From positions 5,639 through 69,638 of the forward strand of contig CACXUB010000005.1 in NCBI GenBank assembly GCA_902770735.1: 64,000 nt of DNA. Direction: 5' to 3'. Numbering within the stretch: the stretch's first letter is position 1; each line of letters begins with the position of its first letter. The DNA comes from an uncultured Bacteroidota bacterium. GTDB lineage: Bacteria > Bacteroidota > Bacteroidia > Bacteroidales > WCHB1-69. The notes below the pieces were generated by a model. The model was not told where the DNA came from. It saw nothing but the letters and a program-made list of their open reading frames with translations, and ran no database searches. This document shows, piece after piece, positions 1 to 64,000 of the stretch. The position numbers were made by a program, and so were the translations under genes.

Positions 1-1042
1 CGATTTGCAGGTTGGTGCCGCCGTCGATCTGCGAGATGCCGTACTGGATGGCTTTGGCGCGGAATTCGGAAGTCTCGCGGGCCGTCAGAATCATGCCGGT
101 GTAGGGCACGGCCAGACGGAAGATGGCGATGATCTTCTCGAAGGTGTCGTCATCCACAAAGTACTTGGTATCAATGTTTAAGCCTGAAGCGTCCTTGATG
201 CGCGGGAACGAAATCGTGTGCGGTCCCACGTTGAAGCAGGCTTCCAAGTGGTTGGTGTGACGGATCATGGCCAACACCTCGAAACGCCAGTCGTAGAGGC
301 CGAAGAGGATGCCGAGACCGTTGTCGTCGATGCCGGCCTGCTGAGCGCGGTCCATGGAGGTGAGTCGCCATTCGTAGTTGCCTTTGATGGTGTTGGCAGG
401 GTGATACCAGCTGTATGCCTCGGGGTGGTAAGTCTCCTGGAAAATTTGGTAAGTGCCTATGCCAGCCTCTTTTACGATGCGGAAACCTTCCACATCCAGC
501 GGCGCGGCGTTGATGTTGACACGGCGGATGGAGCCGTTGCCTTTGTGCACGGAGTAGGCCAATTTGGTGGTGTGCGCGATGAACTCGGGCGAGTATTTCG
601 GCGACTCGCCATAGACGAGGATCAGCCGCTTCTGACCGTCCTCTTCCAAGGCTTCGATGTTGTGCACGAACTCCTCGTCGGTGAGGGTGGTGCGCACTTG
701 CTCGTGGTTGGACGAACGGAAACCGCAGTATTTGCAGTTGTTGACGCAGTAGTTGCCCACATACAGCGGGGCGAACAGCACGATGCGGTTGCCATAGACG
801 TTGCGTTTCAGCGTGCGGGCGCCCTCCTTGATCTCCTCCACCAGCACGGGGTCGGTGGTGTTGATGAGGACGGCCGTCTCCTCCATCGTCAAACGGTTCT
901 TGTTCAACGACTTGGCGATAATCTCGCGCACCCGCTCGGGCGTGCTTTCCGTCTTGTTGATAAAATCCCAGATCTCTTCCGGGTCGATAAACGGTTTCCC
1001 AATCTCATCGGGAATCCTGCATTTTTCGGGGTTGAATTGCAT
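1..1042 (-). CDS. hydG: [FeFe]-hydrogenase H-cluster radical-SAM maturase HydG (N-terminal ~347 codons; gene continues past the left window edge)
   Basis: Absent from the ORF track because it has no stop in the window. My translation from ATG 1042..1040 reads MQFNPEKCRIPDEIGKPFIDPEEIWDFINKTE...NRIVLFAPLYVGNYCVNNCKYCGFRSSN (CX3CX2C radical-SAM motif), a ThiH/HydG-type sequence. The adjacent TM1266-type regulator favours HydG. Track ORF 218..1096(+) is its antisense shadow. Confidence 0.8.
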   Translation of the reverse strand, partial: MQFNPEKCRIPDEIGKPFIDPEEIWDFINKTESTPERVREIIAKSLNKNRLTMEETAVLINTTDPVLVEEIKEGARTLKRNVYGNRIVLFAPLYVGNYCVNNCKYCGFRSSNHEQVRTTLTDEEFVHNIEALEEDGQKRLILVYGESPKYSPEFIAHTTKLAYSVHKGNGSIRRVNINAAPLDVEGFRIVKEAGIGTYQIFQETYHPEAYSWYHPANTIKGNYEWRLTSMDRAQQAGIDDNGLGILFGLYDWRFEVLAMIRHTNHLEACFNVGPHTISFPRIKDASGLNIDTKYFVDDDTFEKIIAIFRLAVPYTGMILTARETSEFRAKAIQYGISQIDGGTNLQI

Positions 1043-1050
1043 ATTTATAA

Positions 1051-1137
1051 GGGTTATTGGTTATCGGTTATTGAGTGTTTAGAGTTTAGAGTTTAGTGGT
1101 TTAGCGGTTTAGTAGTTAGTAGTTTATTGGTAGTAAT
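1051..1137. repeat. heptamer-period low-complexity spacer (GGGTTAT TGGTTAT CGGTTAT ... TTAGAGT TTAGAGT ... TTAGTAG TTAGTAG)
   Basis: Read directly. Lies between the regulator stop and the hydG start. Confidence 0.85.
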
Positions 1138-1211
1138 CCCCCCCTTCAGGGGGGCAGGGGGGGTCATCCTTTAGGGGGGCAGGGGGGTCATCCTTCAGGG
1201 GGGCAGGGGGG
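1138..1211. repeat. C7 tract plus three tandem ~25-bp units, each carrying two G6-7 tracts
   Basis: CCCCCCC TTCA GGGGGG CA GGGGGGG TCATCCTTTA GGGGGG CA GGGGGG TCATCCTTCA GGGGGG CA GGGGGG. G tracts at 1149-54, 1157-63, 1174-79, 1182-87, 1198-1203, 1206-11. Confidence 0.95.
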
Positions 1212-1213
1212 TA

Positions 1214-1459
1214 TCATGTTTTCGTCACCACTGCTTTTGAGGAGACACCCGGAATCTTGCCCAGCTGTCCGGAAAGGGAATTGATTTCGTTGACTTCGCC
1301 TTCGACAATAAGGGAGATGACGGCCACGGGGCGGTCGTGGAAGGGCAGGCCCTGACGCGCCAACACGATGCCGGAGTGACTGGAAATCACCTCGTTCACA
1401 TGCGCCGCCGCCGCGCGGTCTGACAATAATACCGTAATGGTGCCTATTCGCTTTTCCAT
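1214..1459 (-). CDS. TM1266-family iron-only hydrogenase system regulator (small ACT-like protein)
   Basis: 81 aa, MEKRIGTITVLLSDRAAAAHVNEVISSH...VAVISLIVEGEVNEINSLSGQLGKIPGV. Size and pattern fit the small regulator typically linked to hydE/F/G, and it lies directly upstream of hydG on the same strand. Confidence 0.65.
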   Translation of the reverse strand: MEKRIGTITVLLSDRAAAAHVNEVISSHSGIVLARQGLPFHDRPVAVISLIVEGEVNEINSLSGQLGKIPGVSSKAVVTKT

Positions 1460-1530
1460 CAGAACTTCTTTAGGATCAGGTTATTACACAAAAAGATGTC
1501 ACGCGGGTATTGTGTACCCGAATGAGCGTG

Positions 1531-1538
1531 CAAAGGTA
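1531..1538 (-). promoter_or_regulatory. -7 box TACCTTTG for the TM1266-regulator/hydG operon
   Basis: Exact match on the minus strand, 72 nt upstream of start 1459. Divergent with the 1552 box. Confidence 0.5.
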
Positions 1539-1551
1539 TCATTTTTTTGTG

Positions 1552-1559
1552 TATTTTTG
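1552..1559 (+). promoter_or_regulatory. -7 box TATTTTTG (Bacteroidota TAnnTTTG) for 1600..2730
   Basis: Exact TAnnTTTG match, 41 nt upstream of the ATG. Confidence 0.6.
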
Positions 1560-1599
1560 CAGCTTCAAAAAAATTACTGTTTTCTGTTAAAAAAGAGAC

Positions 1600-2730
1600 A
1601 TGCAAAAATATATAAGGTACTGTGTATCAATATTGTTGATGAGTGTATGCTTGTCTCTTTCGGCGCAGAAATCGGTTTCGGATTATCAGGAACTTTACTC
1701 TGAGGCGGAGATTTTGGCTAACAGCGCCATTTACGATGTCGCGAGACAATATTATATTGATGCCTTCCGGGCTGTGCCCTCTGGACGGAATGCGCGTGAG
1801 GTGAAATACAAAATCAAGCAGAAAGCTTTGAAAATGGAATGCTACATGCGTTTCTATCACCTTATGGATCAGGCGAATACTCTGGAACAAATGCACGACT
1901 TCGAAAGCGCCCAGAAATACTTCGCGGACGCATTGCAGTATGTGGAGGATGAGTCTCTCATTATTCCGGGAATCGATTCCCTCAGGTCCCGCCTCCAAAT
2001 CATTCAGCAAACTTCCGACCTCTGCCGGAATCTCTGCCAGATTGAACTGCTGAATATGGAAGGGGATTATGATGAAGCCAGAAAACTCTATTTCCAATGG
2101 GTTGAACAGGCCGAAAGTTATGGTTACAAATGGAAAAATTATAGTTTCCCGCCTTCTTTTGTCCAAAAAGTGGATTCTATCACCGATTTTTTGTATGAAG
2201 ACCGCAATAATTCTTTGGTTTACCGCTCTATTTTCCCCGAGGAATATGTGGTGATGGACGACTACCTTTTCCAGCTTCTCAATACCACCGCCTGTCAAAA
2301 TCCACAACCCATTGAATCGGATATCACCTTTGTGGTTTCTTTGGACACGAATGGCATTGTCAAAATGTATATTGATGGTAATCAGATAGATAACGAGTTT
2401 AACTCCGCGCTTCTAAAGGATATGCAGTTGAGTATGTCGCAGCCGTATCGCTACGGGTTCTCGCTTCCTGTAAAAGAGGAACTGCATTACCACGTCTCGT
2501 CGAACAAGGTTTCGGTCTGGGTGCATAAAACCAAAACCGGATATGAGGTGAAGGATAAGGCCCTTGGCAATTTGTATGCCAAAGAGCTCCGTTCAGAGCT
2601 TTCCCCCGCCCCCGCAGGCAAATATTTATTCCAGATTCATCAAAATGTGATTGACAACCAGGCGCTGTCCACTGTCCGTCTGGCTCAAGCCAAAGGCGGC
2701 AAGGCGAAAAAGTGGCTGAAAACCAAATAA
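1600..2730 (+). CDS. hypothetical secreted protein (helical N-terminal half, beta-rich C-terminal half)
   Basis: 376-aa ORF with ATG start and signal peptide MQKYIRYCVSILLMSVCLSLSAQ. A -7 box lies 41 nt upstream. No family recognised. Confidence 0.6.
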   Translation: MQKYIRYCVSILLMSVCLSLSAQKSVSDYQELYSEAEILANSAIYDVARQYYIDAFRAVPSGRNAREVKYKIKQKALKMECYMRFYHLMDQANTLEQMHDFESAQKYFADALQYVEDESLIIPGIDSLRSRLQIIQQTSDLCRNLCQIELLNMEGDYDEARKLYFQWVEQAESYGYKWKNYSFPPSFVQKVDSITDFLYEDRNNSLVYRSIFPEEYVVMDDYLFQLLNTTACQNPQPIESDITFVVSLDTNGIVKMYIDGNQIDNEFNSALLKDMQLSMSQPYRYGFSLPVKEELHYHVSSNKVSVWVHKTKTGYEVKDKALGNLYAKELRSELSPAPAGKYLFQIHQNVIDNQALSTVRLAQAKGGKAKKWLKTK

Positions 2731-2803
2731 AATTGTATTCCTTCTACAATTTTTTTGTAACCTTTTCGTTGTTTTGCATCATATTAACATAAATAACATC
2801 ATT

Positions 2804-3685
2804 ATGAAGAAAATCTTGATCTTAAGTTTATGCGCTGTGTTATGCGCCGCTTTGATCTCCTGCGAAAAGGAGAAGCCAGGTGTTTATAACCCGAAAAAGA
2901 AAATCCAGAAGATTTATTGCGAGAATGATGGCGAAAAAGTGCTGGATCAGGTATGGAATTGGTCTGGCAAGTTGCTTAACCGTATTGATTATTATTATCA
3001 TGGAAATGTAGCTGGTTCGGACGTTTATTCGTATGATAGTAAAAACCGCATCGTGAGAATAACGAATGAAGATGAAACGCTTGATTTCGTTTACGAGAAC
3101 GATAGAATCAAAACCATCAACTATGGTTGGGCTGACGAATTGGAGGAGTCTTACAATATGATTTATGACAACGATAAGCTGTCCAAGATTGAATGGGTGG
3201 TTTATGATGGTTATATCAAAAGCGGTCACGAAAGAAAACTCAATCCGTTGGCAAGTTTGATTCCTCAAGACGGGGACGTGTTGGAAAAACAACTGCGGAA
3301 AATTCATTCGCAACAGAAATGGGAGGAAAAACTCATCCTTGAATTGACGTGGGAAGGCAAGAATGTCAGTCATATTTTTGCATACATTGAAGGTGATCCT
3401 GAAGAAACAATGGATGCCTCTTTTACTTACGATAATAAAATCAATCCGCTGAAAGGTTGGGCTTCTTTTTGGTTTGATTGTGTCATTGGGGTATGGGAAG
3501 ACGAAAATTTCTCTTATACGAACACCGGAAATGTGTTGACGGCTGTCTATAGTTATAAGGAAGCAGGGGTGGAGTTTGACTATTTTGCCACGGATTACAC
3601 TTACGAATATGACGGAAATTATCCTGTGAAGGTGACCGCCACGAACGACGGCGAACCGTATTTTACCCGCTATTACGAATATTAG
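2804..3685 (+). CDS. hypothetical lipoprotein with YD-repeat-like motifs
   Basis: Start moved to MKKILILSLCAVLCAALISC (lipobox LISC). Contains repeated Y-x-YD/ND-like segments (VYSYDSKNRIVRI, FVYENDRIKTI, MIYDNDKLSKI). Region is AT-richer than its neighbours. Confidence 0.6.
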   Translation: MKKILILSLCAVLCAALISCEKEKPGVYNPKKKIQKIYCENDGEKVLDQVWNWSGKLLNRIDYYYHGNVAGSDVYSYDSKNRIVRITNEDETLDFVYENDRIKTINYGWADELEESYNMIYDNDKLSKIEWVVYDGYIKSGHERKLNPLASLIPQDGDVLEKQLRKIHSQQKWEEKLILELTWEGKNVSHIFAYIEGDPEETMDASFTYDNKINPLKGWASFWFDCVIGVWEDENFSYTNTGNVLTAVYSYKEAGVEFDYFATDYTYEYDGNYPVKVTATNDGEPYFTRYYEY

Positions 3686-3733
3686 TCGTTGTATTAAATC
3701 AAAAAGTAACGTGATCCACAAAGCGTGCCGGAG

Positions 3734-3805
3734 GCACGAAATCTCAATAACCCCACATAAGCGTAACGAAGTGAAGCGCAGTGTGGGGTTATTGAGATTT
3801 CGTGC
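3734..3805. repeat. 24-bp perfect inverted repeat with 24-nt loop
   Basis: GCACGAAATCTCAATAACCCCACA(3734-3757) ... TGTGGGGTTATTGAGATTTCGTGC(3782-3805). Loop is TAAGCGTAACGAAGTGAAGCGCAG. Confidence 0.9.
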
Positions 3806-3881
3806 TTTCAGCACGCGCGCGACACAAAGAGCCGATGATCGGAACCTAATTCCTGCGGTTCGTTCCTAACCTAAAAATTTG

Positions 3882-3889
3882 TACCTTTG
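3882..3889 (+). promoter_or_regulatory. -7 box TACCTTTG for ABC ATPase 3914..4663
   Basis: Exact match, 25 nt upstream of ATG 3914. Confidence 0.65.
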
Positions 3890-3913
3890 CGCCCTTATTT
3901 GAAAAGTACGAAC

Positions 3914-4663
3914 ATGTCTATTATAGTTAACAACGTCACAAAGGTTTTTGGGCAGCAATACGCCCTCAACAAAGTCAGTTTCGAAGCCAAAAAAGGCGAA
4001 ATCGTCGGTTTTTTAGGTCCAAACGGTGCCGGCAAGACCACCATGATGAAAATCATCACGGGTCTGATTCCGCCCACGGAAGGCGAAGTCACGGTCTGCG
4101 GTCTCGACATCTGGAAGGATTCTCTGAAACTGCGACAGATCATCGGTTACCTTTCGGAAGCCAATCCGCTCTATTACGACATGTATGTGCGGGAGTTCTT
4201 GGAGTTTGTGGCCGGCGTTTTCCACCTGAAGGACAAGAAGAAAAGTGTCGATGAGGTCATCGAGCGCACCGGCCTCACTCCCGAGCAACACAAGAAAATC
4301 GGAGCGTTGTCACGGGGTTACAAGCAGCGTGTCGGCATCGCGCAGGCCCTCATCCACAACCCCGAAGTGTTGATTTTAGACGAGCCTACCACCGGTCTCG
4401 ACCCGAACCAACTCATTGAAATTCGCGAACTTATCCGCTCATACGGCAAGAACCGCACCGTGCTGCTCTCCACCCACATCATGCAGGAGGTGCAGGCGAT
4501 GTGCGACCACGTGGTCATCATCAACAAAGGCGAACTTGTGGCCGACACCCTGACCAAGGACCTCCATCTCTTAGCCGAAAAAGTCGGCCTCAAAACCGCC
4601 GCCGACCTCGACGCCCTCGGCATGGAACAACTCTTCCATCGACTCACGATGAATAATGAATGA
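3914..4663 (+). CDS. ABC transporter ATP-binding protein (ABC-2 / GldA-like subfamily)
   Basis: Walker A GPNGAGKTT, signature LSRGYKQR, Walker B LILDEPTTGLD, H-loop LLSTHIMQE. Track start 3887 (TTG) overlaps the -7 box, so start set to ATG 3914. Confidence 0.85.
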   Translation: MSIIVNNVTKVFGQQYALNKVSFEAKKGEIVGFLGPNGAGKTTMMKIITGLIPPTEGEVTVCGLDIWKDSLKLRQIIGYLSEANPLYYDMYVREFLEFVAGVFHLKDKKKSVDEVIERTGLTPEQHKKIGALSRGYKQRVGIAQALIHNPEVLILDEPTTGLDPNQLIEIRELIRSYGKNRTVLLSTHIMQEVQAMCDHVVIINKGELVADTLTKDLHLLAEKVGLKTAADLDALGMEQLFHRLTMNNE

Positions 4664-4678
4664 TAACTTTTTCCAAGA

Positions 4679-4763
4679 GGGCTGCAAGCCCGACACGTGT
4701 CAACCCAGGGTGAACGCAGTGAACCCTGGGATAAAAAGGTGGAGCGAAGCGGAACCCTGGGTG
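4679..4763 (+). repeat. composite hairpin repeat: GGGCTGCAAGCCCGACACGTGTCAAC module plus CCCAGGG/CCCTGGG hairpin units
   Basis: The 26-nt module 4679-4704 recurs as an exact reverse complement at 59089-59114. Hairpin at 4704-4730, partial second unit at 4751-4763. Confidence 0.9.
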
Positions 4764-4797
4764 TATGCCGAATGAATGTAATGAATGAGACATCAAC

Positions 4798-6078
4798 ATG
4801 AACCAACGAATTACAACCCCATATATCAAAAAAAACGGTCGAATGGAAGAAGCCTCATTTGAGGAGGCATTTGCGTTTGTAGCGCAGAGAATCCAGACAG
4901 CCAAACCTAACAGCACGCTGGTGATGAGCTCTGGCAGTTACTCCAACGAGACACTTTACCTGCTACAGCGGTTGGCTCGTACAACATTGAATACTAATGC
5001 TTTAGGTCCGTTTGACTACTATCGGCGCGGCACGGATTTCTTCGCCGACAAGAACGACATTCTGCCGTTCGCGGAGATGTTTTCCTCCGACAAATTCTAT
5101 TGCATGTTCCCGAATGTAGAGACCTCGGAAACGTTGAAGGCCGTTTTCGAGATCCTGAAACACTGTCCCGACACCCCGCGCTACTGGTTCAATACCCCTG
5201 ATACATTGAACATTACCGACTATTACGCCTTCTTCCGCAGCGTCAATTTCTACCTGATCCAACACCATTTGGAGAAGGGCATCTACGTGGAGGTTTTGGG
5301 TAAGAATTATGGGGCTTATAAACAGGCCTTATTGGCGGATGACTATGAAGCTCTTCTGCAAAAGAACAGCTTGCAAAACATTGATATACAGAAATTTGTT
5401 GACGATCTAATAACGGTTCACACACCCGCGTTTATTATGTGGGAGCGTTGGCTGACGGAGCAGGCCTATCACGAGTTGGAAAACCTCTGCATGTTACTCG
5501 ATGTGCAGTCGAAGCCGGCGGCGGGATTCCTCACCATCAAAAGCGAGTTGAACAGCCAGGGATTGTTCGACATGGGGATGTTCCCGCATATCGCACCGGG
5601 CGGTCACGCGCTGGACGAGACGATGCGGCAGAAGATGGAAGGCGTGTTGGGGACGGCCGTCTGTGCAGAGCCGATAGATGTACCCGCCATCCTCGACCGA
5701 GCCGGCTTCCGCAACGTCCTGCTTTGGAACGCGCTCAATGTGGAGATTTCGCAAGATATTATCAATCAATTGGATAAGGCGGATTTTTCGGTTTTGCACA
5801 CCGCTTTTATGCCCGAGAACGCCGACCTTTACAATGTGATTCTGCCCGCCAACCTTCCCGAGGAACTTTCCGGCACCTATACGGATACCTCCAAAGTGCC
5901 GCACAACTTCGTGTCTGACGTGAAAGATCCGTTGGAATACAACAACTTACAGCAAATCGCGGAATTGGCAGAACGCCTCGGACACACCTTCCCGAACGAC
6001 AAGGATGAGGTTTTCCTCGAATACATCTCCTTCATGGAAGCCGGCTGCCACAGCGCGGAACGGCATTTCTTCAAATGA
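4798..6078 (+). CDS. molybdopterin-oxidoreductase-fold protein (NuoG/FdhA-like), apparently without an Fe-S Cys motif
   Basis: N-terminus ASFEEAFAFVAQRIQTAKPNSTLVMSSGSYSNETLYLLQRLARTTLNTNAL matches the characteristic start of the molybdopterin oxidoreductase domain. I see no CxxCxxxC cluster motif. Confidence 0.55.
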   Translation: MNQRITTPYIKKNGRMEEASFEEAFAFVAQRIQTAKPNSTLVMSSGSYSNETLYLLQRLARTTLNTNALGPFDYYRRGTDFFADKNDILPFAEMFSSDKFYCMFPNVETSETLKAVFEILKHCPDTPRYWFNTPDTLNITDYYAFFRSVNFYLIQHHLEKGIYVEVLGKNYGAYKQALLADDYEALLQKNSLQNIDIQKFVDDLITVHTPAFIMWERWLTEQAYHELENLCMLLDVQSKPAAGFLTIKSELNSQGLFDMGMFPHIAPGGHALDETMRQKMEGVLGTAVCAEPIDVPAILDRAGFRNVLLWNALNVEISQDIINQLDKADFSVLHTAFMPENADLYNVILPANLPEELSGTYTDTSKVPHNFVSDVKDPLEYNNLQQIAELAERLGHTFPNDKDEVFLEYISFMEAGCHSAERHFFK

Positions 6079-6170
6079 GGACTTGAGACTTAGGAGTTGA
6101 GATTTGAGACTTAGGACTTGAGACTTGAGACTTAAGGTTGAAGTCTTGTTAAAGTCTTAAGTCTTACGTC
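6079..6170 (+). repeat. ~13 tandem heptamers GACTTGA/GACTTAG/GAGTTGA/GACTTAA directly after a stop codon
   Basis: Read directly. Begins 1 nt after TGA 6076-6078. Confidence 0.9.
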
Positions 6171-6175
6171 TTTTT
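6129..6175 (+). terminator. hairpin plus T-run after 4798..6078
   Basis: GACTTAAG(6129-6136)/CTTAAGTC(6156-6163), then a TTTTT run at 6171-6175. Built from heptamer repeat units. Confidence 0.45.
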
Positions 6176-6209
6176 GGTGTTGTGCTGAAAGCTGTAAACC
6201 AAAAAATAC

Positions 6210-6217
6210 TATCTTTG
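6210..6217 (+). promoter_or_regulatory. -7 box TATCTTTG for valS
   Basis: Exact match, 65 nt upstream of ATG 6282. Confidence 0.6.
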
Positions 6218-6281
6218 CCGTTTGTTTCCCTAAGTGGAATGATTCACCTATTTTGTTAATTTACAAACGATTATAAAGATT

Positions 6282-8921
<2,640 letters not shown>

Positions 8922-8922
8922 T

Positions 8923-9093
8923 ATGAAAGCGGTTCTGCGTTATTTCATACTTTTGGCTGCGTTGCTGATACCTTTCACGTTCTCCAGCGTGAAGCAGCGT
9001 TTCCCGATACTGGTGGGCATCACGCTCGGCGTGACGCTCGCCTACTGGGGGATGTACTTTTGGATGAAGAAGAAAGGGAAAACGAAGGAATAG
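8923..9093 (+). CDS. candidate small membrane protein (56 aa, two hydrophobic helices)
   Basis: Below the track cutoff. ATG lies 1 nt after the valS stop. My translation is MKAVLRYFILLAALLIPFTFSSVKQRFPILVGITLGVTLAYWGMYFWMKKKGKTKE, followed by the terminator hairpin at 9123. Confidence 0.35.
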   Translation: MKAVLRYFILLAALLIPFTFSSVKQRFPILVGITLGVTLAYWGMYFWMKKKGKTKE

Positions 9094-9122
9094 GAAGGCA
9101 TCTGAGTCCTCCCAAATGTGCC

Positions 9123-9160
9123 GTAGAGACGCAGTCATTGCGTCTCTACTTTTGTTTTTT
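9123..9160. terminator. bidirectional intrinsic terminator between the valS/small ORF and the convergent sugar porter
   Basis: Perfect 11-bp stem GTAGAGACGCA(9123-9133)/TGCGTCTCTAC(9139-9149) with a 5-nt loop, followed by TTTTGTTTTTT. Confidence 0.7.
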
Positions 9161-10699
9161 CCTCCAGTACCCCTCCATCTCCTCCAACGACTTCCCGGTC
9201 GTTTCCGGCACCATCTTCCAGATGAAGAGAGCGGCGAGAACACCCATCAATCCGTAAATCCAATATGAGAAGCCGTGGTTGAACATCGCGGTGAGGGTCT
9301 CGTTTTTGTCCAGCATCGGGAACGTCCAGGAAACCAGGAAGTTGGAAATCCACTGTGAGGCCACGGCGACACTCATCACCATGGAGCGGATGGAATTCGG
9401 GAAGATTTCGGAGAGCAGCACCCAGCAGACAGGTCCCCACGACATGGCAAATCCTGCCGTATAGACCAACATGCAGATCAACGAGCCAAGGCCCACGTGA
9501 TGCATGTAGAACGTGGTGCCGAGGATGAACATCGACAGGGCCATCACCAATGCGCCCACAATCATCAGCGGACGGCGCCCGAACTTATCGACCGTCAGGA
9601 TGGCGATGATAGTGAAGGTGAGGTTCACCGCCCCGACGATAATCTGCTGCATCAAAGCGGTGTCGGTGGCCGCGCCCATCGTCTTGAAGATTTCCGGCGC
9701 ATAGTAGAGCACCACGTTGATGCCGATGAACTGTTGCAGCGAGGCCAACAACACGCCCACTACCACAATGCCGATACCGTAGTTTCGGATAGGGACGATT
9801 AGCGAAATCAGGAAGCTGACGAGCAGGGAAATCTCCAATGCGCTGTTGACTTTGCACAACTTTAGAATGATGAAACCGGCCACAAAAAGGATGAGCCAGT
9901 CGAGCATGAAGAGGTAGAAAGCCCGCATGGAAGAAGACTTTTCTTTCAAGCTTTCGCGGATGGATTCCATTTCTTTTTCCGCATTGTTGCCGGTGGTTTT
10001 GCGCAACACCTTGAGTGCCTTTTCCTCGCGGCCGCGCATGACCAGGTAGCGTGGGGTTTCAGGCACGAAGAAGAGGGCGACGAGGAAGAGTCCGGCGGGA
10101 ATCATCTCCGAGGCGAACATCTGCCGCCAGCCGATAGTGTGCAACCAATCCGCGTCGCCGCGCTGGGCGATGCTGTAGTTCACGAAGTAGATAATCAACA
10201 TGCCGAGAATGATGGCGAACTGGTTGAGGGAAACCAGCGTGCCGCGCCGGTTCGCGGGCGCGATTTCGGCGATGTACATCGGGGAAAGCATCGAGGCGAT
10301 ACCCACACCCACGCCGCCGCTGATGCGGTAGAAGACGAAATGGTTGATGAAATGGTAGTCGCCGTCGCCGGGCATCCCCCAGAAAATCTCCGGCCAGGCT
10401 GAGCGGATGGCAGAAAGCAAAAACAGCACTGCAGCGATCATCAGTGAGGGTTTGCGGCCGAGCTTCTGCGAAAGCCAACCGGCCAAGCAAGCTCCTATGA
10501 TACAGCCGATTAATGCGCTGCTCACCACAAAGCCCTCCAAGGCGTTGGCCTGCGCGGGGGGAAGTCCCTGCGGCTCGATGAAAAAGACCCGCAACGACTC
10601 CACCGTGCCGGAAATCACCGCCGTGTCGTAACCGAAAAGAAAACCGCCTAATGTGGCCACAATCGTCAGCGCAATGATATATAGTCTGTTGTTCTTCAT
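9146..10699 (-). CDS. sugar porter family MFS transporter (XylE-like sugar:H+ symporter)
   Basis: N-terminus LGGFLFGYDTAVISG, GRKPSLMIAAVLF, PETPRYL and PESPRW-like motifs, 12-TM pattern. 517 aa with an extra loop/TM insertion around aa 270-320. Confidence 0.9.
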   Translation of the reverse strand: MKNNRLYIIALTIVATLGGFLFGYDTAVISGTVESLRVFFIEPQGLPPAQANALEGFVVSSALIGCIIGACLAGWLSQKLGRKPSLMIAAVLFLLSAIRSAWPEIFWGMPGDGDYHFINHFVFYRISGGVGVGIASMLSPMYIAEIAPANRRGTLVSLNQFAIILGMLIIYFVNYSIAQRGDADWLHTIGWRQMFASEMIPAGLFLVALFFVPETPRYLVMRGREEKALKVLRKTTGNNAEKEMESIRESLKEKSSSMRAFYLFMLDWLILFVAGFIILKLCKVNSALEISLLVSFLISLIVPIRNYGIGIVVVGVLLASLQQFIGINVVLYYAPEIFKTMGAATDTALMQQIIVGAVNLTFTIIAILTVDKFGRRPLMIVGALVMALSMFILGTTFYMHHVGLGSLICMLVYTAGFAMSWGPVCWVLLSEIFPNSIRSMVMSVAVASQWISNFLVSWTFPMLDKNETLTAMFNHGFSYWIYGLMGVLAALFIWKMVPETTGKSLEEMEGYWRKKQK

Positions 10700-10727
10700 A
10701 TTATATTATAGAATCAAATTGAATCGG

Positions 10728-10735
10728 CAAAAATA
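10728..10735 (-). promoter_or_regulatory. -7 box TATTTTTG for sugar porter 9146..10699
   Basis: Exact match on the minus strand, 29 nt upstream of the start. Confidence 0.65.
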
Positions 10736-10932
10736 AAAAAAAATAGGTCAAAACAGGACTTTTATGTAATTCTTTGCTTGTACTATCAGAATCCATTTTT
10801 TACGCCGAAACACTAATTTTCTGCGAAAAATCAGCAGGTTTTTAAGAAGAAAAATTCTTATTCTAATGTAATGTGCTGAATATCAATAAGAAAAAAAATT
10901 TCAAAAAGTGTTCATCGTATGTGTTGCTGTAT

Positions 10933-10940
10933 TACTTTTG
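10933..10940 (+). promoter_or_regulatory. -7 box TACTTTTG for the ABC/membrane/GntR operon
   Basis: Exact match, 44 nt upstream of ATG 10984. Followed by the direct repeat CACTAAT(10954-10960)/CACTAAT(10962-10968), a possible YtrA operator. Confidence 0.6.
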
Positions 10941-10983
10941 CGGTGTTTTAGTTCACTAATACACTAATAAAAAAAATAACGAT

Positions 10984-11751
10984 ATGATACAGTTAAACAA
11001 TGTAGAATTCGGATACGACAAGAACCGCAAGTTGTTCAACGGGGTGAACTGGCAGTTGGAGCCCGGCCACCTGTACGGGTTGCTCGGCCGCAACGGCGCC
11101 GGCAAAACCACCCTGCTGAAAATCATGACGGGTTTGTTATTCCCGCAGGCAGGCGACGCCCTCATCGACGGCGAGCCCGCGCATAAACGCACCGCACAAC
11201 AATTGAGCGACATCTATTTCCTCCAAGAGGAGATCTACGTTCCTCATCTGAAAATCAAACAGTTCGAGGAAGCCTTCGCGCCCTTCTATCCCCACTTCAG
11301 CCATGAACAGTTCGTGGAATACCTGACGAAAATGGAGATGGACAATATGCTCGGCTTCATCGACAAGTTCTCGCACGCCACCAACGGCCTCGATATCCCC
11401 ACCAAGAGCATCTTCCGCAAAATCATGGCCGCCTACGCTGACGAGCAGAAGACGGTGATCATCTCCACGCATCAGGTCCGCGACCTGCACAGTCTCATCG
11501 ACGCGGTCTCCATCCTCGACAACGGCCGCATGATCCTCAACGCCCCCGGCGATGTCATCACCGACAAGCTGCTCTTCGATGTGGATGACCAAAAGGCTCA
11601 AGCAGGCAAGCTGTACTACTCAGAAGAGACCCCGCGCGGTATCTATCAGGTAAAGGAAAATGTCAACCACATTGATTCCGCCCTTGATTTGGAACTGCTC
11701 TTCAATGCCGCTGTTCAAAACAAGCAGGAATTTACAGAATTATTCAAATAA
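10984..11751 (+). CDS. ABC transporter ATP-binding protein of a YtrA-type operon, lacking recognisable signature and Walker B motifs
   Basis: Walker A GRNGAGKTT, Q-loop YFLQEE, D-loop ATNGLD and H-loop ISTHQVRD are present. Between them the sequence reads only FIDKFSH-ATNGLDIP (see findings). Confidence 0.8.
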   Translation: MIQLNNVEFGYDKNRKLFNGVNWQLEPGHLYGLLGRNGAGKTTLLKIMTGLLFPQAGDALIDGEPAHKRTAQQLSDIYFLQEEIYVPHLKIKQFEEAFAPFYPHFSHEQFVEYLTKMEMDNMLGFIDKFSHATNGLDIPTKSIFRKIMAAYADEQKTVIISTHQVRDLHSLIDAVSILDNGRMILNAPGDVITDKLLFDVDDQKAQAGKLYYSEETPRGIYQVKENVNHIDSALDLELLFNAAVQNKQEFTELFK

Positions 11752-11769
11752 CCTTAAAATCTGAAGATT

Positions 11770-11997
11770 ATGAAAAAATACACGAATAAGATATTGATTA
11801 TCACCGCTATTATTCTGGTGTTGGGCATGGTTATCGGCTACACCATTGACTTCCAGACCGGCTACCGCAGCGGCCGAATCCAATATAAGGAAATCCAAAA
11901 GGATTCGACGCAGGTACTGCATTTTAATGGTCTGGATGAAATAGAGGCATACGCCGATTCCTTATCCGAAAATCAACCCGAAACGTCTCACCAATAA
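11770..11997 (+). CDS. hypothetical small single-pass membrane protein
   Basis: 75 aa, ATG start, one TM helix ILIITAIILVLGMVIGY. Tightly packed in the ABC/GntR operon. Confidence 0.5.
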   Translation: MKKYTNKILIITAIILVLGMVIGYTIDFQTGYRSGRIQYKEIQKDSTQVLHFNGLDEIEAYADSLSENQPETSHQ

Positions 11998-12009
11998 AAC
12001 CGTATAATT

Positions 12010-12762
12010 ATGAATATCAACAATATAATCAAATTAATCAAGGCCTATTTTTACGAAAACTGGCGGAATGATCTCATCTATTCATTCGGCATCATGGTAG
12101 CATTATCTCTGATTATGACGATTGTGTCTAACAATCCCGATTTGACAGGGATAAAAATAGCGGCCATTGTGTTTATGGTTTATTACCCATGCCGCTTCTT
12201 TTCCAAGCTGCACCAGCCTTCAAGCAGGATACACTTCTTGATGACACCCGTGACCAACGCCGAAAAAGTGGTGTCAGGTATGTTTTTGACCAACATCTAT
12301 TTCGTGGCAGGCATTGTTTTGTCTGTGCTGATTGGGCAGATTTTGGGATATGGCATAGTGAATATGTATAAACCAGACATTTTCGCCATACCATACGGAA
12401 TCCACAATTTAGGTGAATTCTTAAAATGGCAAGTTCTTCCCTACGATGGAGAGGCTGTGCTGATGTTTTTCGCCGGTATTTCTATTATGTTTTTCGCTGC
12501 TATCTATTTTAAGAAGAGCCCGTTTTGGAAACTGCTATTGGCAGGTTTCGTCATTTCATTGGTTTTTGGAGCCATTATGGCAGGTACCGAATGGTTGAAT
12601 GTACTGTTGACGGTGCCCGCAGAAATCCGAAATGGTCACTACTATAAAGTAGAGCATAACATTGCCACTTCCAGTGATTGGTTCATGTATGTGGCTTACA
12701 GTGTGACGATTGTCTATTTCTACGTGATGAGTTTTTTGAGAATGAGAGAAACGGAGGCATAG
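12010..12762 (+). CDS. hypothetical multi-pass membrane protein (probable permease partner of the ABC ATPase)
   Basis: 250 aa with about 6 hydrophobic helices, lying between the ABC ATPase and the GntR regulator. Confidence 0.65.
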   Translation: MNINNIIKLIKAYFYENWRNDLIYSFGIMVALSLIMTIVSNNPDLTGIKIAAIVFMVYYPCRFFSKLHQPSSRIHFLMTPVTNAEKVVSGMFLTNIYFVAGIVLSVLIGQILGYGIVNMYKPDIFAIPYGIHNLGEFLKWQVLPYDGEAVLMFFAGISIMFFAAIYFKKSPFWKLLLAGFVISLVFGAIMAGTEWLNVLLTVPAEIRNGHYYKVEHNIATSSDWFMYVAYSVTIVYFYVMSFLRMRETEA

Positions 12763-12763
12763 T

Positions 12764-13111
12764 ATGGATTTCAAGAGCACACAAACCATATACCGGCAGA
12801 TCGAGAACTGGGTGTTCGAGCAAATCTTGTCGGGCGCATGGAAGCCGGGCGAGCGGGCCAAGTCGGTGCGCGAGTTGGCTGTCGCCTTCGAGGTGAACCC
12901 CAACACCGTCATGCGCTCCTACGAACGTCTTCAGAACCAGGAGATCATCACCAACAAACGCGGCATCGGCTTCTTCGTCAACGAAGACGCCCCCGAGAAA
13001 ATCCACGCCATCCGGAAGAAGGAATTCATGGAGGAGGAGGTGCCGGAGTTTCTGAAGAATATGCGGTTGCTGGGAATCACGATGGAGGAAATCATGGCAG
13101 TTAGTAATTAG
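12764..13111 (+). CDS. GntR family transcriptional regulator, YtrA subfamily
   Basis: 115 aa. wHTH IYRQIENWVFEQILSGAWKPGERAKSVRELAVAFEVNPNTVMRSYERLQNQEIITNKRGIGFFV with a short C-terminal helical tail typical of YtrA. Confidence 0.85.
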   Translation: MDFKSTQTIYRQIENWVFEQILSGAWKPGERAKSVRELAVAFEVNPNTVMRSYERLQNQEIITNKRGIGFFVNEDAPEKIHAIRKKEFMEEEVPEFLKNMRLLGITMEEIMAVSN

Positions 13112-13135
13112 TAATTAGTAGTTAGTAGTTGAGTC
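13101..13135 (+). repeat. tandem heptamers TTAGTAA x2, TTAGTAG x2, overlapping the GntR stop codon
   Basis: Read directly. The stop TAG at 13109-13111 lies inside the array. Confidence 0.9.
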
Positions 13136-13160
13136 GCGATTTAGCTGCTAACTACTAACT
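13120..13160 (+). terminator. hairpin after the GntR gene
   Basis: 11-bp perfect stem AGTTAGTAGTT(13120-13130)/AACTACTAACT(13150-13160). No clear U-run. Confidence 0.45.
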
Positions 13161-13178
13161 GAAAAAGTTTCTTACAAT

Positions 13179-15443
13179 ATGAAAAAAATAACAATCATCA
13201 CCTTGATTTTCTGTGCATTGGCAAGTCAGCTAATCGCGCAGAACAGCTACTGGGTGTTCTTCACGGACAAGCAGAACACCACCTTCGATCCGTATCAGTA
13301 CTTTGATGCGAAGGCCATCGAGCGTTACGCCCTGAACGGCGCGGACCTCTATGACATCACCAACTATCCCGTGAACAGCCACTATGCCGCGCAGGTGGAG
13401 ACCGTCTGTGAGGAGCTGGTGGGCACGTCGCGGTGGCTCAACGCGGCCGGCGTGATGGCTACGGAAGAGCAGATTGCAGTCATCCGGCAGTTCCCCTTTG
13501 TGGCGGGCATCCAGCTGATTTCCAGTGATATGGAAGTCGCTGAAGAGCAAATCACCGAAGACAGGATCCCTCTCTCCACGGAGCAGGTCAGTATCCACCA
13601 CGGGGAGTTGTTCCAGCAACACAACATCAGCGGCAAGGGCGTGCGTGTGGCGGTGTTTGACGCCGGTTTCCCGGATGTGGACACCCACCCCGCGTTCCAA
13701 CATCTGCGCGACAACAAGCAGATTGTCAAGACCTGGAACTTCGTGAAGAAGAAAGAGAACGTGTATGAAGCCAACTCGCATGGCCGCATGGTGCTGAGCT
13801 GCATAGCGGGGAAATACGGAAACCAGCTGCTCGGCATGGCGCCCGATGCGCAGTTCCTGTTGGCCCGCACCGAAGTGGCCTCCGAGCCGAAAAAAGAGGA
13901 GATCTGGTGGGTGCGGGCACTCGAATGGGCCGACCAGAACGGTGCCGACATCGTGAACAGCTCCCTTGGATACGGCAAACAGCGCTATATGCTCAAACAC
14001 ATGGACGGCAAGACTTCGATGGTGGCTAAGGCCGCAAACACCGCCGCCCGCAAGGGCATTTTGGTGTGCAACTCCATGGGCAACGAGGGTGCCGATAACG
14101 AATGGAAGATGCTCATCACCCCTGCCGATGCCGACAGCATCTTGTCGGTGGGTGCCGTGAAAAGTTTGGATGTCATCGCCAACTTCAGTTCCTTCGGTCC
14201 CACGGCAGACGGTCGCATGAAGCCCAACGTGGTCGCCATGGGCGAAAACAACTTGGTGGCCGGCAGCAAAGGCAACTTCACGAGGGCATCCGGCACCTCC
14301 TTCTCCTCTCCGATGATGGCCGGTTTCGCCGCGTGCGTCAAGCAGTTGCACCCCGAATACACCGCCTGGCAGCTGAAGACCGAGATTGAGAAATCCGGCA
14401 ACCACTATCCCTATTTCGACTATGCGTTCGGCTACGGTGTGCCGCAAGCCGGCTACTTCTTCGGCGAGAAGCCCGAAGTGAAGGACAATCTGACGCTCTA
14501 CGAGGATGAAAAGGCGATTTATGTCACCTCCAAGAACCCCGAATCCAAGATTTTCTTCAAGATTGTGAATGGCGACGGCACGATAGAACGATACAGTGAA
14601 TCCACGTTGTATGAGGGAAGGGATGTGGAAAACGCAGGACAATCATTGGAATTCCCCAAATATTGGTTGAAAGAAGGGCAGACATTGGAAATCTGGAGCG
14701 ATGGTCAGCATTTGAAACACCGTTACGGTCAGCAGACGCTGCCCAAGGTGGATAGTCTGGTGGCGGCGGAGTCCCGTTCAGCCAACTGCAACCGTCGTTT
14801 CGACACGCCCGACAACGACATCTACAAACGTGGGATTCTGGACAAGTACAAATTCAGCTTCGTGCTGAACGCTTCGTTCATGATTCCTACGCAATGGCAA
14901 GCTCCGGGAGCGGGACCCTTGCGCGACAAAAACGGTGCGTCCCGTTCTCTGACCGTGGCTTTCGACAACAGCTGGAAGTTAGCGCGGGTGTATGGTCTGG
15001 GATTCCGTATCGGATTCGGTTCTTCTTGGTATGCCGTGGACCGTCTCCTTTTGCCAGCCGATATGATGCCGGCAACGATGGAGGGTATCCATACAACGAA
15101 AAACAACCTGAAGGTGACGAAATTCGACCTCGAGCTGTTCCAGCGTTTCTTCCTGGGCAACACGGTTTTGGAGAATTGGTACTTGGACACGGGCATTTTC
15201 GGCGAATGGAACGCCGGTGGCCGCTATAAATTCGCCGGGAACAGAGACAAGGAGTTTTTCACCTATGAGAAGTCCGAATATATGCTCGATAAGATGAACC
15301 GGTTCGATTACGGTGTCCGCTTGCGCGTGGGTATCACGAGACGTTTCGCCATCTACGGTCAGTATCGTATTTCCAACCTGTTGAAAAAGGATATTTATCC
15401 GAGCGATCTGCCGAAATGGGAAGTCGGCATCCAGTTGTTCTAA
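13179..15443 (+). CDS. S8 (subtilisin) family serine peptidase with C-terminal outer-membrane beta-barrel-like domain
   Basis: Signal peptide present. Catalytic triad contexts VAVFDAGF (Asp), ANSHGRMVLS (His), GTSFSSPMMAG (Ser). The last ~210 aa show amphipathic beta-strand periodicity and end in ...WEVGIQLF. Confidence 0.9.
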   Translation: MKKITIITLIFCALASQLIAQNSYWVFFTDKQNTTFDPYQYFDAKAIERYALNGADLYDITNYPVNSHYAAQVETVCEELVGTSRWLNAAGVMATEEQIAVIRQFPFVAGIQLISSDMEVAEEQITEDRIPLSTEQVSIHHGELFQQHNISGKGVRVAVFDAGFPDVDTHPAFQHLRDNKQIVKTWNFVKKKENVYEANSHGRMVLSCIAGKYGNQLLGMAPDAQFLLARTEVASEPKKEEIWWVRALEWADQNGADIVNSSLGYGKQRYMLKHMDGKTSMVAKAANTAARKGILVCNSMGNEGADNEWKMLITPADADSILSVGAVKSLDVIANFSSFGPTADGRMKPNVVAMGENNLVAGSKGNFTRASGTSFSSPMMAGFAACVKQLHPEYTAWQLKTEIEKSGNHYPYFDYAFGYGVPQAGYFFGEKPEVKDNLTLYEDEKAIYVTSKNPESKIFFKIVNGDGTIERYSESTLYEGRDVENAGQSLEFPKYWLKEGQTLEIWSDGQHLKHRYGQQTLPKVDSLVAAESRSANCNRRFDTPDNDIYKRGILDKYKFSFVLNASFMIPTQWQAPGAGPLRDKNGASRSLTVAFDNSWKLARVYGLGFRIGFGSSWYAVDRLLLPADMMPATMEGIHTTKNNLKVTKFDLELFQRFFLGNTVLENWYLDTGIFGEWNAGGRYKFAGNRDKEFFTYEKSEYMLDKMNRFDYGVRLRVGITRRFAIYGQYRISNLLKKDIYPSDLPKWEVGIQLF

Positions 15444-15447
15444 TCCT

Positions 15448-15473
15448 GTAGAGGCGTTGCGTAATGTCTCTAC
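15448..15473 (+). terminator. GAGAC-type hairpin after the S8 peptidase gene
   Basis: GTAGAGGCG...TGTCTCTAC forms a 9-bp stem if two G·U pairs are allowed on the + RNA. No U-run. Confidence 0.4.
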
Positions 15474-15492
15474 TTGAAAACATAAAAAATAC

Positions 15493-15500
15493 TATCTTTG
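15493..15500 (+). promoter_or_regulatory. -7 box TATCTTTG upstream of the M16 peptidase
   Basis: Exact match, but 99 nt upstream of ATG 15599, implying a long leader. Confidence 0.45.
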
Positions 15501-15598
15501 CCGCCGATTTAAAATTTTTGTAGTTATTTTGCGTTTAGTGCGTCAAAGAAGAAAATCGTCAACGAAAAATTAAAGTTATTTATAAAAAACAAACGTGT

Positions 15599-18427
15599 AT
15601 GAAGAAAGTATTTTTGTTTTTGCTGGCCGTAATCTGTGCAGTGACCGTTTTCGCGCAGAAAGGCGACCTGAATTTGAATGATCCCATCAAGGCGGATCCC
15701 AATGTGACCATTGGCAAGTTAGACAATGGGTTGACCTATTACATTCGTAAAAACTCCTACCCGAAAGACCGCGTGGAGTTCCGTCTCGCGGTGAACGCCG
15801 GCTCCAACCAGGAGAACGACAACCAGCAAGGTTTGGCGCACTTCACCGAGCACATGGCCTTCAATGGTATCGAGGGTTTCCCGAGCAACAGCGTGGTTGA
15901 CCACCTGCGCAGCAAGGGCGTGGTGTTCGGCGCCGACCTCAACGCCTACACCAGTTTCGACGAGACGGTCTATATGATTCCCATGCCGCTCGACGATCCC
16001 AACAACATCGACCTCGGTCTCAAGATCCTCCGTGGCTGGGCCGCCGGTCTGCTCTACGACAACAAGGAGATTGACGAGGAGCGCGGCGTCATCATCGAGG
16101 AGTACCGTCTCGGTTTGGGTGCCGACGACCGTATGCGCAAGGAGTACTGGCCGGTCCTCATGAAGGATTCCCGTTACGCCGACCGTATGCCTATCGGCAA
16201 ACTTGACATTCTGCAAACTTTTGAGTACCAAGTTATTAAAGATTTTTACAAAGATTGGTATCGTCCGGATTTGCAGGCCGTGATCGTAGTGGGTGACATC
16301 AACGTGGCTGAGGTGGAAGCGAAGATCAAGACGATGTTCGGCAACATCCCCGCCAAGCAGAACCCCAGAAAGAAAGAGACTTACGGCATCGGCGCCAACA
16401 AGGAGCCGCTCGTGGCCGTCTGCACCGACAAGGAAGCTACCGGCAACTCGGTGATGCTTATCCGCAAACACCCCCACGCAGCGATGAAAACTATCGGCGA
16501 TTTCCGTCAGCAACTTTGCATCGACCTCTACAACACCATGCTGGATGCCCGTTTCATGGAGATGACCCAGGATCCGAAATGTTCGTTCCTGAACGCTGGC
16601 GGCGGTTATGGCGATTTCATCGGCAACACCGATGCGTATGTCATGGAAGCTACGGCCAAGGAGAACCGCATTCCCGAGGCTTTGCGTGTGATTATGCAAG
16701 AGGATTACCGCGTGCTGAAATACGGTTTCCTGCAGACTGAACTCGACCGTGCCAAAGAGGAACTGTTAGAAAGATATGACAAGGCTGCGAAGGAGGCCGA
16801 CAAGACCGAATCCGCCCGTTTCGCTTCCCAGTACATCAACAATTTCCTGCGTCAAGACCCCATCCCGGGTGCAAAACGCGAGAATACATACGCCAAGAAG
16901 CTGGTTGAAGGCATCACCCTGGCTGAGATCAACGCTTTGGCCAAGAATTGGGTCACGGAAGACAATATGGTGGCCATCGTCACTGCTCCCGACAAAGAGG
17001 GCGTCTCCGTTCCGACCAAAGAGGAAATCCTTTCCATCTTGAAAGACAAATCGTTAGCCAACGTCCAACCTTACGTGGATACCTACAAAGATCAGGAAAT
17101 CTTGGAGAAAAACGGCCTGAAACCCGGCAAGATCACTTCTGTGGAGAAAATCGACGCCGTGGGTGCTGAAAAGTGGACGCTTTCCAACGGCATCACCGTT
17201 TATTTGAAGAAAACCGACTATAAGAACGACGAAATCCTGTTCTCTGCCAGCAGTAAGGGCGGTAAAACCCTCTATCCTGTGAAAGATCTCGCTTCCGCCG
17301 ATTTCGCCGCCGACATCATCGACCGTGGCGGTATCGCCGGTTTGGACTACAACTCCCTGATGAAGAAGATGAAAGGTAAAAATGTTGGCGTTTCTCCGGA
17401 GGTCAACCTTCTGACGGAAGGTTTTGGTGGCTCTTCTTCGCCGAAAGACCTGGAGTTCTTCTTCCAGTACCTCAACGCCTTCTTCACCAACCCGCGCATT
17501 GATCCGAACGCTTTCGAATTGGTGATGGACGAAACCCGCGAGGGCATCAAGATGATCACTGCCCAGCCGATGTACCAATTCTTGGGCAAGTTGATTGACG
17601 CTGCCTATAATCACGATCCTTACATGAAGCAGATGTTCACCTTCGATGAAGAGTATCTGAAACAGGTGAATTTCGACCGCGCCGTGCAGATCTACAAGGA
17701 ACGTTTCGCCAACCCCGCCGACTTCAACTTCTTCTTCGTGGGCAACTACGACGAGAAACAGATGAAGGAGTTCGTGGAACTCTATCTCGGTTCCATGAAG
17801 ACCGATCCCAGCAAGAAAGAGAACTACAATCTCAACGTGCTGAAACCGCGTCCGAGCCAAGCTTCCTCTCAGACGGTCTATGCCGGTACTGAAGAACAGG
17901 GTTGGATGGGCATGATGATCAGCAACCCCATCGACTGGAGCTACCGTAATTCCATCATCGCCAGCATGATTGGTGAAGCCCTCGACATCCAGTTCGTGCG
18001 CATCGTGCGTGAGAAGATGGGTGATGTCTATTCCCCGATGGTGCAGATGGGCGCCAGCAAACTCCCGCGTCCGGAAATGACCCTGATGATCCTCCTGGGC
18101 TGCGACCCCGTGAAGACCGACAAACTGGCCGCCGCCAGTCTCAAGATCCTCAACGACTTCAAGAAGAAAGGACCCGACAGTAAGACCATGGCTCTCGTGA
18201 AGAAGCAGATGATCAGCACCCGCGCCAAGAACATCCAAACCAACAATTTCTGGATGAACTACATCAGCGGCAAGGTCAACCAGGATGAGCCGATTATCGC
18301 TCCGGCAGAGTATGACAACATCGTCAATTCCGTCACCAAGAAGGAGATGATCGAGTTCATGAAGAAGTACTTCCATCCTGAAATCTACACTCGCGTCGAT
18401 ATGCACCCGACCACGATGCAGAAGTAG
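15599..18427 (+). CDS. M16 family (pitrilysin/insulinase-like) zinc peptidase
   Basis: 942 aa, signal peptide, inverted zincin motif HFTEHMAFNG (HxxEH), two M16 halves. Confidence 0.9.
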   Translation: MKKVFLFLLAVICAVTVFAQKGDLNLNDPIKADPNVTIGKLDNGLTYYIRKNSYPKDRVEFRLAVNAGSNQENDNQQGLAHFTEHMAFNGIEGFPSNSVVDHLRSKGVVFGADLNAYTSFDETVYMIPMPLDDPNNIDLGLKILRGWAAGLLYDNKEIDEERGVIIEEYRLGLGADDRMRKEYWPVLMKDSRYADRMPIGKLDILQTFEYQVIKDFYKDWYRPDLQAVIVVGDINVAEVEAKIKTMFGNIPAKQNPRKKETYGIGANKEPLVAVCTDKEATGNSVMLIRKHPHAAMKTIGDFRQQLCIDLYNTMLDARFMEMTQDPKCSFLNAGGGYGDFIGNTDAYVMEATAKENRIPEALRVIMQEDYRVLKYGFLQTELDRAKEELLERYDKAAKEADKTESARFASQYINNFLRQDPIPGAKRENTYAKKLVEGITLAEINALAKNWVTEDNMVAIVTAPDKEGVSVPTKEEILSILKDKSLANVQPYVDTYKDQEILEKNGLKPGKITSVEKIDAVGAEKWTLSNGITVYLKKTDYKNDEILFSASSKGGKTLYPVKDLASADFAADIIDRGGIAGLDYNSLMKKMKGKNVGVSPEVNLLTEGFGGSSSPKDLEFFFQYLNAFFTNPRIDPNAFELVMDETREGIKMITAQPMYQFLGKLIDAAYNHDPYMKQMFTFDEEYLKQVNFDRAVQIYKERFANPADFNFFFVGNYDEKQMKEFVELYLGSMKTDPSKKENYNLNVLKPRPSQASSQTVYAGTEEQGWMGMMISNPIDWSYRNSIIASMIGEALDIQFVRIVREKMGDVYSPMVQMGASKLPRPEMTLMILLGCDPVKTDKLAAASLKILNDFKKKGPDSKTMALVKKQMISTRAKNIQTNNFWMNYISGKVNQDEPIIAPAEYDNIVNSVTKKEMIEFMKKYFHPEIYTRVDMHPTTMQK

Positions 18428-18450
18428 TTTTCTCAGTTTGTACAACAAAA

Positions 18451-18488
18451 AGAGAGATGGGCTTATGGTCTGTCTCTCTTTTGTTTTT
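18451..18488 (+). terminator. intrinsic terminator after the M16 peptidase gene
   Basis: AGAGAGA(18451-18457)/TCTCTCT(18473-18479) stem, followed by TTTGTTTTT. Confidence 0.55.
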
Positions 18489-18542
18489 AAAGGGTTGTTT
18501 TCTAAATTTTCGGAAGGATGCGGGGTCTATACGTAAAAATTG

Positions 18543-18550
18543 TATTTTTG
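18543..18550 (+). promoter_or_regulatory. -7 box TATTTTTG for the chagasin-like inhibitor/GT2 genes
   Basis: Exact match, 21 nt upstream of ATG 18571. Confidence 0.65.
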
Positions 18551-18570
18551 CACTTTAATTGAGGAAAAAA

Positions 18571-18948
18571 ATGAAGAAAATTGTTTATTTCAGCGCGATC
18601 ATTTGCTTGTTCGTCGGCTGCCAGGCTCAGAAGAAATTGGTTTCTGTGGACAAGGAGACCAACGAGATTGTCCTCAAACAAGGGCAAAGCTGCGAAATCG
18701 AGTTCATCACCAATGCCTCGACCGGTTTTTGGTGGCAGTTGCTTAACGAGGATGAGGTCCATATTGTGAAGAGTGCTGGCGACCGTTACACCAGTGATGC
18801 GCCGAAAGGTATGATAGGAGCTTCCAGCCATCGGTTTTGGAAGTTTGAGGCCGTGGAAAAAGGCACGCAGACGCTGCATTTCGTTTATGCGCGTGACAAT
18901 GTGGACCAGCCGGCCCGCACCCGCGATGTAACGGTTACCGTCAAGTAG
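18571..18948 (+). CDS. chagasin-family (I42) cysteine-peptidase inhibitor, lipoprotein
   Basis: Lipobox LFVGC. Contains the NASTGFWW motif (equivalent to NPTTGY/F-xW) and RFWKFEAVEKGTQTLHFVY, typical of the ICP/chagasin Ig-like fold. Start set to ATG 18571, 21 nt after the -7 box. Confidence 0.75.
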   Translation: MKKIVYFSAIICLFVGCQAQKKLVSVDKETNEIVLKQGQSCEIEFITNASTGFWWQLLNEDEVHIVKSAGDRYTSDAPKGMIGASSHRFWKFEAVEKGTQTLHFVYARDNVDQPARTRDVTVTVK

Positions 18949-20178
18949 ATGCGTGCGATACGGGTCGCCATTCCCGCCATGGACGAGCTGGACTACCTGC
19001 CCGTCACGTTGGATGCGCTTTCCTGTCAGCAAACGACCCTCCCCTTTGAAGTCTATGTTTGTGTGAATCAGCCGGATACCTATTGGGATAATCCGGCTAA
19101 ATTCGTTATATGCGAACACAACCGGCAGTTGTTGGAATACCTTCGTTGTTATGATTCTTTAACTTTACATGTCTTGGACTATGCTTCTCCCGGAAAAGGA
19201 TGGAAGGGGAAGCAATTTGGTGTTGGGTTTGCACGTAAAGTATTATTTGACAATATCTTATCGGATTCTGAATCCGATGATCTTGTGGTCAGCCTTGATG
19301 CGGATACGAAGGTGGGTCCCGGTTATTTGCAGTCGTTGGCGGACAATTTCGCTGCCCATCCCGACATGCAGGCCGTGGCGGTTCCCTACTATCACGACCT
19401 AAACCCTGCGGATGAAGAGCAGAGCCGTGCCATGCTTCGGTATGAAATTTACATGCGTAATTATGCCATCAACTTACTGAAAATCAACAGTCCGTATGGT
19501 TTTACGGCCTTAGGTTCGGCCATCGCGATGCGTGCGGGTGCCTTGCGGAAGGTCGGGAACATCACCCCGTTTCAAAGCGGTGAGGACTTCTATCTTGTGC
19601 AGAAATTCTGCAAAATGGGTGGATTAAGACTTTTTAACTCCGAATGCGTGTATCCGGCAGGGCGGTATTCCGACAGGGTGCCGTTCGGGACAGGCCCGGC
19701 CATGTTGAAAGGCAAGGGAAATGATTGGAGCAGCTATCCCATATACCCTTACACTTGCTTCCAGCCGGTGTCGGAAGCTTATTCGCATCTGGAAGAGCTG
19801 TATAAGGGGGAATATTCAGCCAAGGACAACGATTTTCTGTTTTTTCTTCAGAAAGACTTACAGAAAAAAGACATTTGGTCGGATATCCGGCGGAACGTGG
19901 CGGACTTCGCGCATTTCGTGAAGGCTTTCCACCAGAAGGCGGATGGTCTTCGGATTCTGCAGTATGTTCGAGCAAAAAACATTCAAAACACTGAAAATGA
20001 GTCAGATATATTGATTTTCAATATACAGCGATGGTTGCCTGATGAGGTGCCGTCATGGCTTATCGCAGGTAATTCCCTCACATCTTTTCCGGCGAGGCTC
20101 TTAAATGAAGTGCGAGATTCCCTGTTCCGCCTGGAACAAGTTTTAAGAATACAACATCATGAATTTATCCACCAATAA
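18949..20178 (+). CDS. glycosyltransferase family 2-like protein
   Basis: N-terminus VAIPAMDELDYLPVTLDALSCQ and the DxD-type VVSLDADTKV motif. The ATG abuts the preceding stop codon. Confidence 0.7.
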   Translation: MRAIRVAIPAMDELDYLPVTLDALSCQQTTLPFEVYVCVNQPDTYWDNPAKFVICEHNRQLLEYLRCYDSLTLHVLDYASPGKGWKGKQFGVGFARKVLFDNILSDSESDDLVVSLDADTKVGPGYLQSLADNFAAHPDMQAVAVPYYHDLNPADEEQSRAMLRYEIYMRNYAINLLKINSPYGFTALGSAIAMRAGALRKVGNITPFQSGEDFYLVQKFCKMGGLRLFNSECVYPAGRYSDRVPFGTGPAMLKGKGNDWSSYPIYPYTCFQPVSEAYSHLEELYKGEYSAKDNDFLFFLQKDLQKKDIWSDIRRNVADFAHFVKAFHQKADGLRILQYVRAKNIQNTENESDILIFNIQRWLPDEVPSWLIAGNSLTSFPARLLNEVRDSLFRLEQVLRIQHHEFIHQ

Positions 20179-20216
20179 AACACCTATGACATAAAAATTA
20201 CCATTATCACAACATT

Positions 20217-20385
20217 TCTTGCATTTTTAGTACTGAAAGTTGCACATACATCACATTTTCTGCTTTTTTTGCTGTAAAATATGCAAAATGTCATTTTTTC
20301 ATACATTTGTGCACATTTTAACGCGTTTTATGCAGATTTTATGAAAAACAACGACCAAACATCACTATTTTGCACAGTATTGTCG
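20217..20385 (+). promoter_or_regulatory. array of TGCA(C/A/G)A-containing repeats upstream of the LytTR regulator gene (candidate LytTR sites)
   Basis: The TGCA core starts at 20220, 20241, 20282, 20310, 20331 and 20371. Two pairs are spaced exactly 21 bp apart (20220/20241 and 20310/20331). Confidence 0.3.
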
Positions 20386-20432
20386 AGACAATCAACAATT
20401 TTTTTACTTTTACAAGTAATTATGATTAGAAT

Positions 20433-21191
20433 ATGAACTCAAACACGAATTTTGAAGTAGTCATTCTCAGCGAGGATGAAGCCAAGGTGGCAAAGCTAAA
20501 AGGCTTATTATCAAAGTATTACTCGTTAAAAATTGCTCCTGTTTGCAGTAGTATAGCGGAAGCCATCGAGTACATTAACAATCACAAGATCACGATTTTC
20601 TTCTTGGACATGGAGTTTTCGGAGGTGTTGTTCGATATCAGAAAACCACCTTTCATAGTGGGTCTTTGTGATATGATAAACACGAAAAGGGTGAAATCGT
20701 TCCTCAAGATGGGATTTTTCGAGGTTTTTTATTCGCCTTATATGGAAAGGGAATTGAACAGCATTATGGGGAAAATTCTTAACATATTGGGTGCTTACAA
20801 CAAGTTGGACCGGCAGATGATGCAACAGGTGGAAGAGGAGAACGCCCCGTATAATGCGGCGGAACGTCCCATGAAATCCGTTTTTATCATGGGTACGCGC
20901 AACGAGGAGTCTTTCCGGGTCGTTTTCGACGAGGTGTTGTATATTATAAAGGTGGGAAATCAGGTGTGCGTGGTTTTCGAAGACGGTTTCAAGAAGTATT
21001 TTCGGAGCAATTTGAAAATGTTCCTGCAAAAGTTCCCCAAAAGCCAATTCCAGAAAATCAACCGTTCGGTGGTGGTGAATATGGACAAGGTGACGGGAAT
21101 GATTCGGAATCGTGTGCTGATCGCAAACAACGACAAGTTCGAGATTTCGCGTTCATTTAAGAAGGAGTTCAAGGCGAAATTGCCGAAATGA
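20433..21191 (+). CDS. LytTR-family DNA-binding response-regulator-like protein (orphan)
   Basis: Receiver-like N-terminus (VVILSEDE...IFFLDMEF). C-terminal LytTR domain VLYIIKVGNQVCVVFEDGFKKYFRSNLKMFLQKFPKSQFQKINRSVVVNMDKV. No adjacent histidine kinase. Confidence 0.8.
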   Translation: MNSNTNFEVVILSEDEAKVAKLKGLLSKYYSLKIAPVCSSIAEAIEYINNHKITIFFLDMEFSEVLFDIRKPPFIVGLCDMINTKRVKSFLKMGFFEVFYSPYMERELNSIMGKILNILGAYNKLDRQMMQQVEEENAPYNAAERPMKSVFIMGTRNEESFRVVFDEVLYIIKVGNQVCVVFEDGFKKYFRSNLKMFLQKFPKSQFQKINRSVVVNMDKVTGMIRNRVLIANNDKFEISRSFKKEFKAKLPK

Positions 21192-21315
21192 TTTCTTTTG
21201 GACACGACACTTACGTTCAGAACAATATAAAATCAAAGTAAAATGCCGGGTGTGGAATTATCCAGACCTATGGGATTGTTGTCTCTTGTGAAATAGAACC
21301 AATCGATGTTTTTTG

Positions 21316-21323
21316 TACTTTTG
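21316..21323 (+). promoter_or_regulatory. -7 box TACTTTTG for the T9SS beta-helix protein
   Basis: Exact match, 22 nt upstream of ATG 21345. Confidence 0.65.
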
Positions 21324-21344
21324 CCGATAAAAAAGATTTTCGAT

Positions 21345-23078
21345 ATGAATAAATTGTTTTACGTTTTTGCATTTATTTTTGTTGTAAACCAATCAGTTGC
21401 ACAATGGGTGTCACCCGGAACCGGCCAGTCATACACGCTGGAAACCCTTTGCACCGCAGCCCCTTCCGCTGTGCAAAACACATCATCGAACCAATATGAC
21501 ATTTTGCAGAGTATTACCATCTCTGCCGGGGACACGCTGACGTTGGAGTCCACCGCCGAAATGGTGCATGTGTCTATCGGTGTGGTATGGACTGTTCGCG
21601 GGACGATGCGCACCGCTGACAGAACACAACCGCTTCTCATCCAAGGCGATTATTTTGAGGTTCGTTTCGAGGACGCCACCCAGAGTCGATTATCCCACCT
21701 TCATGTCCGCTATTGTCAAGGTATCAACTTGATTAACAGTGAAGTAGTGATTGACTCCTGCGAGTTCGACCACTTTTCCAACAATGTGATCAGCTATATG
21801 AACTGCAGTCCAACCATCCAGAACAGCTATTTTCACGACAACCAAACCTGTGCCATCCAGTCGGCCCTCAATTCTGACGGTTGTCCGGCCATTCTGAACA
21901 ATGTGTTGTATAACAATGTGTTGGCAAACACGAACAATCCGCAGATCAATATAGGTCCTGGTACCACGGACACCATCCGCATCATTGGAAACCTCATCGA
22001 GGGAGTGGCCAGCAACATGTCGGGCGGTATCGGCATCTCGAACATGTTTGGCTTTAGCCAATTGGTCACGCACGTGCTTGTGAAAGACAATGTGGTGAAA
22101 AACAATCGCTATGGTTATACGCAGAACGGGTCTTTGATTTCTTCGGAATTATTTGATAATCAGTTTATTGACAATAATTTGGAGGTCAATCCGAACAACG
22201 GTGGCAGTGGAGTGAGCATATACGGCAACACGACCTGTACGGCCAAGTTGCGCCGAAATCTCATCACCGGTAACCTTTGGGGTGTCACGGCCATCCAGGT
22301 CCCTCTTTTGGATATGGGCACGGCAGAGGATCCCGGTTACAATGTGCTGTACAACAACGGCAACGGAGGTGTTGAATATGAGTTGTATAACAATACCAGC
22401 AACTGTATAGATGCAATTGGTAACTATTGGGGCTGCGACAATGACGCGGCAGCGGAGGATGTGATTTTCCACTGGAACGACAATACGTCGTATGGCCTCG
22501 TCTATTTTCAGCCAATCAATGTGATAGAGCCTGAAATTCTCAGTTTTGCGTTTTTGGCGGAATACAATGAGTTTGCTTTCCCGCTTATGCCAATGGATTA
22601 TTACGGCACTTTTTCCGAAAATGGCGATTCCATTTTGGTGAATATGGCCGGACTTGCCCAATATGGCACCCAGTTGTTGCCCTCGATCACGTGTCCGATG
22701 GGTGTTTCCGTCACGCCGGCGCCTTTGGAACCTCAGAATTTTGTGGAGTCCTCCGTCGTCTATACGGCCACAACTCCCCACCAATCTTCCCGCAGCTATG
22801 TCGTTTGCGTTGACTTCACCTGCGACGTTCCCGACAATGTTTTAACGAAAATTAACCTTGTTCCGAATCCGGTCACGCAGGGATTTTTCATGCTGGACAA
22901 TCCGACAGAATCGGAGTTGGAATGGCGGATTTTCAGCACCAACGGTCAGTGTGTGATGCACGGGGATGCGCAACCGGGAACGAACCGTATCGCCGCGAAA
23001 ACGTTAACACCGGGAACATATCTTGTTTACATACAGAAAGGTAATTCGTTTGTTACCAAGAAGTTGATTATCCGGTAA
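21345..23078 (+). CDS. right-handed beta-helix repeat protein with T9SS C-terminal sorting domain
   Basis: Signal peptide MNKLFYVFAFIFVVNQSVAQ. Repeated N-rich beta-helix turns (NNVLYNNVLANTNN, VKDNVVKNNRYG). C-terminus LVPNPVTQGFFML...GTYLVYIQKGNSFVTKKLIIR is a Por_Secre_tail-type domain. Confidence 0.8.
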   Translation: MNKLFYVFAFIFVVNQSVAQWVSPGTGQSYTLETLCTAAPSAVQNTSSNQYDILQSITISAGDTLTLESTAEMVHVSIGVVWTVRGTMRTADRTQPLLIQGDYFEVRFEDATQSRLSHLHVRYCQGINLINSEVVIDSCEFDHFSNNVISYMNCSPTIQNSYFHDNQTCAIQSALNSDGCPAILNNVLYNNVLANTNNPQINIGPGTTDTIRIIGNLIEGVASNMSGGIGISNMFGFSQLVTHVLVKDNVVKNNRYGYTQNGSLISSELFDNQFIDNNLEVNPNNGGSGVSIYGNTTCTAKLRRNLITGNLWGVTAIQVPLLDMGTAEDPGYNVLYNNGNGGVEYELYNNTSNCIDAIGNYWGCDNDAAAEDVIFHWNDNTSYGLVYFQPINVIEPEILSFAFLAEYNEFAFPLMPMDYYGTFSENGDSILVNMAGLAQYGTQLLPSITCPMGVSVTPAPLEPQNFVESSVVYTATTPHQSSRSYVVCVDFTCDVPDNVLTKINLVPNPVTQGFFMLDNPTESELEWRIFSTNGQCVMHGDAQPGTNRIAAKTLTPGTYLVYIQKGNSFVTKKLIIR

Positions 23079-23080
23079 TA

Positions 23081-23108
23081 GTGGAGACGTGCCATAGCGT
23101 GTCTCTAC
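23081..23108 (+). terminator. GAGAC-type hairpin after the T9SS beta-helix gene
   Basis: GTGGAGACGTG...CGTGTCTCTAC forms an 11-bp stem with three G·U pairs, valid only on the + RNA. No U-run. Confidence 0.4.
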
Positions 23109-23139
23109 AAAAGAAAAACGAAACAGTTTGACTAAAACA

Positions 23140-25272
23140 ATGAATATGAAGAAAGTATTCGTCAGTATCATAACCGTGGTCATCGCCTTTTGTGCGGTGG
23201 CGCAACAAGATTTCCGCGATCCGAGCCTCTCGATTGACGAGCGGGCGCAATTGCTTCTGAACCAGTTGACTTTGGAAGAGAAACTGGGGATGATGGAGCA
23301 TCAGAACCCAGCCGTTGAGCGGTTGGGCATTCCAGCCTACAGCTGGTGGAACGAGGCGTTGCACGGGGTTGCGCGCAACGGTTATGCCACGGTCTATCCG
23401 ATGCCTATCGCGCTGGCCGCCACTTTCGACGACAAGGCGGTGCAGGAGATGTTCGGCATGGTGGCTGACGAAGCGCGGATGAAGTATTACCGCGCACAGC
23501 AGGCCGGTCAGTACGGCGACTATACGGGGCTCACCTTCTTCACCCCGAACATCAACATTTTCCGCGACCCGCGATGGGGCAGGGGCATGGAGACTTACGG
23601 CGAGGATCCGTACCTTACCGGGCGCATGGGGGCTGCCTGTGTGAACGGTTTGCAGCAGAAGTCCAACGGCCGCTACAAGTCGCTCGCCTGCATCAAGCAC
23701 TTTGCCGTGCACAGCGGACCCGAGGCCGATCGCCATTCGTTCGATGCCACTGTCAGCGGCCGTGCATTCTGGACCACCTATCTGCCTGCGTTCAAGTACG
23801 TTGTGGATCATTCGGACGTGAGTATGGTGATGTGCGGTTACAACCGTCTGAACGGGGTGCCGTGCTGTACCAACGAGAGTCTGTTGGTGCAGATCCTCCG
23901 CGACCAATGGGGTTATGACGGGTTGTTCGTCACCGATTGCTGGGCGCTGAACGACTGTTGGGAGCGCGACAAGGTGATTCCGCGGCACGAGACACACGCG
24001 ACCGCTTCCGATGCCGCCGCCGCCGCGTTCGGTTCCGTCATCGATTTGGAGTGCGGCAGCGGCCTCAACGCACTGAAAGAGGCGTATTATAAGGGGATGA
24101 TTCCGAAGGATATTATTGACAACCATGTACTTAAGATTCTCAAAGCGCGCTTGGCTTTGGGAATGTTCGATCCGCAACAGCCGTTCTGGAAGCTGCCGGA
24201 TACGGCTACTTTTGATAAGATGGCTCTCAAAATGGCGCAAAAGAGCATCGTGCTGTTGCAAAACCGGAATGAAATTCTGCCGTTGCAGCCTGAAAAATAC
24301 AAAAGGATCGCTATTGTGGGACCCAATGCGGCGGATTCGGTTATGCTGTGCGGCAATTACAACGGGACTCCGCGCCACGCGGTGACCATCTACGAAGGTA
24401 TCGTCAACTATATCAACACGTTGCCGGCAAAAGAACGGCCCCAAATCTATTTCGACACGGCGTGCCATCACGTGGACGGCAAGTATCGTCCGCCCCGTGA
24501 CTTTGACAAGCAGATTGCGAAGTGCGACCTGGTGATTTTCGTCGGCGGGCTTTCTCCCGAATTGGAGGGCGAGGAGTTGAAGGTGGAGATGGACGGTTTC
24601 CACGGCGGGGACAGAACCACGATTGACTTGCCTCGGATTCAGGAGGGTATGTTGATGAAAATCAAGAAGATGGGTAAACCGGTGGTGTTTGTGCTTTGTT
24701 CTGGCGGCGCGGTGGCCGTGGACTGGGAGGATCAGAATTTGGATGCGGTGTTAGCAGGCTGGTACGGCGGTCAGGCGGCGGGCACGGCCATGGCGGATGT
24801 GCTTTTCGGCAAGATCAACCCCAGCGGCAAGCTGCCCGTGACCTTCTACAGCTCCAGCAACGAGCTTCCGCCGTTCGACAGTTACGAGATGGAGAACCGC
24901 ACTTACCGTTTTATGACGGAAAAACCGCTATATCCTTTCGGATACGGGCTGAGTTACACGCAATTTGAGTATGAAAACGCCAAATATGACCCGGCAGGTC
25001 GCGTTTTCACCTGCAAAATCAATAATGTCGGAAAGTACAATGGCGAGGAAGTGGCACAGCTCTATATGACTAACAAGGATGACAAGCAGGGGCCGGTGAA
25101 GACGTTGGTGGGTTTCAAGCGCGTGTTTGTCCCTGCGGGGAAAAGCGTAACCGTCTCCTTTCAAGTGGATGACGAGTTTTTCCAGACATTTTCGGACGAG
25201 CGTCAGCATTTCGAAATCCATCCGGGCCATTTTGTGTTTTACTACGGGGATAAAGTGATGGAGGTGAAGTAA
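23140..25272 (+). CDS. glycoside hydrolase family 3 (beta-glucosidase/beta-xylosidase type)
   Basis: LTLEEKLGMM, GIPAYSWWNEALHGV, GEDPYLTGRMG, KHFAVHSGPE and VTDCWAL (nucleophile Asp context). Three-domain length of ~710 aa. Confidence 0.9.
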   Translation: MNMKKVFVSIITVVIAFCAVAQQDFRDPSLSIDERAQLLLNQLTLEEKLGMMEHQNPAVERLGIPAYSWWNEALHGVARNGYATVYPMPIALAATFDDKAVQEMFGMVADEARMKYYRAQQAGQYGDYTGLTFFTPNINIFRDPRWGRGMETYGEDPYLTGRMGAACVNGLQQKSNGRYKSLACIKHFAVHSGPEADRHSFDATVSGRAFWTTYLPAFKYVVDHSDVSMVMCGYNRLNGVPCCTNESLLVQILRDQWGYDGLFVTDCWALNDCWERDKVIPRHETHATASDAAAAAFGSVIDLECGSGLNALKEAYYKGMIPKDIIDNHVLKILKARLALGMFDPQQPFWKLPDTATFDKMALKMAQKSIVLLQNRNEILPLQPEKYKRIAIVGPNAADSVMLCGNYNGTPRHAVTIYEGIVNYINTLPAKERPQIYFDTACHHVDGKYRPPRDFDKQIAKCDLVIFVGGLSPELEGEELKVEMDGFHGGDRTTIDLPRIQEGMLMKIKKMGKPVVFVLCSGGAVAVDWEDQNLDAVLAGWYGGQAAGTAMADVLFGKINPSGKLPVTFYSSSNELPPFDSYEMENRTYRFMTEKPLYPFGYGLSYTQFEYENAKYDPAGRVFTCKINNVGKYNGEEVAQLYMTNKDDKQGPVKTLVGFKRVFVPAGKSVTVSFQVDDEFFQTFSDERQHFEIHPGHFVFYYGDKVMEVK

Positions 25273-25336
25273 AGACACGGTGTATTGCGTCTTTGCGTAC
25301 TGGATTTCAGGAATTTGTGTGCATTGAAAATTTGTG

Positions 25337-25344
25337 TACTTTTG
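25337..25344 (+). promoter_or_regulatory. -7 box TACTTTTG for rpe
   Basis: Exact match, 21 nt upstream of ATG 25365. Confidence 0.65.
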
Positions 25345-25364
25345 CCGCCGCAAAATGTAAAGAT

Positions 25365-26018
25365 ATGAGTGTGAAACCGATTATTGCTCCGTCGTTGCTG
25401 TCGGCGGATTTCAACCGATTGGGTGAAGAAATTGAAATGTTGAACCGTTCCGAGGCCGACTGGATCCATCTGGACGTGATGGACGGTGTGTTCGTGCCGA
25501 ATATCTCGTTCGGAATGCCCGTCATCAAAGCCGTTCGGAAGTTGGCGCAAAAGCCGTTGGACACCCATCTGATGATTGTGCAACCGGAGCGTTACATCCA
25601 GACTTTCAAGGAGATAGGTTGTGATTTGTTAACGGTGCATTGGGAGGCTTGCACGCACCTGCATCGCACCATCGCACAAATCAAAGAACAGGACATGTTA
25701 GCGGGGGTCGCACTGAACCCGCACACACCGGTTTCCGGATTGGAAGATGTCATCCAAGATCTTGATTTGGTGTTGATTATGTCGGTGAATCCCGGTTTCG
25801 GCGGACAGAAGTTCATTCCGCGTTCTTTACACCGCATTGCTGAACTTCGCGCGATGATCAAGCGCAACAAGTCGAACGCGCTCATCGAAGTCGATGGCGG
25901 TGTGAATGCCGACAACATCGCGGACATCATCAATGCCGGTGCCGATGCGGTGGTGGCAGGAAATGCCGTTTTCAAAGCGGAAAATCCCGAAAATATGATT
26001 CATGAATTAAAACTATAA
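25365..26018 (+). CDS. rpe: ribulose-phosphate 3-epimerase
   Basis: APSLLSADF, HLDVMDGVFVPN, MSVNPGFGGQKF, VDGGVN. Track start 25293 runs through the -7 box, so ATG 25365 is used. Confidence 0.93.
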   Translation: MSVKPIIAPSLLSADFNRLGEEIEMLNRSEADWIHLDVMDGVFVPNISFGMPVIKAVRKLAQKPLDTHLMIVQPERYIQTFKEIGCDLLTVHWEACTHLHRTIAQIKEQDMLAGVALNPHTPVSGLEDVIQDLDLVLIMSVNPGFGGQKFIPRSLHRIAELRAMIKRNKSNALIEVDGGVNADNIADIINAGADAVVAGNAVFKAENPENMIHELKL

Positions 26019-26020
26019 CA

Positions 26021-26644
26021 ATGAAAAAGCTTTTTGTTCTTCTTTTTGTAGGATTGTGTTTTATTTCTAACGCGCAAACCGTTACTTACCAAGATATTTT
26101 GGAACAAAAACCGGCCAAAGAATTAACTGGAAGAAAAGGCGGTGATGACATCACGGCATACGTGGCGTCCGACGGTGTCACGTACAAAATTGGTTCCACC
26201 ATAACATACGGTTATCCGACAAACGGCAAGTATTACCTCTATTTCAAGGATGTTACCGGAAGTTGGCTAAACGTTTTGGCAGAAGATGAAAAGGCGAGCG
26301 CCTCTGATCGTGCGGTAAGTCAAGAGCGTGCGGAGCGCATCGAAAATCGTGCCGGCGGCGTGGCCACCATCAAAAGAATCCAGTGCGTTCCTGTGGATCC
26401 TTTCAACAAAATGACATGCGGCTGCAAAATCGTCCTCGTGTTGAACCGCGGCGGTTTGGCCTGCACCAACTTCGAAGAGGCGATTGCCACGAAGGAGGTC
26501 GTCGTGAAAGCCAACCTGGACGATATGGCTTCCGATGCCGCCTTGCAAGAATTGAAAAAGTGGAAGGAAAAATTGGACCTCCAAATCATCACACAAGAGG
26601 AATATGATGCCAAAAAGGCCGAATTGATGAAAAAAATCAAATAA
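26021..26644 (+). CDS. hypothetical secreted protein with C-terminal SHOCT-like motif
   Basis: Signal peptide MKKLFVLLFVGLCFISNAQ. C-terminus LQELKKWKEKLDLQIITQEEYDAKKAELMKKI resembles a SHOCT domain. Confidence 0.6.
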   Translation: MKKLFVLLFVGLCFISNAQTVTYQDILEQKPAKELTGRKGGDDITAYVASDGVTYKIGSTITYGYPTNGKYYLYFKDVTGSWLNVLAEDEKASASDRAVSQERAERIENRAGGVATIKRIQCVPVDPFNKMTCGCKIVLVLNRGGLACTNFEEAIATKEVVVKANLDDMASDAALQELKKWKEKLDLQIITQEEYDAKKAELMKKIK

Positions 26645-26656
26645 ACATAGACTTTT

Positions 26657-27901
26657 ATGGAAAATAAGAAAAGCACCGCCTATAGCATGTTCGTCATCGG
26701 ATCGCTGTTTTTCGTATTCGGTTTCGTGACATGGTTGAACAATATTCTCATTCCGTACATGAGAACTTCTTGCGAACTCACCACGCAAGTGCAGGGCTAC
26801 TTGGTGACATTCGCCTTCTACATTGCCTATTTCGTGATGTCCATCCCTTCATCCTTCGTGTTGAAGAAGACGGGTTACAGCAATGGCATGGCTTTGGGTT
26901 TGGTCGTCATGGCCATCGGGTGCATGATGTTCATCCCCGGTGCGAAGATGCGCAGCTACCCGATGTTCCTGTTGGGTCTGTTCCTGCAGGGCAGCGGATT
27001 GTCGCTGTTGCAGACCGCCAGCAATCCCTACGTCACGGTCATCGGTCCGATTGAGTCGGCGGCGCGGCGTATGAGCATCATGGGCATCTGCAACAAGGTG
27101 GCGGGTATGATCGGCATTTTGGTGCTCTACAACGCCCTCTTCAGCGGCAAGGAGCACCTCTTCGAGAGCATCAAGGAGATGGCTCCCGGTGCGGAGAAAG
27201 AAGCCATGCTGCAGCAGCTCTCCAATGGCGTCATCATTCCCTATCTCATTATGACCGCTGTACTCATCGCATTGGTACTCTTCATCAAAACCGCGCATCT
27301 GCCGGACATTGTGGAGGAAGAGAAGAAAATCGGTGGGCAGAAGACCAGCATTCTCAGTTTCCCGTATCTGTGGCTCGGCGTTTTGGCTATCTTCTTCTAT
27401 GTAGGTGCTGAGGTCATTGCCATTGACACGCTGATTCCTTACGGCGACTACTACGGCATACCCACGTCGGTGTCGCACTATTTCGGCGTTTATGCCTTGA
27501 TTGCCTTGTTAGTGGGTTACATCTGCGGCATCTTGTTTGTGCCGAAGGTGATTTCGCAGCGTCAGGCCTTGATTATTCAACTGTTGCTCTCTGTCGCGTT
27601 GGTTATTGTGGCATTGTGCACCACAGGCATAGTCTCCATCATCGCGATTATCTGTCTGAGTTTCGCGCATGCCATCATGTGGCCCGCCATCTGGCCGTTG
27701 GCTATCCATGATTTAGGCGACCACACCGAGTTTGCCTCCGCGCTGATGGTGATGGCCATCGTGGGCGGTGCCGTCATGCCGCTGATCTACGGCAAAATCG
27801 CCGATGCCGTGAACAATCACGCCGCCTACGCGCTGTTGTTCGTCAGCTACGCATATATCTTGTTCTTCGCGACGGTGGGATACAAAATTGAGAAAAAATA
27901 A
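26657..27901 (+). CDS. MFS transporter, glucose/galactose (GluP) / L-fucose permease family
   Basis: FFVFGFVTWLNNILIPY, LFLQGSGLSLLQTASNPY, 12-TM pattern, 414 aa. Confidence 0.85.
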   Translation: MENKKSTAYSMFVIGSLFFVFGFVTWLNNILIPYMRTSCELTTQVQGYLVTFAFYIAYFVMSIPSSFVLKKTGYSNGMALGLVVMAIGCMMFIPGAKMRSYPMFLLGLFLQGSGLSLLQTASNPYVTVIGPIESAARRMSIMGICNKVAGMIGILVLYNALFSGKEHLFESIKEMAPGAEKEAMLQQLSNGVIIPYLIMTAVLIALVLFIKTAHLPDIVEEEKKIGGQKTSILSFPYLWLGVLAIFFYVGAEVIAIDTLIPYGDYYGIPTSVSHYFGVYALIALLVGYICGILFVPKVISQRQALIIQLLLSVALVIVALCTTGIVSIIAIICLSFAHAIMWPAIWPLAIHDLGDHTEFASALMVMAIVGGAVMPLIYGKIADAVNNHAAYALLFVSYAYILFFATVGYKIEKK

Positions 27902-27914
27902 AAATATTCAGTAA

Positions 27915-27967
27915 GGGGTGAAAGCCCGACATATATCAGCCCAGGGTAAGCGATAGCGAGCCCTGGG
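27915..27967 (+). repeat. diverged copy of the composite hairpin repeat
   Basis: GGGGTGAAAGCCCGACATATATCAGC followed by CCCAGGG-TAAGCGATAGCGAG-CCCTGGG. Same architecture as 4679-4730. Confidence 0.8.
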
Positions 27968-27975
27968 TTTTATAG
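27940..27975 (+). terminator. hairpin plus T-run after the GluP-like transporter gene
   Basis: CCCAGGG(27940-27946)/CCCTGGG(27961-27967) with loop TAAGCGATAGCGAG, followed by TTTTAT. Confidence 0.55.
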
Positions 27976-27982
27976 TTACAAA

Positions 27983-28672
27983 ATGGAAGAAAGTCACGAT
28001 AGGATTCGCATTATCGCCCGTATTCGCAGCGAGTTCCCGACGAAGTTCGGGATTCCGAGGCAGAGCGGGCTGGTGCCGTCGTTGCGGGCGCGCATCGTGT
28101 TTGAGCCGGAGTTCCGGAATGCCGAGGCATTGCGTGGCATTGAGGAGTTTTCCCATTTGTGGCTGATTTGGGGTTTTTCTGAGGTACAGCAGGAGGGCTG
28201 GTCGCCGACGGTGCGGCCTCCTCGACTCGGCGGCAACCGCCGTATGGGCGTCTTCGCCACGCGCTCGCCGTTCCGGCCCAATCCCATCGGGCTCTCCTGC
28301 GTGGAGCTCATCGAGGCCGACTTCAATCCCAAAAATCCGACCCTCCTCGTAGGTGGCGCTGACCTTATGGATGGCACCCCCATCTACGACATCAAACCCT
28401 ATCTGCTCACCACCGACTGCCATCCGGAAGCCACCAAAGGGTTCACGCAAGAGCACGAGAACTACCAGCTTGAGGTGGAGATTCCCGAAGCTATTGCCAA
28501 GAGGCTGAAACCCGAAAAGTTGGAGAAGTTGCGGGAGGTGTTGGCGCAAGACCCGCGCCCCGCCTACCACCACGACGAAGACCGGGTTTATGGGTTTCCG
28601 TTTGACGGGTACGAAGTGAAGTTTCAGGTGGTGGATAAAACGGCCGTGGTGCGCGAGATTCGCCGCAGGTGA
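27983..28672 (+). CDS. trmO: tRNA (N6-threonylcarbamoyladenosine37-N6)-methyltransferase TrmO (TsaA/YaeB family)
   Basis: FPTKFGIPRQSGLV, FSHLWLIWGF, GVFATRSPFRPNPIGLS, DGTPIYDIKPY. Confidence 0.85.
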   Translation: MEESHDRIRIIARIRSEFPTKFGIPRQSGLVPSLRARIVFEPEFRNAEALRGIEEFSHLWLIWGFSEVQQEGWSPTVRPPRLGGNRRMGVFATRSPFRPNPIGLSCVELIEADFNPKNPTLLVGGADLMDGTPIYDIKPYLLTTDCHPEATKGFTQEHENYQLEVEIPEAIAKRLKPEKLEKLREVLAQDPRPAYHHDEDRVYGFPFDGYEVKFQVVDKTAVVREIRRR

Positions 28673-28679
28673 GAGTTGT

Positions 28680-29255
28680 TCAGGGATTCTTTATACAGAT
28701 TTTCGTCAACCCTCCCTTTTTGCCCATCACGAAGAGGGCGTTTTCTTCATTCGGTTCGGGGATGTGGACAAAAAGAGGCTCGTGCAGGGTGAACTGGTCG
28801 CAAAGGAACACTTCTCCCTGTTTCAATTTGGCATTTTCAGACGTCAGGATCACAAAACGTTGGTCACCTTGAAAAGCGGCGACACAGCGGCGGTTGGGGT
28901 TCCAGAAGAACTCCACCTGTGCACCCACAGGGAGGTTTTCCGCATACAAGGTTTCGCTCTTCACGCGGTGCGACGATTGCACACTTTCCACCTCGCAGTA
29001 GTCTGACACGAAGGTCTCCCAGTCGGGGAAACCGGTGAAGCGGGCGAGAATGTCGAGGGTGCTGGAGCGCACCGAGGCATAGCCATCCACATAGCCCCAG
29101 AGCCGCTTCAGCGTGGAAACGCTGAGGTTCTCATTCAGCCGTCCCCGAATCTCTCCCGACAGGAAGATGAAGTCGTTGGAGGTTTCAATACGGTGATCCG
29201 CCGACTCCTCCACGAGTTGGCGCAGCAGGGTGATATGTTGCAGATTAACAGGCAT
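28680..29255 (-). CDS. hypothetical protein (HTH-like N-terminal segment, beta-rich C-terminal half)
   Basis: 191 aa, ATG start, own -7 box 21 nt upstream. The LSVSTLKRLWGY segment resembles an HTH recognition region. No family recognised. Confidence 0.55.
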   Translation of the reverse strand: MPVNLQHITLLRQLVEESADHRIETSNDFIFLSGEIRGRLNENLSVSTLKRLWGYVDGYASVRSSTLDILARFTGFPDWETFVSDYCEVESVQSSHRVKSETLYAENLPVGAQVEFFWNPNRRCVAAFQGDQRFVILTSENAKLKQGEVFLCDQFTLHEPLFVHIPEPNEENALFVMGKKGGLTKICIKNP

Positions 29256-29275
29256 GTTCGTTCAAATTGCAGGCG

Positions 29276-29283
29276 CAAAAATA
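29276..29283 (-). promoter_or_regulatory. -7 box TATTTTTG for 28680..29255
   Basis: Exact match on the minus strand, 21 nt upstream of the start. Adjacent ATTCGAAT palindrome at 29289-29296. Confidence 0.6.
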
Positions 29284-29341
29284 GCAAACATTCGAATATG
29301 CGGAGCAGGTTCTTTTTCGGTTCTTTTTGCTGTTGGATTTA

Positions 29342-31060
29342 TTATTTGGGAACATCTTGTACGAGGCGGACACTCATTCCGTAAAGTCGATAAGTGTAGC
29401 TTTTGGGATCCACGCCTACTTCGCTAAACGCCCAGTCGTATGCACAAGCGTTGTTATAAGCGGTTGAACACCAATAATGTCCAGTCCCAGGAATCCATTC
29501 CAAACCACCTCGAGCACCCGCCTCGGGAAGGAACACGGCACCGGCATCTTCCATCTTTTTCCATTGTGACACACTATAGTTGATCGTGTATTTTGCCGTG
29601 TCAATGTTGATTTTTTCCGGCAAAGCGATGTCGTCGGGATGTTGGTATTGGTCTGGAAAAAGAACAAGGCCTAGCACACCGTTCACAATGGCTTTGACAA
29701 AACGTGCGTTTGGAATGCCTTTCACCGTCGAGGCGTTCCTTGTCTGGCACAAATAGACAGCTTCGTCTTTTGTCAGCGTACGCCATCGTCCGGGCATGTT
29801 TCCTCCGTTGGATATGGCGTTATAGATACCCCAGTCAGCGAAAGCGAAAGAGTCGGTGAGAGAATTTTCCCATTTGCCGCCAGGATAGTACCCTATGTTC
29901 TCAATAGCCCACGAATAGGGCTCATAACTCACCGTACCGCTGTTCCAACCGCTCGTTCCGAAGCCGAAATGGTCGATCCAGTCTTCATAATGGGGGGAAA
30001 TGTTGGCATTTGACATCCCAATGAAGTCATACTGGTTTTCAGCGAAACGCCACGTGCCTTGGGCAATGCCATCGGCGGTGCGATGCTTGCCGGCGGCGCT
30101 ATATTGAAGGTTGCCTTGCGAGAAGCGCACTTGTTTGTCCGGAGCCACGGAGAACACGCCATTTAATGCGCCCGCCAACGGTGAAGAGTCGTCAACGGCA
30201 TGGCGTATCCTATATTCTTCTATTTTGTTGGATATAAATGAGATAGGATGAAGAAACGCACATAACAGTCCAATCAAGATCAATGCCGCCCCTGCAATGA
30301 AAGGCATAGATTTGCGTTTGCAATCTGTTTTTTCAATATTGTGAAGGACTTCTTCAGCAAGCGGGTATCGTTTTTCTTTCTGAGGTTGGAGACATTTGCG
30401 CACTACATTGCCGTAGCGTGTAGGAAACAGTTGCTTCAGAATCAGTCCGAAGGCGTAGAGGTCGGTGCGGTTATCAATCTCGCCGTTGCTTAATTGTTCC
30501 GGGGCGGCGTACGATTGGGTGTAGGCGGGCTCCTTGAGGATGGTGAACGAACGGCTATCGGCAAAGCCGAAGTCGATGATTTTCACGTGGTTTCCATCGT
30601 TTGTAATCAGAATATTGGAGGGCTTCAGATCTTGGTGCACGACTTGTTTCCGGTGATAATAGGCCATTGCCTCAAGCAGTTCCTGCACGATTTGCCGCCG
30701 TACCGTTTCCGATGGGTTCTTCTGCAAGAACTCGTCTAACGTACATCCGTCCACGTATTCCATTACGATGCAGTCGCCGACCTCAGGGTCCTGCTCGATG
30801 ATGAGGGCGCGAACGATGTTGGGATGGGTCAGATTCACCATCAGGGAAAACTCTTTAGAAATCATCGCCGTGTATTGCGGGTCGGCGGCGTACTCCGGTT
30901 TGAGGCCTTTCAGTATGTACTTTTGGCCATATCGTTGTGCACAGAACAGGCGGGAGTAGCCGTTGGAGGGCAGCTCCATATAATCGGTGAAGCGGTTGGA
31001 AACGTTCACGTTCTGCGCCGAGACCGGTCCTGAAGAGGATATGTCGTTGTTGAATTTCAT
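29342..31060 (-). CDS. transmembrane Hanks-type Ser/Thr protein kinase (non-RD) with extracytoplasmic lectin-like domain
   Basis: Catalytic loop VHQDLKPSN (Q replaces the R of HRD), DFGFA, YAAPE. One TM helix (IAGAALILIGLLCAFLHPI, encoded ~30233-30307). Ectodomain contains GNLQY...WRFAENQYDFIG...WRTLTKDEAVYL...YWCST...YGMSVRLVQD. The track start at 31084 is TTG; I prefer ATG 31060. Confidence 0.88.
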   Translation of the reverse strand: MKFNNDISSSGPVSAQNVNVSNRFTDYMELPSNGYSRLFCAQRYGQKYILKGLKPEYAADPQYTAMISKEFSLMVNLTHPNIVRALIIEQDPEVGDCIVMEYVDGCTLDEFLQKNPSETVRRQIVQELLEAMAYYHRKQVVHQDLKPSNILITNDGNHVKIIDFGFADSRSFTILKEPAYTQSYAAPEQLSNGEIDNRTDLYAFGLILKQLFPTRYGNVVRKCLQPQKEKRYPLAEEVLHNIEKTDCKRKSMPFIAGAALILIGLLCAFLHPISFISNKIEEYRIRHAVDDSSPLAGALNGVFSVAPDKQVRFSQGNLQYSAAGKHRTADGIAQGTWRFAENQYDFIGMSNANISPHYEDWIDHFGFGTSGWNSGTVSYEPYSWAIENIGYYPGGKWENSLTDSFAFADWGIYNAISNGGNMPGRWRTLTKDEAVYLCQTRNASTVKGIPNARFVKAIVNGVLGLVLFPDQYQHPDDIALPEKINIDTAKYTINYSVSQWKKMEDAGAVFLPEAGARGGLEWIPGTGHYWCSTAYNNACAYDWAFSEVGVDPKSYTYRLYGMSVRLVQDVPK

Positions 31061-31080
31061 TCCGTGGTAAAAGGCTTTAT

Positions 31081-32202
31081 TCAATCCATGTTCTGCAAAT
31101 ACTCCGACAGATAGGGTACGGCAAACACCAACTCTCCACGACGGGGGGATTCGATAACTCCCGCCTCTATGAGACGCTTGCGATAAGGCTGTATGGCCGG
31201 ACCCTTCCGTCCAAGCTTGGACTGAAGCCTGCTGGTGGTCGCCGGCTCACCGCAGTGAGCAAGTGCCTTAAGGAATACCTTGTCATTGTCTGACAGCGAA
31301 TTCAGTATCGGCTTGAAGACGTTGTCATCCATATCAGCCAAGGCAGCCTTCTTCGCCTTGTCCATAATCTCGTCAGTAACAACGCCATCTTTCGGAGTGT
31401 ATTGAATCATATAGTAGCCAATCAATTGCATGAGATATGGGAAGCCGCGGGTTGAAAGTGCCGCACGGTCGAGTATATCGTCCGAGACCTTTATCTTGAT
31501 TGACTTGAAGGCACGCTCATAATAGGCTCTGATCAAGTTGGTCGATAACGGTCCCAATTCCACTTTGACGGCACGGTTCAGAAAGGTGAGCACACTGTCG
31601 TTAAGTAAATTGGAAATGGAATATGGCAGTCCCGCCATTGCTATCGCAATGTCCTTCCGATCGCCAATCAGTTCCTGATAAGCGGCAGCCACCTCGCGCA
31701 TGGCTGTCGAAGTGCGCACTTCGTCTATGAGGATAAGTGCCCCTTTACCCTTTTCTGCCAACTTATCGCATAGCAATGACATTTTCGAGCGAAATCCATA
31801 TTGCCGTTCTGCTGCTTCTGAAAAAGTCAGACCAAATGAAAACCCGAGCGCACCGGCGGTCACACCCGACAACTTCTTTTTTTCGTCATCGAAGTATTTC
31901 GAACCATTCAGTTGTAATTGCTCGATGATGGCTTTCGGCATCCCCTCGTGAGCCGTCACGCGGGCAACAACGTACCCCTCTTTCTGCGCACGGTCGTTGA
32001 GTTCAAGCAACAGGGCTGTCTTGCCCATGCCTCGTTGTCCGAGAAACAACGTGCAGCGGTTGCGCGACCCTACAGGCTCTTTCAGTCCCGCCATAAACTG
32101 TTCAATCACGCCATCGCGACCGATATATTGCATCGGACGGTTACCGAATGTAGGCTGAAACAGTTTCTGAGCACTTTCATAAAAATCCTCTTTCTTTCTC
32201 AT
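31081..32202 (-). CDS. AAA+ ATPase (Arch_ATPase/ORC-Cdc6-like) with C-terminal winged-helix domain
   Basis: Walker A GQRGMGKTAL and Walker B ALILIDEV. C-terminal wHTH-like LSDNDKVFLKALAHCGEPATTSRLQSKLGRKGPAIQPYRKRLIEAGVIES. Its stop is 0-20 nt from the kinase start, suggesting an operon. Confidence 0.8.
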   Translation of the reverse strand: MRKKEDFYESAQKLFQPTFGNRPMQYIGRDGVIEQFMAGLKEPVGSRNRCTLFLGQRGMGKTALLLELNDRAQKEGYVVARVTAHEGMPKAIIEQLQLNGSKYFDDEKKKLSGVTAGALGFSFGLTFSEAAERQYGFRSKMSLLCDKLAEKGKGALILIDEVRTSTAMREVAAAYQELIGDRKDIAIAMAGLPYSISNLLNDSVLTFLNRAVKVELGPLSTNLIRAYYERAFKSIKIKVSDDILDRAALSTRGFPYLMQLIGYYMIQYTPKDGVVTDEIMDKAKKAALADMDDNVFKPILNSLSDNDKVFLKALAHCGEPATTSRLQSKLGRKGPAIQPYRKRLIEAGVIESPRRGELVFAVPYLSEYLQNMD

Positions 32203-32206
32203 TTAC

Positions 32207-32262
32207 TTTGTTTTATTCTTCTTTATTCTCTTTTATTCTTCTTTATTTTCCTTTATTCTTTT
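32207..32262. repeat. tandem ~9-10-bp repeat TTCTTTATT(C/T) x~6 (purine-rich AAGAATAAA on the transcribed minus strand)
   Basis: Read directly. Forms most of the 5' leader of the ATPase gene. Confidence 0.85.
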
Positions 32263-32269
32263 TCGGATG

Positions 32270-32277
32270 CAAAAATA
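32270..32277 (-). promoter_or_regulatory. -7 box TATTTTTG for the ATPase-kinase operon
   Basis: Exact match on the minus strand, 68 nt upstream of start 32202. The leader consists of a purine-rich tandem repeat. Confidence 0.55.
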
Positions 32278-32333
32278 TAAAAAAGAACGACATGTACATG
32301 CAAAATGGCTTCCCTGTATCTGATTATTTTTCT

Positions 32334-32341
32334 TATCTTTG
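32334..32341 (+). promoter_or_regulatory. -7 box TATCTTTG preceding the structured-RNA candidate
   Basis: Exact match with no protein start nearby. The nested hairpin begins ~12 nt downstream. Confidence 0.45.
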
Positions 32342-32346
32342 CAAGT

Positions 32347-32487
32347 TCGAAACCTGGAAAATTTCAAATGCAATGCCGAGAGGAATCCGAAGATGCTTGC
32401 GGTTCACAGCCGTGAGCTTTCTTTGTTTGGCATTGCAGGTTTTTCCAGGACCTCGGACTCGAAACAATGAAGTTCGCGGTTTTTTTA
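32347..32487 (+). ncRNA. candidate structured small RNA in the divergent intergenic region of the accessory island
   Basis: Own -7 box at 32334-32341. Three nested stems: 32353-32361/32441-32449 (9 bp), 32369-32377/32429-32437 (9 bp), 32395-32402/32410-32417 (8 bp, including two G·U pairs valid only on the + strand). A T7 run at 32480-32486 follows a weak hairpin. Confidence 0.35.
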
Positions 32488-32561
32488 TGCCCTTTTAGAA
32501 AGACTTCGGAAGGCGAGAAAAAGAACCAGAAAAGAACCTAACTGCATGAAAATGAATGTGG

Positions 32562-32569
32562 TATTTTTG
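32562..32569 (+). promoter_or_regulatory. -7 box TATTTTTG for the 1006-aa FISH-domain protein
   Basis: Exact match, 22 nt upstream of ATG 32591. Confidence 0.65.
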
Positions 32570-32590
32570 CAAAATAAAAAATCAAAAGAT

Positions 32591-35500
32591 ATGAATAAGA
32601 GAAAACTTACATTCACAACAATGTTGCTGCTGACCATAGCCTTCGCAATGGCACAAAAACAAACGGGAACTCCTTGTCCAACTTCAGTTTCAGACTATGA
32701 CGGGAATACTTACAATGTGGTTCGGATAGGCGATTTATGTTGGATGAGGGAGAATTTACGTTCTACCCACTATGCCGATGGAACAAGTGTCGATTTTGAA
32801 AGAACAGAAAGTACTATCACAGGATTCTTATATGCTTGGAATGTTGCCAAAGGAATAGAACGAGGCAAACAGGGGGTTTGTCCAGATGGATGGTACTTGC
32901 CCAGCGATTGGGAATGGCAACAAATGGAGATTGCGTCTGGTGCCGTTGACAAAGCATCGGCAAATAAAATGAATAATAGAGGAAACTATGCCTATAAGCT
33001 TTGCAGCAATATAAAAAACGTATGGTCAGAAGGATATTCTAGTAGTTACTATTCAAGCAATCCCTATTATCCTGACGGAAAATGTAATACATCTGGTTTT
33101 AGTGCTTTACCAAATGAAGATGTTGTTTTTTTAGGTGTTATCGTAGGGAAGTGTACAAATTTCTGGACTGCCACAGAATTTGACAAAGACCATGCGCTCA
33201 CTCGACATCTTGAAAACAACAGCAACTCAATTTCTCGAAAAAAAGAAAAAAAATGGAATGCCTATTCTGTGAGATGTGTCTATGGGGCCGAAAATCAAGA
33301 ACAATACGAAGTGGAACGGAATGCAATCTCTGAAGAATCGACCGTAAATCAAATAGACAAACCAATACCAAGCGCTAATACAAACGACAAAGAAATTGAC
33401 ACTACTATATATAAGGTGTATGAAGCGGCAGACACAAGCGATACGTTAGCTATTTATGACAATGGCGATGTCTTGCATAAACTATGGTTGTCATCCATAA
33501 ATAAAAATATTGTCGGTGCTCTAATAAGTCAGCCTGACGGGAGGATTTATCGAGGTTTCTTATACTTAAGAAATGTTAATGAGCCGACAGATATACTGGC
33601 CCGTAAGTCGATAGACTGTCAACATTTGTTAGGTGCATACGAAGTGGGAGATTGGCTTGTAAATGTTGTGTATGCCGATAGCAGTGAGTGGGGGCCGATA
33701 ACGAAGACATGGGAATGTCCTAATTGGCGAAAATCTTCCGATGAAGAAGAAAAATACAATAAAAATTTTTATCTCATTCAGCAGATGCAGGGTCTTAAAT
33801 ATTATTATAAAACCAGTATCACCTTTAATAAAGACGGTACAGGTTACCAGACTTTTACAGTCGCTCCAGAAATCATTGCACAGCAAATATACACTGGTTA
33901 CAGCAATGGAATGACCGGAATGAACAGGAAAACGGGAGGCAGTATTCGAGGTGGCTATAAGTTCACCATTAATGGAAACGCAAAAATTAAATTCAAATGG
34001 TTATATAATAGTGATATAGATGCTTTGGGAATAGAATACGATTCAAAACCCACAATAAACACTACCGCGGCAATGACAGACAAGTTTGAGAAAGTCTATT
34101 TCGCGAACCGTCAACAGCATATAGCACAGGCAAAGCAAGATATAGCAACCAATCCTGAAGTAAAAGAATGGAAAGAGAAGGTCGCGAATGCATTGAAATT
34201 TTTGGCCTATCAGGGGGGGTATCGTTTTTATGGGATAACATTTATTTCTAACCACACATTGAGGCTTGTGCCCAAGTGGTTAGAAGATGATGAGTTGATC
34301 CCTGGAGACGACTGGATTGATTTTTACTCAAAAGACAAAGAAAATTTCTTTATTCCAAGCATAGATGAATTAATGACCTTAACTGATACCAGCACGTTGA
34401 AGCAGTATGAAAGTGAGGAACAAAAGGCGGCTCGCATTGCAGAAGAGAAACGGATAGAGGAGGCGAAACGGATAGAGGAAGAAAAGCGCATCGCAGAAGA
34501 GAAGCGCATCGCGGAAGAAAAAAGAAAATCACAGGCATTATTGTCGACCACATCCTCTTATTGCACGTCGTTGTTTGAAAATCTGCAAAAGTGTATTTCA
34601 GAAAAAACGGGCTATTTTGATTTTTCTGCTTTGGATGAGAGTTTTTACGAGCACTTTGACTTTTCCACATTATTGTCCACGGAGGAAACCACTTCTGCAA
34701 ACAAAGAATCAGTTCTGAATCGAAAATTGTACGCGTGGTTTCCTGTGTCCAACTACAGCCTTGATTCTGCTTTCCTTGTACCCAATGGAGAAGTATGTGT
34801 TATAAGCACACTTAACCGTAAAGAGTCGCCAAAGAATGTGTTTGACACCTATTTGACTTTACGGTTGCCGTTTGCAAACAACTCCACCATATTGATTGAT
34901 TCCATCTCATATAAAACCCAGCTGTGGCAGGATAATTCAGAGAAAAAATATGATATGAGAGAACAAATGATGATAAAAGACCAACTTCTTCTTGGCAAAT
35001 ACAAAAAAATCGCGCCATTTGTCGTGAAAGCCTATTTGAATTATCAAAAGAAAAATCAAATTACCATAAAGAAGCACTACCAGCAATCTGATCCGAATAT
35101 CCGACTGTTTACCATGTACCAAAATCTATATTTGGCCATTGCAAATCTGCGTGAGCACTCTATTGAGAAACAGAAATTCATAAGCACTTATGCCGGTAAA
35201 ACACATGCGGATGTTGTAAAAGTATTGGAATCGTTCATGAAGCAAAAACAAAGTGAATTGTTGCCGGAGAAAGAGATCCAAGATTTGCTCGGGGTTTTGG
35301 GTGTGATTTCAGATACGGAAGAAGAATGTTTGGATTTTCTGATGAATAGGAGAATCGTAGAGGAAAACCATCAGCAGATCAGCTCGAAAAAGAAGACGTG
35401 CAAATATATCGTTGATGCTTACGAAAAACATTTTAAATCGCTTGATCAATCATGGAATCCCTCTGAAAAAAACGATAAATTGGCAGGAGAAAGGGAATTG

Positions 35501-35611
35501 CAATGTAAGGTTCTGTCACTAATCAATAGCACTAATGCATCTGAATTGAATGCTAAAGCCAAACAGATGAAGAAAGAAAGTATTGAAGTAATGATAGAAC
35601 GGTTGAAATAG
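32591..35611 (+). CDS. large secreted protein: N-terminal Fibrobacter-succinogenes-major-paralogous (FISH/TIGR02145-like) domain plus ~750 aa of unknown, partly coiled-coil sequence
   Basis: Signal peptide MNKRKLTFTTMLLLTIAFAMAQ. DGNTYNVVRIGDLCWMRENL...CPDGWYLPSDWEWQQM...SGFSALP...FWTATE...YSVRCVYG. EEKRI tandem repeat present. AT-rich. Start set to ATG 32591, 22 nt after the -7 box. Confidence 0.8.
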   Translation: MNKRKLTFTTMLLLTIAFAMAQKQTGTPCPTSVSDYDGNTYNVVRIGDLCWMRENLRSTHYADGTSVDFERTESTITGFLYAWNVAKGIERGKQGVCPDGWYLPSDWEWQQMEIASGAVDKASANKMNNRGNYAYKLCSNIKNVWSEGYSSSYYSSNPYYPDGKCNTSGFSALPNEDVVFLGVIVGKCTNFWTATEFDKDHALTRHLENNSNSISRKKEKKWNAYSVRCVYGAENQEQYEVERNAISEESTVNQIDKPIPSANTNDKEIDTTIYKVYEAADTSDTLAIYDNGDVLHKLWLSSINKNIVGALISQPDGRIYRGFLYLRNVNEPTDILARKSIDCQHLLGAYEVGDWLVNVVYADSSEWGPITKTWECPNWRKSSDEEEKYNKNFYLIQQMQGLKYYYKTSITFNKDGTGYQTFTVAPEIIAQQIYTGYSNGMTGMNRKTGGSIRGGYKFTINGNAKIKFKWLYNSDIDALGIEYDSKPTINTTAAMTDKFEKVYFANRQQHIAQAKQDIATNPEVKEWKEKVANALKFLAYQGGYRFYGITFISNHTLRLVPKWLEDDELIPGDDWIDFYSKDKENFFIPSIDELMTLTDTSTLKQYESEEQKAARIAEEKRIEEAKRIEEEKRIAEEKRIAEEKRKSQALLSTTSSYCTSLFENLQKCISEKTGYFDFSALDESFYEHFDFSTLLSTEETTSANKESVLNRKLYAWFPVSNYSLDSAFLVPNGEVCVISTLNRKESPKNVFDTYLTLRLPFANNSTILIDSISYKTQLWQDNSEKKYDMREQMMIKDQLLLGKYKKIAPFVVKAYLNYQKKNQITIKKHYQQSDPNIRLFTMYQNLYLAIANLREHSIEKQKFISTYAGKTHADVVKVLESFMKQKQSELLPEKEIQDLLGVLGVISDTEEECLDFLMNRRIVEENHQQISSKKKTCKYIVDAYEKHFKSLDQSWNPSEKNDKLAGERELQCKVLSLINSTNASELNAKAKQMKKESIEVMIERLK
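34430..34527 (+). repeat. in-frame 15-bp tandem repeat encoding (A/E)EKRI(A/E)E x~6
   Basis: Encodes AARIAEEKRIEEAKRIEEEKRIAEEKRIAEEKRKS within CDS 32591..35611. Confidence 0.9.
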
Positions 35612-35677
35612 TATTAATAAAAAAACGAGAAAGCCGATTCGCGTGAAAGGAAGTAGGCAGATAAAAAAATATTTATT

Positions 35678-36295
35678 ATGGGATTTTTAAGTAATATGGC
35701 CGATGAGGCTGGGAAAAAAACAGGTAAGGCAATTGGTAACAAATTATTTGGCAGATATGCTGACGATGTACGAATTGGTTACGGAGAAATTGATGATAAC
35801 GGAGCCTCTTCTGCAAAAGCAGAAGTAAAAATAGCGAAAATCGAGGCTAAAGAAAGAAAAAAAGAACTAAAACTGAAAGAGAAATTTAAAGTAAAAGATA
35901 ATCTTCGTCAACAAATCGCTGAAATACAATCTATCTCTTTTGATACACAAAGTGTTAAAGCTAATATCAATGTTTTAATGCAACTGTCTTCAATCATCGA
36001 AAGTATTGACGAGGACGACATCGGTTCTTCTTGGGATGATGATGAAAATACCCTGCAACAGAAACTTTTGGATTCTGCTGAATCTAAATTAAAGATGGGT
36101 ATTAATCTTTGTAAAGCAATTGACCCAACTGATCCCACCATCACCATGTTTGAAAATGTGATAAAAGAGAAGCAAGAAGTGGCGGAAGAGAAAAAGAGAG
36201 AAGAAAAAAAGAATGACAAACTTGGATTTGGGCTTTTCTTTGGTTCAATTGGACTTATATTATTGATAGCAATCCTTGCATGGATATTTGGATAG
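35678..36295 (+). CDS. hypothetical tail-anchored coiled-coil protein
   Basis: 205 aa, charged/helical (KIAKIEAKERKKELKLKEKFK; QEVAEEKKREEKKNDK), with a single C-terminal TM helix LGFGLFFGSIGLILLIAILAWIFG. AT-rich like the upstream gene. Confidence 0.6.
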   Translation: MGFLSNMADEAGKKTGKAIGNKLFGRYADDVRIGYGEIDDNGASSAKAEVKIAKIEAKERKKELKLKEKFKVKDNLRQQIAEIQSISFDTQSVKANINVLMQLSSIIESIDEDDIGSSWDDDENTLQQKLLDSAESKLKMGINLCKAIDPTDPTITMFENVIKEKQEVAEEKKREEKKNDKLGFGLFFGSIGLILLIAILAWIFG

Positions 36296-36465
36296 TATTA
36301 TATATTTGAATGCTAATGTAATAAAGACCATACAAGATTTGCAAGATTAGGGTAAAGAATAGTTTGTGAAAATAAGGTGTTTAGCGTCCACGGCTTCCTC
36401 CAACGCGAGGTGCGGGAAATGAAACAGCTGGCAGCGGAAAGACAATAGTGCACCGTCCCTCCGAA

Positions 36466-36498
36466 ACTACCAACTACTAACTACTAACTACTAACTCC
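36466..36498 (-). repeat. tandem heptamers (minus strand TTAGTAG x3, TTGGTAG) directly after the GT9 stop
   Basis: Plus strand reads ACTACCA ACTACTA ACTACTA ACTACTA ACTCC. The stop (cta) is at 36499-36501. Confidence 0.9.
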
Positions 36499-37509
36499 CT
36501 AAAACCTATTCACCCACTCCGCCACCTCCGTCGCGGAGATGTTCTTCATGCACTTGAAATGCTTGCGGCGGCACTTGGAGCTGCCGAACTTGGAGCACGG
36601 ACGGCAATGGAGCGGACAAACTTCGAAATTGCGGAACAAATTCCGTTCGCCGGGCATATAAGGGTAGTAACCGTATTCGGGAATGGTGGAGCCGAAGATG
36701 GCTGCCGTGGGCTTGTGCAGCGCCGCTGAGATGTGCATCAGGCCGGTGTCGCCGGTGATCACGCAGTCGGCATGCTGCAGGATGGCCGCCGACTGGTAAA
36801 GGGTGTATTTGCCGCAGCCGTTGGTGGCCCGCTCGCCGAGCTGGGAAACCACCTGCTCGCCCTCTTCGAACACGTCCTTGCCGCCTAACAGCATGATCGG
36901 TTTGTGCAGGATGCTGCCGATCTCCACCACCTTGCTCACCGGAATCCGCTTGGTGAAGTGCTGCGCCGCCAACACGATGGCTACGAAGCCGTCTTCAAAC
37001 ATCATCGGCAAATCATCTTCTTCAAATCCTTGGTCTTCAGGAATATAGAATTCCAACCCTTTGTGGTCGTTGTGAACGTTCAAAGCCTTGACGGCCTCGA
37101 AATAACGTTCCACGATGTGCGTTTCGGGCATGCCGTTCATCTTGAGACGATAGCAAATCCATTTCGACAAATTGTGCTTGTTGAAAGTGTAGGAAGGGCA
37201 TTTCAGCTTGCGCACCACCTTGCGGGAACGCATCGTCTTCTGCAAGTCAACGACCACGTCGAAATGCTCTCTTTTCAGCTCTTCGATGGTTTGGTTCACG
37301 TTGTCAGGATCGTAAGCATGCACTTTGTGGATGTGCGGATTGTTCGCAATCACAGAGACATAATCTTTTCTGACCAAAAAATGCACTTCTGCTTCGGGGA
37401 TTTGTTCGTTCACCGCTCTGATAACCGGAGTGGTTAACACGATGTCTCCAATGGAACTAAGTCGGATAATGAGGATTTTCGGTTGCGACGGGGGTTGTAT
37501 TTCGTCCAT
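36499..37509 (-). CDS. glycosyltransferase family 9 (LPS heptosyltransferase-like)
   Basis: KILIIRLSSIGDIVLTTPVIRAV N-terminus and C-terminal GDTGLMHISAAL motif, typical of GT9. Confidence 0.85.
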   Translation of the reverse strand: MDEIQPPSQPKILIIRLSSIGDIVLTTPVIRAVNEQIPEAEVHFLVRKDYVSVIANNPHIHKVHAYDPDNVNQTIEELKREHFDVVVDLQKTMRSRKVVRKLKCPSYTFNKHNLSKWICYRLKMNGMPETHIVERYFEAVKALNVHNDHKGLEFYIPEDQGFEEDDLPMMFEDGFVAIVLAAQHFTKRIPVSKVVEIGSILHKPIMLLGGKDVFEEGEQVVSQLGERATNGCGKYTLYQSAAILQHADCVITGDTGLMHISAALHKPTAAIFGSTIPEYGYYPYMPGERNLFRNFEVCPLHCRPCSKFGSSKCRRKHFKCMKNISATEVAEWVNRF

Positions 37510-37525
37510 ATTGCGTTAAAAAATA

Positions 37526-38671
37526 TTAATTTTCTTCAGAAATTGCTTTGAAATGGTTGTCAACGGGATTGGCGTAGATTTTCAACAAGTATTCGTGCAT
37601 TTTTTCAAATGAAACATCGGGAACTTGAGATTTAGTCTGCAAATAGTTGACAAAAGCAGTTTTTTCGTCGTCGGAGTAGTGGTCGTGGAAGTCTTCGTTC
37701 TGATACAGAAGGTCGTGGGCGATATAGTTGTTTTGGTAGAGAGTGTAGTTTCTATATATCTGTTTATCAATAATTTGACAAACCAAATTGATTTTTTCGT
37801 TATTGGAGATGTTTTCAGGAATGGCGTCAAGTTCTTTGTCGAGCGGTTTTCCAATGGCGAGGGAGATGCGGCCTTTTTGCCCGAAGATGCCTTGTTTGAT
37901 GCTGTTGAAATCTTCCCCCGGCTGTTTTTGGTAAACAGTATGTTCGCTGATGGCCAACTCTCTGGCTTTCAACTTGTCACAGGGTTCGATTTCGTAAGAG
38001 ACAGTCAGCGGGGTGATATTCATCCGACGGATAGTCTCGATGAGGTTTTTGTCGTTGCCGAGGGTGATCATCTTCACGAGACCGTGCTTGGTGAAGTCGT
38101 TGCCGTCCTTGGTCCGTCCGTCGCGTTGCGCGATCCATACAGACTCTTTGTCTTCAAAAAGAGAGTATTGGATGTAAGCGGCCAGTTTGTAAGAATTTTC
38201 CAGTTTTTCGCGCAAAGTGCCGGATCTTTTCACCTTGATCATCTTGTTGAGTTTGGCCACTTCGCCTAACAGCGGGGTGGTGAACAGGTTGTCGCCCATG
38301 GCGATGCGGGAGGTTTTGCGATGTTCCAGAAAGAAGTAGTATTGCAGCAGAGCCGGATCGAAGGTGATGTCGCGGTGGTTGCCGATGAACATATATGCCG
38401 AAGAGGGATCGATATTTTCAATGCCGGACAACTGGACGCCTTTGGACGACTGGGCGATGAAGACATCAAGGAAACGCTTGTCGAAATCCACCTGGACTTC
38501 CTCAATAGTGTTAAAATTTGCAAAATCACGGCGGAACTGTTCAACGGAATAGTTGGGCAGGCACAAAGCGATGGCCTCCTGAAAACGGCGGTCATCCATC
38601 AATCGATAGTAGGCTTCCTTGAACTCAAGATCCGTATAAGGGCGTATATCTTCGAAATCCATTTGTCTCAT
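37526..38671 (-). CDS. lysophospholipid (PlsC-like) acyltransferase family protein
   Basis: Acyltransferase block FIGNHRDITFDPA (H-x4/5-D type) and RIAMGDNL. 381 aa. An alternative start is ATG 38662. Confidence 0.75.
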   Translation of the reverse strand: MRQMDFEDIRPYTDLEFKEAYYRLMDDRRFQEAIALCLPNYSVEQFRRDFANFNTIEEVQVDFDKRFLDVFIAQSSKGVQLSGIENIDPSSAYMFIGNHRDITFDPALLQYYFFLEHRKTSRIAMGDNLFTTPLLGEVAKLNKMIKVKRSGTLREKLENSYKLAAYIQYSLFEDKESVWIAQRDGRTKDGNDFTKHGLVKMITLGNDKNLIETIRRMNITPLTVSYEIEPCDKLKARELAISEHTVYQKQPGEDFNSIKQGIFGQKGRISLAIGKPLDKELDAIPENISNNEKINLVCQIIDKQIYRNYTLYQNNYIAHDLLYQNEDFHDHYSDDEKTAFVNYLQTKSQVPDVSFEKMHEYLLKIYANPVDNHFKAISEEN

Positions 38672-38683
38672 TCAATTCGGCGG

Positions 38684-38691
38684 CAAAGATA
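38684..38691 (-). promoter_or_regulatory. -7 box TATCTTTG for the acyltransferase/GT9 genes
   Basis: Exact match on the minus strand, 13 nt upstream of ATG 38671, implying a very short leader. Confidence 0.55.
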
Positions 38692-38721
38692 CAATTTTTT
38701 AGGCAATAGGCAACAGCCCTG
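38692..38721. repeat. heptamer spacer TAGGCAA TAGGCAA CAGCCCT between the trkH stop and the next promoter
   Basis: Near-identical to 43774-43799 (TAGGCAA CAGGCAA TAGCC). Both follow a CAAAGATAC(A/T)ATTTTT promoter segment. Confidence 0.8.
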
Positions 38722-40524
38722 CTAACCGAGCATGATGTACAAGTCGGGGTACTGATGCGGCGATTCCTTTTTATGGCGGGTGAGCGCGAAGGCCAGGGTC
38801 AGGGTGCCGATACGGCCGCAGTACATGTTGACAATCAGTATCAGTTTGGCCATCCAGTTCCAGTTGGCGCATTCGCCGGTGGAGAGTCCGCAGGTGGTGA
38901 ATGCCGAGGAGGTTTCGAACAAAGCGGGCAACAACTGCACGTCAGGTTGCACCACCGTGAGCAGGAAGCAGGAAATGGCGATGAATGTCAGCGACAGCAA
39001 CAGGATGGTGGTTGCCCTTTCCACTAAAGAGGCCGAAATGGCTTTGTGGTTGAATTCAATGTCTTTTTTACCTTTTATCGTGGCGATAACCGATTTGATG
39101 ACGATGAACAGCGTGGTGGTCTTGATGCCGCCGCCGGTGGAGCTCGGCGAACCGCCAATGAAAATCATCACCAATATTAGCAATACCGTAGAAATATGCA
39201 TCAAGTTGACATCCAGCACGTTAAAACCGGAAGTTCGGCAGGTGACCACTTGAAAGATGGACGTGAAGATTTTGTTTCCGAGTCCGCCGACACTTTTCAG
39301 AGTGCCGTTGTATTCTATCAAAAAGAAAAGCACGCTGCCGATGATGATGATGGCGAAAGTGACGTAAAGCACGATTTTGGTCTGCGGCATCAGCGTTTTC
39401 CAGCGATATTTGTTGCGTTCACGGATGTAGCGGCGGCTGAAAAAGTCGCGGATGGTGACGAAACCGATACCGCCGAGGAAAACCAACGCCATGATCACCA
39501 CTTGCGGGAAATAGCTGCCGGGCACGCCGAGGTTCAGCAAACTGTCGTCAATGAGCACGAAACCGCCGTTGTTGAAAGCCGACACGGTGTAAAATATCGA
39601 GAAGAACAAGTTCTGTTTGTCGGAAATGAAGAATCCCGTCGATTTCCAGTAGGTGAACAAAAACGCCACACCAGCCGCCTCGATGATGAAGGTGGTGAGC
39701 ACGATGCTCCGCAACAGCCCTACAGAGTCGGAGAGCCGGTCGGAAGACATCATGTCGCGGATCATGTATTGGTAGCGAAGCCCCACCATGGAGCGCGAAA
39801 GGAAGGTGGAGAAGAACGTTGCAAAGGAGAGAATGCTCATACCTCCCAGTTGAATCATCATCAAGATAACCACTTGGCCTTTGAATGTGAAGCAGGCGGA
39901 AGTGCTAACCACGGAAAGGCCGGTGATGCAGCTGGCGCTCGTGGCGGTGAAGAGGGCATCAATGAAGGAAATCCCGTTGGTGGTCATGCGCGGCATCATC
40001 AGCAGGATGGTGCCCATGGCGATGAGAAACAGGAAGGATGCCACCATCAGAATCGGCGGACTGAGTTGGTATTTCCCGAGCGTGCTGCTGGCTTTGGCCA
40101 ACTCGACCAATACGATAATCAGAAAGTAGAACTGAATGAAAATCAGGTAGATATTTTCGAAATTCTGTTTATCGATGAAGCTGAAATGGAAGATGTTGAT
40201 GGAAATGAACTGCGCAATCAGCACCAGGATGATGAGAAACTCGCCCCAAGACTGCTTGATGTAGTTCCCGCGGTGGAGCGAATAGAACAGCATGATGAAG
40301 TATTTGGCAACGTAGAAAAACAAACTGCCGTAAATGACCCAGCGGATGAGGTTTTTGACACGCGGAGTGATGTAGAGACCGTGATAGCAGAAAATGCACG
40401 CGATGGTCACGATGGAAACCACCAGACTGCAAATCCGAAGAATCCGCTGAATGCGGTCCTTGTTCTTTACAATGTGGATCCGTCGCTTTCCGTTGTATTC
40501 GTCGTGATTTCCGAACAGATGCAT
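38722..40524 (-). CDS. trkH: TrkH/KtrB family potassium transporter with ~150-aa N-terminal multi-TM extension
   Basis: Repeated M1-P-M2 units with selectivity-type segments (TATSASCITGLSV, VSAFNNGGF, CRTSGFN, TTCGLSTG). TAATG overlap with trkA. Confidence 0.9.
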   Translation of the reverse strand: MHLFGNHDEYNGKRRIHIVKNKDRIQRILRICSLVVSIVTIACIFCYHGLYITPRVKNLIRWVIYGSLFFYVAKYFIMLFYSLHRGNYIKQSWGEFLIILVLIAQFISINIFHFSFIDKQNFENIYLIFIQFYFLIIVLVELAKASSTLGKYQLSPPILMVASFLFLIAMGTILLMMPRMTTNGISFIDALFTATSASCITGLSVVSTSACFTFKGQVVILMMIQLGGMSILSFATFFSTFLSRSMVGLRYQYMIRDMMSSDRLSDSVGLLRSIVLTTFIIEAAGVAFLFTYWKSTGFFISDKQNLFFSIFYTVSAFNNGGFVLIDDSLLNLGVPGSYFPQVVIMALVFLGGIGFVTIRDFFSRRYIRERNKYRWKTLMPQTKIVLYVTFAIIIIGSVLFFLIEYNGTLKSVGGLGNKIFTSIFQVVTCRTSGFNVLDVNLMHISTVLLILVMIFIGGSPSSTGGGIKTTTLFIVIKSVIATIKGKKDIEFNHKAISASLVERATTILLLSLTFIAISCFLLTVVQPDVQLLPALFETSSAFTTCGLSTGECANWNWMAKLILIVNMYCGRIGTLTLAFALTRHKKESPHQYPDLYIMLG

Positions 40525-41219
40525 TACAGATTGATTTTGATGAAGTTGTCGATGTCGCGGTCTTTGCCGAAGAGCACGAAGACATCGTCTTTGCGGATGA
40601 CCATCGAGTTGTCGGGCACACCGATAATATGCTGTTTCATCGTCAGTTCCTTGTTCTCGATTTCTTCGAAGTTACGACGGATGGTCACTAAACTGAGGTG
40701 GTGGTTGTCACGGAAGTTGACATCGCCGAGGGTGAGTCCTTCGAGGCGGTCGGGCGCGATGATGGAGGCGATGCGGTATTCGTCGGGCATCTGCAGGTAA
40801 GAGAGGATGTTAGGGTTGCTGAGTCGTTCCGCGAGCAGGGTGGCCAACTCTTCCTCCGGAGAAAGGAATTCCGTGATGCCCATCTTCTCCAGAATGGTCT
40901 GCTGGTGCGTTCCCTTGATGCGGCAGTATATCTTTTCGATGCCTAAGTCGATGAGGTTGGAGATGCAGAGCAGTCGTTCCACGAAATCGTCACCGATGGC
41001 GACAATCACCGCATCGAAGTCCTTGATGTTTTCGTTCAGCAGCGCGCGCTTGTCGGTGGCGTCCGTGCACACGGCATACGCCACATCATCGCTGATGTTC
41101 TGCACTTTCTTCATGTCCTTGTCGATCACCAGCACCTCGAAACCCTTTTCCGAAAGCGCCAAGCTGATGGCTTGTCCGAATTGTCCCGCGCCGATGACGG
41201 CGAATTTTTTCTGTGCCAT
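40524..41219 (-). CDS. trkA: TrkA/KtrA potassium-uptake regulatory protein (RCK N+C domains)
   Basis: Rossmann motif FAVIGAGQFGQAI...VLVIDKD, plus a C-terminal TrkA-C domain. 231 aa. Confidence 0.9.
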   Translation of the reverse strand: MAQKKFAVIGAGQFGQAISLALSEKGFEVLVIDKDMKKVQNISDDVAYAVCTDATDKRALLNENIKDFDAVIVAIGDDFVERLLCISNLIDLGIEKIYCRIKGTHQQTILEKMGITEFLSPEEELATLLAERLSNPNILSYLQMPDEYRIASIIAPDRLEGLTLGDVNFRDNHHLSLVTIRRNFEEIENKELTMKQHIIGVPDNSMVIRKDDVFVLFGKDRDIDNFIKINL

Positions 41220-41262
41220 AATTCAATACTTTAGCAAAACGGCGAAAATAAAAAATTTTTCG

Positions 41263-43737
41263 CTACTTTTTCAACTTAACTACAGTGATACCGGCGCCGC
41301 CCAGTTCGAGCATCTCATCATGAAACTCTGTAACATTCTGTCTTTTAGCGAGATATTGTCTGACTACACTGCGTAAAATGCCATTTCCTTTTCCGTGCAA
41401 AATCCGCAGATTGGAAACCCCTAACATCTCCGCTTCGTCCAAGTATTCTTCCAGATTGTGCACCATTTCCTCCGCCCGCTGACCGCGTACGTCCAAGGTG
41501 GTGCTGAAATCCGAGAGTTTTTTGTTGAGGGCGTCCGCGATGGAACCGGCGTTGAACTGCGACACGTGGCCGCGTTCCACATTCCGCGCCTCTTTCTTGC
41601 TGATCTTGATGAGCCGGTCCAGTTTGGTGCGGAAATTCACCGAATGGAACGAAATGGTCACATCGGTGCCGTCAATCTGCGTCACCTCGCCGGCGATCTG
41701 GGAATCCGGCATATATACCGAATCGCCCACCCGGATGGTTTTGTCCTGAACTTCCTCGGCGGTCTGCTTTTTCTCCACCGGCTTCTTCCGATGAACCGGG
41801 ATGAGGGCTTTCACCGCTTCGGCTTCCGCTTTCTCCACATGCTCGATCTCCTTCTGCATCTCTTTTTTGAAGGATTTCACCTCTTCGCGCGCCGTCTTGG
41901 TCTTCTCCGCATCGGCTTTCGACTCCTTGATCTCGCGAATCGTGTTCTCGATGATCTTGTTGGCGCTATCGACGATACTGTTGGCCTGGTTTTTGGCCTT
42001 GGTGAGAATCTCCTTGCGCTGTTTGTCGAGTTGCGCGAACTTTTCGGCGTACTCGTCGATCATCACGGCCAACTGGTCGTCGGCGGCACGTACCATCTTG
42101 AGTTTCTGTTCCGTTTCAATCTGCGTGATCTCGATTTCCTCCAACTTCCGTTCGTAGTCGATTTGCGCCGTGCCGGATTTCTGTATGGCGCTGTCGATAA
42201 TTTGCGGATTCAACCCGATTTGCCGTGCGATTTCGTAGGTGAAAGAGCTGCCGGGTTTCCCGATTTTGAGGATGTAAAGCGGTAGTAACGCATTGGTATC
42301 GAACAACATAGCTCCATTTTCGGCTTCGGGATGCGTGTCGGAGAACATCTTCAGGTTGCCGTAGTGCGTGGTGATGATGCCGAAAGCGTTCGTGGCGTAG
42401 TAGCGTTCCAAGATGGACTCCGCCAGGGCGCCGCCCAACGTGGGTTCGGTGCCGCTGCCGAATTCATCGATCAGGAACAAGGATTTCGCATTCAGGTTCT
42501 CATCCATTACCTTAAGATTCTGCAAATGAGAACTATACGTGCTCAAATCGTTGTCGATGGACTGCTCGTCGCCGATGTCGATGAAGATACTTTCGAAAAT
42601 GCCCATGTCGGAGGTGCTCAGCATGGGGACGGGCAAGCCGCATTGCATCATATATTGCAGTAAACCAACGCTTTTCAAACAGACCGATTTACCACCGGCA
42701 TTGGGTCCGGAGATGATGAGGATGCGCTTTTCGGGTAGCAGCCGGATGTCCAAGGGCACCACGTCCTTGTGATGTTTCTTGTAATTGAGGTAGAGCAGAG
42801 GATGCTTGGCCTGGTACCATTGCACCATGGTTTTGGGATGGATGTGCGGCACGGCGGCATCGATGTCGATGGCGAAAAGGGCTTTGGCGCGAAGGAAGTC
42901 GTATTGTCCCATCAGTTTTTGCGCGTCGATGAGATCATCGATGAGCGGCCGGATGGTGTCGGTGATTTCGGTCAGGATGCGGATGATTTCACGCTGTTCG
43001 GCGTTTTGCAGTTCTTTGAGTTCGTTGTTGGTGTCGAAAACCTCGGTGGGTTCGATGAAGACGGTCTGGCCCGTGGCGGATTCGTCGTGCACGAAACCGC
43101 GCAGCCTGCGTTTGAACTGTGCCGCGACGGGGATGCAGAGACGGCCGTTGCGGACAGTCATCTCGGCGTCTTCTTTCACGATGCCGTCTTGTTTGGCGGC
43201 GTTGAGGATTTTGCGGATTTGGTGGTCGGCGTCACGGGAGAGTCGGTTCATGGCCCCTTTGATGTGGGCCAACTCGTCGGAGGCGTTGTCGCGCATCTGT
43301 CCTTTGTCGTCCAAAATGCGGTTGATGGCCGCCGTGAGGTCGCGTTGCAGTGGCATTTCGGCGCACATCGACCAAAGGCGTGGATAACGGTTGTCCTCGT
43401 GGCGCACCTTGAAATAGACGAAGATGTTGGTCATCGACTGGATAAAACCGCGCAGGCAGGCCAGTTCTTCGAGTTCGATGTGGGTGCCGTCGATCCGAAG
43501 CCGTTTCAACGTTTCACGAAGGTCGTAAAAATCCTGTGCGGGAAACGGTTCGTCGAAAAGCAGCAACTGGCGGAATTCCTCCACGGCTTCCAAAGCCGGC
43601 ATAATCTGCAGCATGTCGGTCATAAACCGCATGTTTTCCACGGCTTCCGCCCCTTGCGGACTCAAGCAGTGGTCCAGAATCAGCCGCCGAACGGTGTCAA
43701 AACCGATTTTTTCCTCAAAATTTTCAGGATAGAGCAT
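41263..43737 (-). CDS. mutS2: endonuclease MutS2 (MutS domain V ATPase + C-terminal Smr domain)
   Basis: Walker A SGPNAGGKS, DEFGSGTEP, long coiled-coil linker, C-terminal Smr LDVRGQRAEE...LRILHGKGNGILR. Confidence 0.93.
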   Translation of the reverse strand: MLYPENFEEKIGFDTVRRLILDHCLSPQGAEAVENMRFMTDMLQIMPALEAVEEFRQLLLFDEPFPAQDFYDLRETLKRLRIDGTHIELEELACLRGFIQSMTNIFVYFKVRHEDNRYPRLWSMCAEMPLQRDLTAAINRILDDKGQMRDNASDELAHIKGAMNRLSRDADHQIRKILNAAKQDGIVKEDAEMTVRNGRLCIPVAAQFKRRLRGFVHDESATGQTVFIEPTEVFDTNNELKELQNAEQREIIRILTEITDTIRPLIDDLIDAQKLMGQYDFLRAKALFAIDIDAAVPHIHPKTMVQWYQAKHPLLYLNYKKHHKDVVPLDIRLLPEKRILIISGPNAGGKSVCLKSVGLLQYMMQCGLPVPMLSTSDMGIFESIFIDIGDEQSIDNDLSTYSSHLQNLKVMDENLNAKSLFLIDEFGSGTEPTLGGALAESILERYYATNAFGIITTHYGNLKMFSDTHPEAENGAMLFDTNALLPLYILKIGKPGSSFTYEIARQIGLNPQIIDSAIQKSGTAQIDYERKLEEIEITQIETEQKLKMVRAADDQLAVMIDEYAEKFAQLDKQRKEILTKAKNQANSIVDSANKIIENTIREIKESKADAEKTKTAREEVKSFKKEMQKEIEHVEKAEAEAVKALIPVHRKKPVEKKQTAEEVQDKTIRVGDSVYMPDSQIAGEVTQIDGTDVTISFHSVNFRTKLDRLIKISKKEARNVERGHVSQFNAGSIADALNKKLSDFSTTLDVRGQRAEEMVHNLEEYLDEAEMLGVSNLRILHGKGNGILRSVVRQYLAKRQNVTEFHDEMLELGGAGITVVKLKK

Positions 43738-43765
43738 ATAAATTTCGTCAGTTTTAAAATGGCGG

Positions 43766-43773
43766 CAAAGATA
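43766..43773 (-). promoter_or_regulatory. -7 box TATCTTTG for mutS2
   Basis: Exact match on the minus strand, 29 nt upstream of start 43737. Confidence 0.65.
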
Positions 43774-43799
43774 CTATTTTTAGGCAACAGGCAATAGCC
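43774..43799. repeat. heptamer spacer TAGGCAA CAGGCAA TAGCC between the SDR-gene stop and the mutS2 promoter
   Basis: Read directly. Paralogous to 38692-38721. Confidence 0.8.
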
Positions 43800-44588
43800 T
43801 TAAACAAACCGTTTTTTCACGAGGTCCACGAGAAATCCAGGGATGAGGAAGCATAAAAACAGGAAAAAGTAGTTGATGATGCCGGGGATTTTCACTTTCC
43901 GGCCATGCAGGGTGGCGCGGACGCCGCGTTTGGCGATCTGCTCGGGCTTCAACATAACACCGATGGCACACAGCCGTTTCCGCATTTTCAGGGGAAGGTT
44001 GTAGAGGTCCGTATCGACCGCGCCGGGGCATACACAGCAGACTTTCACTCCGTAATGGCTCAGTTCGTGGTGGATGCCTTTGGAAAACTTCAGCAAGTAC
44101 GATTTTGTCGCCTGATAGACGGCGATGGTCGGGAAGCTCATAAAAGCGGTGATGGAGCTGGCGTTGAGGATGTAACCGCATTTGCGCTCTTTCATCTTTT
44201 TGCCGAACAGGATGCAAAGGTCTGCCGGCGTGGTGCTGTGGAGCATCGTCATCTTATGGCTCAGCGCCATTGGCTTCTCCACGGCCGCACCGAAGTAGAA
44301 CATTCCCGCGTTGTTGACCAGCACCTCGACCACGATGTTTTCGCTTTCGCAGAAGTCGAAAAGCTCCTGCGCTGCGTTTTCCGAGGTCAGATCCTGGTAC
44401 CGCGTCAAGATTTGCTGCTCCGGGAACAACGGTTGCAGATAGTTTTGCGCTTCCGTGTTGAGGTCTTCCCGATTGCTGACTATCAAGATGTTATATCCTT
44501 TTCGCGCCCACTCTTCCGCGTAGGCGAGACCGATGCCGGAACTTCCGCCGGTGACTAATGCGAAAGTTTTTTCTTTTGAGTTATTCAT
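43800..44588 (-). CDS. SDR family oxidoreductase
   Basis: TGGSSGIG cofactor motif, NNAG, YQATKSY (YxxxK). Confidence 0.85.
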   Translation of the reverse strand: MNNSKEKTFALVTGGSSGIGLAYAEEWARKGYNILIVSNREDLNTEAQNYLQPLFPEQQILTRYQDLTSENAAQELFDFCESENIVVEVLVNNAGMFYFGAAVEKPMALSHKMTMLHSTTPADLCILFGKKMKERKCGYILNASSITAFMSFPTIAVYQATKSYLLKFSKGIHHELSHYGVKVCCVCPGAVDTDLYNLPLKMRKRLCAIGVMLKPEQIAKRGVRATLHGRKVKIPGIINYFFLFLCFLIPGFLVDLVKKRFV

Positions 44589-44596
44589 ATTTTTGA

Positions 44597-44669
44597 CTTT
44601 TGGCTTTAAACTGCCAGCTAAAAGCTAATAGCCAACAGCTAATAGCCAATAGCCGACAGCCAACAGCTA
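44597..44669 (-). repeat. ~10 tandem heptamers (minus strand TAGCTGT TGGCTGT CGGCTAT TGGCTAT TAGCTGT ...) directly after the sufS stop
   Basis: Read directly. Confidence 0.9.
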
Positions 44670-45872
44670 TTATGACAACATATTTTTGGCTTTGACAACG
44701 GCTTCCACTAAAGCGTCGGCCTCCTCGAAGGTATTATAGAGCCCGAACGAGGCGCGGATGGTGCCTGGAATGCCGAAATGGGTCATGACAGGTTGCGTGC
44801 AGTGGTGACCCGTGCGGACCGCAATTCCTTGATGGTCAAGGAGAACACCCATGTCGTAGGGGTGGATGTCGCCCACCAAGAAGGAGATGACACCGGTTTT
44901 GTGTGCCGCTTCCCCGATAAAGCGCATCCTGTCGATTTTGGCTAATTTCTCGGTGGTATAGATCAACAGTTTTTGTTCGTAAGCTGCAATCTTCTCTAAA
45001 CTAATGTCTTGGATGTATTCGATGGCTTTGCGCAAACCGATGACATCGCCGACGGAGGGAGTTCCCGCCTCGAATTTGAACGGCAGGTCGTTGTAGGTGG
45101 TTTTCTCGAAAGTCACGTCCTTGATCATTTCGCCGCCGCCTTGATAGGGTCGCATCTCGTTGAGCCACCGTTCTTTGCCATACATCACGCCGATGCCCAT
45201 GGGGGCGTACATTTTGTGGCCGGAGAAGCAGTAGAAATCGCAGTCGAGGGCTTGCACATCTACCGGACAGTGCGCCACGGCCTGCGCCCCGTCGATGAGG
45301 ACGGGCACGTTGCGGGCGTGCGCGATGCGGATTACTTCCGTTATCGGGTTGACGGTGCCCAACGAGTTGGAGACATGCGCCATGGCCACGATTTTGGTTC
45401 TGTCGGTGATGAGACTGTCTAACTCGCTGATTCTCAGTTCTCCATTGTCGTTGAACGGCAGAACTTTCAGCTTGGCGCCGCGCTCCTCGCAGGCTAACTG
45501 CCACGGCACGATGTTGGAATGGTGTTCCATCTCCGACACAATGACTTCGTCGCCCGCGTGCAGGTAGGTGCGCCCGAAAGAGCTGGCTACCAGGTTGATA
45601 GACTCGGTGGCACCGCGAGTGAAGATGACTTCCTGCGTGCTTCCCGCGTTGATGTACTGTCGCACGGCTTCGCGTGCCTGCTCGAACTCGTTGGTGGCCA
45701 ACTGGCTGAGACAGTGCACGCCGCGGTGGATGTTGCTGTTGATGCGCAGGTAGTAATCGTTCAGCGCGTCAATCACGACTTGCGGCTTTTGCGTGGTTGC
45801 CGCATTGTCCAGATAGACTAAAGGTTTGTTGTAAACCTTTTCTTGCAATATGGGGAAATCGGATCGATTCAT
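44670..45872 (-). CDS. sufS: cysteine desulfurase, SufS-type (aminotransferase class V)
   Basis: YLDNAATTQKP, SNIHRGVH, EHHSNIVPW, FSGHKMYAPMGIG (PLP Lys), RTGHHCTQP (active-site Cys). Confidence 0.9.
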   Translation of the reverse strand: MNRSDFPILQEKVYNKPLVYLDNAATTQKPQVVIDALNDYYLRINSNIHRGVHCLSQLATNEFEQAREAVRQYINAGSTQEVIFTRGATESINLVASSFGRTYLHAGDEVIVSEMEHHSNIVPWQLACEERGAKLKVLPFNDNGELRISELDSLITDRTKIVAMAHVSNSLGTVNPITEVIRIAHARNVPVLIDGAQAVAHCPVDVQALDCDFYCFSGHKMYAPMGIGVMYGKERWLNEMRPYQGGGEMIKDVTFEKTTYNDLPFKFEAGTPSVGDVIGLRKAIEYIQDISLEKIAAYEQKLLIYTTEKLAKIDRMRFIGEAAHKTGVISFLVGDIHPYDMGVLLDHQGIAVRTGHHCTQPVMTHFGIPGTIRASFGLYNTFEEADALVEAVVKAKNMLS

Positions 45873-45895
45873 GATGAAAGTTTAGGGTTTATGGT

Positions 45896-46372
45896 TTATA
45901 GTTTAGTGTTTTGTTCGTCGGTGGGTTGCATGAAGCGTAATTGGGTGGCGTACATCAGGACCCAGAGGATGGACATGAGTATTCCGCTGAAGTTCATGGC
46001 CACGATGCCTCCGATGACGAAGTTCATCACGCAGAATTCCAGGATTTTACCGATGGTATAGACGTGGAAACCGGCCTTGTTGAGCTTCGCCAGCATAAGG
46101 AACGCGCCAACGAAAAGCATGACTTGCACGGCGGCCAGCAGCAGATATTGCCAACTGTTGATGGAGGTGTAGAGTTCCAGGATTTTTTCTGTCTGTTCCG
46201 CGGGAAAAAGCCCCATAGTCTTGACGGTTTCCATGGATTTCAGCATGTAGTCTGCGGCGAATGCCCAGCAAAGGTAGGCAATGGCCGAAAAGGCGGAGTT
46301 GAGCATCGTGATGATGCCTAAAATCCAAAGTATCGGTGTTCGTTTCGGGGTAATGTCTTCGGGATTATTCAT
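45896..46372 (-). CDS. hypothetical membrane protein (4 TM helices)
   Basis: 158 aa with hydrophobic helices. Overlaps the tilS stop by 8 nt, suggesting an operon. Confidence 0.6.
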   Translation of the reverse strand: MNNPEDITPKRTPILWILGIITMLNSAFSAIAYLCWAFAADYMLKSMETVKTMGLFPAEQTEKILELYTSINSWQYLLLAAVQVMLFVGAFLMLAKLNKAGFHVYTIGKILEFCVMNFVIGGIVAMNFSGILMSILWVLMYATQLRFMQPTDEQNTKL

Positions 46373-47690
46373 AAGATTCTGCTTTTTGTTTTATTCGGTA
46401 ACAATTGGTGGAAGTCCTGCACACTTTCCACCGCTCGTCAGAACGTAAACCGATGATCCATAATATATTATCTCCAGAACATAAAAGTCGGACCTGCTCT
46501 TTGGCGAAACGGTCTATCTTATGGTCGGTGAAAAAGTCGCTGAGCTTTTGGCGGCCTTTCCCGCCAAGTGGGTAGAAATAGTCGCCGTGCTGCCACGGAC
46601 GGATTTTCAGCGGAAAAACCAGTTTCTCTTCAGGGATGTATAAGAAGTCCGGGCTTTTATCGAAGGTCATATCTTGTTGATATACAAAATTTTCCACTAA
46701 AAAATGCTGTTTTAAGTCATCCAAAGTTTTAATTTCGACAATCGGGATTTCTTCTTCGGATTTTGGCTTGATAATGAGAAATTCTCTGTCAACCAATAAG
46801 ATATGGGATTCGGAAAGAAAATATTTGCCAGGCTGGAAATCGTCACATTCTGCGAGTCTCAGACTTGTGTCCGAAGAAAAGCCGAAACGGGTGAGCAATT
46901 CATACAGAACCAATTCATTATCCTCGCAATCAGCTAATTTGGAGCGGTTGATGCGGTATGTTTTTCCTTCTTTGGATGCTATTTTGTTTATTTCTGCCTC
47001 GATATGATTCTGGTAGTAAGCGTATTGCCGTTGAAGAATAGTTCTTGAGCGGGTGTTGGTTTGCAAGAATTGAGGGTTTAGTAGTTCCAATTGCGGAATC
47101 ACTGAGTGGCGGATACGGTTGCGGGCAATGGTTTCGTCTTGGTTAGTGATGTCTTGTACATATTCAATATGGTGAATATCAGCATATTGACGAATTTCTT
47201 GGGCGGAAAAAGGCAGCATTGGGCGGATGATTTTGCCGTTTTTGGGCGGAATGCCGCAAAGCCCTTTCAGACCGGTGCCGCGGCAGAGGTTGAGCAGCAT
47301 GGTTTCGGCGGCGTCGGTGGCATGGTGCGCGGTGACGATGTAGTCGAAATCCGTGGAGATTTCCTCGAACCAGGCATACCGCAGCTCACGGGCAACCATT
47401 TCCACTGATTTTCCGGAGTTCTTCTGGATGGCGGGCGTGTCGAATTCCCGGACATAGAGAGGGATTTTCCAATCGCTGGCGATTTTTTGCACGAACTGCA
47501 TGTCGTGGTCGGAGTCCTTGCCGCGCAGGTGGAAGTTGCAGTGCGCCATCGCAAAGGGGATTCCGGCCTCGTGGAACAGGGTTGCCGCGACCATGGAATC
47601 CGCGCCGCCGCTCACCGCCACAAGATAGCGCTTGCGCGGGGCATCGCTTCCCGCCAAGGTTCGTAATTCCTGTAAAAATCGGTCCAGCAT
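46365..47690 (-). CDS. tilS: tRNA(Ile)-lysidine synthase
   Basis: PP-loop VAVSGGADSMV. TilS substrate-binding and C-terminal domains (NILWIIGLRSDERWKV). The track start at 47702 is TTG; the first ATG is at 47690. Confidence 0.9.
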   Translation of the reverse strand: MLDRFLQELRTLAGSDAPRKRYLVAVSGGADSMVAATLFHEAGIPFAMAHCNFHLRGKDSDHDMQFVQKIASDWKIPLYVREFDTPAIQKNSGKSVEMVARELRYAWFEEISTDFDYIVTAHHATDAAETMLLNLCRGTGLKGLCGIPPKNGKIIRPMLPFSAQEIRQYADIHHIEYVQDITNQDETIARNRIRHSVIPQLELLNPQFLQTNTRSRTILQRQYAYYQNHIEAEINKIASKEGKTYRINRSKLADCEDNELVLYELLTRFGFSSDTSLRLAECDDFQPGKYFLSESHILLVDREFLIIKPKSEEEIPIVEIKTLDDLKQHFLVENFVYQQDMTFDKSPDFLYIPEEKLVFPLKIRPWQHGDYFYPLGGKGRQKLSDFFTDHKIDRFAKEQVRLLCSGDNILWIIGLRSDERWKVCRTSTNCYRIKQKAESYE

Positions 47691-47711
47691 ATTTTTATCC
47701 AACGTGTATCT

Positions 47712-48683
47712 CTATTGGAATTCCGTTCGAATTTTGAAATATCGGCGTATTTCCATCTTCATGTATTCGTAAGATCCGAAATTGACGGCTCTCGGGACTT
47801 CGTTTTTGCGCATCATCACCATGCCGGAACCCGCAGGGTCGATATAAGGGGTGATATCGGTTTCTATGGCGAAAGTCAGTTCGTAGTTGCGCACGGTCAC
47901 GCGATTGAAATTGTCGTTGACCTCTTCGTAAAGGATGCCGTTTTCCTCACAGAAAGCTTGCAGATCCGGGGCGGTCTCGTCCCACATTTCGGGCTTGTCG
48001 TTCGGGTTGAAGTAGAAAACGACCGCGTTGTAGTCGGGCAGGGTGTCCACCGTTTCGGCAATTTCAAAACGACCTTGGTCGTTGATGAGGAATTGCTCCA
48101 CCTGTTTCGATGCGCGATGGTATTTTTCGGGATTCTTGAGATAGTCTTGCTTGGTGGCATTCGTCATGGAGTTTGTCCACTCATACTCTTTCGTGGTGCG
48201 GAATTGCCCGTCAGAGAGTCGCAGCGTCCGCCACGTCTCGGTTTCCAGCACATCACCTTGCAGATGGGAGAAGCTGATGGCTACCGGAAGCACGTCGAGG
48301 ATGCGCTGGGTGCCGTAACCGGAGGTGGTGACGAGGTACATCCATTCGCGGTTTTCCGATTGCAGTAGCCAAAGTTCGCGTCCTTCCGGCAACCTTTCCA
48401 CGCATTCCACGCCCCATTCTTGTGGAAAATTGACTCTTGCAGTCCACTTTTTACCCTGGAAGGCGTTCGCTTTTTCCAAAAAAGAAGCTAAAACCTCCTC
48501 CTGCAACGGGTAGAGGGTCTTTGTGCTGTTCACATCGGCGGTCAACGTGTCTCGGATGACCTCCATGGGATATACCACGGGTTCATCGATGTTACCTGTT
48601 GAATCGTCTTTCTTTGATTTACAGTTAGTTAAAAGAAACGCCAATACGAAACACAGGCAAAAGGTTATATGGTTTCGGTTCAT
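47712..48683 (-). CDS. hypothetical lipoprotein
   Basis: Lipobox FLLTNC. 323 aa. ATGA overlap with folP, plus its own -7 box embedded in the folP 3' end. Confidence 0.6.
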   Translation of the reverse strand: MNRNHITFCLCFVLAFLLTNCKSKKDDSTGNIDEPVVYPMEVIRDTLTADVNSTKTLYPLQEEVLASFLEKANAFQGKKWTARVNFPQEWGVECVERLPEGRELWLLQSENREWMYLVTTSGYGTQRILDVLPVAISFSHLQGDVLETETWRTLRLSDGQFRTTKEYEWTNSMTNATKQDYLKNPEKYHRASKQVEQFLINDQGRFEIAETVDTLPDYNAVVFYFNPNDKPEMWDETAPDLQAFCEENGILYEEVNDNFNRVTVRNYELTFAIETDITPYIDPAGSGMVMMRKNEVPRAVNFGSYEYMKMEIRRYFKIRTEFQ

Positions 48684-49504
48684 ATTGAATTTTTCGGCAA
48701 AGATACGATTTTTCGTACTTCGGAGGCTTCTTTCACGTCGTGGACGCGCAGGATGGATGCGCCTTTCATGAGGGCGATGGTGTTGAGGACGGTGGTGCCG
48801 TTGAGGGCGTGTTCGGGAGTTGTTTTCAACAGCTTGTAAATCATGGATTTACGGGAAATTCCTACCAATAACGGATACCCCAACTCCAAGAACACTTCCA
48901 GATTATTCATCAGGAAATAGTTCTGTTCCAATGTTTTACCGAATCCGAAACCTGGGTCGAGGATGATGTCATGGACACTGTTCTCGTGCAGAATTTCAAG
49001 CTGTCTTCCGAAGAACTGCAACATCTCTCCGAGGATGTCTTGATAGTCGGTATATTGCTGCATGACAGACGGTTTCGCGGTCGTGTGCATCAGACAGTAG
49101 GGTACTTGCAATTTGCCCACGGTGGGGATCATCTCTGGATCGAAGGTGCCGCCGGAGATGTCATTGATCATGTCGGCACCGGCCTCCACGGCGGCTTCGG
49201 CCACGGCAGCGCGATAGGTGTCGATGGAGAGGACAGCCTCGGGAAACTCTTCGCGGAGGAGTCGCACGGCACGGACGATTCTCGTAATCTCCTCGTTTTC
49301 AGGAATTTCTTGTGCATCCGGTCGGGTGGACATAGCCCCGATGTCGATGATGTCACCTCCTTCGTTCAGAATCTGTGCGGCGCGTTTCAGAATGGCCGCA
49401 TCCGACACGTAGCGTCCCCCGTCATAGAAGGAGTCTTCTGTGACATTCAAAATGCCCATGATCAGGGGTGTGCTTGCGGATAGTTTTCCGTTAAACTTGT
49501 ACAT
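48680..49504 (-). CDS. folP: dihydropteroate synthase
   Basis: IMGILNVTEDSFYDGG, IIDIGAMSTRP, SIDTY, MINDISGG, GISRKS. Confidence 0.92.
   Translation of the reverse strand: MYKFNGKLSASTPLIMGILNVTEDSFYDGGRYVSDAAILKRAAQILNEGGDIIDIGAMSTRPDAQEIPENEEITRIVRAVRLLREEFPEAVLSIDTYRAAVAEAAVEAGADMINDISGGTFDPEMIPTVGKLQVPYCLMHTTAKPSVMQQYTDYQDILGEMLQFFGRQLEILHENSVHDIILDPGFGFGKTLEQNYFLMNNLEVFLELGYPLLVGISRKSMIYKLLKTTPEHALNGTTVLNTIALMKGASILRVHDVKEASEVRKIVSLPKNSI
48698..48705 (-). promoter_or_regulatory. -7 box TATCTTTG inside the folP 3' end, for lipoprotein gene 47712..48683
   Basis: Exact match on the minus strand, 15 nt upstream of ATG 48683. Lies within the last folP codons (..KIVSLPKNSI). Confidence 0.5.
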
Positions 49505-49570
49505 TTTGGTTATTTGCTTTTGGCCATTAGCTTTTGGCTAACAGCTAATAGCTAATGGCCAAAGGCTAAT
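49505..49570. repeat. heptamer array (TTTTGGC CATTAGC TTTTGGC TAACAGC TAATAGC TAATGGC CAAAGGC) containing a 13-bp perfect hairpin
   Basis: Stem 49519-49531 / 49551-49563. Confidence 0.9.
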
Positions 49571-49575
49571 AACAA

Positions 49576-49605
49576 ACAAGGGACGATCTTCCGACCATCC
49601 CTTGT
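49576..49605 (-). terminator. hairpin after T9SS cargo gene 49635..50933
   Basis: ACAAGGGA(49576-49583)/TCCCTTGT(49598-49605), an 8-bp perfect stem 30 nt after the stop on the minus strand. Confidence 0.5.
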
Positions 49606-49634
49606 CAATATTATATATATGAAACAATCGCAAA

Positions 49635-50933
49635 TTATTTCACAACCACTTTGGTGGTGGTGACTTTGCCGTTCTGGTTCACTTTGAGCATATAGACGCC
49701 GCTGTGGAGGTTGGAGACGTTCACTTGAGCGCTGCCAGTGATGGTTTCGTTATAAACCTGTTGACCGACAAGGTTGAAGAGCTGGATGTTAGCCTTCTCG
49801 TCGTTGCCAAGGTCCACCGTGAATTTGTTGGTGGCAGGGTTCGGATAAACAGTGAGGTTGTTCTTTTCGATTTCAGGAACATTGACGACACCGCAGTCGT
49901 TGCAGGTCACGCGCAGGCTGATATCCGGTTTCGGGTTGCTGCTCCAGAAGATGTTGGGTTGGTAAAGGTTATACCAAGCGCTGCTGGTAATGAAGTTGTC
50001 GGCATCGTGGAAAAGACCTTGTTGATAGTCTTCAAGGAGCTCGTCGGAGCCGGTGGTGGAATAACCGTCGCGGGGTTCGCCATACAGAGCGGTTCTGAAA
50101 GCGCTAAGATCAGTGCCAATGATTGAATTGGGGGTTCTGGCGCATCCGGGGATGAAGGTGACGGTCACGACAAGTTGTTTGGAAGAGAGGTTGGAGAGGC
50201 CGGCGGGGGTGGGTAAGGTCAAATAGTAGAAATCCTCACCGGTGTCGTCGTCAGCCGTCAACGGAATCCTGTCGATAATGATAGTGGAGGATTCAAGGGT
50301 GTTGGTGAGACCAGTAGAGGTCGCGCTGGTTGTGCTGGGGACGAAAGCGTTGTGGTCGAAAGGAATCAGAGGCAGGGCAAAGGCAGCCTGAAATTCACCC
50401 TGATCGTTATAGCTGCCAAGGTATCTGACATCATCTTCGTCAAAACCGATGACATAGGCGATGGCAAGGGTGTCAACCACATCAGCAGCCACATTCGTGC
50501 CGCGCACATAGTTGTAAGGCATCTGAATGGAGTCAACTGAATAGGTGTTGGCACTGGGCATGAAAGGCACATTTGACGGGGCACCGGTGTAGTTGTAGAT
50601 GTCACCCCATGAAGAATGTGACCAGTCGTATATTTGGCCTACTGAATTGAATTGCACGTGTGAATTGCCGTCAGTGAATGAATACAGGCCAAGGGTGTCG
50701 CATTGGATGGGAGGGGCAAAACCGCTGGGCTCAGAACCATAGTAGTCACAAGCATCCACAATCAAGTTGAACCAGAAAGAATTAGCGGCTTTCTGGGGAT
50801 TGGCTTTGGCGGGAGAACCCTTGATGGTGAAAGTAGTACCATCTGTCTTCACAACCTTCTTGGTTGTGGAAATCTGCGCGAAACTGACGGAAACGATCAG
50901 CAAGGCAGCCAATAACATGTAAAACTTTTTCAT
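49635..50933 (-). CDS. T9SS C-terminal-sorting-domain protein (unknown passenger)
   Basis: Signal peptide. C-terminus LTVYPNPATNKFTVDL...NLHSGVYMLKVNQNGKVTTTKVVVK is a Por_Secre_tail-type domain. Confidence 0.8.
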   Translation of the reverse strand: MKKFYMLLAALLIVSVSFAQISTTKKVVKTDGTTFTIKGSPAKANPQKAANSFWFNLIVDACDYYGSEPSGFAPPIQCDTLGLYSFTDGNSHVQFNSVGQIYDWSHSSWGDIYNYTGAPSNVPFMPSANTYSVDSIQMPYNYVRGTNVAADVVDTLAIAYVIGFDEDDVRYLGSYNDQGEFQAAFALPLIPFDHNAFVPSTTSATSTGLTNTLESSTIIIDRIPLTADDDTGEDFYYLTLPTPAGLSNLSSKQLVVTVTFIPGCARTPNSIIGTDLSAFRTALYGEPRDGYSTTGSDELLEDYQQGLFHDADNFITSSAWYNLYQPNIFWSSNPKPDISLRVTCNDCGVVNVPEIEKNNLTVYPNPATNKFTVDLGNDEKANIQLFNLVGQQVYNETITGSAQVNVSNLHSGVYMLKVNQNGKVTTTKVVVK

Positions 50934-50984
50934 TTGTTTGATTTTTTAATTTGATATAATTTTAGTTCATTTCATTCAAGGCGG

Positions 50985-50992
50985 CAAAGATA
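50985..50992 (-). promoter_or_regulatory. -7 box TATCTTTG for T9SS cargo gene 49635..50933
   Basis: Exact match on the minus strand, 52 nt upstream of the start. Confidence 0.6.
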
Positions 50993-50999
50993 CGGTTTT

Positions 51000-51007
51000 T
51001 ATCTTTG
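51000..51007 (+). promoter_or_regulatory. orphan -7 box TATCTTTG, back-to-back with the 50985 box
   Basis: Exact match on the plus strand. The next plus-strand gene (rho) is 410 nt away. Target unknown. Confidence 0.35.
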
Positions 51008-51274
51008 CATCGGCAAATTTTTTTCATAAAAAATCTTAATAGCGAAATGTTGATAATTATCAAGGTTAATTATTTTTGTTAAAACAAGCGGTTTTGTTAA
51101 TATAAAAAATTGATAATGAATAACTTATTGATATTAGACAGCGGATATCCGGAAACGTAATCCAGGTGATGGAAATGTATTAACAGTCAATTTAAAAAAC
51201 GGGGAAAAGGATGGTCCATCCGGCCGTTTGAAAGAAAAAAATCCCACCAGTTGTTGATGTTTCGAAAAATATTG

Positions 51275-51282
51275 TATTTTTG
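51275..51282 (+). promoter_or_regulatory. -7 box TATTTTTG for rho (135-nt leader)
   Basis: Exact match. The leader holds three CGCCGNTYTYCAA direct repeats (51283-51297, 51321-51335, 51340-51354). Confidence 0.55.
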
Positions 51283-51416
51283 CGCCGCTTTTCAAGAAGA
51301 TGTTTTGTGGAGGGGAATAGCGCCGGTCTCAAATAAAAACGCCGGTCTTCAAAAAGGAAGGTATTTCCCCGTTCACATTCAATCCAATGCAAGTTTATCC
51401 TAAAATAAGATAATAA

Positions 51417-53294
51417 ATGTCAGAGATTATCGAAAACAAACCCAGAAGAAAAAGAGTGGTTAGAGGAGGTGAAGGCTTGATGGCCACCTCGAACGAGACG
51501 AAGATGAAGGGTAAGATCAGAGTGGCCGAAAAGGTTGCCACGCCGTTGTTCAACCTCGTCAAGGCGGAGGCTCCTGAACAGAAGCCGGAAATTGTTGAAA
51601 TCACCCCGGAAGAAAAATTCCCGCAAATGGCAAATCCGCTTCCCGTGACAGAGAAGCCCCGGAGAGGCCGGCGCCCCAAGGCAAAACCTCTTCCAGAGCC
51701 TGTTTCGAGCATCGAAGAGACTCCCGTCCCGGAACCGACTCCCGCCCCCGCCCCGGAAAAGAAACGTCGCGGCCGCCCGAAAAAAAATCCCGTCGTGACG
51801 GAAGAACCCCCCGTGGAGGAAGTGGTGGAAGAACTTATGCCCGGCCTGTTCACCGATGAGGAACTGGGCAGGACCACCCCGAAAACCGAAGAAGAGAAAG
51901 TCCCGGTTGTCGATGTCGAGGAGGTGAAAACGACCCCCGAAGCAGCAACGGCCCCCGAAACGCCCGAGGAGAAACCCGAAAAACCTCGTCGCGGCCGCCC
52001 GAAGAAAAAAAATACCGAGACCCCTGCTGAAAACAAGGAGGAAAAACCCGGACGTAAGAAAAAAGGAGCTGGAAAGGAGCAAGCCGACGCGCCCCAAGGC
52101 ACGACTTACACAAATCCTGACACTGCCGAAACGAAAGCGGAGGAAGAGCAGGTCCCCTATCTTGCCAATGCGCAGTACGACGGCTCTGTCATGGCCGAGG
52201 GCGTGCTCGAAATCACCAGCGAAAACTGCGGTTTCCTGCGTTCTTCCGACTATAACTACCTCTCCTCTCCCGATGACATTTACGTTTCCATGTCGCAGAT
52301 AAAGCTCTTCGGCCTCAAGAACGGCGACACGGTCTATGGTGCCATCCGCCCGCCCAAACCCGGCGAGAAATATTTCCCGCTGACGAAAATCGACCGGATC
52401 AACGGCTGCCTTCCCGAGGAAATCCGCGACCGTATCCCGTTCGACTACCTCACTCCGATGTTCCCGGACGAGAAGATAAACATCACCGGTCATCCCGGCT
52501 GCAAGCTCTCCACCCGTATCATTGACCTTTTCGCCCCCATCGGCAAAGGTCAGCGCGGATTGATCGTGGCTCAGCCGAAAACTGGTAAAACAGTGTTGCT
52601 CAAAGACATAGCAAACGCCATCGCCTACAATCATCCTGAAATTTACCTCATCATCCTGCTCATCGACGAACGTCCCGAAGAGGTCACCGACATGCAGCGC
52701 AGTGTGAATGCCGAGGTGATTTCCTCCACATTCGACGAACCGGCGGAGCGTCACGTCAAGATTGCCAACATGGTGCTTGACAAGGCGAAACGCATGGTGG
52801 AGTGCGGTCACGATGTCTGCATTTTGCTCGACTCCATCACCCGTTTGGCCCGTGCGTTCAACACCATGGCGCCCGCATCCGGAAAGGTGCTTTCCGGCGG
52901 TGTGGAGGCCAATGCCCTGCAAAAGCCCAAACGCTTCTTCGGCGCGGCCCGTAACGTGGAGAACGGCGGTTCCCTGACCATCATCTCCACCGCCTTGATT
53001 GACACGGGTTCCCGCATGGACGAGGTGATCTTCGAGGAATTCAAAGGAACCGGCAACATGGAGTTGCAGCTCGACCGCAAGCTCTCCAACAAGCGCATCT
53101 ACCCGGCTGTCGATATCGTGGCTTCTAGCACTCGCCGCGACGACCTGCTCCAGGATGCCGCCACGCTGCAGAAAGTTTGGATTCTCCGTAACCATATCGC
53201 CGATATGACGACAATCGAAGCGATGAACCTGATTATCAGCAATATGGAGGATACCAAGAACAATGAAGAGTTCCTCAACTCTATGAACGGTTAG
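51417..53294 (+). CDS. rho: transcription termination factor Rho with ~230-aa disordered, AT-hook-like N-terminal region
   Basis: Core: [28 protein letters not shown] (RNA-binding), Walker [30 protein letters not shown]-terminal low-complexity region with [26 protein letters not shown]. Confidence 0.95.
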
Positions 53295-53327
53295 ACTCTC
53301 TGCGTATCACATTTGCTCGCTTTTTTG

Positions 53328-54602
53328 ATGAAAAAGGCAATATTCGCCATAGCCGTGTTCGTATGTTTCGCTTTGACCCTCAAGGCGGACACGTTCACGG
53401 CTTTTTTCACGAAAGAGCGTTACACGCAGTATTTGCTTGACACCATTGGGGACCGCTATGACGTTGAGGGACTGGAGTTTGTGGCCAATGACATGTCGGA
53501 TAAATTGAACGGCATCTTGTTGGTGGCGGTGCGCGACACGGTGTTGGTGGAACATGCCTACGGGGAACTGCGCCTGACTGGCGAACCGCCCCATCGCGAT
53601 GTGCCCGAAAACAACCGCATTACGGAAACCTCCCTCTTTGACCTGGCGTCCATCTCCAAGCAGTTTACCGCCGTGTCGGTGCTGCAGCTTTGCGCGCAAG
53701 GGAAAATCAGTCTCGATGACACGATTACGAAATATTTTCCGAACCTTCCCTACCAAGGGGTGAGTATCAGGAATTTACTGACCCATACAACCGGAATCCC
53801 CGAATATTTCAAGTTCAAATACACGGTTTACGGTTCCGTGGCGTTTGTGGATAATGAACTGCTTTTGCGCGTGCTGGAAAAGCAGAAGTACGCCAAAACC
53901 TTCCAGACAGGCACTAAATTCGAATATGTGAACACCAATTACGCGATTTTGGCGGCATTGGTGGCGAAAGTTTCTGGAATGCCGTTTGAGGAGTACGTGC
54001 ATGAGCACCTTTTCAAGCCTGCCGGTATGGAGAATACCTGTTTTTTCACGGAAATTGTGGGAATTGATGCCAAACATGGCAGGAAATATGCCAATGTCGA
54101 TCCGAAAGCGGAGGATGTGAGTGTTCAGCCGTTGCCTTGGGGAGTGACTATTGCCCGGGGACATCGAAAAGTGGCCGTCACAGCCAAATTCGACAGGCTC
54201 AACGGCGTGCTCGGCGACAAGGGTGTCTATTCCAATGCAGAAGATATGCTTCGCTGGGCCAACGCTCTCTTCATGGACTACAAAATCTTGCCGAAGGAGT
54301 GGGTGGATTCCGCTTCGACCCGCGAAAACCAGCTGAACGACGGTTCTTTGCCCAAAAGCATATACGGCTTCGGCTTTCGTATCGAGGAGAGCCCCACTCA
54401 TGGGAAACTGGTCTATCACGGCGGCCTTTGGAACGGATTCCAGAATCTGTTTCTCTATCGCCCGTCCGACAACGCGGTGATCGTTTTCCTCAGCAATCTC
54501 TATAACAAAGCCCATGCCGGCCGCAGCGACCAAATGCTCAATATTCTCGATGGAATTTATGAGGAAGTGACGGAAGAGGATGAAGAGACTATTAGTTATT
54601 AG
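53328..54602 (+). CDS. serine hydrolase, beta-lactamase (class C/AmpH-like) family
   Basis: SxxK motif LASISKQFTA and a YxN-type motif (YVNTNY). Signal peptide MKKAIFAIAVFVCFALTLKA. Start set to ATG 53328. Confidence 0.85.
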   Translation: MKKAIFAIAVFVCFALTLKADTFTAFFTKERYTQYLLDTIGDRYDVEGLEFVANDMSDKLNGILLVAVRDTVLVEHAYGELRLTGEPPHRDVPENNRITETSLFDLASISKQFTAVSVLQLCAQGKISLDDTITKYFPNLPYQGVSIRNLLTHTTGIPEYFKFKYTVYGSVAFVDNELLLRVLEKQKYAKTFQTGTKFEYVNTNYAILAALVAKVSGMPFEEYVHEHLFKPAGMENTCFFTEIVGIDAKHGRKYANVDPKAEDVSVQPLPWGVTIARGHRKVAVTAKFDRLNGVLGDKGVYSNAEDMLRWANALFMDYKILPKEWVDSASTRENQLNDGSLPKSIYGFGFRIEESPTHGKLVYHGGLWNGFQNLFLYRPSDNAVIVFLSNLYNKAHAGRSDQMLNILDGIYEEVTEEDEETISY

Positions 54603-54712
54603 CTATTGCTGTGACTTAGTATGGACTTAGACTTAAGACTTAAGACTTAAGACTTAGACATAGACTTAAACTTAGACTTAGACTTAGACATAGACTTAAA
54701 CTTAGACTATTG
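54591..54712 (+). repeat. ~17 heptamer-period units (ATTAGTT ATTAGCT ... TTAAGAC x3 ...), including a 30-bp duplication, overlapping the stop codon
   Basis: GACTTAGACATAGACTTAAACTTAGACT occurs at both 54651-54678 and 54681-54708. The stop TAG is at 54600-54602. Confidence 0.9.
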
Positions 54713-54771
54713 TCTGCTCACTAATCACATAAACAAAAGATTTTCTAACCATTAACCTATTAACCCATTAA

Positions 54772-55611
54772 ATGACCTATTATCCCGCAAACTATCATAC
54801 CCATTGCCTCTATTGTGACGGAAAGAGCACATTGGAAGAACATGTTCGGGAAGCGGAAAAACAGGGACTTTTGCAGCTCGGTTTTTCCTCGCATGCACCC
54901 GTGCCGTTCGAGAACAAATTCGCCATCTCGGAGGAGGATTTGCCCGAATATATACGGGAAATCGATCGCTTGAAGTCCCAAACAGACGTCTGCCTGCTGA
55001 AAGCCTTGGAATGCGACTTTATTCCCGGGATGACGGTGGATTTTGCGGACAGAAAGTCGGTCAACGGTCTTGACTACGTTATTGGAGGGGTGCATTTGGT
55101 ACGGCCCCCGCACGGTGACGGCCTTTGGTTCATCGACGGTCCCAAGCAGGAAATTTACGACAACGGCCTGCGGGAGCTGTTCGACAACAATGTCAAGTTG
55201 GCGGTCACCACGTTTTGGGAACAGACCTTCGAGATGCTCGAAACGCAGAAAATGGACATCATCGCCCATTTTGACAAAATCAAGATGCACAACCGCAATC
55301 GTTTTTTCACCGAGGATGAAAGTTGGTATAAAATACTGGCTGACAAAGCAATACGGTTGATCAAACGCCACGATGTGATTGTCGAGGTGAACACGCGCGG
55401 GTTGTACAAAAAGCGCAGCGACAGTTTCTATCCTTCCACGGAGTTGTTGATGAAAGCCCGCAAGGCGGATATTCCGGTGTTGATCAGCAGCGATGCGCAT
55501 CAAGCGGAGGAACTCACCCTCTTCATGCCCGAGGCGGCCGCGGAATTGCAGCGCTGCGGTTATGACCACACCGCGTGGTTCGATGTCGAAAAGGGGCGGT
55601 TTGTGTATTAG
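54772..55611 (+). CDS. histidinol-phosphatase, PHP family (HisJ/HisK type)
   Basis: N-terminal metal motif YHTHCLYCDG, GFSSHAP, GGVHLV, IAHFDKIK, SSDAH. Confidence 0.8.
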   Translation: MTYYPANYHTHCLYCDGKSTLEEHVREAEKQGLLQLGFSSHAPVPFENKFAISEEDLPEYIREIDRLKSQTDVCLLKALECDFIPGMTVDFADRKSVNGLDYVIGGVHLVRPPHGDGLWFIDGPKQEIYDNGLRELFDNNVKLAVTTFWEQTFEMLETQKMDIIAHFDKIKMHNRNRFFTEDESWYKILADKAIRLIKRHDVIVEVNTRGLYKKRSDSFYPSTELLMKARKADIPVLISSDAHQAEELTLFMPEAAAELQRCGYDHTAWFDVEKGRFVY

Positions 55612-55636
55612 CTGTTAGCTTTTGGCTTTTTCTTGT
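55609..55636 (+). repeat. heptamers TAGCTGT TAGCTTT TGGCTTT TTCTTGT starting at the stop codon
   Basis: Read directly. The stop TAG is at 55609-55611. Confidence 0.8.
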
Positions 55637-55644
55637 AAATTTAG

Positions 55645-55652
55645 TAATTTTG
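55645..55652 (+). promoter_or_regulatory. -7 box TAATTTTG for the CBS/HEPN-like gene
   Basis: Exact match, 19 nt upstream of ATG 55671. Confidence 0.6.
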
Positions 55653-55670
55653 CTGCTCAAATTTTGGATT

Positions 55671-56351
55671 ATGGAAAACAAGGCCGGACAATTTTTGGAA
55701 CGATACCGCGAGATTGAGGAATGGGTGCTCAACAATCTGAATATCACTGAGATGAAGGATTTAGAGCAGATGCCGAAGTACAAAAGCATTCGCAGTAACC
55801 TGGCTTTTTGCAGGATGTTGCGCAATTTGTTGTCGCATTATGACTGGTCGAAGGCGGGCAACGACATGATCATCGTCACGGACCAAGCGATTCGGCAGGT
55901 CAACAACCTCTACTATTCGCTCAATCCGATGACGCTGATGCGCGTGGCCATCCGTGCGGGGCAGATTTTCGCTCCCTCGCCCGAAGATTCGGTGCTCGCC
56001 GCCGTGAAGGTGATGCAGCGCAACGACTATTCCTACATTCCCGTTGTGGAAAACCATCGGATTGTCGGGGTGTTCAGCACCAAGACCATCATGCGTTTGG
56101 TGGCGGAGAATAACGGAGTTAATATTTCGGAAACACTGAAATTCAAAGAGATAGCCGACCTTATCCAGTTGAAAGACGAGTCGAACGCCCACTACGGCTT
56201 CATAAACCCGAATATGACGGTGGAAGACATCAGCCTCAAGTTCCAGCGGTCGAAAACGCGCAGAATGCGTCTCGACATGCTGTTCATCACCGATAATGGC
56301 CGTTCGGACGGGTTGTTGCAAGGGATGGTAACGCCCGTGGACCTTTTGTAG
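55671..56351 (+). CDS. CBS-pair protein with N-terminal helical RNxxxH (HEPN-like) domain
   Basis: Start set to MENKAGQ (ATG 55671, 19 nt after the -7 box). N-terminal LAFCRMLRNLLSHY. Two CBS motifs (AVKVMQRNDYSYIPVVENHRIVGVFS; MLFITDNGRSDGLLQGMVTPVDLL). Confidence 0.75.
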   Translation: MENKAGQFLERYREIEEWVLNNLNITEMKDLEQMPKYKSIRSNLAFCRMLRNLLSHYDWSKAGNDMIIVTDQAIRQVNNLYYSLNPMTLMRVAIRAGQIFAPSPEDSVLAAVKVMQRNDYSYIPVVENHRIVGVFSTKTIMRLVAENNGVNISETLKFKEIADLIQLKDESNAHYGFINPNMTVEDISLKFQRSKTRRMRLDMLFITDNGRSDGLLQGMVTPVDLL

Positions 56352-56383
56352 TTAGTAGTTAGCAGTTAGTAGTTAGCAGTTTA
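56349..56383. repeat. heptamers TAGTTAG TAGTTAG CAGTTAG TAGTTAG CAGTTTA filling the whole spacer between convergent genes
   Basis: Runs from the stop TAG (56349-56351) of the CBS gene to the stop (tta 56381-56383) of queD. Confidence 0.9.
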
Positions 56384-56818
56384 TTCCTCCCAGTCAGCGT
56401 AGGAGGTGTCGGTTTCCCGCAAGCGGATTCGGGTAAGTTTCACTCTTTCAGAAAGTTTCGCTTTAAGTTTATCGGCGATAAAGTTCAGGAGATTTTCGGT
56501 GGTCGGTTGGAAGTCCACGATGACGATTTTCTCGTAATTTTGTTTCAACGCTTCGACAAGCTTTGCGTCGGTTTTGGCATTCAGCACCAAAGCGTGATCT
56601 AGCAAGGATATAATTTCCTCATTGACAAGCCGTTTCAAATCCCCGAAGTCCATCACCATACCGTTTTTGGGAGAAGACTCATCATGGAGCGGCTGGCCGG
56701 CGAGGGTGATGTCCATCTTGTAGGAATGGCCGTGGATGTTGCGGCACAGGCCGTCGTAGTTGCGCAGGGCATGTGCCATCTCGAAGGAGAATTGTTTTGT
56801 TATCTTGATGATACTCAT
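56381..56818 (-). CDS. queD: 6-carboxy-5,6,7,8-tetrahydropterin synthase
   Basis: FSFEMAHAL...CRNIHGHSY...MVMDFGDLK, typical of the PTPS/QueD family. 145 aa. Confidence 0.88.
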   Translation of the reverse strand: MSIIKITKQFSFEMAHALRNYDGLCRNIHGHSYKMDITLAGQPLHDESSPKNGMVMDFGDLKRLVNEEIISLLDHALVLNAKTDAKLVEALKQNYEKIVIVDFQPTTENLLNFIADKLKAKLSERVKLTRIRLRETDTSYADWEE

Positions 56819-57951
56819 TGTTTTACGAATTTATATGTTTGAATGTTATGCTCTGAAGAGACCTTTATCAGATATAATCCATTGGCTAAAGAGGAGATGT
56901 CCAGGGTGATGAGGTCAGAATCCTTGCTTTTAGCCGAAAAAAGAAGTTTTCCGGTTGAATCCATTACCTCAACGGTTGTTTGAAATATCTTAAAATCAGC
57001 GGATTGTATGTTGATGATGTCATTCGACGGATTGGGGAAGATGTTTATGGGCGTTGGGAATAGATGTTCTGATATGGAGACGTGGAAGGTGCTGTTGGTG
57101 TCGCTTCCGAAGATTTTCTCCGCGAGGTCGGGAAAGTCGATGAAGGGGTTCCGGTTGTGTTGGAGTTGATAGACGGCGTTGTTGCGGCTGATTTCTTTCT
57201 GGCTCACAGGGTCTTGAGCCGCCCATTGGAGCAGCAGTTGTTTCGCCCACGGCTTGAGGTTGCCCCCGCTGAAGTTGGATTGGGTCTCCACGCCGAGGTT
57301 TTTGTCCATGTAGCAGACCGCCATGTAGAAGTAGGCGCGGGCGAAATCGCCTTTGAAATCGTCGATGGGCTCGAACACTTGGCCGGAGTAGCCGGAGATG
57401 TTGGAGGTGCCCACTTTGCTGCCGTTGGTGCTGGTCCAGGTCGCGTTGGTCACCTTGCCGAAGGGCAGGTTGCTGCGTTTGGAGTTGACATAGCCGTCGG
57501 TGGGGATGAGGTGGAAGAGGTCGGTGTACATCGGGGCCACGCTGCCGCCGAACCAGCTTTTGGGCACGGAATGCTCTCGGTTGTAGCAGTCGCCTTCACC
57601 GGAGTAGCTGCCGCACTGGTCACTGCCGAAGGTGAAGTAGTAAGCCGGGGTTCCGCTGGGGCGGTCGGAGTACATGTCCCACACTTTGCCGTTGTCCGGT
57701 CGTTTGTCGGTGGTGGTGAAGGCATTCCACAAATTGTTGTAAGACAGCGTAGTATGGTTCTTGATGATGTTATGCATGGCTACCCGAAGGGCGTATCCGC
57801 TTTTGTTTTCCGCCGCGGCGTAGTAGCCTGCGGGGATTTGGGCGAAGGAAACGGTCGCGGCAAACAAGCAAAGCAGCAGAAGTGCCCTTTGCAGAGAGGA
57901 TATGCACATCGTCTCTTTGGCAGAAAATGGTATGTTTTTCATCTTATGCAT
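56815..57951 (-). CDS. endonuclease I family extracellular nuclease with T9SS C-terminal sorting domain
   Basis: YNREHSVPKSWF, DLFHLIPTDGYVNSKRSN, FEPIDDFKGDFARAYFYM. C-terminus NIFPNPSNDIINIQ...GLYLIKVSSEHNIQTYKFVKQ. Confidence 0.85.
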   Translation of the reverse strand: MHKMKNIPFSAKETMCISSLQRALLLLCLFAATVSFAQIPAGYYAAAENKSGYALRVAMHNIIKNHTTLSYNNLWNAFTTTDKRPDNGKVWDMYSDRPSGTPAYYFTFGSDQCGSYSGEGDCYNREHSVPKSWFGGSVAPMYTDLFHLIPTDGYVNSKRSNLPFGKVTNATWTSTNGSKVGTSNISGYSGQVFEPIDDFKGDFARAYFYMAVCYMDKNLGVETQSNFSGGNLKPWAKQLLLQWAAQDPVSQKEISRNNAVYQLQHNRNPFIDFPDLAEKIFGSDTNSTFHVSISEHLFPTPINIFPNPSNDIINIQSADFKIFQTTVEVMDSTGKLLFSAKSKDSDLITLDISSLANGLYLIKVSSEHNIQTYKFVKQ

Positions 57952-58972
57952 GGGTGATTTTGTAAATCATCTCTTTCAGAAGATCTCCGTCGTTTTTGGT
58001 AGCATCCACCCCTTTTGATTTCAAATCGTATTCCCGGAGTATGGAGATGATGCGCATCAACTGTGGCAGCGAATGGTTGTTGGCGAAGCCCACGTTGCGG
58101 GCGATGAGGTTGTCGAATTTGGTTCCGAAAACAGTCTGGAGACCTTCTTTGCTTTTGTCGGCGGAGAGATGGTAGCGAATCATTTTGTTGTAGAAATTGA
58201 ACAGCATCAAAATGGTCTTGACATTCGGGTTTTCCTTCTGGTGCATGGTGAAATTGAGCATGATATTGTACGCTTTCGGGATGTTGCGGCTGCCCAAAGC
58301 GTCTTGAAGCTCAAAAATGTTGTATTCCTTGCTGATCCCGATGTATTTTTCCACCGTGTCAGGAGTGATTTCGCTCCCGGCGGGCAGCATCACCTGGAGT
58401 TTTTGGAATTCGGTGTAAATGCGGGACAAGTCGTTGCCGATGTGTTCGCTGAGCAGTTCGGCAGTCTGCGGCCCCAGCTTGTAGTTGAACGATTTGGTGG
58501 CGAGATCCATAATCCAGCCTCTCAGGTTGTAGTCTTTCACCCCGACGGATTCGAAGACAACGCCGTTTTTGGTGCACGCTTTCAGAGCCGCGCCTTTCAG
58601 TTTGCCGTATTTGTGGCAGATGACCAGAACGGATTGCGGACTCGGGTTTTCCAAGTAAGCGTCTAATTTTTCGATGCCTTTCAGATCTTTGGCTTCTTTG
58701 AGGATGACCACACGGTAAGGGCTGCCGAAGGGGAACTGCTTGGCGTTGGCCACCACCATGTCCACCTCCGTGTCTTTGCCGTACACGACCACCTGGTTGA
58801 AGTCGCGCTCTTCAGGCTCGAGGATGCCCTCCTCGAACATCTTGGCGAGGCGGTCGATGAAAAACGGTTCCTCCCCATGCAACAGATAGATAGGAGCAAA
58901 CTTCTTCGACTGGATTTGCGCCACGATGTCCTCGAATTTGGCTGTTTTTGCTGAACTCTCTTTTTTTGCCAT
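57944..58972 (-). CDS. holA: DNA polymerase III subunit delta
   Basis: 342 aa. FAPIYLLHGEEPFFID, FPFGSPYRVVILKEA, C-terminal helical domain. Size and pattern fit HolA. Confidence 0.85.
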   Translation of the reverse strand: MAKKESSAKTAKFEDIVAQIQSKKFAPIYLLHGEEPFFIDRLAKMFEEGILEPEERDFNQVVVYGKDTEVDMVVANAKQFPFGSPYRVVILKEAKDLKGIEKLDAYLENPSPQSVLVICHKYGKLKGAALKACTKNGVVFESVGVKDYNLRGWIMDLATKSFNYKLGPQTAELLSEHIGNDLSRIYTEFQKLQVMLPAGSEITPDTVEKYIGISKEYNIFELQDALGSRNIPKAYNIMLNFTMHQKENPNVKTILMLFNFYNKMIRYHLSADKSKEGLQTVFGTKFDNLIARNVGFANNHSLPQLMRIISILREYDLKSKGVDATKNDGDLLKEMIYKITHA

Positions 58973-58984
58973 AGTTGGTTTTTG

Positions 58985-59114
58985 ATCATAGGGTTGCCGC
59001 CCTGGATCATAGGGCTATCGCCCTATGTTGACACGAATCATAGGGCTATCGCCCTGAGTTGACATAAATCATAGGGCTATCGCCCTATGTTGACACGTGT
59101 CGGGCTTGCAGCCC
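58985..59114 (-). repeat. 3.5 tandem ~31-bp units (ATCATAGGGCTATCGCCCTATGTTGACACGA) ending in the GTTGACACGTGTCGGGCTTGCAGCCC module
   Basis: Each unit contains the hairpin TAGGGC-TATC-GCCCTA. The terminal 26 nt are the exact reverse complement of 4679-4704. Confidence 0.9.
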
Positions 59115-59137
59115 TTTTGGAATAAGTTTTATTAGAA

Positions 59138-59407
59138 TTAGAAATAGTGTTCCGCCACTTGGAAAATCACCTTTTCGTCGGGTTCGTACAGCCCTTTTTC
59201 ATTAGTGAGGATGAAATCGGCGATATTGTGCCGGCGGTATCCTTCTGGAATCTTGCTCGGGCTGTCGAGGATGATGTCGAAGGTTTCAGGATGGATGCCC
59301 ACTTCCAAATCGGTGGCGTAGCTGGTGAAATGGTGCAAAAAATCGTCAACTTTATCCACTAAAGCGTTGCCGAGGGCTCCGGCTGTCTTTATTTTCTGTT
59401 CGTTCAT
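59138..59407 (-). CDS. hypothetical small protein
   Basis: 89 aa, ATG start, -7 box 23 nt upstream. No family recognised. Confidence 0.5.
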   Translation of the reverse strand: MNEQKIKTAGALGNALVDKVDDFLHHFTSYATDLEVGIHPETFDIILDSPSKIPEGYRRHNIADFILTNEKGLYEPDEKVIFQVAEHYF

Positions 59408-59429
59408 ACTTTATATATTTTTCAGGGCG

Positions 59430-59437
59430 CAAAGATA
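59430..59437 (-). promoter_or_regulatory. -7 box TATCTTTG for 59138..59407
   Basis: Exact match on the minus strand, 23 nt upstream of the start. Confidence 0.6.
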
Positions 59438-59480
59438 CTATTTTTCAAGGCGTGCAATGCCGGCATGTTCTAAAAAAAAT

Positions 59481-59488
59481 TATCTTTG
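59481..59488 (+). promoter_or_regulatory. -7 box TATCTTTG for sodB
   Basis: Exact match, 34 nt upstream of ATG 59522. Confidence 0.65.
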
Positions 59489-59521
59489 CCAAACTGTTTT
59501 TCATCCAAAAAACTTTGCAAT

Positions 59522-60103
59522 ATGGGAAAATTTGAATTGATTACGCTGCCTTATGCGGCAAACGCCTTGGAACCGGTGATTTCGGAACAAACTATCGGCT
59601 TTCACCACGGCAAACATCTGCAAGGATATGTCAACAACCTGAATGCGGCCGTCGAAGGCACACCGTTCGCGGACAAGGATTTGGTGGAGATCGTGAAGAC
59701 GGCCTACGGCGGGATGCTCAACAACGCCGGCCAGATTCTGAACCACAACCTCTATTTCCAGCAATTCCGCAGTCCGCTGGCCGACAACAAACCCACGGGT
59801 GCGCTTGCGGAAGCCATCGACGCGCAGTTCGGCTCTTTCGAGGAGTTCCAGAAGGTGTTCGTGCAGGCGGGCGCCACGCTGTTCGGCTCCGGCTGGGTGT
59901 GGCTCTCCGCCGACGCTGACGGCAAGTTGGTGATCACACAGGAGACCAACGCGGCCAACCCAGTACAGAAGGGACTTTGTCCGCTGCTGACCTTCGATGT
60001 GTGGGAACACGCCTACTATCTGGATTACCAGAACCGCCGTCCCGACCACCTCAACGCGTTGTGGCAGATCGTGGACTGGAATGTGGTGGCAGGAAGGTTT
60101 TAG
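59522..60103 (+). CDS. sodB: Fe/Mn superoxide dismutase
   Basis: LPYAANALEPVISEQTIGFHHGKHLQGYVNNLN, DVWEHAYYLDYQNRRPD. Start set to ATG 59522, 34 nt after the -7 box. Confidence 0.93.
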   Translation: MGKFELITLPYAANALEPVISEQTIGFHHGKHLQGYVNNLNAAVEGTPFADKDLVEIVKTAYGGMLNNAGQILNHNLYFQQFRSPLADNKPTGALAEAIDAQFGSFEEFQKVFVQAGATLFGSGWVWLSADADGKLVITQETNAANPVQKGLCPLLTFDVWEHAYYLDYQNRRPDHLNALWQIVDWNVVAGRF

Positions 60104-60142
60104 CTTTTAGCTTTTAGCTGTTGGCTGTTGGCTGTTGGCTGA
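60101..60142. repeat. heptamers TAGCTTT x2, TAGCTGT, TGGCTGT x2, TGGCTGA filling the whole spacer between convergent genes
   Basis: Runs from the sodB stop TAG (60101-60103) to the stop of the DRWG gene (60143-60145). Confidence 0.9.
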
Positions 60143-60577
60143 TTACATCAGCACGATGCATGCAATCTGCCACCTGTCGGGAATGAAATCGAAGTAATAG
60201 ACGGGGGTGCCCCAACGGTCTTTTTGGCGGAGCGTTTGTCCGTCGAGGTAGAAGAGCGGGGTGCCCCAGCGGTCTTTCTGCCGGATGGTCTGTCCGTCGA
60301 AATAAATCAACGGATCCCCCCAACGGTCTTTCATCCTGACCGTTTGCCCGTCAATGTAGAGCAGGGGTTGTCCCCAGCGGTCTTTCTGTCGCACCTGTTG
60401 GGTGGCTTCGTCGTACCAGAGCAGCTGCTCGCCCCATTTGTCTTTCTGGCGGATGGTGTTTTCCGTCATGTAGTAGAGTTTGGTGCCCCAACGGTCTTTC
60501 TGATAGACGGTTTGGGCGTGACCCGCAACGGTGAGGCATACCGTAATCAAGCAGAGTATGGCGATTTGTTTCATCAT
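60143..60577 (-). CDS. secreted tandem-repeat protein (seven ~20-aa DRWG repeats)
   Basis: Signal peptide MMKQIAILCLITVCLTVAGHAQ, followed by the repeated unit (D)GQT(I/V/L)RQKDRWG(T/D/Q)PL(L/I/F)Y. The -7 box lies only 5 nt from ATG 60577. Confidence 0.7.
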   Translation of the reverse strand: MMKQIAILCLITVCLTVAGHAQTVYQKDRWGTKLYYMTENTIRQKDKWGEQLLWYDEATQQVRQKDRWGQPLLYIDGQTVRMKDRWGDPLIYFDGQTIRQKDRWGTPLFYLDGQTLRQKDRWGTPVYYFDFIPDRWQIACIVLM

Positions 60578-60581
60578 GTGG

Positions 60582-60589
60582 CAAAAATA
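60582..60589 (-). promoter_or_regulatory. -7 box TATTTTTG for the DRWG-repeat gene (leaderless-type spacing)
   Basis: Exact match on the minus strand. Its G is only 5 nt from ATG 60577. Confidence 0.55.
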
Positions 60590-60622
60590 CAATTTTTAGC
60601 AGATGGTCTCCTGAAAAAAGCC

Positions 60623-62101
60623 TTATCGGCTTACAATTCTTCGTGTCACGGAGCCTTCCTTCATCTCGCAGACAATGAGGAACACGCCACGACCGGGCAG
60701 TGTCAGCTCAATGGTCTCCGTTTCCGGCTTGATTTCCTGCAACAGGGCGCCATCTATCGAGAAAAGCCTCATCATGCTGGGGATTTCGCGATCGAAATGC
60801 ACCGTGCATTGTCTTTGCGCCGGGTTGGGATAGATCAGCAACCGGTCGTTCGTGAAGGTTTGTATTCCGGTGCTGTCCACGGGATCGATGGGCGGGGCGG
60901 GCGGCACGAGCGTGTCGGTGTGGAACGACATCATAGCCCATTCGCCGAAGAGGTCTGTGTCGCACACGCAGCGCACATAGACGTCGTAGTGGGTGTCGGG
61001 CTGCAGGTCGGAAATGTGCAGGAAGCTCTCGGTGATGCCGACAGTTGTGCCGGTGCCTTGAGAGAAACCTTGCACGCCGTATTCCGCCTCGAAGTGGTCG
61101 GGTTCGCCCTCAAAAGACCAACCTATCGTGGCGGCCATGGTGTCCACTTCGATGAGGTGCAGGTTGAAGACGGCGCTGCAGGTGTCTTCGGGGATGGTCG
61201 GTTGTTGCGCCCAGAGCTGCAGATTGTCGAGATAGAGGGCGGAGCCTTGCTGCGGGTAGGGATTGGCGGACGAGAGAAGGAGTATGACGATGGAATCGGC
61301 CTCCACGTAAGGGTAGGCGGGGTTTATTTCGGAAATGGGAGAATAGGCTATTTCGAACGGGGTATAGTCGGTAGTGTCGGTCAGGGCCGTGGTGAACCCC
61401 GCGCCCACCACTTCGCGACGGTGCGTCACAGTGTTGTATTTGGTGCCGAGCAGCACCACACAACCATTGTCCCCGCCGACGGCCGAGGTGTATTTGTAAG
61501 AGCCGGTCAGCCTCTCGGGCACAGCACCCTCCAATGCGACACCTCCGTCGATGATCGTGTTGATGTCCACATTCGCGAAGACGGAAATCAGCTGATTCAT
61601 GTTGCCGAGGTGGGTGACGATAATGTCCATCATGGGCAACAGCTGGTCGATGTCAATCACGCCGGTGGAAAGGACGGTGGGGAAGACGGTGGTGGTCAGC
61701 ATGGGGTCCAGCGAGGACGAGGCGAGACTATAGACCGTGGAGCTGATGATGTCGGAGAGCATGAAACTCTGCAATTTGAGCGCGTGGCCGCCTTCCGGGA
61801 CCCCGCTGGTCTCGTTGGAGACTTTCAGCAGCGGGAGATCGGTGTTCACATTCACGTTTATGCCACTGTACGTGATGCTTTCATTCACCGGATAGGTCGG
61901 ATAGTCCCATCCTGTGGGATAGGGGTAGCTGCTATAGACAGACAAGGGGAAGAAGAGGACGGTGACGCTGTAGCCACTGCCGGTGGACCACTCTTCGAAA
62001 CTGGGGTTCGGAATGGCGATGGTGCTGTCTTGGGTTTGGGCTGTGGAGTTCAGCGAGAGAAGCATACAAAATGCCAACAGTAAAACGGAAATGTGTTTCA
62101 T
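60623..62101 (-). CDS. T9SS C-terminal-sorting-domain protein with fibronectin-III-like module
   Basis: Start set to MKHISVLLLAFCMLLSLNSTAQ (ATG 62101). FN3-like IGWSFEGEPDHFEAEYGVQGF...HYDVYVRCVC. C-terminus LLIYPNPAQRQCTVHF...GVFLIVCEMKEGSVTRRIV. Confidence 0.8.
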   Translation of the reverse strand: MKHISVLLLAFCMLLSLNSTAQTQDSTIAIPNPSFEEWSTGSGYSVTVLFFPLSVYSSYPYPTGWDYPTYPVNESITYSGINVNVNTDLPLLKVSNETSGVPEGGHALKLQSFMLSDIISSTVYSLASSSLDPMLTTTVFPTVLSTGVIDIDQLLPMMDIIVTHLGNMNQLISVFANVDINTIIDGGVALEGAVPERLTGSYKYTSAVGGDNGCVVLLGTKYNTVTHRREVVGAGFTTALTDTTDYTPFEIAYSPISEINPAYPYVEADSIVILLLSSANPYPQQGSALYLDNLQLWAQQPTIPEDTCSAVFNLHLIEVDTMAATIGWSFEGEPDHFEAEYGVQGFSQGTGTTVGITESFLHISDLQPDTHYDVYVRCVCDTDLFGEWAMMSFHTDTLVPPAPPIDPVDSTGIQTFTNDRLLIYPNPAQRQCTVHFDREIPSMMRLFSIDGALLQEIKPETETIELTLPGRGVFLIVCEMKEGSVTRRIVSR

Positions 62102-62122
62102 TTTTATTAGTTTTTGAAAATG

Positions 62123-62130
62123 CAAAAATA
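62123..62130 (-). promoter_or_regulatory. -7 box TATTTTTG for T9SS FN3 protein 60623..62101
   Basis: Exact match on the minus strand, 22 nt upstream of ATG 62101. Confidence 0.65.
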
Positions 62131-62139
62131 AAAAAAAAC

Positions 62140-62185
62140 ACAAACAGCAAAACAAAAAAACGCCGCACTCTTGCGAATGCGGCGT
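62140..62185 (-). terminator. intrinsic terminator after hsp20
   Basis: ACGCCGCA(62160-62167)/TGCGGCGT(62178-62185) perfect 8-bp stem. On the minus strand it is followed by a U-rich run (plus-strand A-run 62140-62160). Confidence 0.7.
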
Positions 62186-62210
62186 GAAATCATTGGCTTT
62201 GATTGAAAAA

Positions 62211-62636
62211 TTACCCGATGGCGATGGTGCGGGCGATTTTGGGCTCCTCTTTCTGCACTCTCGGCAGGATGATGGTGAGGATTCCGTGCTCCACTTTGGC
62301 TTCGATGTGGTCTTTGTCCACGTCCTCGGGCAGGGTGTAGTTCTGCTCGTAGTTCGTGTAGGAGAACTCGCGGCGCAGATAGTGGTGCTTTTTCTCCTCT
62401 TCCTTGTGTTCCATCTTGTTCTCGATGGCGACGCAGAGGTTGCCTTCGTCGTTGATGCTCACGCGGCAGTATTCCTTCTTGATGCCGGGGGCGGCCACTT
62501 CCATCGTGTAGGCCTTTTCGTCTTCTCTAACATTCACGGCCGGAGCTGTGGTGTTGGTGCGCGGCATGATGTCGCTGTTCAAGAAATCTTCAAACATGGT
62601 CGGAAACCAACTGTTTTTAAACATTACTGGTAGCAT
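62211..62636 (-). CDS. Hsp20/alpha-crystallin family small heat-shock protein
   Basis: PAVNVREDEKAYTMEVAAPGIKKEY...REFSYTNYEQNYTLPEDVDKDHIEAKVEHGILTIILPR. Confidence 0.9.
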   Translation of the reverse strand: MLPVMFKNSWFPTMFEDFLNSDIMPRTNTTAPAVNVREDEKAYTMEVAAPGIKKEYCRVSINDEGNLCVAIENKMEHKEEEKKHHYLRREFSYTNYEQNYTLPEDVDKDHIEAKVEHGILTIILPRVQKEEPKIARTIAIG

Positions 62637-62724
62637 AATGAACTCCTTTCTTTTATTGTTAGACTTTTTATTGTTTTTTCTTTTTCTGTCGCCTCCGCTC
62701 TCGCATCGGCGACGCTACCTATAA

Positions 62725-62740
62725 TGCAAACCGCGTGCCA
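62725..62740 (-). promoter_or_regulatory. sigma-54 (RpoN) -24/-12 promoter TGGCACGCGGTTTGCA upstream of hsp20
   Basis: The minus strand reads TGGCACG-CGGT-TTGCA, a full match to the TGGCACG-N4-TTGCW consensus, ~90 nt upstream of ATG 62636. No TAnnTTTG box is present for this gene. Confidence 0.55.
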
Positions 62741-62772
62741 ACAAATTATTTTCAAATATTTTTATCTTTACT

Positions 62773-62814
62773 GACAAATTGTCCGTTTTTTGGGGACAAA
62801 TTGGCGGAATTTGT
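62773..62814 (-). promoter_or_regulatory. two palindromes upstream of the sigma-54 promoter (candidate enhancer-binding-protein sites)
   Basis: GACAA-A-TTGTC (62773-62783) and ACAAATT-GGCGG-AATTTGT (62796-62814), 33-75 bp upstream of the -24 element. Confidence 0.35.
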
Positions 62815-62872
62815 GCCAAAATTTCCATCATTTCTTTTTATTTGAGCTTTCCGGTCCAGGAGGCGTCGGCCC

Positions 62873-63430
62873 CTACACCATCATCGCCAAAAATGCAGTG
62901 GCGTCCCCCAAAATCTTTTTGTCAGTGGAATATTCCGTTTTCGACAATGTTTCCATGTTGTTTTTAATCAGCATACACGCTGTATTATACAAGTCTTTGT
63001 GTTGTTCCCAGAAATCAGCATTTATTTGTAAAACGGCATTAAGCAGATCGCCTTCGTAAAAACCTCCGTCCGCTTTGATGTCGAACTGAAGGATTTCGAA
63101 CACTTTTGGCAGGATGATGTCCAATGCTGTCTCTTGTCCAACTAAATATCGGTAGTCTTCCACCGTCCAGCGTCGGGCTGGCGTGTGGAACAGGTAATAC
63201 ATGTGCTGGACGACGGAAGAATCATCGTATGGGATTTCGTCTCGCCACTCACAATGAAGCAGGTCGGAAAGCGTTTGGGAGAAAAAGTTGCGGTCCTCTT
63301 TCAGAATGCGCTGAACGTATTCGATGTCGGCATCAGTCACCTCGGAACGTCCAATAGGGACAGGAGATTTGGTTCGCTCGGCGTGAATCTCTTCCGTGAC
63401 GTATCGAGGTGTCTTCTTTAGCTTTTTCAT
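62873..63430 (-). CDS. contact-dependent-growth-inhibition-type immunity protein-like (CdiI_2-like), N-terminally extended
   Basis: C-terminal part EDYRYLVGQETALDIILPKVFEILQFDIKADGGFYEGDLLNAVLQINADFWEQH matches the pattern I remember for this immunity family (EDLR-x-LIGQ...AEGDYYEGDLL-x-VL...W). Confidence 0.55.
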   Translation of the reverse strand: MKKLKKTPRYVTEEIHAERTKSPVPIGRSEVTDADIEYVQRILKEDRNFFSQTLSDLLHCEWRDEIPYDDSSVVQHMYYLFHTPARRWTVEDYRYLVGQETALDIILPKVFEILQFDIKADGGFYEGDLLNAVLQINADFWEQHKDLYNTACMLIKNNMETLSKTEYSTDKKILGDATAFLAMMV

Positions 63431-63445
63431 ATTTTGGATTGCAAT

Positions 63446-63838
63446 TTACTTTTTTTCTATGCACAAAATATTAAAAGTTTGTGGCTGGTCAAAGCAATTA
63501 TGATAATTCCCGCTCAATGCTACATTTACATTTTGTAAATTGTATTTCTTGAACGTGTTGCGAACACCTGCAATTAGATAACATAAATCGCCATTGTAAG
63601 GGTTGATGTCCTTATTTAACGCCTTTTCTATTTCTTCTTGAGAAGGATTCCCTGGCAAAATTAAAGCGGGGACTTTATATTGACTAACACCACCAAGAAT
63701 AAGGGGATCATCATAAATTATTAAAACACCAGAAAGATTGATGGATTTTTCAATACAATCACATTTATTGTGTTTGGTACAGCCTACTTGGAATAGCAGG
63801 AGTGTAAAAAGGGCGATGCTGAAAACTATCTTTCTCAT
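63446..63838 (-). CDS. hypothetical small lipoprotein (AT-rich gene)
   Basis: Start set to MRKIVFSIALFTLLLFQVGC (lipobox; ATG 63838, 30 nt after the -7 box). The track N-terminus overlaps the promoter. Confidence 0.55.
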   Translation of the reverse strand: MRKIVFSIALFTLLLFQVGCTKHNKCDCIEKSINLSGVLIIYDDPLILGGVSQYKVPALILPGNPSQEEIEKALNKDINPYNGDLCYLIAGVRNTFKKYNLQNVNVALSGNYHNCFDQPQTFNILCIEKK

Positions 63839-63867
63839 AACTTGTTTGCTATAAATTATTAACGCTG

Positions 63868-63875
63868 CAAAGATA
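63868..63875 (-). promoter_or_regulatory. -7 box TATCTTTG for the lipoprotein/immunity-like gene pair
   Basis: Exact match on the minus strand, 30 nt upstream of ATG 63838. Confidence 0.6.
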
Positions 63876-64000
63876 CGCTTTTTTTCAGCAAATAGCAAGG
63901 TTGTGGAATTTTTCCATCCTCTCTTTATACTTTAGGCGATAAATTATCCCGAAAATGCGCTACCGAAACTGTTCAGTTAACTATACGATATGAGAATTTA

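Follow-up and report, generated by a model that had tools for sequence, protein, structure and literature searches.

Tandem heptanucleotide arrays at gene ends of an uncultured gut Bacteroidales are an already described kind of bacterial microsatellite

The window analysed here, a stretch of 64,000 nucleotides from an uncultured Bacteroidota bacterium, carries short tandem arrays between genes whose map was built on codon usage and checked against independent gene calls. Most of these arrays lie 3' of genes. On the plus strand, about 8 GACTTGA/GACTTAG units (6079-6133) begin 1 nt past a TGA stop codon (6076-6078), and three inverted AAGTCTT copies (6137-6177) pair with the direct array and run into TTTTT; the figure of about 13 GACTTGA units first given for this locus becomes about 8 direct and about 3 inverted ones. 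About five AGTTAGT/AATTAGT units at 13099-13160 (plus strand) run over the end (final 3 codons and TAG stop) of a GntR-family gene, whose C-terminal 'VSN*' is encoded by the array, and an inverted copy at 13142-13160 gives a strong hairpin (z -5.6) with no T-run. Also on the plus strand, the array at 54589-54712 overlaps a TAG (54600-54602) with 2.7 copies of CTATTAG and continues as GACTTAA (7 nt) and GACTTA (6 nt), so that the description of 54591-54712 as period 7 is right in part: within 54624-54708, 6-nt GACTTA units prevail, with 7-nt units among them. It is followed by a period-8 array, three copies of TAACC(N)AT (54746-54771, plus strand) ending at the ATG at 54772, and then by three RGCTNTT units (55609-55636, plus strand) overlapping the TAG (55611) of a PHP-domain gene.

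On the minus strand, a convergent spacer holds 4.6 copies of AGTTAGT (36465-36498), which abut the TAG (36499) of a GT9 glycosyltransferase gene. In two places a weak post-stop array of three units separates a stop from a promoter-like box: GGCTGTT GCCTATT GCCTAAA (38692-38721) follows the TrkH stop (38722) and precedes the TATCTTTG box belonging to the next gene, and GGCTATT GCCTGTT GCCTAAA (43774-43799) follows the SDR stop (43800) and precedes the next such box. About nine RGCTNTT units (44597-44669), which pair with one another (z -6.8), occupy the spacer from the stop of a SufS-like gene (44670) to an SDR start (44588). Further on, 4.6 copies of CTAAACN (45880-45911), absent from the earlier list of arrays and found by Tandem Repeats Finder, overlap the stop of 45896-46372 and end 7 nt before the SufS-like ATG (45872). 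A palindromic RGCTNTT array at 49505-49576, whose two arms are 85% complementary (z -8.6), abuts the start of 48680-49504 and lies 65 nt from the upstream stop (49635), with a separate G+C-rich hairpin between the two. Finally, a radical-SAM gene on the minus strand (start 1042) is preceded by about six CTAAACN units and three of AATAACC (sense; 1051-1137), which end 9 nt from its start. By the codon-usage map, as checked against the independent calls, the ORF 218-1096 on the plus strand is a shadow ORF. In a phase-variable contingency locus the repeat tract would lie within a promoter spacer or in the 5' part of the coding region, where a change of units switches expression; most arrays here are 3' of genes, those at 38692 and 43774 run up to the TATCTTTG box, and leaders contain three that precede starts (1077, 45880 and 54746).

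As the sequence-only reading had stated, two arrays occupy entire convergent spacers. The first, 4.9 copies of AGTTAGT/AGTTAGC (56348-56383), takes up all 29 nt and supplies the stops of both genes, TAG on the plus strand and TAA on the minus strand. The second, three copies of TTTTAGC and 3.6 of TGTTGGC (60098-60142), separates a superoxide-dismutase gene (stop 60103) from 60143-60592 on the minus strand.

The periodicity at gene ends is real. A lag detector found 11 period-7 arrays in the 5.6 kb of window intergenic DNA, against 0.015 expected as the mean over 200 dinucleotide-preserving shuffles, and 0 or 1 array for each other period from 4 to 12. Tandem Repeats Finder placed period-7 repeats at 1052-1131, 6080-6133 (7.7 copies), 6152-6172 (inverted), 13099-13130, 36465-36496, 44615-44667, 45880-45911, 49537-49571, 54589-54607, 56348-56381 and 60098-60141. 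The listed arrays at 38692, 43774 and 55609 have only about 3 degenerate units and fall under its threshold. Moreover, the autocorrelation proposed as a check is present: in the first 60 nt past stops, identity is 0.384 at lag 7 and 0.349 at lag 14, compared with about 0.27 at neighbouring lags, and no lag-7 bump is seen ahead of starts. In a further 2.4 Mb of sequence, most of it from Bacteroidota, tandem repeats likewise have 7 nt as their most frequent period. As in heptanucleotide long simple-sequence repeats, at least 3 head-to-tail copies of 7 nt occur far beyond chance, and the arrays are kept out of coding sequence (10 in 2.16 Mb) and concentrated in intergenic DNA (57 in 0.22 Mb).

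Regarding placement, 10-11 of the 13 window loci abut a stop codon, and not 12 or more as first proposed, because 1051-1137 and 49505-49570 lie ahead of starts. Over all loci, 19 of the 39 arrays in co-directional spacers abut the upstream stop, compared with 7.4 expected, and 5 abut a start. Array density is 0.38/kb in convergent and 0.09/kb in divergent spacers (p=0.007), and the association with gene 3' ends is therefore upheld. In L039, L052 and L063 the ValRS C-terminus does not vary in length, and its last codons and stop lie within the first array unit; here and in the GntR gene, the array starts where the protein constraint ends.

The unit does not simply differ from locus to locus, as had been claimed, since about four families recur in the window: AGTTAGT, GTTTAGN/CTAAACN, GACTTRA and RGCTNTT. 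When units are compared pairwise, 23-33% of the pairs from one genome and 6.9% of those from different genomes agree to within 1 mismatch; for example, GAATTGA is found at 5 arrays in Tidjanibacter L063, and L093 has TAATGAC x4 and TCCAAAT x3. Also, a strand rule is observed, with G exceeding C on the sense strand in 18 of 22 post-stop arrays and C exceeding G in 8 of 9 pre-start arrays (p=5e-4), the orientation tracking the gene and not the replication strand. By our reading, a TTRG core is common to the post-stop families of the window.

Among strains 96-99% identical, array lengths differ by whole units, as expected of slipped-strand behaviour. The spacer at 56349 holds 2, 3 or 4 units (15, 22 or 29 nt), and at 55609 the 3 units of the window compare with 6 (L174), about 6 (L175) and 11 (L182). 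The one at 1077 (within 1051-1137) has 2 units fewer (minus 14 nt) in L185 and L186, and at 6079 one direct unit is lost and one inverted unit gained in L185. Between the window and L173, 54624-54708 is the sole difference in 10 kb besides one 30-nt indel; the 54589-54712 array differs in L175 as well, where the period-8 array at 54746 is one unit shorter. Orthologous spacers show a turnover in L083, L084, L005 and L187, the array being absent or having another unit or period. The 44597 array is absent in L083 and represented by 2 unrelated units in L084; the 45880 site holds a period-8 CTAACCCA array in L083 and none in L084; and in L187 the 6079 spacer has three copies of GGGTTAA past a TAA stop in place of the GACTTGA array. 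A constant period and position with a changing unit, which the sequence-only reading had described from locus to locus, is seen in orthologous spacers (L187, L005). On the other hand, the 13101 array with its hairpin is invariant in 8 samples, with L171 as the variant, and lies within a 212-nt mismatch-free stretch relative to a strain 93.5% identical elsewhere, which hints either that the locus is constrained or that the stretch is a recombination tract.

We favour, with a probability of roughly 0.6, the explanation that the arrays are heptanucleotide simple-sequence repeats (microsatellites), prone to slippage and tolerated mainly past stops. They grow and shrink by whole units among close strains, and over longer times the unit drifts or is replaced and the array persists at the spacer. 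Strand slippage would be the cause of the unit changes, and the preference for period 7 would be a property of the mutational process. Arrays would last only in places that can take up extra DNA, in these compact genomes mainly just past a stop, bounded by coding sequence on one side and by the promoter and leader of the next gene on the other. An array touching the stop would have to carry a stop triplet, giving a C-poor (A/G/T) sense strand; since 7 is not a multiple of 3, all three frames of such an array meet a stop within 21 nt. The same units reversed (A/C/T, G-poor) would be tolerated before starts, where Bacteroidota leaders are A-rich. Direct together with inverted copies would form long hairpins; these may help to end transcription or to stabilise the RNA at a minority of loci, as a side effect and not as the cause of the pattern.

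Besides the invariance at 13101, three points sit less easily with this explanation. Recurrence of a family within one genome is not predicted by local independent slippage and would require ectopic conversion, a narrow tolerated sequence space or a trans-acting factor. Moreover, tandem duplication leaves an array in place, so that abutment on the stop would require a putative seeding on the stop codon or a later deletion of the intervening DNA. Finally, diverged lineages can have independent arrays of unlike unit in one spacer, which would be compatible with selection for an array there as well.

Such selection is the core of a second explanation, which we consider unlikely, that the arrays are 3'-end modules acting as frame-independent back-up stops and/or as terminators or insulators, the pattern being kept and the sequence free. 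The enrichment past stops and the abutment agree with it, and stop triplets occupy 12.3% of array positions on the sense strand versus 5.1% in other intergenic DNA (2.4 times denser). Stops are found in all three frames at 9 of 13 loci, and arrays of diverged lineages carry the stop of their own gene, TGA with GACTTGA and TAA with GGGTTAA. However, any 7-nt unit holding a stop gives all-frame stops arithmetically, and arrays overlapping a stop contain the triplet by construction, so the all-frame stops, although present as claimed, need no selection. Given the unit composition, 28.6 stop-containing units are expected and 35 of 52 are observed, a small excess that does not call for the proposed selection for a stop buffer; where the array does not overlap the stop, a hand tally gives 14 of 20 versus 9.3 expected, a modest excess on the side of selection. 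An in-frame back-up stop only every 21 nt would also be a poor tandem-stop design, and the Xanthomonas unit GGGAATC, as we read it in PMC4692102, follows the same positional rules with no stop triplet.

Regarding termination, the hairpins announced earlier are indeed present, at 6079-6172, 13099-13160 and 49505-49576, and the 13101 locus is conserved. Significant folding is found at 4 of 13 loci, the other 9 having no significant structure, and a T-run follows the hairpin at one (6079) and is missing at 12; only 6079-6177 resembles an intrinsic terminator, with a G+C-rich hairpin and a U-run, the other three having a hairpin and no U-run. Rfam covariance models gave no match at any array, and canonical hairpin-plus-T terminators occur separately in the window (9123-9149, 18448-18482). 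Arrays also occupy spacers of apparent operons (44597, 45880 and, in L005, upstream of ValRS), and some strains retain as little as 15 nt; a general terminator role for the arrays is not borne out. With copy numbers that vary between 2 and 11 from strain to strain, and with arrays missing altogether in the closest relatives, nothing hinges on a given array length.

It appears improbable, too, that the arrays are selected hypermutable intercistronic or 3'-UTR elements in which the number of units would adjust read-through, the decay of the mRNA or the function of the leader. If this were true, a putative factor reading genome-specific heptamers would be possible, and the strand rule common to Bacteroidota, Xanthomonas and cyanobacteria would reflect a conserved undescribed mechanism and not tolerance.

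A doubtful explanation is that a putative lineage-specific protein would bind the arrays at multiple sites, either in the DNA or in the transcript, and that the preferred heptamer of each genome would co-evolve with it. Genome-specific families at unlinked loci (four in the window, and those of Tidjanibacter L063 and L093) would be expected in this case, as would an orientation that follows the gene and the TTRG core, and S1, Csp or CsrA-like binders have been proposed for TAACTGA repeats (MacGregor 2015, PMC4679880). However, one genome contains several unrelated families side by side, unit numbers are highly unstable, close relatives lack arrays at the same loci, and the 64 kb contain no candidate protein with a link to the arrays.

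Least probable are ends or remnants of a mobile element targeting gene ends (MITE, REP-like or transposon footprints with 7-bp target duplications), a reading suggested by the recurrence of unit families within genomes and by Tidjanibacter L063, where two GAATTGA arrays at different genes are each followed by a 28-nt GGCAAATGCGAGTAAGCGAGAGCAGAGG and have further internal segments in common, inverted arrays flanking the spacer, but opposed by strain differences that are purely unit gains or losses and, as the sequence-only reading had anticipated, by the window itself, where same-family arrays have only their units in common, with no conserved body or flanks except a generic promoter box and no terminal inverted repeats, target duplications or nearby transposase genes.

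Among known systems, intrinsic terminators are similar to the arrays in their post-stop position and, at 6079-6177, in a hairpin followed by TTTTT, whereas most arrays here are direct repeats with no stable hairpin or T-run. The STRR heptanucleotides of heterocystous cyanobacteria, reportedly described by Mazel and colleagues in 1990 with the units CCCCAGT, TTGGTCA and CAACAGT, are said to form several tandem families per genome dispersed in intergenic DNA. The arrays here are alike in having several dispersed intergenic tandem families and differ in units and phylum, none of the three STRR units occurring here as a tandem. Heptanucleotides of Calothrix PCC 7601 are mentioned in PMC4692102.

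The sequence-only reading knew of no description of this organisation, but closer parallels exist. Marine Beggiatoaceae, cyanobacteria and five Bacteroidetes carry TAACTGA direct repeats (MacGregor 2015, PMC4679880) that are likewise intergenic and tandem, with two stop triplets per heptamer; it was already noted there that all-frame stops restrict coding overlap, and some of the Bacteroidetes carry other heptamer repeats alongside. These repeats lie mostly a few nucleotides upstream of start codons in forward orientation, with one dominant family, whereas the majority here abut stops and belong to several families; in the window, TAACTGA occurs as 3 single copies and never in tandem.

The G-rich heptameric repeats of Xanthomonas (GGGAATC) and Nostoc PCC 7120 (GGGGA(T/C)T), whose units have G-tracts of 3 or more and with them the potential for G-quadruplexes, are intergenic, with 2 to more than 20 heterogeneous units, mostly between co-oriented ORFs, rare between divergent ones and often in inverted pairs; they lie close to or overlap stops on the sense strand and precede starts on the antisense strand (Rehm et al. 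2015, PMC4692102). The arrays here agree in period, intergenic placement, number and heterogeneity of units, preference for co-oriented ORFs, strand rule, scarcity between divergent genes and inverted pairs. They differ in that several families coexist in one genome, that the host is an uncultured gut Bacteroidales, that most units carry a stop triplet, of which GGGAATC has none, and that no heptamer array has recurring GGG or CCC runs, hence no G-tracts for G-quadruplexes. As cited in PMC4679880 and PMC4692102, Mrazek et al. 2007 found heptanucleotides to be the most abundant long simple-sequence repeats (5-11 nt) in most prokaryotic genomes, proposed an origin by slippage and described periods that are not multiples of 3 as kept from coding sequence; about 7 nt was proposed, according to PMC4679880, as the length interacting with the polymerase. 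The arrays of the window are a real and already described kind of bacterial microsatellite.

The repeats of the window are genuine, and their period is specifically 7, as shown by Tandem Repeats Finder, a simple lag detector and a shuffle control. The 5.6 kb of intergenic DNA in the window holds 11 period-7 arrays, against a mean of 0.015 in 200 dinucleotide-preserving shuffles of this DNA, which rules out a chance origin, and the lag detector returns seven strong arrays at period 7 and none at periods 4, 5 and 8–13. Moreover, identity at lags 7, 14 and 21 is elevated solely in intergenic DNA. The unit had been proposed to differ at each locus; however, four families recur within the window (coordinates of repeats by Tandem Repeats Finder). 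AGTTAGT is found at 13101 (13099–13130), 36466 (36465–36496) and 56349 (56348–56381), and in part of the 1051–1137 locus at 1110. GTTTAGN, or CTAAACN on the other strand, is found at 45880–45911 and at 1077, inside the same 1051–1137 locus (1052–1131, CTAAACN on the sense strand). GACTTRA is found at 6079 (6080–6133, plus an inverted set at 6152–6172) and in a mixed array at 54624–54708, where a 6-nt unit predominates and 7-nt units are interspersed; a further period-7 array, at 54589–54607, belongs to the 54591 locus. Finally, RGCTNTT is found at 44597 (44615–44667), 49505–49570 (49537–49571), 60101 (60098–60141) and 55609, with a GCCTNTT variant at 38692 and 43774, the last three loci being weak arrays of about three degenerate units.

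Placement was judged on a codon-usage gene map, which agrees with independent gene calls and Pfam matches on public contigs carrying the same proteins. A longest-ORF map misleads in this 50% G+C genome, yielding a ValRS shadow ORF and 218–1096(+), also a shadow ORF by codon usage. The proposal that arrays lie at stop codons at 12 or more loci stands for 10–11 of the 13, and fails for two that are located before starts: 1051–1137, between two minus-strand genes, ends 9 nt upstream of a radical-SAM start codon, and 49505–49570 adjoins a start codon. The 45880–45911 array, missed by the sequence-only reading, overlaps a stop codon at one side, and 7 nt separate its other end from the ATG of a SufS-like gene. 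As that reading stated, two arrays (56349 and 60101) occupy entire convergent spacers. Spacers are also filled at 44597, at 45880 and in L005, a compared locus with 81% ValRS identity where an AGTTGAG array takes up the spacer upstream of ValRS, leaving no room for a promoter or a terminator.

The proteins of the window have exact copies in several gut-metagenome assemblies, the nearest species representatives being Bacteroidales MAGs with ValRS identities of 72–83%. The comparison set comprised 160 loci, 80 around ValRS in species-representative genomes, mostly from Bacteroidota, and 80 around the SufS-like gene in metagenomes, amounting to 2.4 Mb with the window. In this set the commonest tandem period is 7, with 10 period-7 arrays in 2.16 Mb of coding DNA, 39 in 139 kb of co-directional spacers, 13 in 29 kb of convergent spacers and 5 in 55 kb of divergent spacers. 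Array-bearing spacers number 11 convergent versus 5 divergent (0.38 versus 0.09 per kb), an excess with p = 0.007 by length and p = 0.07 by a Fisher test on regions; no convergent excess is observed at periods 8–10. Of the 39 co-directional arrays, 19 are no more than 5 nt away from the upstream stop, compared with 7.4 expected under uniform placement, and only five are equally near to the start. Together with the stop abutment in the window, this bears out the assignment of the arrays to gene 3′ ends. Over the 60 nt that follow stops, lag-7 identity is 0.384 in the window; at the other loci it is 0.305, compared with about 0.29 for adjacent lags, and no lag-7 bump precedes starts. Arrays that begin at the ValRS stop are present in Bacteroides intestinalis (L039), an Alistipes (L052), a Tidjanibacter (L063) and others. 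The window genome is an array-rich case of a widespread habit.

The arrays follow a strand rule. On the sense strand, G exceeds C in 18 of 22 post-stop arrays, many of them free of C, whereas C exceeds G in eight of nine pre-start arrays (Mann-Whitney p = 5e-4). A replication-strand cause is rejected because array orientation tracks the adjacent gene on both strands. A G-type array by the stop is accompanied by its complement by the start, or nearby as a hairpin, at L039, L052, L063, L069, L093 and L136 of the compared loci, and at 6079, 13101 and 49505 of the window.

Contigs from other samples that are 96–99% identical to the window differ from it by whole units. For example, the convergent PTPS/CBS spacer (56349) measures 15, 22 or 29 nt, corresponding to two, three or four units; at 55609, downstream of the PHP-domain gene, arrays of 3, 6, about 6 and 11 units are seen; two contigs are two units short in the pre-start array at 1077; and at 6079 one contig has lost one direct unit and gained one inverted unit. 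Across 10 kb, contig L173 departs from the window only within the 54624–54708 array and by one 30-nt indel. The GACTTGA array that follows a TGA stop at 6079 in the window has as its counterpart in contig L187 three GGGTTAA units behind a TAA stop; identity over the adjoining 200 nt of L187 is only 87.5%, so this tract would probably have recombined from a more distant lineage. At 88–90% protein identity the arrays flanking the SufS-like gene are gone, or a plain hairpin or an array of a related unit with period 8 takes their place. Unlike the other loci, 13101 shows no polymorphism in eight samples, array and hairpin being identical; it lies within a 212-nt mismatch-free stretch relative to a strain 93.5% identical elsewhere, and a variant of it is seen in an additional contig, L171. 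The short metagenomic contigs L171, L177 and L187 end inside heptamer arrays or the C-rich repeat. These repeats break short-read assemblies, and copy numbers derived from assemblies thus need caution. Gene-end spacers are here among the fastest-changing DNA between strains, which affects strain typing, contig breaks and gene-end calls, as in the window, where a shadow ORF was taken for a gene.

The reading that we favour, with a probability of about 0.6, is that the arrays are heptanucleotide microsatellites: slippage would generate them, and the tolerance of the DNA beside stops and starts would filter which of them persist. This reading does not explain why the period is 7, why families recur within a genome or how arrays come to lie against stops, and for this reason a modest chance is left that selection maintains the arrays as a tunable element.

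The sequence-only reading had proposed selection for a frame-independent stop buffer. In the window, stop triplets are 2.4 times as dense in arrays as in other intergenic DNA, and stops in all three frames are present at 9 of 13 loci. However, any 7-nt unit with one stop triplet places a stop in every frame per 21 nt by arithmetic, and an array overlapping the stop of its gene contains a stop triplet by construction, both of which weaken the inference of selection. When unit bases are permuted, 28.6 stop-containing units are expected and 35 of 52 are observed, a modest and weak excess, and in-frame back-up stops recur only every seven codons. The C-terminal length of ValRS is unchanged where arrays begin, the first unit being formed by the stop together with the one or two codons that precede it, which are poorly conserved; the array therefore begins exactly at the end of protein constraint. 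A stop buffer is not needed to explain these data.

A terminator role was the other function proposed. Folding of each post-stop region confirmed the hairpins described at 6079 (z −2.8, followed by TTTTT), 13101 (z −5.6) and 49505 (z −8.6), and gave another at 44597 (z −6.8). No significant structure was obtained at 36466, 38692, 43774, 45880, 54591, 55609, 56349 or 60101. With significant structure at 4 of 13 loci, a T-run at one and some filled spacers without room for a terminator, termination is not supported as a general explanation; it is possible at a minority of array loci only. A pattern scan finds canonical hairpin-plus-T terminators elsewhere in the window, and a search of all window arrays gave no Rfam family or tRNA gene. 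Neither of these candidate roles, nor any other function of the arrays, is demonstrated.

Dispersal of a single mobile element is rejected, as the sequence-only reading had argued, since window arrays of one family have only their units in common, and the sole flanking motif shared by window arrays is a generic promoter-like box, AAAAATACTATCTTTGCCGCC. In the Tidjanibacter MAG locus L063 (3117–3380 and 9020–9625), GAATTGA arrays adjoin the stops of two different genes, and an identical stretch of 28 nt, GGCAAATGCGAGTAAGCGAGAGCAGAGG, comes after each array; a second segment, GCCGAGCGRGAGCATTTTAGA, is also common to both, and complementary TCAATTC/CAATTTT arrays immediately precede the next start codons. 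These two loci resemble a composite dispersed element with heptamer arrays in inverted orientation on either side. The motif AAAAATA(C)TATCTTTGCCGCC, the only sequence common to the flanks of the 38692 and 43774 arrays, recurs 15–70 nt upstream of start codons in the window (6201–6220, 15484–15503, 38679–38700, 43761–43782, 48693, 50980, 59425, 59472, 60577 and 63863), and fits the Bacteroidota −7 promoter box TAnnTTTG.

Other features were observed in the window. At 1143–1212, a 24-nt repeat (CCTTCAGGGGGGCAGGGGGGTCAT, 2.9 copies) adjoins the stop (1214) of a minus-strand TM1266-like gene; its sense strand has C6 tracts in series and a terminal CCCCCC-TGAA-GGGGGGG hairpin, its plus strand could form a G-quadruplex, and contigs L185 and L186 hold variant copies. 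A 31-nt repeat (ATCATAGGGCTATCGCCCTATGTTGACACG, three copies) lies in a divergent spacer at 59006–59128, with an Rfam Acido-Lenti-1 match at 59070–59115 barely at the gathering score (37.1 versus 37), and has a 49-nt, 90% complementary copy at 4665–4713; it may represent a family of sRNAs or a small dispersed element. Just past the end of 2774–3685(+), a 35-nt inverted repeat (3723–3816, 91% complementary, 24 nt between arms) forms a long hairpin that has no relation to the heptamer arrays. A T-rich repeat of period 10/20 (TTTATTCTTC, 4.9 copies by Tandem Repeats Finder) occupies 32202–32260, in the spacer between 31081–32202(−) and 32546–35611(+), the flanking 32–36 kb region having a lower G+C of 0.37–0.40. 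Two nucleotides past the ValRS stop starts a 56-codon ORF, 8923–9093(+) (MKAVLRYFILLAALLIPFTFSSVKQRFPILVGITLGVTLAYWGMYFWMKKKGKTKE), not in public gene calls; small hydrophobic ORFs like it also follow ValRS in L003, L004, L005, L007 and L009. Two assembly contigs join at 11377/11378, where L002 ends; within an ABC-transporter-like gene, scaffold L001 has 73 additional positions at this point (63 nt and 10 N), so ORF 10984–11751 is probably an artefact of the join. In the Rho gene (51417–53294), the otherwise identical L173 has 30 extra nt at 51843/51844, in the N-terminal part, near a 35-nt direct repeat at 51753 and 51975; this region may carry an in-frame length polymorphism. Also, the minus-strand gene 60143–60592, with no Pfam match in public gene calls, contains at least four copies of a 54-nt (18-codon) repeat at 60189–60505.

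The organisation had been thought undescribed, but it is not new, as positional and strand rules and TAACTGA repeats were already reported; no account particular to gut Bacteroidales turned up in literature searches. Intergenic TAACTGA heptamer repeats are known in Beggiatoaceae, cyanobacteria and five Bacteroidetes, their all-frame stops limiting overlap with coding sequence (MacGregor 2015, PMC4679880). According to the account of Mrazek 2007 given there, the heptanucleotide class is the commonest among long simple-sequence repeats in most prokaryotes, which may reflect an interaction of about 7 nt with the polymerase when slippage occurs. The window arrays do not belong to the TAACTGA, STRR or G-quadruplex heptamers, since TAACTGA, STRR units and GGGAATC are never in tandem and the arrays are without G-tracts. 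In Xanthomonas and Nostoc, heptamer repeats prefer spacers whose flanking ORFs are co-oriented and are seldom found between divergent ones, and are located within 50 bp of or overlapping a stop on the sense strand, or upstream of ORFs in antisense; about 70 form inverted pairs, and most of the repeats are transcribed (Rehm 2015, PMC4692102). The same placement and strand rules were measured here, whereas the host differs and the window units contain stops, form several families and are without G-quadruplex potential. That these rules hold in gut Bacteroidales with different, stop-containing units makes a common cause worth an experimental test.

Follow-up and report, generated by a model that had tools for sequence, protein, structure and literature searches.

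The window, by which we mean the whole 64-kb stretch of DNA that was analysed, comes from a rumen Bacteroidales bacterium. On its reverse strand a P-loop ATPase gene (31081..32202, 373 aa) is the upstream gene of an ATPase-kinase operon, its stop falling ~20 nt from the kinase start; the kinase ORF, on the same strand, spans 29342..31084 (580 aa), with Met9 at 31060 as its probable start. Directly downstream of the kinase gene is g191 (28680..29255), likewise on the reverse strand and encoding a 191-aa protein to which no function could be assigned by domain. On the forward strand lie a candidate structured RNA-like element of ~150 nt (32334..32490), a large ORF (32546-35611) whose 1006-aa form begins at ATG 32591, and a gene for a 205-aa C-terminally anchored coiled-coil protein (35678..36295), which is the last gene of a low-GC cassette; GC is 0.37-0.40 across 32-36 kb vs ~0.50 in the flanks. 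Operon and large ORF diverge from an intergenic region at 32203-32590. A preliminary description had called kinase and exported protein divergently encoded, which is right as to strand, but the two genes are not direct neighbours: the ATPase gene (31081-32202, reverse strand) and the RNA-like element stand between them.

The kinase has a Pkinase domain at residues 48-220 (reverse strand; PF00069, E 1.5e-35, 123 bits). Its motifs ILK, HQDLKPSN, DFG and AAPE provide the catalytic Lys, HxD-LKxxN loop, DFG and APE of Hanks-type Ser/Thr protein kinases, with HQD replacing HRD, as in a non-RD kinase. A single transmembrane helix is predicted at residues 260-284 (30233-30307, reverse strand), beyond which follows the C-terminal domain (29345-30232, reverse strand). 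Judged by its sequence, the protein is a receptor-type Hanks Ser/Thr kinase with a predicted cytoplasmic kinase domain, one transmembrane helix and a predicted periplasmic lectin-like domain. The position earlier given for its "outside domain", 29345-30232, is correct; since the kinase sits in the inner membrane of a diderm bacterium, the compartment should read periplasmic.

Bacterial receptor Ser/Thr kinases are best understood for the PASTA-type sensors of Gram-positive bacteria. PASTA receptor kinases (PknB/Stk1/PrkC) follow the same logic, a Hanks kinase, one transmembrane helix and an extracytoplasmic domain sensing envelope glycan, but the kinase here is without PASTA repeats, has a diderm host and carries a lectin-like sensor. 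It falls outside the PASTA kinase model NF033483 (130 bits vs a cut-off of 450, only the kinase domain aligning). Plant C-, G- and L-type LecRLKs likewise join a lectin-fold ectodomain through one transmembrane helix to a cytoplasmic Ser/Thr kinase; this is analogy only, with an independent origin and another lectin family. Matches to known anti-phage kinase systems (PADLOC mad6, PD-T4-6 and Stk2) were confined to the generic kinase domain, and a defence-system reading was rejected for that reason; PADLOC gave no meaningful matches for the ATPase, g191 or the cassette proteins.

Full-length kinase orthologues were found in L007-L013 and P0245. A sister kinase in L026 has a PF09603 ectodomain (E 1.7e-34), and kinase ORFs in L029, L031 and L033 match a FISUMP profile built in this analysis. 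The kinase family has taken up lectin-like sensors at least twice, as the ectodomain module seen here and as true FISUMP.

The ectodomain module proper (29345..30175, reverse strand, kinase residues 304-580) belongs to a large uncurated Bacteroidales family of ~275-aa domains with 2674 homologues, which occur in 1-21 tandem copies in giant Bacteroidales envelope proteins. Its AF2 model (pLDDT 94.7, pTM 0.92) has a beta-rich ~125-aa N-terminal half, extra relative to FISUMP and bearing invariant motifs of its own (GNLQY, WRFA, GWGTSGW), and a lectin-like C-terminal half (29345..29794, reverse strand, residues ~431-580), the part related to the FISUMP/DUF1566 C-type-lectin-like module. All of the motifs quoted before were located, here WRTLTKDEAVYL (29750-29785), AGAVFLPEAGAR (29510-29545), GHYWCST (29462-29482) and YGMSVRLVQD (29354-29383). 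The kinase ectodomain matched no Pfam family even at E<=10 and no non-kinase NCBIfam model at E<=0.1, and a PDB sequence search with the ectodomain profile gave nothing useful. A precomputed PF26707 annotation exists on part of the family. Among 49 members the only recurrent weak Pfam matches were Lcl_C and Fib_succ_major: six matched Lcl_C (PF07603; best E 0.0014, all below the gathering threshold of 34.9 bits) and one matched PF09603 (E 8.9e-6, 26.5 bits, below the 33.9 cut-off). No cysteine is invariant or near-invariant in the family alignment (A1).

The 1006-aa exported protein (32591..35611, forward strand) consists of a signal peptide, a FISUMP head, a long helical body that includes a coiled coil (34442-34528) and a conserved C-terminal module of ~180 aa (35066..35608). 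The translation has no lipobox, and Pfam gave no match to a T9SS C-terminal domain. The FISUMP domain (32720..33280, residues 59-245; AF2 model pLDDT 83.3) is well above the cut-offs of both PF09603 (E 2.6e-20, 73.9 bits vs 33.9) and TIGR02145 (E 1.9e-24, 87.3 bits vs 41.65), and it has all four cysteines that are invariant in the FISUMP alignment A2 (C4, C25, C72 and C204). The conserved FISUMP cysteines are thought to form extracytoplasmic disulfides (PMC5758913). Its motifs are CPDGWYLPSDWEWQQM (32879-32926), SGFSALP (33092-33112), FWTATE (33161-33178) and YSVRCVYG (33263-33286). Sequence searches of the PDB gave nothing useful for the FISUMP domain or for the C-terminal 759 aa of the protein. 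The C-terminal module is common to cassette proteins with other heads: L103 and L082 have it on exported proteins of 703 aa and 739 aa, respectively, which bear MORN-like heads, and L105 has it on a protein of 519 aa. As FISUMP/DUF1566 domains are targets of diversity-generating retroelements, or DGRs (PMC5758913), such a role was considered; it was discarded, since across the 64-kb window neither domain's 3' end was found repeated and no long ORF contained YxDD.

The two domains had been proposed to be related FISH/TIGR02145-type modules sharing three landmark blocks, with an HMM-HMM comparison suggested as a check. Family profiles were aligned with hhalign, using one reversed and 15 column-shuffled profiles as controls. 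The ectodomain matched the FISUMP family with 94.5% probability (E 7.5e-8) over 142 columns, FISUMP profile positions 55-210, and a second run gave 87.2% probability (E 3.8e-6, positions 73-211), while controls reached at most 2.8%, with E >=0.016. The alignment pairs exactly the three blocks of that proposal: a W-x-L-P/T...E-W helix, an LP-x-G...YW-S-T strand and an SVR-x-V end. The order of secondary-structure elements agrees between the two models, and the register of the alignment is consistent with it. Ectodomain and FISUMP head are ~13% identical, and pairwise BLASTP of the two found no similarity. In a Foldseek search of BFVD the top three matches of the ectodomain model were two FISUMP proteins and one DUF1566 protein, all at E >1e-3; against the PDB neither model had a match at E<=1e-3, the top weak matches of the FISUMP model being Lcl-CTD, the Bd2740 CTD and C-type lectin-like domains. 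Sequence profiles, models and the true FISUMP ectodomain of paralogous kinases together support remote homology of the ectodomain's C-terminal half and the FISUMP head, as putative members of a C-type-lectin-like DUF1566/FISUMP superfamily. Among DGR targets, DUF1566 and Fib_succ_major have been placed together in a single C-type-lectin class (PMC5758913).

The label FISH/TIGR02145 fits the head of the 1006-aa protein, a full member of FISUMP (PF09603/TIGR02145), but not the ectodomain, which has the three blocks in its C-terminal half at ~13% identity yet is not matched by the curated models, is without the four conserved cysteines and adds the N-terminal half; by its alignment it is a separate cysteine-free family and not FISUMP itself. 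In being cysteine-free it is like the DUF1566/Lcl C-terminal domain (PF07603; PDB 8q4e), a bacterial C-type-lectin-like module. The FISUMP model had it as its best-ranked PDB match, and weak Pfam matches in the ectodomain family fell on it most often. Sulphated glycosaminoglycans are ligands of Lcl-CTD (PMC11162425); here the matches are all sub-threshold, there is no DGR, and the likeness observed is one of sequence and model, not of trimerisation or glycosaminoglycan binding.

The RNA-like element begins with a Bacteroidetes -7 box, TATCTTTG (32334-32341, forward strand), followed by a ~100-nt hairpin and then a stem with a U-run. It is nearly invariant among related loci and has a predicted fold with an MFE of -57.4 kcal/mol (z = -4.56). 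Its covariance model found 41 copies, with compensatory changes in 28/48 pairs and 95% of cells paired vs 36-47% in slid controls. Rfam gave no family at E<=1 over 28000-37000, and the architecture is unlike that of the FopS/GibS sRNAs (PMC11697453). After the element, within a conserved block and 22 nt upstream of ATG 32591, is a second -7-like box, TATTTTTG (32562..32569, forward strand), which is likely to be the promoter of the large ORF.

Our comparison set comprised 27 distinct related loci. In these, a hypervariable array of exported-protein genes, all on one strand, lies beyond the RNA-like element, with a copy of the element at the beginning of each sub-array and synteny breakpoints on both sides of the cassette; the heads are FISUMP, ectodomain-type or MORN-like, on shared bodies. 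Homologues of the 205-aa protein are present in the arrays of L099 and L102. Wherever the sequence of a related locus extends far enough, g191 adjoins the kinase; its family has 225 members, all unnamed, and it matched nothing in Pfam, NCBIfam or PADLOC. The ATPase is 93-95% identical in L008, L010, L013 and L098; in L007, L009, L011 and L012 it is degraded or absent, and it is missing from about half of the loci; its matches to AAA_16, ATPase_2 and AAA_22 are all sub-threshold, and a PDB sequence search with it gave nothing useful. The conserved module is g191 plus one or two kinases, sometimes with the ATPase.

The linkage of kinases with this ectodomain to exported FISH-domain proteins was surveyed as well. 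Lectin-like genes, whether FISUMP or ectodomain-type, are present in 15/20 loci vs 1/41 in background, and the DNA beyond the element is ~70-fold enriched in them; the tallies are not phylogenetically independent, the related loci all being from one rumen Bacteroidales lineage. The enrichment is strong but does not depend on the kind of kinase: such genes accompany 9/12 ectodomain-kinase loci and 4/5 loci having only kinase2, whose ectodomain is non-lectin, so that enrichment is equal whether the kinase ectodomain is lectin-like or not.

We think it fairly probable that these two remotely homologous domains are encoded close together because of how the locus is built, with a regulatory module next to an array of exchangeable cassettes, and do not form a matched sensor/decoy pair. 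The lectin-like domain of the kinase might bind a glycan-like ligand of the periplasm or envelope, upon which the kinase would phosphorylate cytoplasmic partners, g191 and/or the ATPase; these in turn could tune transcription of, or read-through into, the RNA-headed cassettes, a link suggested by adjacency only. More speculatively, g191, the Hanks kinase(s), the ATPase where present and the ~150-nt RNA may form an undescribed control unit that governs a recombining array of head-swapped exported proteins in rumen/hindgut Bacteroidales, each cassette group with its own RNA leader and the kinase switching the array in response to a glycan from envelope or diet; we regard this as possible, with considerable doubt.

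We are similarly doubtful of a purely passive account, in which the kinase simply borders a recombination or insertion hot spot that accumulates envelope-protein genes, themselves abundant and fast-evolving. Such a hot spot would fit the low cassette GC, the difference in cassette content even between close relatives (the window vs L008 and L103), the repeated element copies, which could be recombination substrates, and the huge expansion of the FISUMP and ectodomain families in these bacteria. Against it, the g191/kinase module and the element stay together in all 27 loci with the flank present, and weak element homologues adjoin paralogous kinases in other Bacteroidales (L049/051/052). Even the distant ectodomain-kinase locus L105, from which the element is absent, retains the kinase, a g191 homologue (35% identical, 3 kb from the kinase) and the protein with the C-terminal module within 5 kb.

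It had also been suggested that both domains see the same ligand, the exported protein serving the kinase as a decoy or co-receptor. A probable common superfamily fold, the same predicted compartment (from signal peptide and transmembrane topology), the enrichment of lectin-like genes beside these kinases and, in L007 and L008, a cassette protein carrying the kinase's own ectodomain family at 37% identity would all suit such a pairing. We nevertheless judge it improbable: the domains are only ~13% identical and partners are swapped freely, kinase and 1006-aa protein each being found without the other. An orthologue of the latter is present in only 3/12 ectodomain-kinase loci, and in L005 it occurs without an ectodomain-kinase, beside a non-lectin kinase2 alone. 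Kinases with FISUMP ectodomains, and the distant kinase of L105, have no lectin-like neighbour genes. Together with the equal enrichment at kinase2-only loci, these observations leave no indication of a common ligand, and nothing points to a decoy or co-receptor; the claim of a matched pair is not supported and should be dropped. It is scarcely credible that unrelated folds came to share the three blocks by chance or through composition, for although BLASTP is empty, no curated model matches the ectodomain and every Foldseek E-value exceeds 1e-3, the profile-profile E-values stand where shuffled and reversed controls fail, register and secondary-structure order are consistent, and the weak Pfam and BFVD matches all indicate the same superfamily.

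The locus-architecture reading invites comparison with Bacteroides PULs, whose sensors (hybrid two-component, SusR) place a membrane sensor beside exported binding proteins that it may control, as here. Unlike a PUL, the locus has no SusC/D, a different class of kinase, and variable cassettes that are not tied to one sensor type. A Bacteroidales kinase family whose predicted periplasmic sensors are C-type-lectin-like, some of them true FISUMP and others from a large uncurated sister family, connects signal transduction with a domain superfamily that is hugely expanded in gut and rumen bacteria and obscure in function, and offers a handle for finding the ligands of that superfamily. If RNA and cassette array prove regulatory, fibre-degrading gut bacteria would have a new way to vary and control their envelope proteins, and the RNA-headed cassette locus is the more novel lead.

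Capture of the kinase ectodomain from the neighbouring cassette is unlikely, as this domain shares 50-53% identity with unrelated members of its family vs 37% with the neighbour. Heads evolve faster than bodies, in kinases and exported proteins alike: among kinase orthologues the ectodomain is 56-75% identical vs 75-81% for the kinase domain, and among orthologues of the 1006-aa protein (P0121-P0128, 59-67% identical to it overall) the FISUMP head is 48-56% identical vs 67-76% for the C-terminal part.

The kinase gene (29342-31084, minus strand; 580 aa) encodes a Hanks Ser/Thr kinase whose Pkinase domain spans residues 48-220 (E 1.5e-35) and which carries the catalytic motifs ILK, HQDLKPSN, DFG and APE. 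Since its single transmembrane helix (residues 260-284) is preceded by KRK, the C-terminal ~296 residues (29345-30232) are extracytoplasmic, and periplasmic in this diderm Bacteroidales host; the topology is of the receptor-kinase type. On the same strand lie g191 (28680-29255), a conserved 191-aa gene with no recognised domain whose product is a candidate partner or substrate of the kinase, and a 373-aa P-loop ATPase gene (31081-32202), which ends ~20 nt ahead of the kinase start, so that ATPase and kinase form one operon. The plus strand carries a large ORF of 1021 codons (32546-35611) and then a 205-aa ORF (35678-36295). The preliminary description treated the kinase and the large exported protein as a divergent pair; they are indeed on opposite strands, but the ATPase gene intervenes and they are not immediate neighbors.

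For the large ORF, ATG 32591 is the most likely start and gives 1006 aa: a signal peptide begins there, orthologues measure 977-1012 aa, and positions 32562-32569 hold a -7-like box, TATTTTTG. The signal peptide is followed by a FISUMP (Fib_succ_major) head, a full-length, above-threshold match at residues 59-245 (PF09603, E 2.6e-20; TIGR02145, E 1.9e-24), by ~600 residues that are partly coiled-coil, and by a C-terminal module of ~180 aa (35066-35608). Orthologues are 48-56% identical in the head and 67-76% in the remainder, and the C-terminal module also occurs on two cassette proteins (703 aa in locus L103, 739 aa in L082) whose heads are MORN-like repeats, not FISUMP; the FISUMP head is thus swappable and fast-evolving. 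GC content falls to 0.37-0.40 over 32-36 kb, where the 1006-aa and 205-aa genes lie, against ~0.50 around, which fits either horizontal exchange of the cassette or a composition strongly rich in Lys, Asn and Glu.

The intergenic region (32203-32590) holds an RNA-like element of ~150-155 nt (32334-32490, plus strand) that is near-invariant across all related loci, while flanking coding DNA is 70-90% identical. It begins with a Bacteroidetes-type -7 box, TATCTTTG (consensus TAnnTTTG), folds into a hairpin of ~100 nt (MFE -57.4 kcal/mol, z = -4.56) and has a stem and then a U-run at its 3′ end. Searching the retrieved loci with a covariance model yielded 41 copies, divergent ones included, and a locus often has two or three. 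Compensatory changes occur in 28 of the 48 pairs, and the paired share of cells is 95%, falling to 36-47% with the partners slid. The alignment was fitted to the covariance model, a procedure that favors structure; two things speak for a real covariation signal, namely the slid controls and helices that differ visibly in L005, L099 and L049. Through its many conserved G-U pairs the structure is specific to the plus strand, so it would form in RNA. Rfam gave no match, and we regard the element as a candidate for a new structured RNA that could act as a leader or as an sRNA. Copies occur in the window, L005, L007-L012 and L080-L104, each preceding a group of cassette genes. Weak, structurally compensated homologues (30-32 bits, E ~1e-6) adjoin paralogous kinases in other Bacteroidales, from horse faeces and other MAGs (L049:11815-11964, L051:11815-11942, L052:18444-18593), which suggests that the kinase-RNA association is old. 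Five T-rich direct repeats resembling CTTTATTCTT, at 10-bp spacing (32185-32263), directly precede the ATPase start codon on the minus strand and could be a phased A-tract or a regulatory repeat; this part of the region can be aligned with locus L008.

Full-length kinase orthologues (64-73% identity) were found in seven GTDB genomes, all of uncultured rumen Bacteroidales, and scanning metagenomes for a 27-mer that is invariant in the element added 25 loci; once near-duplicates were removed, the combined set comprised 27 distinct loci. To the left of the element there is always g191 with a kinase: the one with the lectin-like ectodomain, a paralogue (kinase2), or both. Kinase2, whose kinase domain is 58-61% identical and whose ectodomain is helical and non-lectin, is present in L001 (1314-2813), L005 (1486-2754) and many L08x-L10x loci but not in the window, and in sister loci has the element on one side and g191 or the ectodomain-kinase on the other. 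The ATPase gene is found in about half of the related loci. To the right, genes of one orientation form a mosaic whose make-up varies even among close relatives. In the closest, L008, the ATPase and flank proteins are 90-96% identical, and the 1006-aa protein is replaced by a 418-aa exported protein with a domain of the kinase's ectodomain family (37% identity) and an Ig-repeat protein of 1069 aa; L103, with a kinase domain 98% identical, has a different array again. In some arrays (L001:3408-7942, with equivalents in L012, L098 and L103) the gene of the large protein is preceded by a recurrent group of genes for small membrane proteins: zinc-ribbon, Band_7/SPFH plus GYF_2 and TM2-domain proteins and small unknowns. 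That the array is simply a hot spot with no functional tie to the kinase we consider rather unlikely. Identification as a DGR target or a known defense system was tested and rejected.

Within 9 kb of the element we counted genes whose products have a domain of FISUMP or ectodomain type. At least one is present in 15 of 20 distinct loci with enough flank, against 1 of 41 background loci of paralogous Bacteroidales kinases, and their density is 1.09 versus 0.016 per 10 kb (Fisher 3e-9, uncorrected for relatedness). Lectin-like genes are enriched near these kinases, but the enrichment is not tied to a lectin ectodomain: 9 of 12 ectodomain-kinase loci and 4 of 5 kinase2-only loci have such a gene. 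The variable array is rich in lectin-like exported proteins whatever the kinase's ectodomain type.

For this locus, where a conserved kinase/g191 module and a variable array headed by a conserved, structured element carry remotely homologous modules, we favor, with some reservation, the following picture. The kinase's lectin-like domain would detect a glycan-like ligand in the periplasm or envelope, and the kinase would signal to its cytoplasmic partners g191 and the ATPase, which in turn might affect expression of the RNA-headed cassettes; the regulatory link from kinase to cassettes is put forward tentatively. On this view the ectodomain would resemble its neighbor's head because the superfamily is abundant and mobile in these genomes, not because the two share a ligand. 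The preliminary description had proposed that the two proteins see the same ligand, the secreted one as decoy or co-receptor. This we find improbable: orthologues of the 1006-aa protein are present in just 3 of 12 ectodomain-kinase loci, one occurs in L005, which lacks that kinase, and kinase2-only loci have their lectin-like genes too. Four kinases with FISUMP ectodomains (in L026, L029, L031 and L033) have no lectin-like neighbor within 10 kb, and the locus of the distant ectodomain-kinase P0312 (L105) has neither a lectin-like neighbor nor the RNA element. Within 5 kb, L105 does retain a homologue of g191 (35% identity) along with a 519-aa protein (13169-14728) that shares the large protein's C-terminal ~160 residues; the conserved link may be to the C-terminal module rather than the FISUMP head.

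All motifs quoted in the preliminary description were found in place in both genes. BLASTP between the ectodomain and the large protein's domain gave no match. Comparing an ectodomain-family profile with one of FISUMP domains from large-protein homologues, hhalign gave 94.5% probability (E 7.5e-8, 142 columns) and a second profile-profile comparison 87.2% (E 3.8e-6, 128 columns). The alignment pairs exactly the three landmark blocks proposed as shared: PGRWRTLTKDEAVYL with PDGWYLPSDWEWQQM, AGAVFLPEAGAR...GHYWCST with SGFSALP...FWTATE, and YGMSVRLVQD with YSVRCVYG. With no control (one reversed, 15 column-shuffled) exceeding 2.8% or bettering E 0.016, a chance resemblance is scarcely credible, and the two domains are very probably remote homologues, as judged from sequence profiles. 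In line with this, among 49 members of the ectodomain family weak Pfam matches recurred only to Lcl_C/DUF1566 (six members) and Fib_succ_major (one, E 8.9e-6). DUF1566 and Fib_succ_major are treated as a single C-type-lectin class (PMC5758913), and the Legionella Lcl C-terminal domain is C-type-lectin-like, without cysteines, and binds glycosaminoglycan (PMC11162425). Against a viral structure library, the ectodomain AF2 model (pLDDT 94.7) had as its best three matches two 'Fibrobacter succinogenes major paralogous domain' proteins (E 3.9e-3, 0.048) and a DUF1566 protein, none at E≤1e-3, and Foldseek against the PDB returned nothing informative for it. The FISUMP model (pLDDT 83.3) was nearest to the Lcl C-terminal domain, the Bd2740 CTD and many C-type lectin-like domains, all at Foldseek E > 1e-3. 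Since no Foldseek match is significant, it is chiefly the profile comparison that supports fold identity.

The narrower label of 'FISH/TIGR02145-type' does not suit the ectodomain. It matched no Pfam family at E≤10 and, apart from kinase models, nothing in NCBIfam at E≤0.1; it lacks the four invariant FISUMP cysteines, and only its C-terminal ~150 residues align to FISUMP, the N-terminal ~125 being a beta-rich addition with invariant motifs GNLQY, WRFA and GWGTSGW. It is best described as belonging to a sister family of FISUMP within the same superfamily. Homologues number 2674 at E≤1e-3, mainly 290-520-aa Bacteroidales proteins, frequently with Big_2 domains; tandem copies reach 21, and the proteins that carry them can be as long as 7313 aa. 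Kinase fusions are rare (two clusters among 50%-identity representatives, P0245, 73% identical, and P0312, 43%), and among orthologues the ectodomain diverges faster than the kinase domain. The kinases with true FISUMP ectodomains form a paralogous subfamily (kinase domain 42-44% identical): that of L026 (9926-11563) matches PF09603 above threshold over the full profile (E 1.7e-34), and those of L029, L031 and L033 match the FISUMP profile built here. Lectin-like sensors have therefore been recruited repeatedly by this kinase family, which supports a sensor role for the ectodomain.

Receptor Ser/Thr kinases with extracytoplasmic sensors, such as PASTA kinases, and plant lectin receptor kinases are known, as are FISUMP and DUF1566, families of unknown or adhesive function; our literature search turned up no account of a bacterial Hanks kinase whose sensor comes from the FISUMP superfamily, and the Pfam copy searched here contains no model for the ectodomain family. 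As a lead, the variable locus of RNA-headed cassettes is more novel than the likeness between kinase and head. Precomputed PF26707 annotations fall on some ectodomain-family and some multi-FISUMP proteins (P0004, P0011, P0080, P0116 and others), and this may be a recent model for part of the ectodomain family.

Follow-up and report, generated by a model that had tools for sequence, protein, structure and literature searches.

In the 64-kb stretch of DNA analyzed here (the window), an intergenic sequence that can fold into a long hairpin lies between a p191/kinase defense cluster and a strain-variable operon, towards which it always points in related loci. Does this element, which we call R, act as RNA or as DNA, and is it a gene in its own right, a leader of the operon beyond it, a recombination site, or a passive repeat? 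The first-pass annotation had described a promoter-equipped RNA candidate with three nested stems spanning ~97 nt, and had argued from two G·U pairs in the innermost stem that the element functions at the RNA level.

A four-helix element and the genes around it

The three nested stems of the first-pass annotation all lie where it placed them, the innermost with its two G·U pairs and 7-nt loop, and they fold beyond chance (z -4.1 to -5.9). The ~97-nt extent did not hold, since R is larger and a fourth helix, P1, closes it, giving a hairpin of ~120 nt that scores 134.9 bits against model R2 (Table 1). Along the rod, P1 is followed by the AAA/ACC(T) loop, helix P2, the AATTTCAA/AGG loop, P3, a purine-rich loop, and P4. 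The inner stem of P4 contains two adjacent wobble pairs, U·G and G·U, and carries a variable loop at 32403-32409; a short extension pairs 32388-32393 with 32420-32425, so that the whole P4 region spans 32388-32425 on the plus strand. The plus-strand RNA of 32334-32490 has a predicted minimum free energy of -56.5 kcal/mol (z = -4.1), which 1 of 200 shuffles equaled, and the minus strand of the same segment reaches -42.1 (z = -2.45). The fold of 32340-32464 stands out further, with z = -5.9 and none of 200 shuffles equally good.

Table 1. Positions of element R, its helices, and the neighboring genes and signals in the window.
Feature	Sequence or motif	Positions	Strand	Remarks
p191 gene		28680-29255	-	191 aa; always next to the kinase gene
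p191 promoter	AGAACC-N5-AGAACC; TATTTTTG	29324-29308; 29283-29276	-	24 nt from repeat to box
Ser/Thr protein kinase gene		29342-31084	-	kinase domain resembles PD-T4-6 and mad6 defense kinases
AAA_16-type P-loop ATPase gene		31081-32202	-	first gene of the divergent operon
Box at R	TATCTTTG	32334-32341	+	matches the Bacteroidetes -7 promoter box TAnnTTTG
Element R		32344-32459	+	four-helix hairpin, P1 to P4
Helix P1	AGTTCG / CGGACT	32344-32349 / 32454-32459	+	closes the hairpin; RNAfold minimum free energy structure
Helix P2	CCTGGAAAA / TTTTCCAGG	32353-32361 / 32441-32449	+	outer stem of the first-pass annotation; inverted-repeat listing
Helix P3	TGCAATGCC / GGCATTGCA	32369-32377 / 32429-32437	+	middle stem of the first-pass annotation; RNAfold
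Helix P4, inner stem	GCTTGCGG / CCGTGAGC	32395-32402 / 32410-32417	+	RNAfold
Internal loops of R	AAA/ACC(T); AATTTCAA/AGG; purine-rich loop opposite CTTTC..TTGTTT			conserved
Intrinsic-terminator-like hairpin	ACC-T-CGGACT ... AGTTCG-C-GGT, then T7	32450-32486	+	T7 at 32480-32486
Direct repeat	AGAACC-N5-AGAACC	32522-32538	+	23 nt upstream of the promoter P2 box
Promoter P2, -7 box	TATTTTTG	32562-32569	+	ahead of the FISUMP gene ATG at 32591; ~75 nt past the R terminator
FISUMP-domain protein gene		32591-35611	+	1006 aa; Pfam, NCBIfam
205-aa protein gene		35678-36295	+	second gene of the window's variable operon (32591-36295)
GT9 gene		36499-37509		right border of the variable segment

R occurs exactly once in the 64 kb of the window with filters off. 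The Rfam search that had been proposed as a check of the RNA candidate placed R in no family: cmscan against Rfam 15 at E up to 10 gave no match overlapping R in window positions 31000-34000, and at E up to 1 it gave none overlapping R in four loci with diverged R types. We therefore regard the R family as apparently uncatalogued, and new within a known kind of element. Copies of R differ from one another by indels of 1, 4, and 12 nt, and R is therefore not coding; together with the compensatory stem changes between copies, these indels rule out a coding region or a leader peptide.

Housekeeping genes frame the locus, with Rpe, an MFS transporter, and TrmO on the left and GT9, an acyltransferase, TrkH/TrkA, and MutS2 on the right. 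Directly upstream of R, the window has no gene on the same strand. The p191 protein has no match in Pfam (E up to 1), NCBIfam, or PADLOC, nothing significant was found by Foldseek against the PDB, and its family is narrow, with 225 database matches that are all unnamed. Its predicted structure (pLDDT 81) combines a five-helix N-terminal half with a beta-rich C-terminal half.

The ATPase gene has a peculiarity of its own. Its leader (32203-32265, minus strand) carries a tandem 10-nt repeat between a TAnnTTTG box at 32277-32270 and the ATG, with units that read GAATAAAGAA and GAATAAAAGA on the coding strand. The repeat is present, in ~3 to 10 units, in all 44 loci with ATPase homologues, down to 66% identity; the position is equivalent in L007-L050, contig breaks fall within it in several cases, and one contig has a run of N at this point. 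Such an array could be a translation enhancer, a set of protein-binding sites, or a copy-number switch. A pairing of CTTTGTTT in R with this leader was dismissed as an effect of composition, as the leader is not conserved there and the ATPase is missing from most loci with R.

Covariation in a family that accompanies p191 and the kinase

Homologues of the AAA_16 ATPase served as bait for 44 genome loci, the closest of them from uncultured rumen and gut Bacteroidales MAGs. By blastn and nhmmer, R was found in only the six closest, several of which hold two or three copies. The other 38 loci (66-84% identity), from other lineages, lack R, and the DNA upstream in them is unrelated, which rules out a tie between R and the ATPase; R therefore goes with p191 and the kinase. 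Diverged types of R were reached through homologues of the kinase that directly precedes one R copy, so that loci were chosen without regard to R. All 11 loci that were fetched by kinase homologues alone (47-65% identity) and included enough downstream DNA contain a copy. The constant companions of R are thus p191 (~190 aa) and the Ser/Thr kinase, and among the fetched loci every R copy found adjoins a p191/kinase locus and none is dispersed.

Altogether, 61 copies were found in the 87 sources searched, all of them from uncultured rumen or gut Bacteroidales. They fall into at least six sequence types: the window type, L080/L084a, L070/L077, L055/L076/L078, L084b, and L082/L089, where L-numbers (L007, L055, and so on) label the related loci compared with the window. 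Divergence among these types parallels that of their loci, and R exceeds 95% nucleotide identity where the neighboring kinase has 46-73% amino acid identity. A 22-mer from R matches 25 rumen metagenome contigs. The same 22-mer matched no viral contig in IMG/VR, and a distant blastn search with R matched no plasmid in PLSDB, so R is not an obvious plasmid or phage element. The conserved unit reaches 9-16 nt past the hairpin on its 5' side only. P1 or the 3' arms are missing in about 14 of 50 distinct copies, and not every copy can therefore be functional.

We aligned the 61 copies with a covariance model that includes P1 and calculated pair statistics on the 50 distinct rows. Fitting the alignment to the model favors the structure; independent folds of single sequences agree with it. 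In these 50 rows, 94.1% of cells are paired, compared with 85.8% in shuffles, and only 28-43% do so when partners are slid by 1-3 columns. Changes on both sides of a pair occur in 22 of the 32 pairs, a number attained by none of 500 shuffles. The compensatory changes at homologous loci that the first-pass annotation had named as a check are found in all four helices, with double changes at five of six pairs in P1, seven of nine in helix P2, and seven of nine in P3; in the P4 region 99.7% of cells are paired, and the wobble positions alternate between G·U and G-C or A-U. Fully compensated variants of P1 read TGAGTCG/CGACTCA, GATACTG/CAGTATC, CACTCG/CGAGTG, and TAATCGG/CCGATTA against AGTTCG/CGGACT in the window, and P3 appears as ATTACCAC/GTGGTAAT, GTTGCCAC/GTGGCAAC, TTTGCTACA/TGTAGCAAA, and ATTATAATG/CATTATAA. 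Between types the stems are almost wholly swapped, and the unpaired AATTTC, AGG, ACC, and TTGTTT are invariant or nearly so. Folding each type separately returned the same P1-P4 architecture (z -5.9 to -8.1). The fold of R is thus kept through compensatory mutations and is therefore under selection.

On the plus strand the alignment contains 112 G·U cells and 26 A·C cells, and many of the latter come from truncated copies. The plus strand is the more stable one in nine of nine representatives, by 1.6-13.9 kcal/mol, and a T-run follows the hairpin on its 3' side on the plus strand only. Together with covariation in at least six types, these features uphold the earlier argument from G·U pairing, and on sequence grounds we favor an RNA read from the plus strand, ahead of a product of the minus strand or a signal in double-stranded DNA. 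As an interpretation, the first-pass annotation was right to place R at the RNA level, which the comparative data support; it missed P1, the overlap of P1 with the terminator, and the existence of a multi-copy family at cassette junctions.

Terminator, promoter boxes, and the proposed product of R

The weak hairpin and T7 run reported downstream of the nested stems are indeed present. The hairpin is the stem of the terminator, and its 5' half in the window is the 3' strand of P1, CGGACT at 32454-32459. Downstream of complete copies, such a hairpin and a T-run (T6-T7; TTTTG for L082) are seen in all types but one, and the exception, L076, is a mosaic that lacks a proper terminator. In four types (window, L080, L070, and L084b), one strand serves both as the 3' side of P1 and as the first half of the terminator stem; L055 shows an overlap of just 3 nt, and L082/L089, the most diverged type, shows none, its two helices forming together. 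The second half of the terminator stem repeats the 5' strand of P1, and changes in all three segments are matched to one another (AGTTCG/CGGACT/AGTTCG in the window versus CACTCG/CGAGTG/ACTCG in L084b). With the other state blocked in each case, the P1 and terminator states are 0.5-3 kcal/mol apart in five of the eight sequences compared; L070 and L076 clearly prefer the P1 state. These folding models make a P1/terminator switch plausible, and since the overlap is slight in L055 and absent in L082/L089, such a switch would not be universal in the R family.

The consensus of the Bacteroidetes -7 box is TAnnTTTG (PMC7366714). The box reported 12 nt ahead of the stems is present as TATCTTTG, and the earlier description of R as promoter-equipped stands for the window type, in which alone the box is canonical, and fails for the others, in which it is degenerate or absent. 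At the same position other types read TTTTCTTGG, TTTTCTTAG, TTTTCTTTG, or CGTCTTG, and outside the window type these letters form the T-rich end of a short hairpin, RGCG-TTTT-CGC, that is itself conserved. Four loci have no box at all, and in them a kinase gene on the same strand stops just 2 nt before R starts. By the usual box-to-start spacing of Bacteroides promoters, TATCTTTG, if used, would place the start of transcription at ~32344-32348, the first bases of P1, and would give the RNA a paired 5' end. A scan for sigma-70-type promoters was set aside as not informative for Bacteroidetes.

A second signal links R to its neighbors. The repeat AGAACC-N5-AGAACC is found in only three contexts per locus: before p191, before most copies of R, and before promoter P2. 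The spacer from repeat to box is 23-24 nt at p191 and promoter P2 and 35 nt at R, one helical turn more; at p191, another 20 nt separate the TATTTTTG box from the start codon. The window copy of R has no upstream AGAACC repeat. Promoter P2 itself had been correctly recognized as the separate promoter of the large gene, and its box stands between terminator and gene in complete copies of other types wherever the flank was read. The AGAACC-N5-AGAACC repeat looks like a putative binding site of a local regulator, and its three contexts suggest a small regulon of three units, namely p191, R, and the variable operon. A guess would be that p191 is the regulator, with a helix-turn-helix in its N-terminal half that we see by eye and for which Foldseek and Pfam give no support.

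The reading that we favor, and hold tentatively, is that R with its terminator (to 32486) is a plus-strand gene for a separate, terminator-ended small structured RNA of ~140 nt. Transcription would begin at or just before P1, from the TATCTTTG box in the window and, for most other copies, from a layout like those at p191 and promoter P2, with AGAACC-N5-AGAACC, a spacer, and a -7 box. The RNA would fold into the four-helix rod, its three conserved internal loops being presumed sites of protein contact, and transcription would stop at the T-run. Because P1 and the terminator share one strand, the RNA might either terminate or, with P1 closed, let some transcription continue towards the variable operon. 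R, p191, and the variable operon would then make up a small local regulon, each as a transcription unit of its own, tied to the Ser/Thr kinase in a defense-type island. A separate unit is supported by the terminator directly after R and by the next gene having its own promoter ~75 nt further on. Counting against a small RNA gene are the restriction of the canonical box to the window type, the missing AGAACC repeat of the window copy, the loss of P1 or 3' arms from about 14 of 50 distinct copies, and the absence of a fold or family match for p191 as a putative partner; in the four loci where R follows a kinase stop codon by 2 nt, it would be a 3' untranslated region and not a separate gene.

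The closest known counterparts are the intergenic sRNAs of Bacteroides that have a TAnnTTTG promoter and an intrinsic terminator of their own, such as those mapped in B. thetaiotaomicron (PMC7366714). R shares with them a site between genes, a -7-type box shortly ahead of the structured part, a Rho-independent-type terminator, and a size of 100-150 nt. R differs from them in its lack of an Rfam match, its multiple copies in one locus, the overlap of P1 with the terminator, and a box that is not conserved family-wide. The intrinsic terminator expected of a stand-alone Bacteroidetes sRNA gene is present after complete copies of R other than L076, and the TAnnTTTG box expected of one is canonical in the window type, degenerate in five others, and absent next to stop codons.

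As an alternative to a separate RNA, R might be a cis-acting attenuator or leader whose loops sense a protein or a small ligand, so that a stabilized P1 would block the terminator and allow read-through into the variable operon. We consider this possible, if rather doubtful. Upstream transcription could come from kinase or PDC-S01 genes or from a weak promoter of R itself, and the position of R straight after a same-strand kinase gene in four loci suits the leader reading, as does its constant direction towards the variable operon. Riboswitch- or protein-controlled terminator/antiterminator leaders likewise consist of a covarying domain (here 22 of 32 pairs, with 0 of 500 shuffles) in which the closing helix and an intrinsic terminator further on have a strand in common, with two states that are nearly iso-energetic. 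The doubling of the P1 strand in four types and partly in L055, the joint covariation of P1 and terminator, and the small energy difference in five of eight sequences all fit this pattern. A leader would also be expected to have no intervening promoter and a coherent function downstream; at R, however, the complete promoter P2 stands between the terminator and the operon, and the genes beyond range from FISUMP and T9SS surface proteins to radical SAM, SPFH-GYF, and FGE-sulfatase proteins. Given this heterogeneity, there is no common ligand logic. The L082/L089 terminator, which forms beside P1 without overlap, and the clear preference for the P1 state in L070 and L076 also speak against a general switch.

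It is less probable, and in our view unlikely, that R is a passive repeat whose stable hairpin shields the 3' ends of mRNAs made upstream and keeps read-through out of the variable operon, with no specific partner. REP/BIME, ERIC, and Correia-type repeats are intergenic hairpins that can stabilize transcripts and serve as recombination substrates. R resembles them as a repeated intergenic hairpin, and it lies downstream of kinase or PDC-S01 genes in most loci (in four right past the stop codon), has a terminator next to it, and exists in several copies. Unlike them, it is asymmetric, much longer, equipped with conserved internal loops, and not dispersed, the window having a single copy in its 64 kb and every copy found belonging to a single type of locus; the scattered copies, terminal inverted repeats, and target-site duplication of a dispersed repeat were not found for R in the fetched loci or the 64-kb window. 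A MITE or REP identity was rejected on this distribution. The window copy also has no same-strand upstream gene whose transcript it might protect, and the near-invariance of AATTTC, AGG, ACC, and TTGTTT in the face of fully changed stems is more than a mere stability element needs.

Exchange of operons and defense genes beside R

Copies of R stand 150-280 nt upstream of very different genes in related loci: DUF4143/AAA_14 ATPases, kinase-related genes, FISUMP and T9SS surface proteins, radical-SAM/SPASM/PqqD genes, SPFH-GYF genes, and genes with FGE-sulfatase domains. PADLOC assigns the DUF4143/AAA_14 ATPases to PDC-S01 (E = 1.8e-151), which, like PD-T4-6, is among the most frequent candidate defense loci in rumen genomes (PMC13356809). 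Direct arrays of two or three R copies, 1.6-1.8 kb apart, flank PDC-S01 ATPase genes, and the extra copies beside these insertions are often truncated. A block of R, terminator, AGAACC repeat, and promoter P2 box is more than 90% identical before many unrelated operons, and similarity between loci stops a few bases past the promoter P2 box (32570-32575 in the window, with equivalents in L051-L075). As this end lies at about the expected start of transcription, the exchanged unit would be a whole transcription unit from +1. In L061, the right border is that of the window (GT9, 90% identity) and the 7 kb of genes inside it are another set, so the R block forms the constant left edge of a variable segment.

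Arrangements of this kind recall integrons. Integron attC sites and chromosomal super-integron repeats (VCRs) are imperfect hairpins of ~100-130 nt in direct orientation within variable gene arrays. R shares with attC the length, the direct orientation, a strand-biased fold, and near-identity within an array, and it could accordingly be imagined as a DNA-level recombination site or cassette junction that acts as a hairpin in single-stranded DNA and receives defense genes. The copies around PDC-S01 genes, the mosaic left and right flanks of R, several independent insertions in the 3' part of R or the terminator, and the high conservation of R next to its diverged kinase would all be in keeping with this. 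We nevertheless judge it quite unlikely as the primary role. R lacks an integron integrase, core-site motifs, and a fixed crossover. Pfam searches of the large ORFs at 21.3-44.6 kb found no recombinase, IntI-type or other, and no transposase or reverse transcriptase within 11 kb on either side, and none of these domains was found among the tested cassette genes of related loci. No GTTRRRY or RYYYAAC core site appears in 32334-32490, where the GTT sites read GTTCGAA, GTTCACA, GTTTGGC, GTTTTTC, and GTTCGCG. The repeats end after TCTTTG, before CAAG, after CCAG, after GGCAT, after CAATGA, or after GGACCT, which spreads the breakpoints over no fewer than five sites within the terminator or the 3' part of R, with no single crossover point at the cassette boundaries. 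The terminator and T-run belong to the conserved unit, which also includes a promoter, the "cassettes" carry promoters of their own, and the main variable operon is attached not at R but ~100 nt beyond it, just past the promoter P2 box. The duplicated segment of ~110-175 bp fits homologous recombination between copies and not site-specific exchange. R may thus be a homology stretch for repeated homologous or illegitimate recombination instead of part of a site-specific system, and the multi-copy family at cassette junctions gives some weight to DNA recombination as a secondary role. Because proteins with the FGE-sulfatase fold and kinases occur in R loci, the target hairpin of a diversity-generating retroelement was also considered, and it was rejected for want of a reverse transcriptase in the window or the cassette genes.

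That R is a functionless inverted repeat thrown up by chance in an AT-rich, repeat-rich intergenic region is a negligible prospect against z-scores of -4 to -8, covariation that no shuffle reached, and 61 homologous copies.

A more elaborate version of the favored reading joins the RNA to the exchange. In it, R would be a protein-binding RNA of a kinase-centered defense or conflict island, co-regulated with p191 through AGAACC and coupling p191 and the kinase sensor to the swapped effector operon behind promoter P2, with its copies doubling as homology for the gain and loss of PDC-S01. As a complete package this is improbable; if true, it would represent a new kind of RNA-containing module that organizes a hypervariable immunity locus. 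Retrons and other defense-associated non-coding RNAs have turned out to be central components of the systems they belong to, and to our knowledge covariation-supported structured RNA families that lie outside Rfam and are tied to defense islands are rare. R is the best-conserved piece of a locus with fast-diversifying proteins and sits at the boundary where PDC-S01 genes and strain-variable operons are exchanged. If it is transcribed and bound by a protein of the locus, it may provide a handle on how hypervariable loci in uncultured Bacteroidales are regulated and rebuilt, and even as only a leader or terminator, the R family would be a clean new alignment for RNA databases.

Several smaller features accompany the exchanged genes. 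Downstream of a diverged R copy, inside the variable operon of L055, two matches to the Rfam DUF805b motif, a cis-regulatory RNA, lie on the minus strand (5358-5392 and 5921-5957; 47.8 and 35.6 bits, with a gathering score of 35.6). Upstream of PDC-S01, three or four copies of a TTGCGGA(T/C)AGCGG-like motif are found in L049 (3532-3650), L057 (12490-12640), L053 (9850-9990), and L068 (1886-2030), and a long AT-rich palindrome around TTTAAACCGCAAAAT is found in L080 and L084 (~5007-5151). These motifs and the palindrome may be operators of single-gene PDC-S01 cassettes. Finally, L080 and L081 carry a HipA/HipB-type toxin-antitoxin pair (HTH_3, Couple_hipA, HipA_C) at 1303-2795, between TrmO and p191, a further sign that the site collects defense or conflict genes.

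Follow-up and report, generated by a model that had tools for sequence, protein, structure and literature searches.

Stress-responsive activators of sigma-54 are known from the PspF/psp and Myxococcus HsfA/lonD systems, in which they act through upstream palindromes to drive genes for protein-quality or envelope stress. Sigma-54 also serves a small heat-shock gene in E. coli, where the ibpB promoter (said to have been described by Kuczynska-Wisnik et al. in 2001) is reportedly internal and secondary, and stands beside the sigma-32 promoter of ibpAB.

Within the Bacteroidota, 5'-end RNA-seq of Flavobacterium psychrophilum yielded the motif SM4, which has typical -24/-12 elements, and starts behind SM4 were mapped for groES-groEL, lon, dnaK, grpE-dnaJ, htpG, skp and clpB (PMC9723704). 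Mutation of conserved SM4 bases lowered activity at another promoter of the class, and the genome encodes one sigma-54 and three PF00158 proteins, with the cognate activators left open (PMC9723704). According to a 2025 in-silico survey, sigma-54 promoters are enriched in Planctomycetota, as well as in Flavobacteriia, Bacteroidia and Cytophagia, at the genes for GroEL, IbpA/Hsp20 (COG0071), GroES, GrpE, DnaJ and DnaK (PMC12316311). Sigma-54 control is thus the phylum's standard arrangement for chaperone genes. The original prediction for the locus analysed here had called RpoN-dependent control of a small heat-shock gene an unusual wiring for Bacteroidota; this is wrong, because sigma-54 chaperone control has already been published for the phylum, as mapped -24/-12 promoters in F. 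psychrophilum (PMC9723704) and as predictions that include COG0071 in the survey (PMC12316311). The B. thetaiotaomicron transcription start site paper does not mention sigma-54.

Compared with these systems, the hsp20 locus described here has, unlike E. coli ibpB, a sigma-54 promoter that is apparently the only one and that serves a whole chaperone regulon, while its putative activator sites differ from those of PspF/psp and HsfA/lonD in their sequence (GACAA-N-TTGTC) and in lying much closer to the promoter. It resembles the F. psychrophilum SM4 class in having a -24/-12 promoter before chaperone genes of the same phylum, with no activator assigned in either. It differs in belonging to an uncultured rumen Bacteroidales known from sequence alone, and it adds the palindrome with the phasing of its sites as well as the features of the hsp20 leader; hsp20 is not in the table selection of the F. 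psychrophilum study, the main text of which has no enhancer motif (PMC9723704). The survey is a statistical enrichment by COG that states that information on activator specificity is lacking for its organisms, and the passages of it used here contain no analysis of activator sites or leaders (PMC12316311). Our comparison indicates that sigma-54, and not a system of the sigma-32 or HrcA type, controls the chaperone genes of uncultured rumen Bacteroidales/Prevotellaceae. It contributes a putative 11-bp enhancer palindrome with phasing rules, which could be used as a bait or search motif for the phylum's heat-shock activator, together with a GNRA hairpin and a conserved Shine-Dalgarno sequence, both of them leader features specific to hsp20.

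The hsp20 control region and its promoter

The window is the whole 64,000-nucleotide stretch of DNA that was analysed, and all positions are counted from its first nucleotide. The hsp20 gene and its surroundings comprise the following features.

62160..62185, minus strand: intrinsic terminator 3' of hsp20, an 11-bp stem followed by a T run
62211..62636, minus strand: hsp20 coding sequence, 141 amino acids (Pfam HSP20, PF00011, E = 4.6e-21)
62637..62687, minus strand: A-rich unstructured leader, carrying the Shine-Dalgarno sequence AAGGAG
62688..62713, minus strand: 5'-terminal hairpin, GTCGCC-N14-GGCGAC, from folding, covariation and a covariance model
62714..62716, minus strand: predicted transcription start, 10-12 nt past the -12 C
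62725..62740, minus strand: sigma-54-type promoter with -24 TGGCAC and -12 TTGCA, TGGCACGCGGTTTGCA, from consensus match and conservation
62741..62772, minus strand: A+T-rich spacer from enhancer to promoter, AGTAAAGATAAAAATATTTGAAAATAATTTGT, conserved in the closest relatives only
62773..62783: putative proximal enhancer site, perfect palindrome GACAA-T-TTGTC, GACAATTTGTC, centre at about -64 from the predicted start, slot -37/-38 relative to the T of TGGCAC
62795..62805, minus strand: putative distal enhancer site, GCCAATTTGTC, centre at about -86, TTGTC at slot -59
62815..62825, minus strand: degenerate third enhancer slot, GAAATTTTGGC, 8/11 matches to GACAATTTGTC, centre at about -106
62873-63430, minus strand: gene for a CdiI_3-like immunity protein (by Pfam), upstream neighbour of hsp20 and unrelated to it

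The hsp20 ATG is at 62636, and the 236-bp intergenic region 5' of the gene holds the promoter in the same orientation. Because the upstream gene is unrelated and an intrinsic terminator lies downstream, hsp20 is a monocistronic unit. Beside the contact-dependent-inhibition immunity gene of the CdiI_3 type, no toxin gene was recognised in the window. Near hsp20, a small protein (60143-60577, minus strand) consists of about six RQKDRWG...Y.DG repeats and has no Pfam match, and several proteins of the window, including an Endonuclease I, end in a type IX secretion sorting domain (Por_Secre_tail; 21306-23078, 49635-50933 and 56815-57951), which confirms that the chromosome is that of a Bacteroidota.

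The promoter had been predicted as a perfect TGGCACG-N4-TTGCW element about 90 nt upstream of the Hsp20 ATG, at a gene lacking a TAnnTTTG box, and our analysis agrees on each of these points. The sequence TGGCACGCGGTTTGCA at 62740..62725 matches the consensus with 0 mismatches, its GG at -24 and GC at -12 are spaced exactly 10 bp apart, the -12 C (62726) lies 90 nt and the T of TGGCAC 104 nt upstream of the ATG, and no TAnnTTTG box occurs within 250 nt upstream of hsp20 in the window. A search for this sigma-A -7 box across 80 orthologous upstream regions gave only 2 matches, scattered and unaligned, and the HrcA/CIRCE operator TTAGCACTC-N9-GAGTGCTAA is absent from the window even when up to 3 mismatches are tolerated. 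Within the 64-kb window, TGGCACG-N4-TTGCW is matched perfectly once and never with a single mismatch. Other sigma-54-like matches, at 23389 and 2581 on the minus strand of the window, were judged to be chance occurrences, in a coding-like context with no gene start after them and no enhancer. Sigma-54 promoters keep a fixed distance from the -12 element to +1, and the start of transcription is therefore predicted at 62714-62716. The A+T-rich spacer upstream of the promoter may have an intrinsic bend or serve as a binding site for a nucleoid protein.

For comparison we used 79 hsp20 loci (L001-L079) from species-level rumen and gut MAGs of Bacteroidales, Prevotellaceae and Bacteroidaceae, with Hsp20 protein identities of 73-99%; these loci are phylogenetically related, so that the counts and shuffle statistics given here and below overstate independence. 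The element TGGCAC-N5-TTG is present upstream of hsp20 in all 79 loci, mostly about 95-105 nt from the ATG, with an N6 spacer or a longer leader in a few. Its four or five spacer bases vary by lineage (CGGT, CACC, CGCT, CCTT, TAAT and others), while the GG and TTG are invariant. A strict pattern, TGGCA[CT][GA]-N4-TTGC[AT], has 40 matches on both strands of 0.93 Mb, of which 38 are at hsp20 promoters (including that of a second paralogue in L010) and 2 are elsewhere. In its conservation the element bears the mark of a functional -24/-12 promoter, which is probably the sole promoter of hsp20.

Some genomes have two hsp20 paralogues, each with its own complete module of promoter, enhancer and hairpin (L010, at 6001 and about 11770; L001 and L013, from the same MAG). 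In L003, L006, L009, L011, L013, L023 and others, an extra TTGGCAC that lacks a -12 partner precedes the real -24 element by about 20 bp; the window has a TGGCAC at 62818-62813, within the degenerate third enhancer slot. The only other heat-shock gene in the flanks of hsp20 is one lon (L073), the upstream region of which is beyond the end of the locus.

Upstream palindromes and the shared chaperone module

Two palindromes upstream of the promoter had been proposed as binding sites for an enhancer-binding protein, and they fared differently. The proximal one, GACAATTTGTC at 62773-62783, appears from its conservation to be a real site of the kind expected for such a protein, and its slot, -37/-38, is the commonest for the palindrome among orthologues. 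The second, ACAAATT-CCGCC-AATTTGT (62814..62796), is present at its coordinates, but the palindrome is not kept in relatives, where only the right arm is conserved. Read as one ACAAATT-N5-AATTTGT site it is a mis-parse of an 11-bp site plus the degenerate third site, because only its right arm belongs to the conserved unit GCCAATTTGTC.

This unit was derived by aligning the orthologous loci anchored on TGGCAC, which gave an enhancer position matrix of G[A/C/T]CA[A/T][T/A]TTGTC[A/C], an 11-bp unit containing the imperfect palindrome GACAA-N-TTGTC. Counted from the T of TGGCAC, the TTGTC half begins in orthologues at -17/-18, -37/-38, -59 or -79/-80, neighbouring sites are usually spaced by 20-22 bp, and the conserved palindromes never overlap the -24/-12 element or +1. 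The slot at -59 is occupied in many orthologous loci; that at -79/-80 holds TTGTC in close relatives and TTGGC in the window. The pattern GNCAWWTTGTC has two sites only in the 64-kb window, both at hsp20. Compared with the sites of classical looping activators, the putative enhancer slots are unusually close to the promoter; in many members of the regulon they are centred at about -45 to -65 from +1. In the literature searched, we found no description of the enhancer motif or of a cognate activator in Bacteroidota, an absence that is no proof of novelty.

We then scanned metagenome contigs for GACAATTTGTC-N(8-38)-TGGCAC-N5-TTG and obtained at least 120 loci (L080-L199). As the scan pattern itself imposed a perfect palindrome and TGGCAC-N5-TTG, the proportions within the regulon are conditional on it: the first downstream ORF encodes GroES in at least 31 loci, DnaK in at least 22, Hsp20 in at least 19, HtpG in at least 8, ClpB in at least 7 and GrpE in at least 2, while at least 1 of the listed loci has a ClpB/ClpC-like ATPase, at least 19 are cut by the contig end and at least 11 have other genes. 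Pfam confirmed one representative of each of the six classes (Cpn10, HSP70, HSP90, ClpB domains, GrpE and HSP20). Because the scan returned groES, dnaK, htpG, clpB, grpE and hsp20, the hsp20 element can be placed in a sigma-54 heat-shock regulon, and as a sequence feature the module of enhancer and promoter robustly marks classical chaperone genes, hsp20 among them.

Among the matches listed, the palindrome is not spread evenly over the permitted 8-38 bp but concentrates at -17/-19, -27/-31 and -37/-41, positions that differ by about one helical turn, with a Rayleigh R of 0.76 at a period of 10.5 bp that was reached by 0 of 10,000 random sets. The -12 element, in 112 distinct promoters among these matches, is TTGC in 48, TTGA in 36 and TTGT in 27; in contrast to textbook sigma-54 promoters, the regulon does not conserve the C of the canonical -12 GC. 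The module also stands about 200 nt upstream of the gene for a conserved 71-aa protein, MQ[RQ]YAN.GGNSSIAGYEIEP..., which has no Pfam match and may be an additional regulon member (L134; L147, 3956-4171, minus strand; L192). At one locus (L110), a single instance, it precedes a transcription regulator with a WYL/WCX domain.

Proposed mechanism and alternative readings

Comparative evidence strongly supports the interpretation of the region as a sigma-54 promoter with enhancer sites. For the reading as a whole, that the hsp20 control region would combine a sigma-54 promoter with activator palindromes and belong to the phylum's heat-shock regulon, we consider the evidence good enough to call it likely. 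Of the original prediction's sigma-54 reading, the promoter, the proximal site, the hairpin and the lack of a sigma-A box are retained, and the unusual wiring and the second palindrome are not.

According to the proposed mechanism, sigma-54 (RpoN) RNA polymerase would bind the -24/-12 element at 62740-62725 and form a closed complex that does not open unaided. Dimers of an AAA+ enhancer-binding protein would bind GACAA-N-TTGTC at about -64 and -86, and at the degenerate site at about -106, sites that share a face of the helix; once protein-folding stress is sensed, ATP hydrolysis by the activator would open the promoter. Transcription would begin at about 62714-62716, so that the 5' end of the RNA would be a GNRA-capped hairpin, most likely protecting it from decay, and the hairpin would be followed by the A-rich unstructured leader with its Shine-Dalgarno sequence. 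The same enhancer and promoter module would drive groES, dnaK, htpG, clpB and grpE.

Pfam searches of 50 window ORFs and a signature scan of the window turned up neither rpoN nor a PF00158 gene, and GAFTGA, Walker-A and RpoN-box signatures are absent from the window, the 79 genome loci and the 120 metagenome loci among the matches listed. Three loose matches to the GAFTGA pattern are spurious, two of them in frames with stop codons. To our knowledge, Bacteroidales encode rpoN, and the presence of rpoN and PF00158 genes in this particular genome is presumed by analogy, from phylum-level knowledge and papers.

The palindromes might instead serve as operators for a heat-shock repressor resembling HrcA, HspR or CtsR, which would block the activator or the polymerase until stress titrates it away, with the sigma-54 activator acting from solution or from elsewhere. 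Palindromic operators are indeed used by most bacterial heat-shock regulons outside the sigma-32 type, TTGTC begins 17-19 bp upstream of TGGCAC in many members, which is closer than typical enhancers, and no activator gene is linked to the module. However, the sites never cover the -24/-12 element or +1, as set out above, and their alternative slots, one or two helical turns apart, are a signature of activation from one face of the helix; moreover, sigma-54 always requires an activator, so that adding a repressor is less parsimonious. We therefore regard repression through these palindromes as unlikely. Still less probable, in our estimate very improbable, is that TGGCAC-N5-TTG is read by another sigma factor or a DNA-binding regulator with a look-alike site. 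The varying -12 C across the regulon would fit such a reader, as would the fact that no rpoN was seen in the window, the 79 genome loci or the metagenome matches listed. Against it, fixed spacing with an invariant GG and TTG and a varying spacer is the signature of sigma-54, and the orthologous F. psychrophilum regulon has mapped starts behind the same motif, mutation of which in conserved bases cut activity at another promoter of the class (PMC9723704).

That the element is a functionless chance match to the consensus is hardly credible. The shortness of the pattern is the one point in its favour, whereas about 0.015 perfect matches are expected by chance in the 128,000 positions of the window (11 fixed bases and one W) and a single one was found, and the element is kept in 79 species-level genomes and at more than 100 metagenome chaperone loci. 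We rejected chance because the element is unique in the window and conserved in orthologues with a varying spacer. The sigma-54 promoter with activator sites is the preferred reading of the control region.

Leader hairpin and Shine-Dalgarno sequence of hsp20

A hairpin GTCGCC-N14-GGCGAC had been predicted directly at +1 (62713..62688), and it is present, conserved and covarying. Its folding energy is -16.2 kcal/mol (z = -4.1 versus shuffles). A 6-bp outer stem is followed by a tandem G.A/A.G and by a 3-bp inner stem that is capped with a GAGA (GNRA) tetraloop. The predicted start coincides with the first hairpin base, and orthologous leaders most often begin to pair 12-13 nt past the -12 C. 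RNAalifold recovered 3 pairs only from the raw MAFFT alignment, and the full structure was supplied by hand for the covariation test, in which, over 39 distinct leaders, 78% of cells pair versus 25-42% when the partners are slid by 1-3 columns. Double changes in the stems include GC<->AU (15 vs 8) and CG<->UA (17 vs 8), and in the inner stem CG<->UA (34 vs 3). As the stems covary, an RNA structure is favoured over a protein operator. The core sequence pattern has 52 matches in 1.8 Mb, and all 52 are directly behind an hsp20 sigma-54 promoter. A covariance model (R1) scores 51 bits at the hairpin and no more than 16 bits elsewhere in the window, and its strong matches (E < 1e-7) among the independent metagenome loci listed are hsp20 leaders only. 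Rfam families searched over 62000-64000 at E <= 10 gave nothing relevant.

The Shine-Dalgarno sequence, AAGGAG at 62648-62643 (minus strand), is 6 nt before the AUG; the centroid fold leaves both of them unpaired, about 45 nt downstream of the hairpin. The ROSE, fourU and Synechocystis hsp17 thermometers likewise are structured 5' UTRs on small heat-shock mRNAs, but here the Shine-Dalgarno sequence and AUG are unpaired and no Rfam family matches. A thermometer of the ROSE/fourU type, which sequesters the Shine-Dalgarno sequence, was rejected because the hairpin leaves both the Shine-Dalgarno sequence and the AUG untouched and has no Rfam match. Another known element is the ompA 5' hairpin, a stabilising stem-loop at the transcript's 5' terminus, far from the ribosome-binding site. 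The hsp20 hairpin is likewise stable, is predicted to lie no more than a few nucleotides from the 5' end and is remote from the ribosome-binding site; it differs from that of ompA in its conserved GNRA loop and tandem G.A, and its stabilising role is putative.

We prefer to read the hairpin as a stabiliser of the 5' end, which is its most likely role, while the conserved loop and G.A motif leave room for a specific protein- or ribosome-binding role that they may serve. An active regulatory RNA specific to hsp20, that is, a protein or ribosome site or a temperature-responsive element working with the Shine-Dalgarno sequence, is a possibility that we take seriously yet think doubtful. It would explain why sequence is kept beyond pairing (the GNRA loop, the tandem G.A and a GAGGC in the 3' arm), why the motif is restricted to hsp20 leaders in both the pattern and the R1 searches and is missing from the groES, dnaK, htpG and clpB leaders of the regulon, and why hsp20 is the only regulon member with a Shine-Dalgarno sequence. 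It is at odds with the distance to an unsequestered Shine-Dalgarno sequence and AUG, with a stem of -16 kcal/mol that would not melt at physiological heat-shock temperatures, with the lack of an Rfam family match, and with distant orthologues that use hairpins of other sequence, as a generic stabiliser would predict.

A strong and well-spaced AGGAG/GGAGG is present at hsp20 in 79 of 80 genome loci and in 15 of 18 metagenome hsp20 loci among the matches listed; the background, from 877 long ORFs called crudely in the same loci, is 4.7%. In other regulon members among these matches it is found in 0 of 27 groES, 0 of 21 dnaK and 0 of 7 htpG genes. The ribosomes of Bacteroidia reportedly ignore Shine-Dalgarno sequences, and two of the papers on this make no mention of hsp20 in their main texts (PMC9976891, PMC13000453). 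The conserved Shine-Dalgarno sequence of hsp20 is thus unexpected in Bacteroidia and may be the most interesting observation made here, as it bears on when Bacteroidia ribosomes use their anti-Shine-Dalgarno. Speculatively, hsp20 could be singled out, in a class whose ribosomes normally keep the anti-Shine-Dalgarno hidden, for a second, translational control through its Shine-Dalgarno sequence and sequence-conserved hairpin, if stress ribosomes with an exposed anti-Shine-Dalgarno (for example, those without bS21) preferred hsp20; separately, the activator of the regulon could be an undescribed stress-sensing enhancer-binding protein acting at the promoter-proximal, helically phased GACAA-N-TTGTC. 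We offer this proposal as a long shot.

Many hsp20, groES and dnaK leaders also have an A/T-rich motif, [GA]T[CT]TAAC[AC]A..AAAA or TTTAAAA, 15-30 nt before the start codon, with a copy in the window at, for example, 62652-62664; it may merely reflect the A-rich initiation region typical of Bacteroidia. At one locus (L064), the hsp20 leader is lengthened by tandem AAACGATTAAACTATT-like units, which place the promoter about 154 nt from the ATG.
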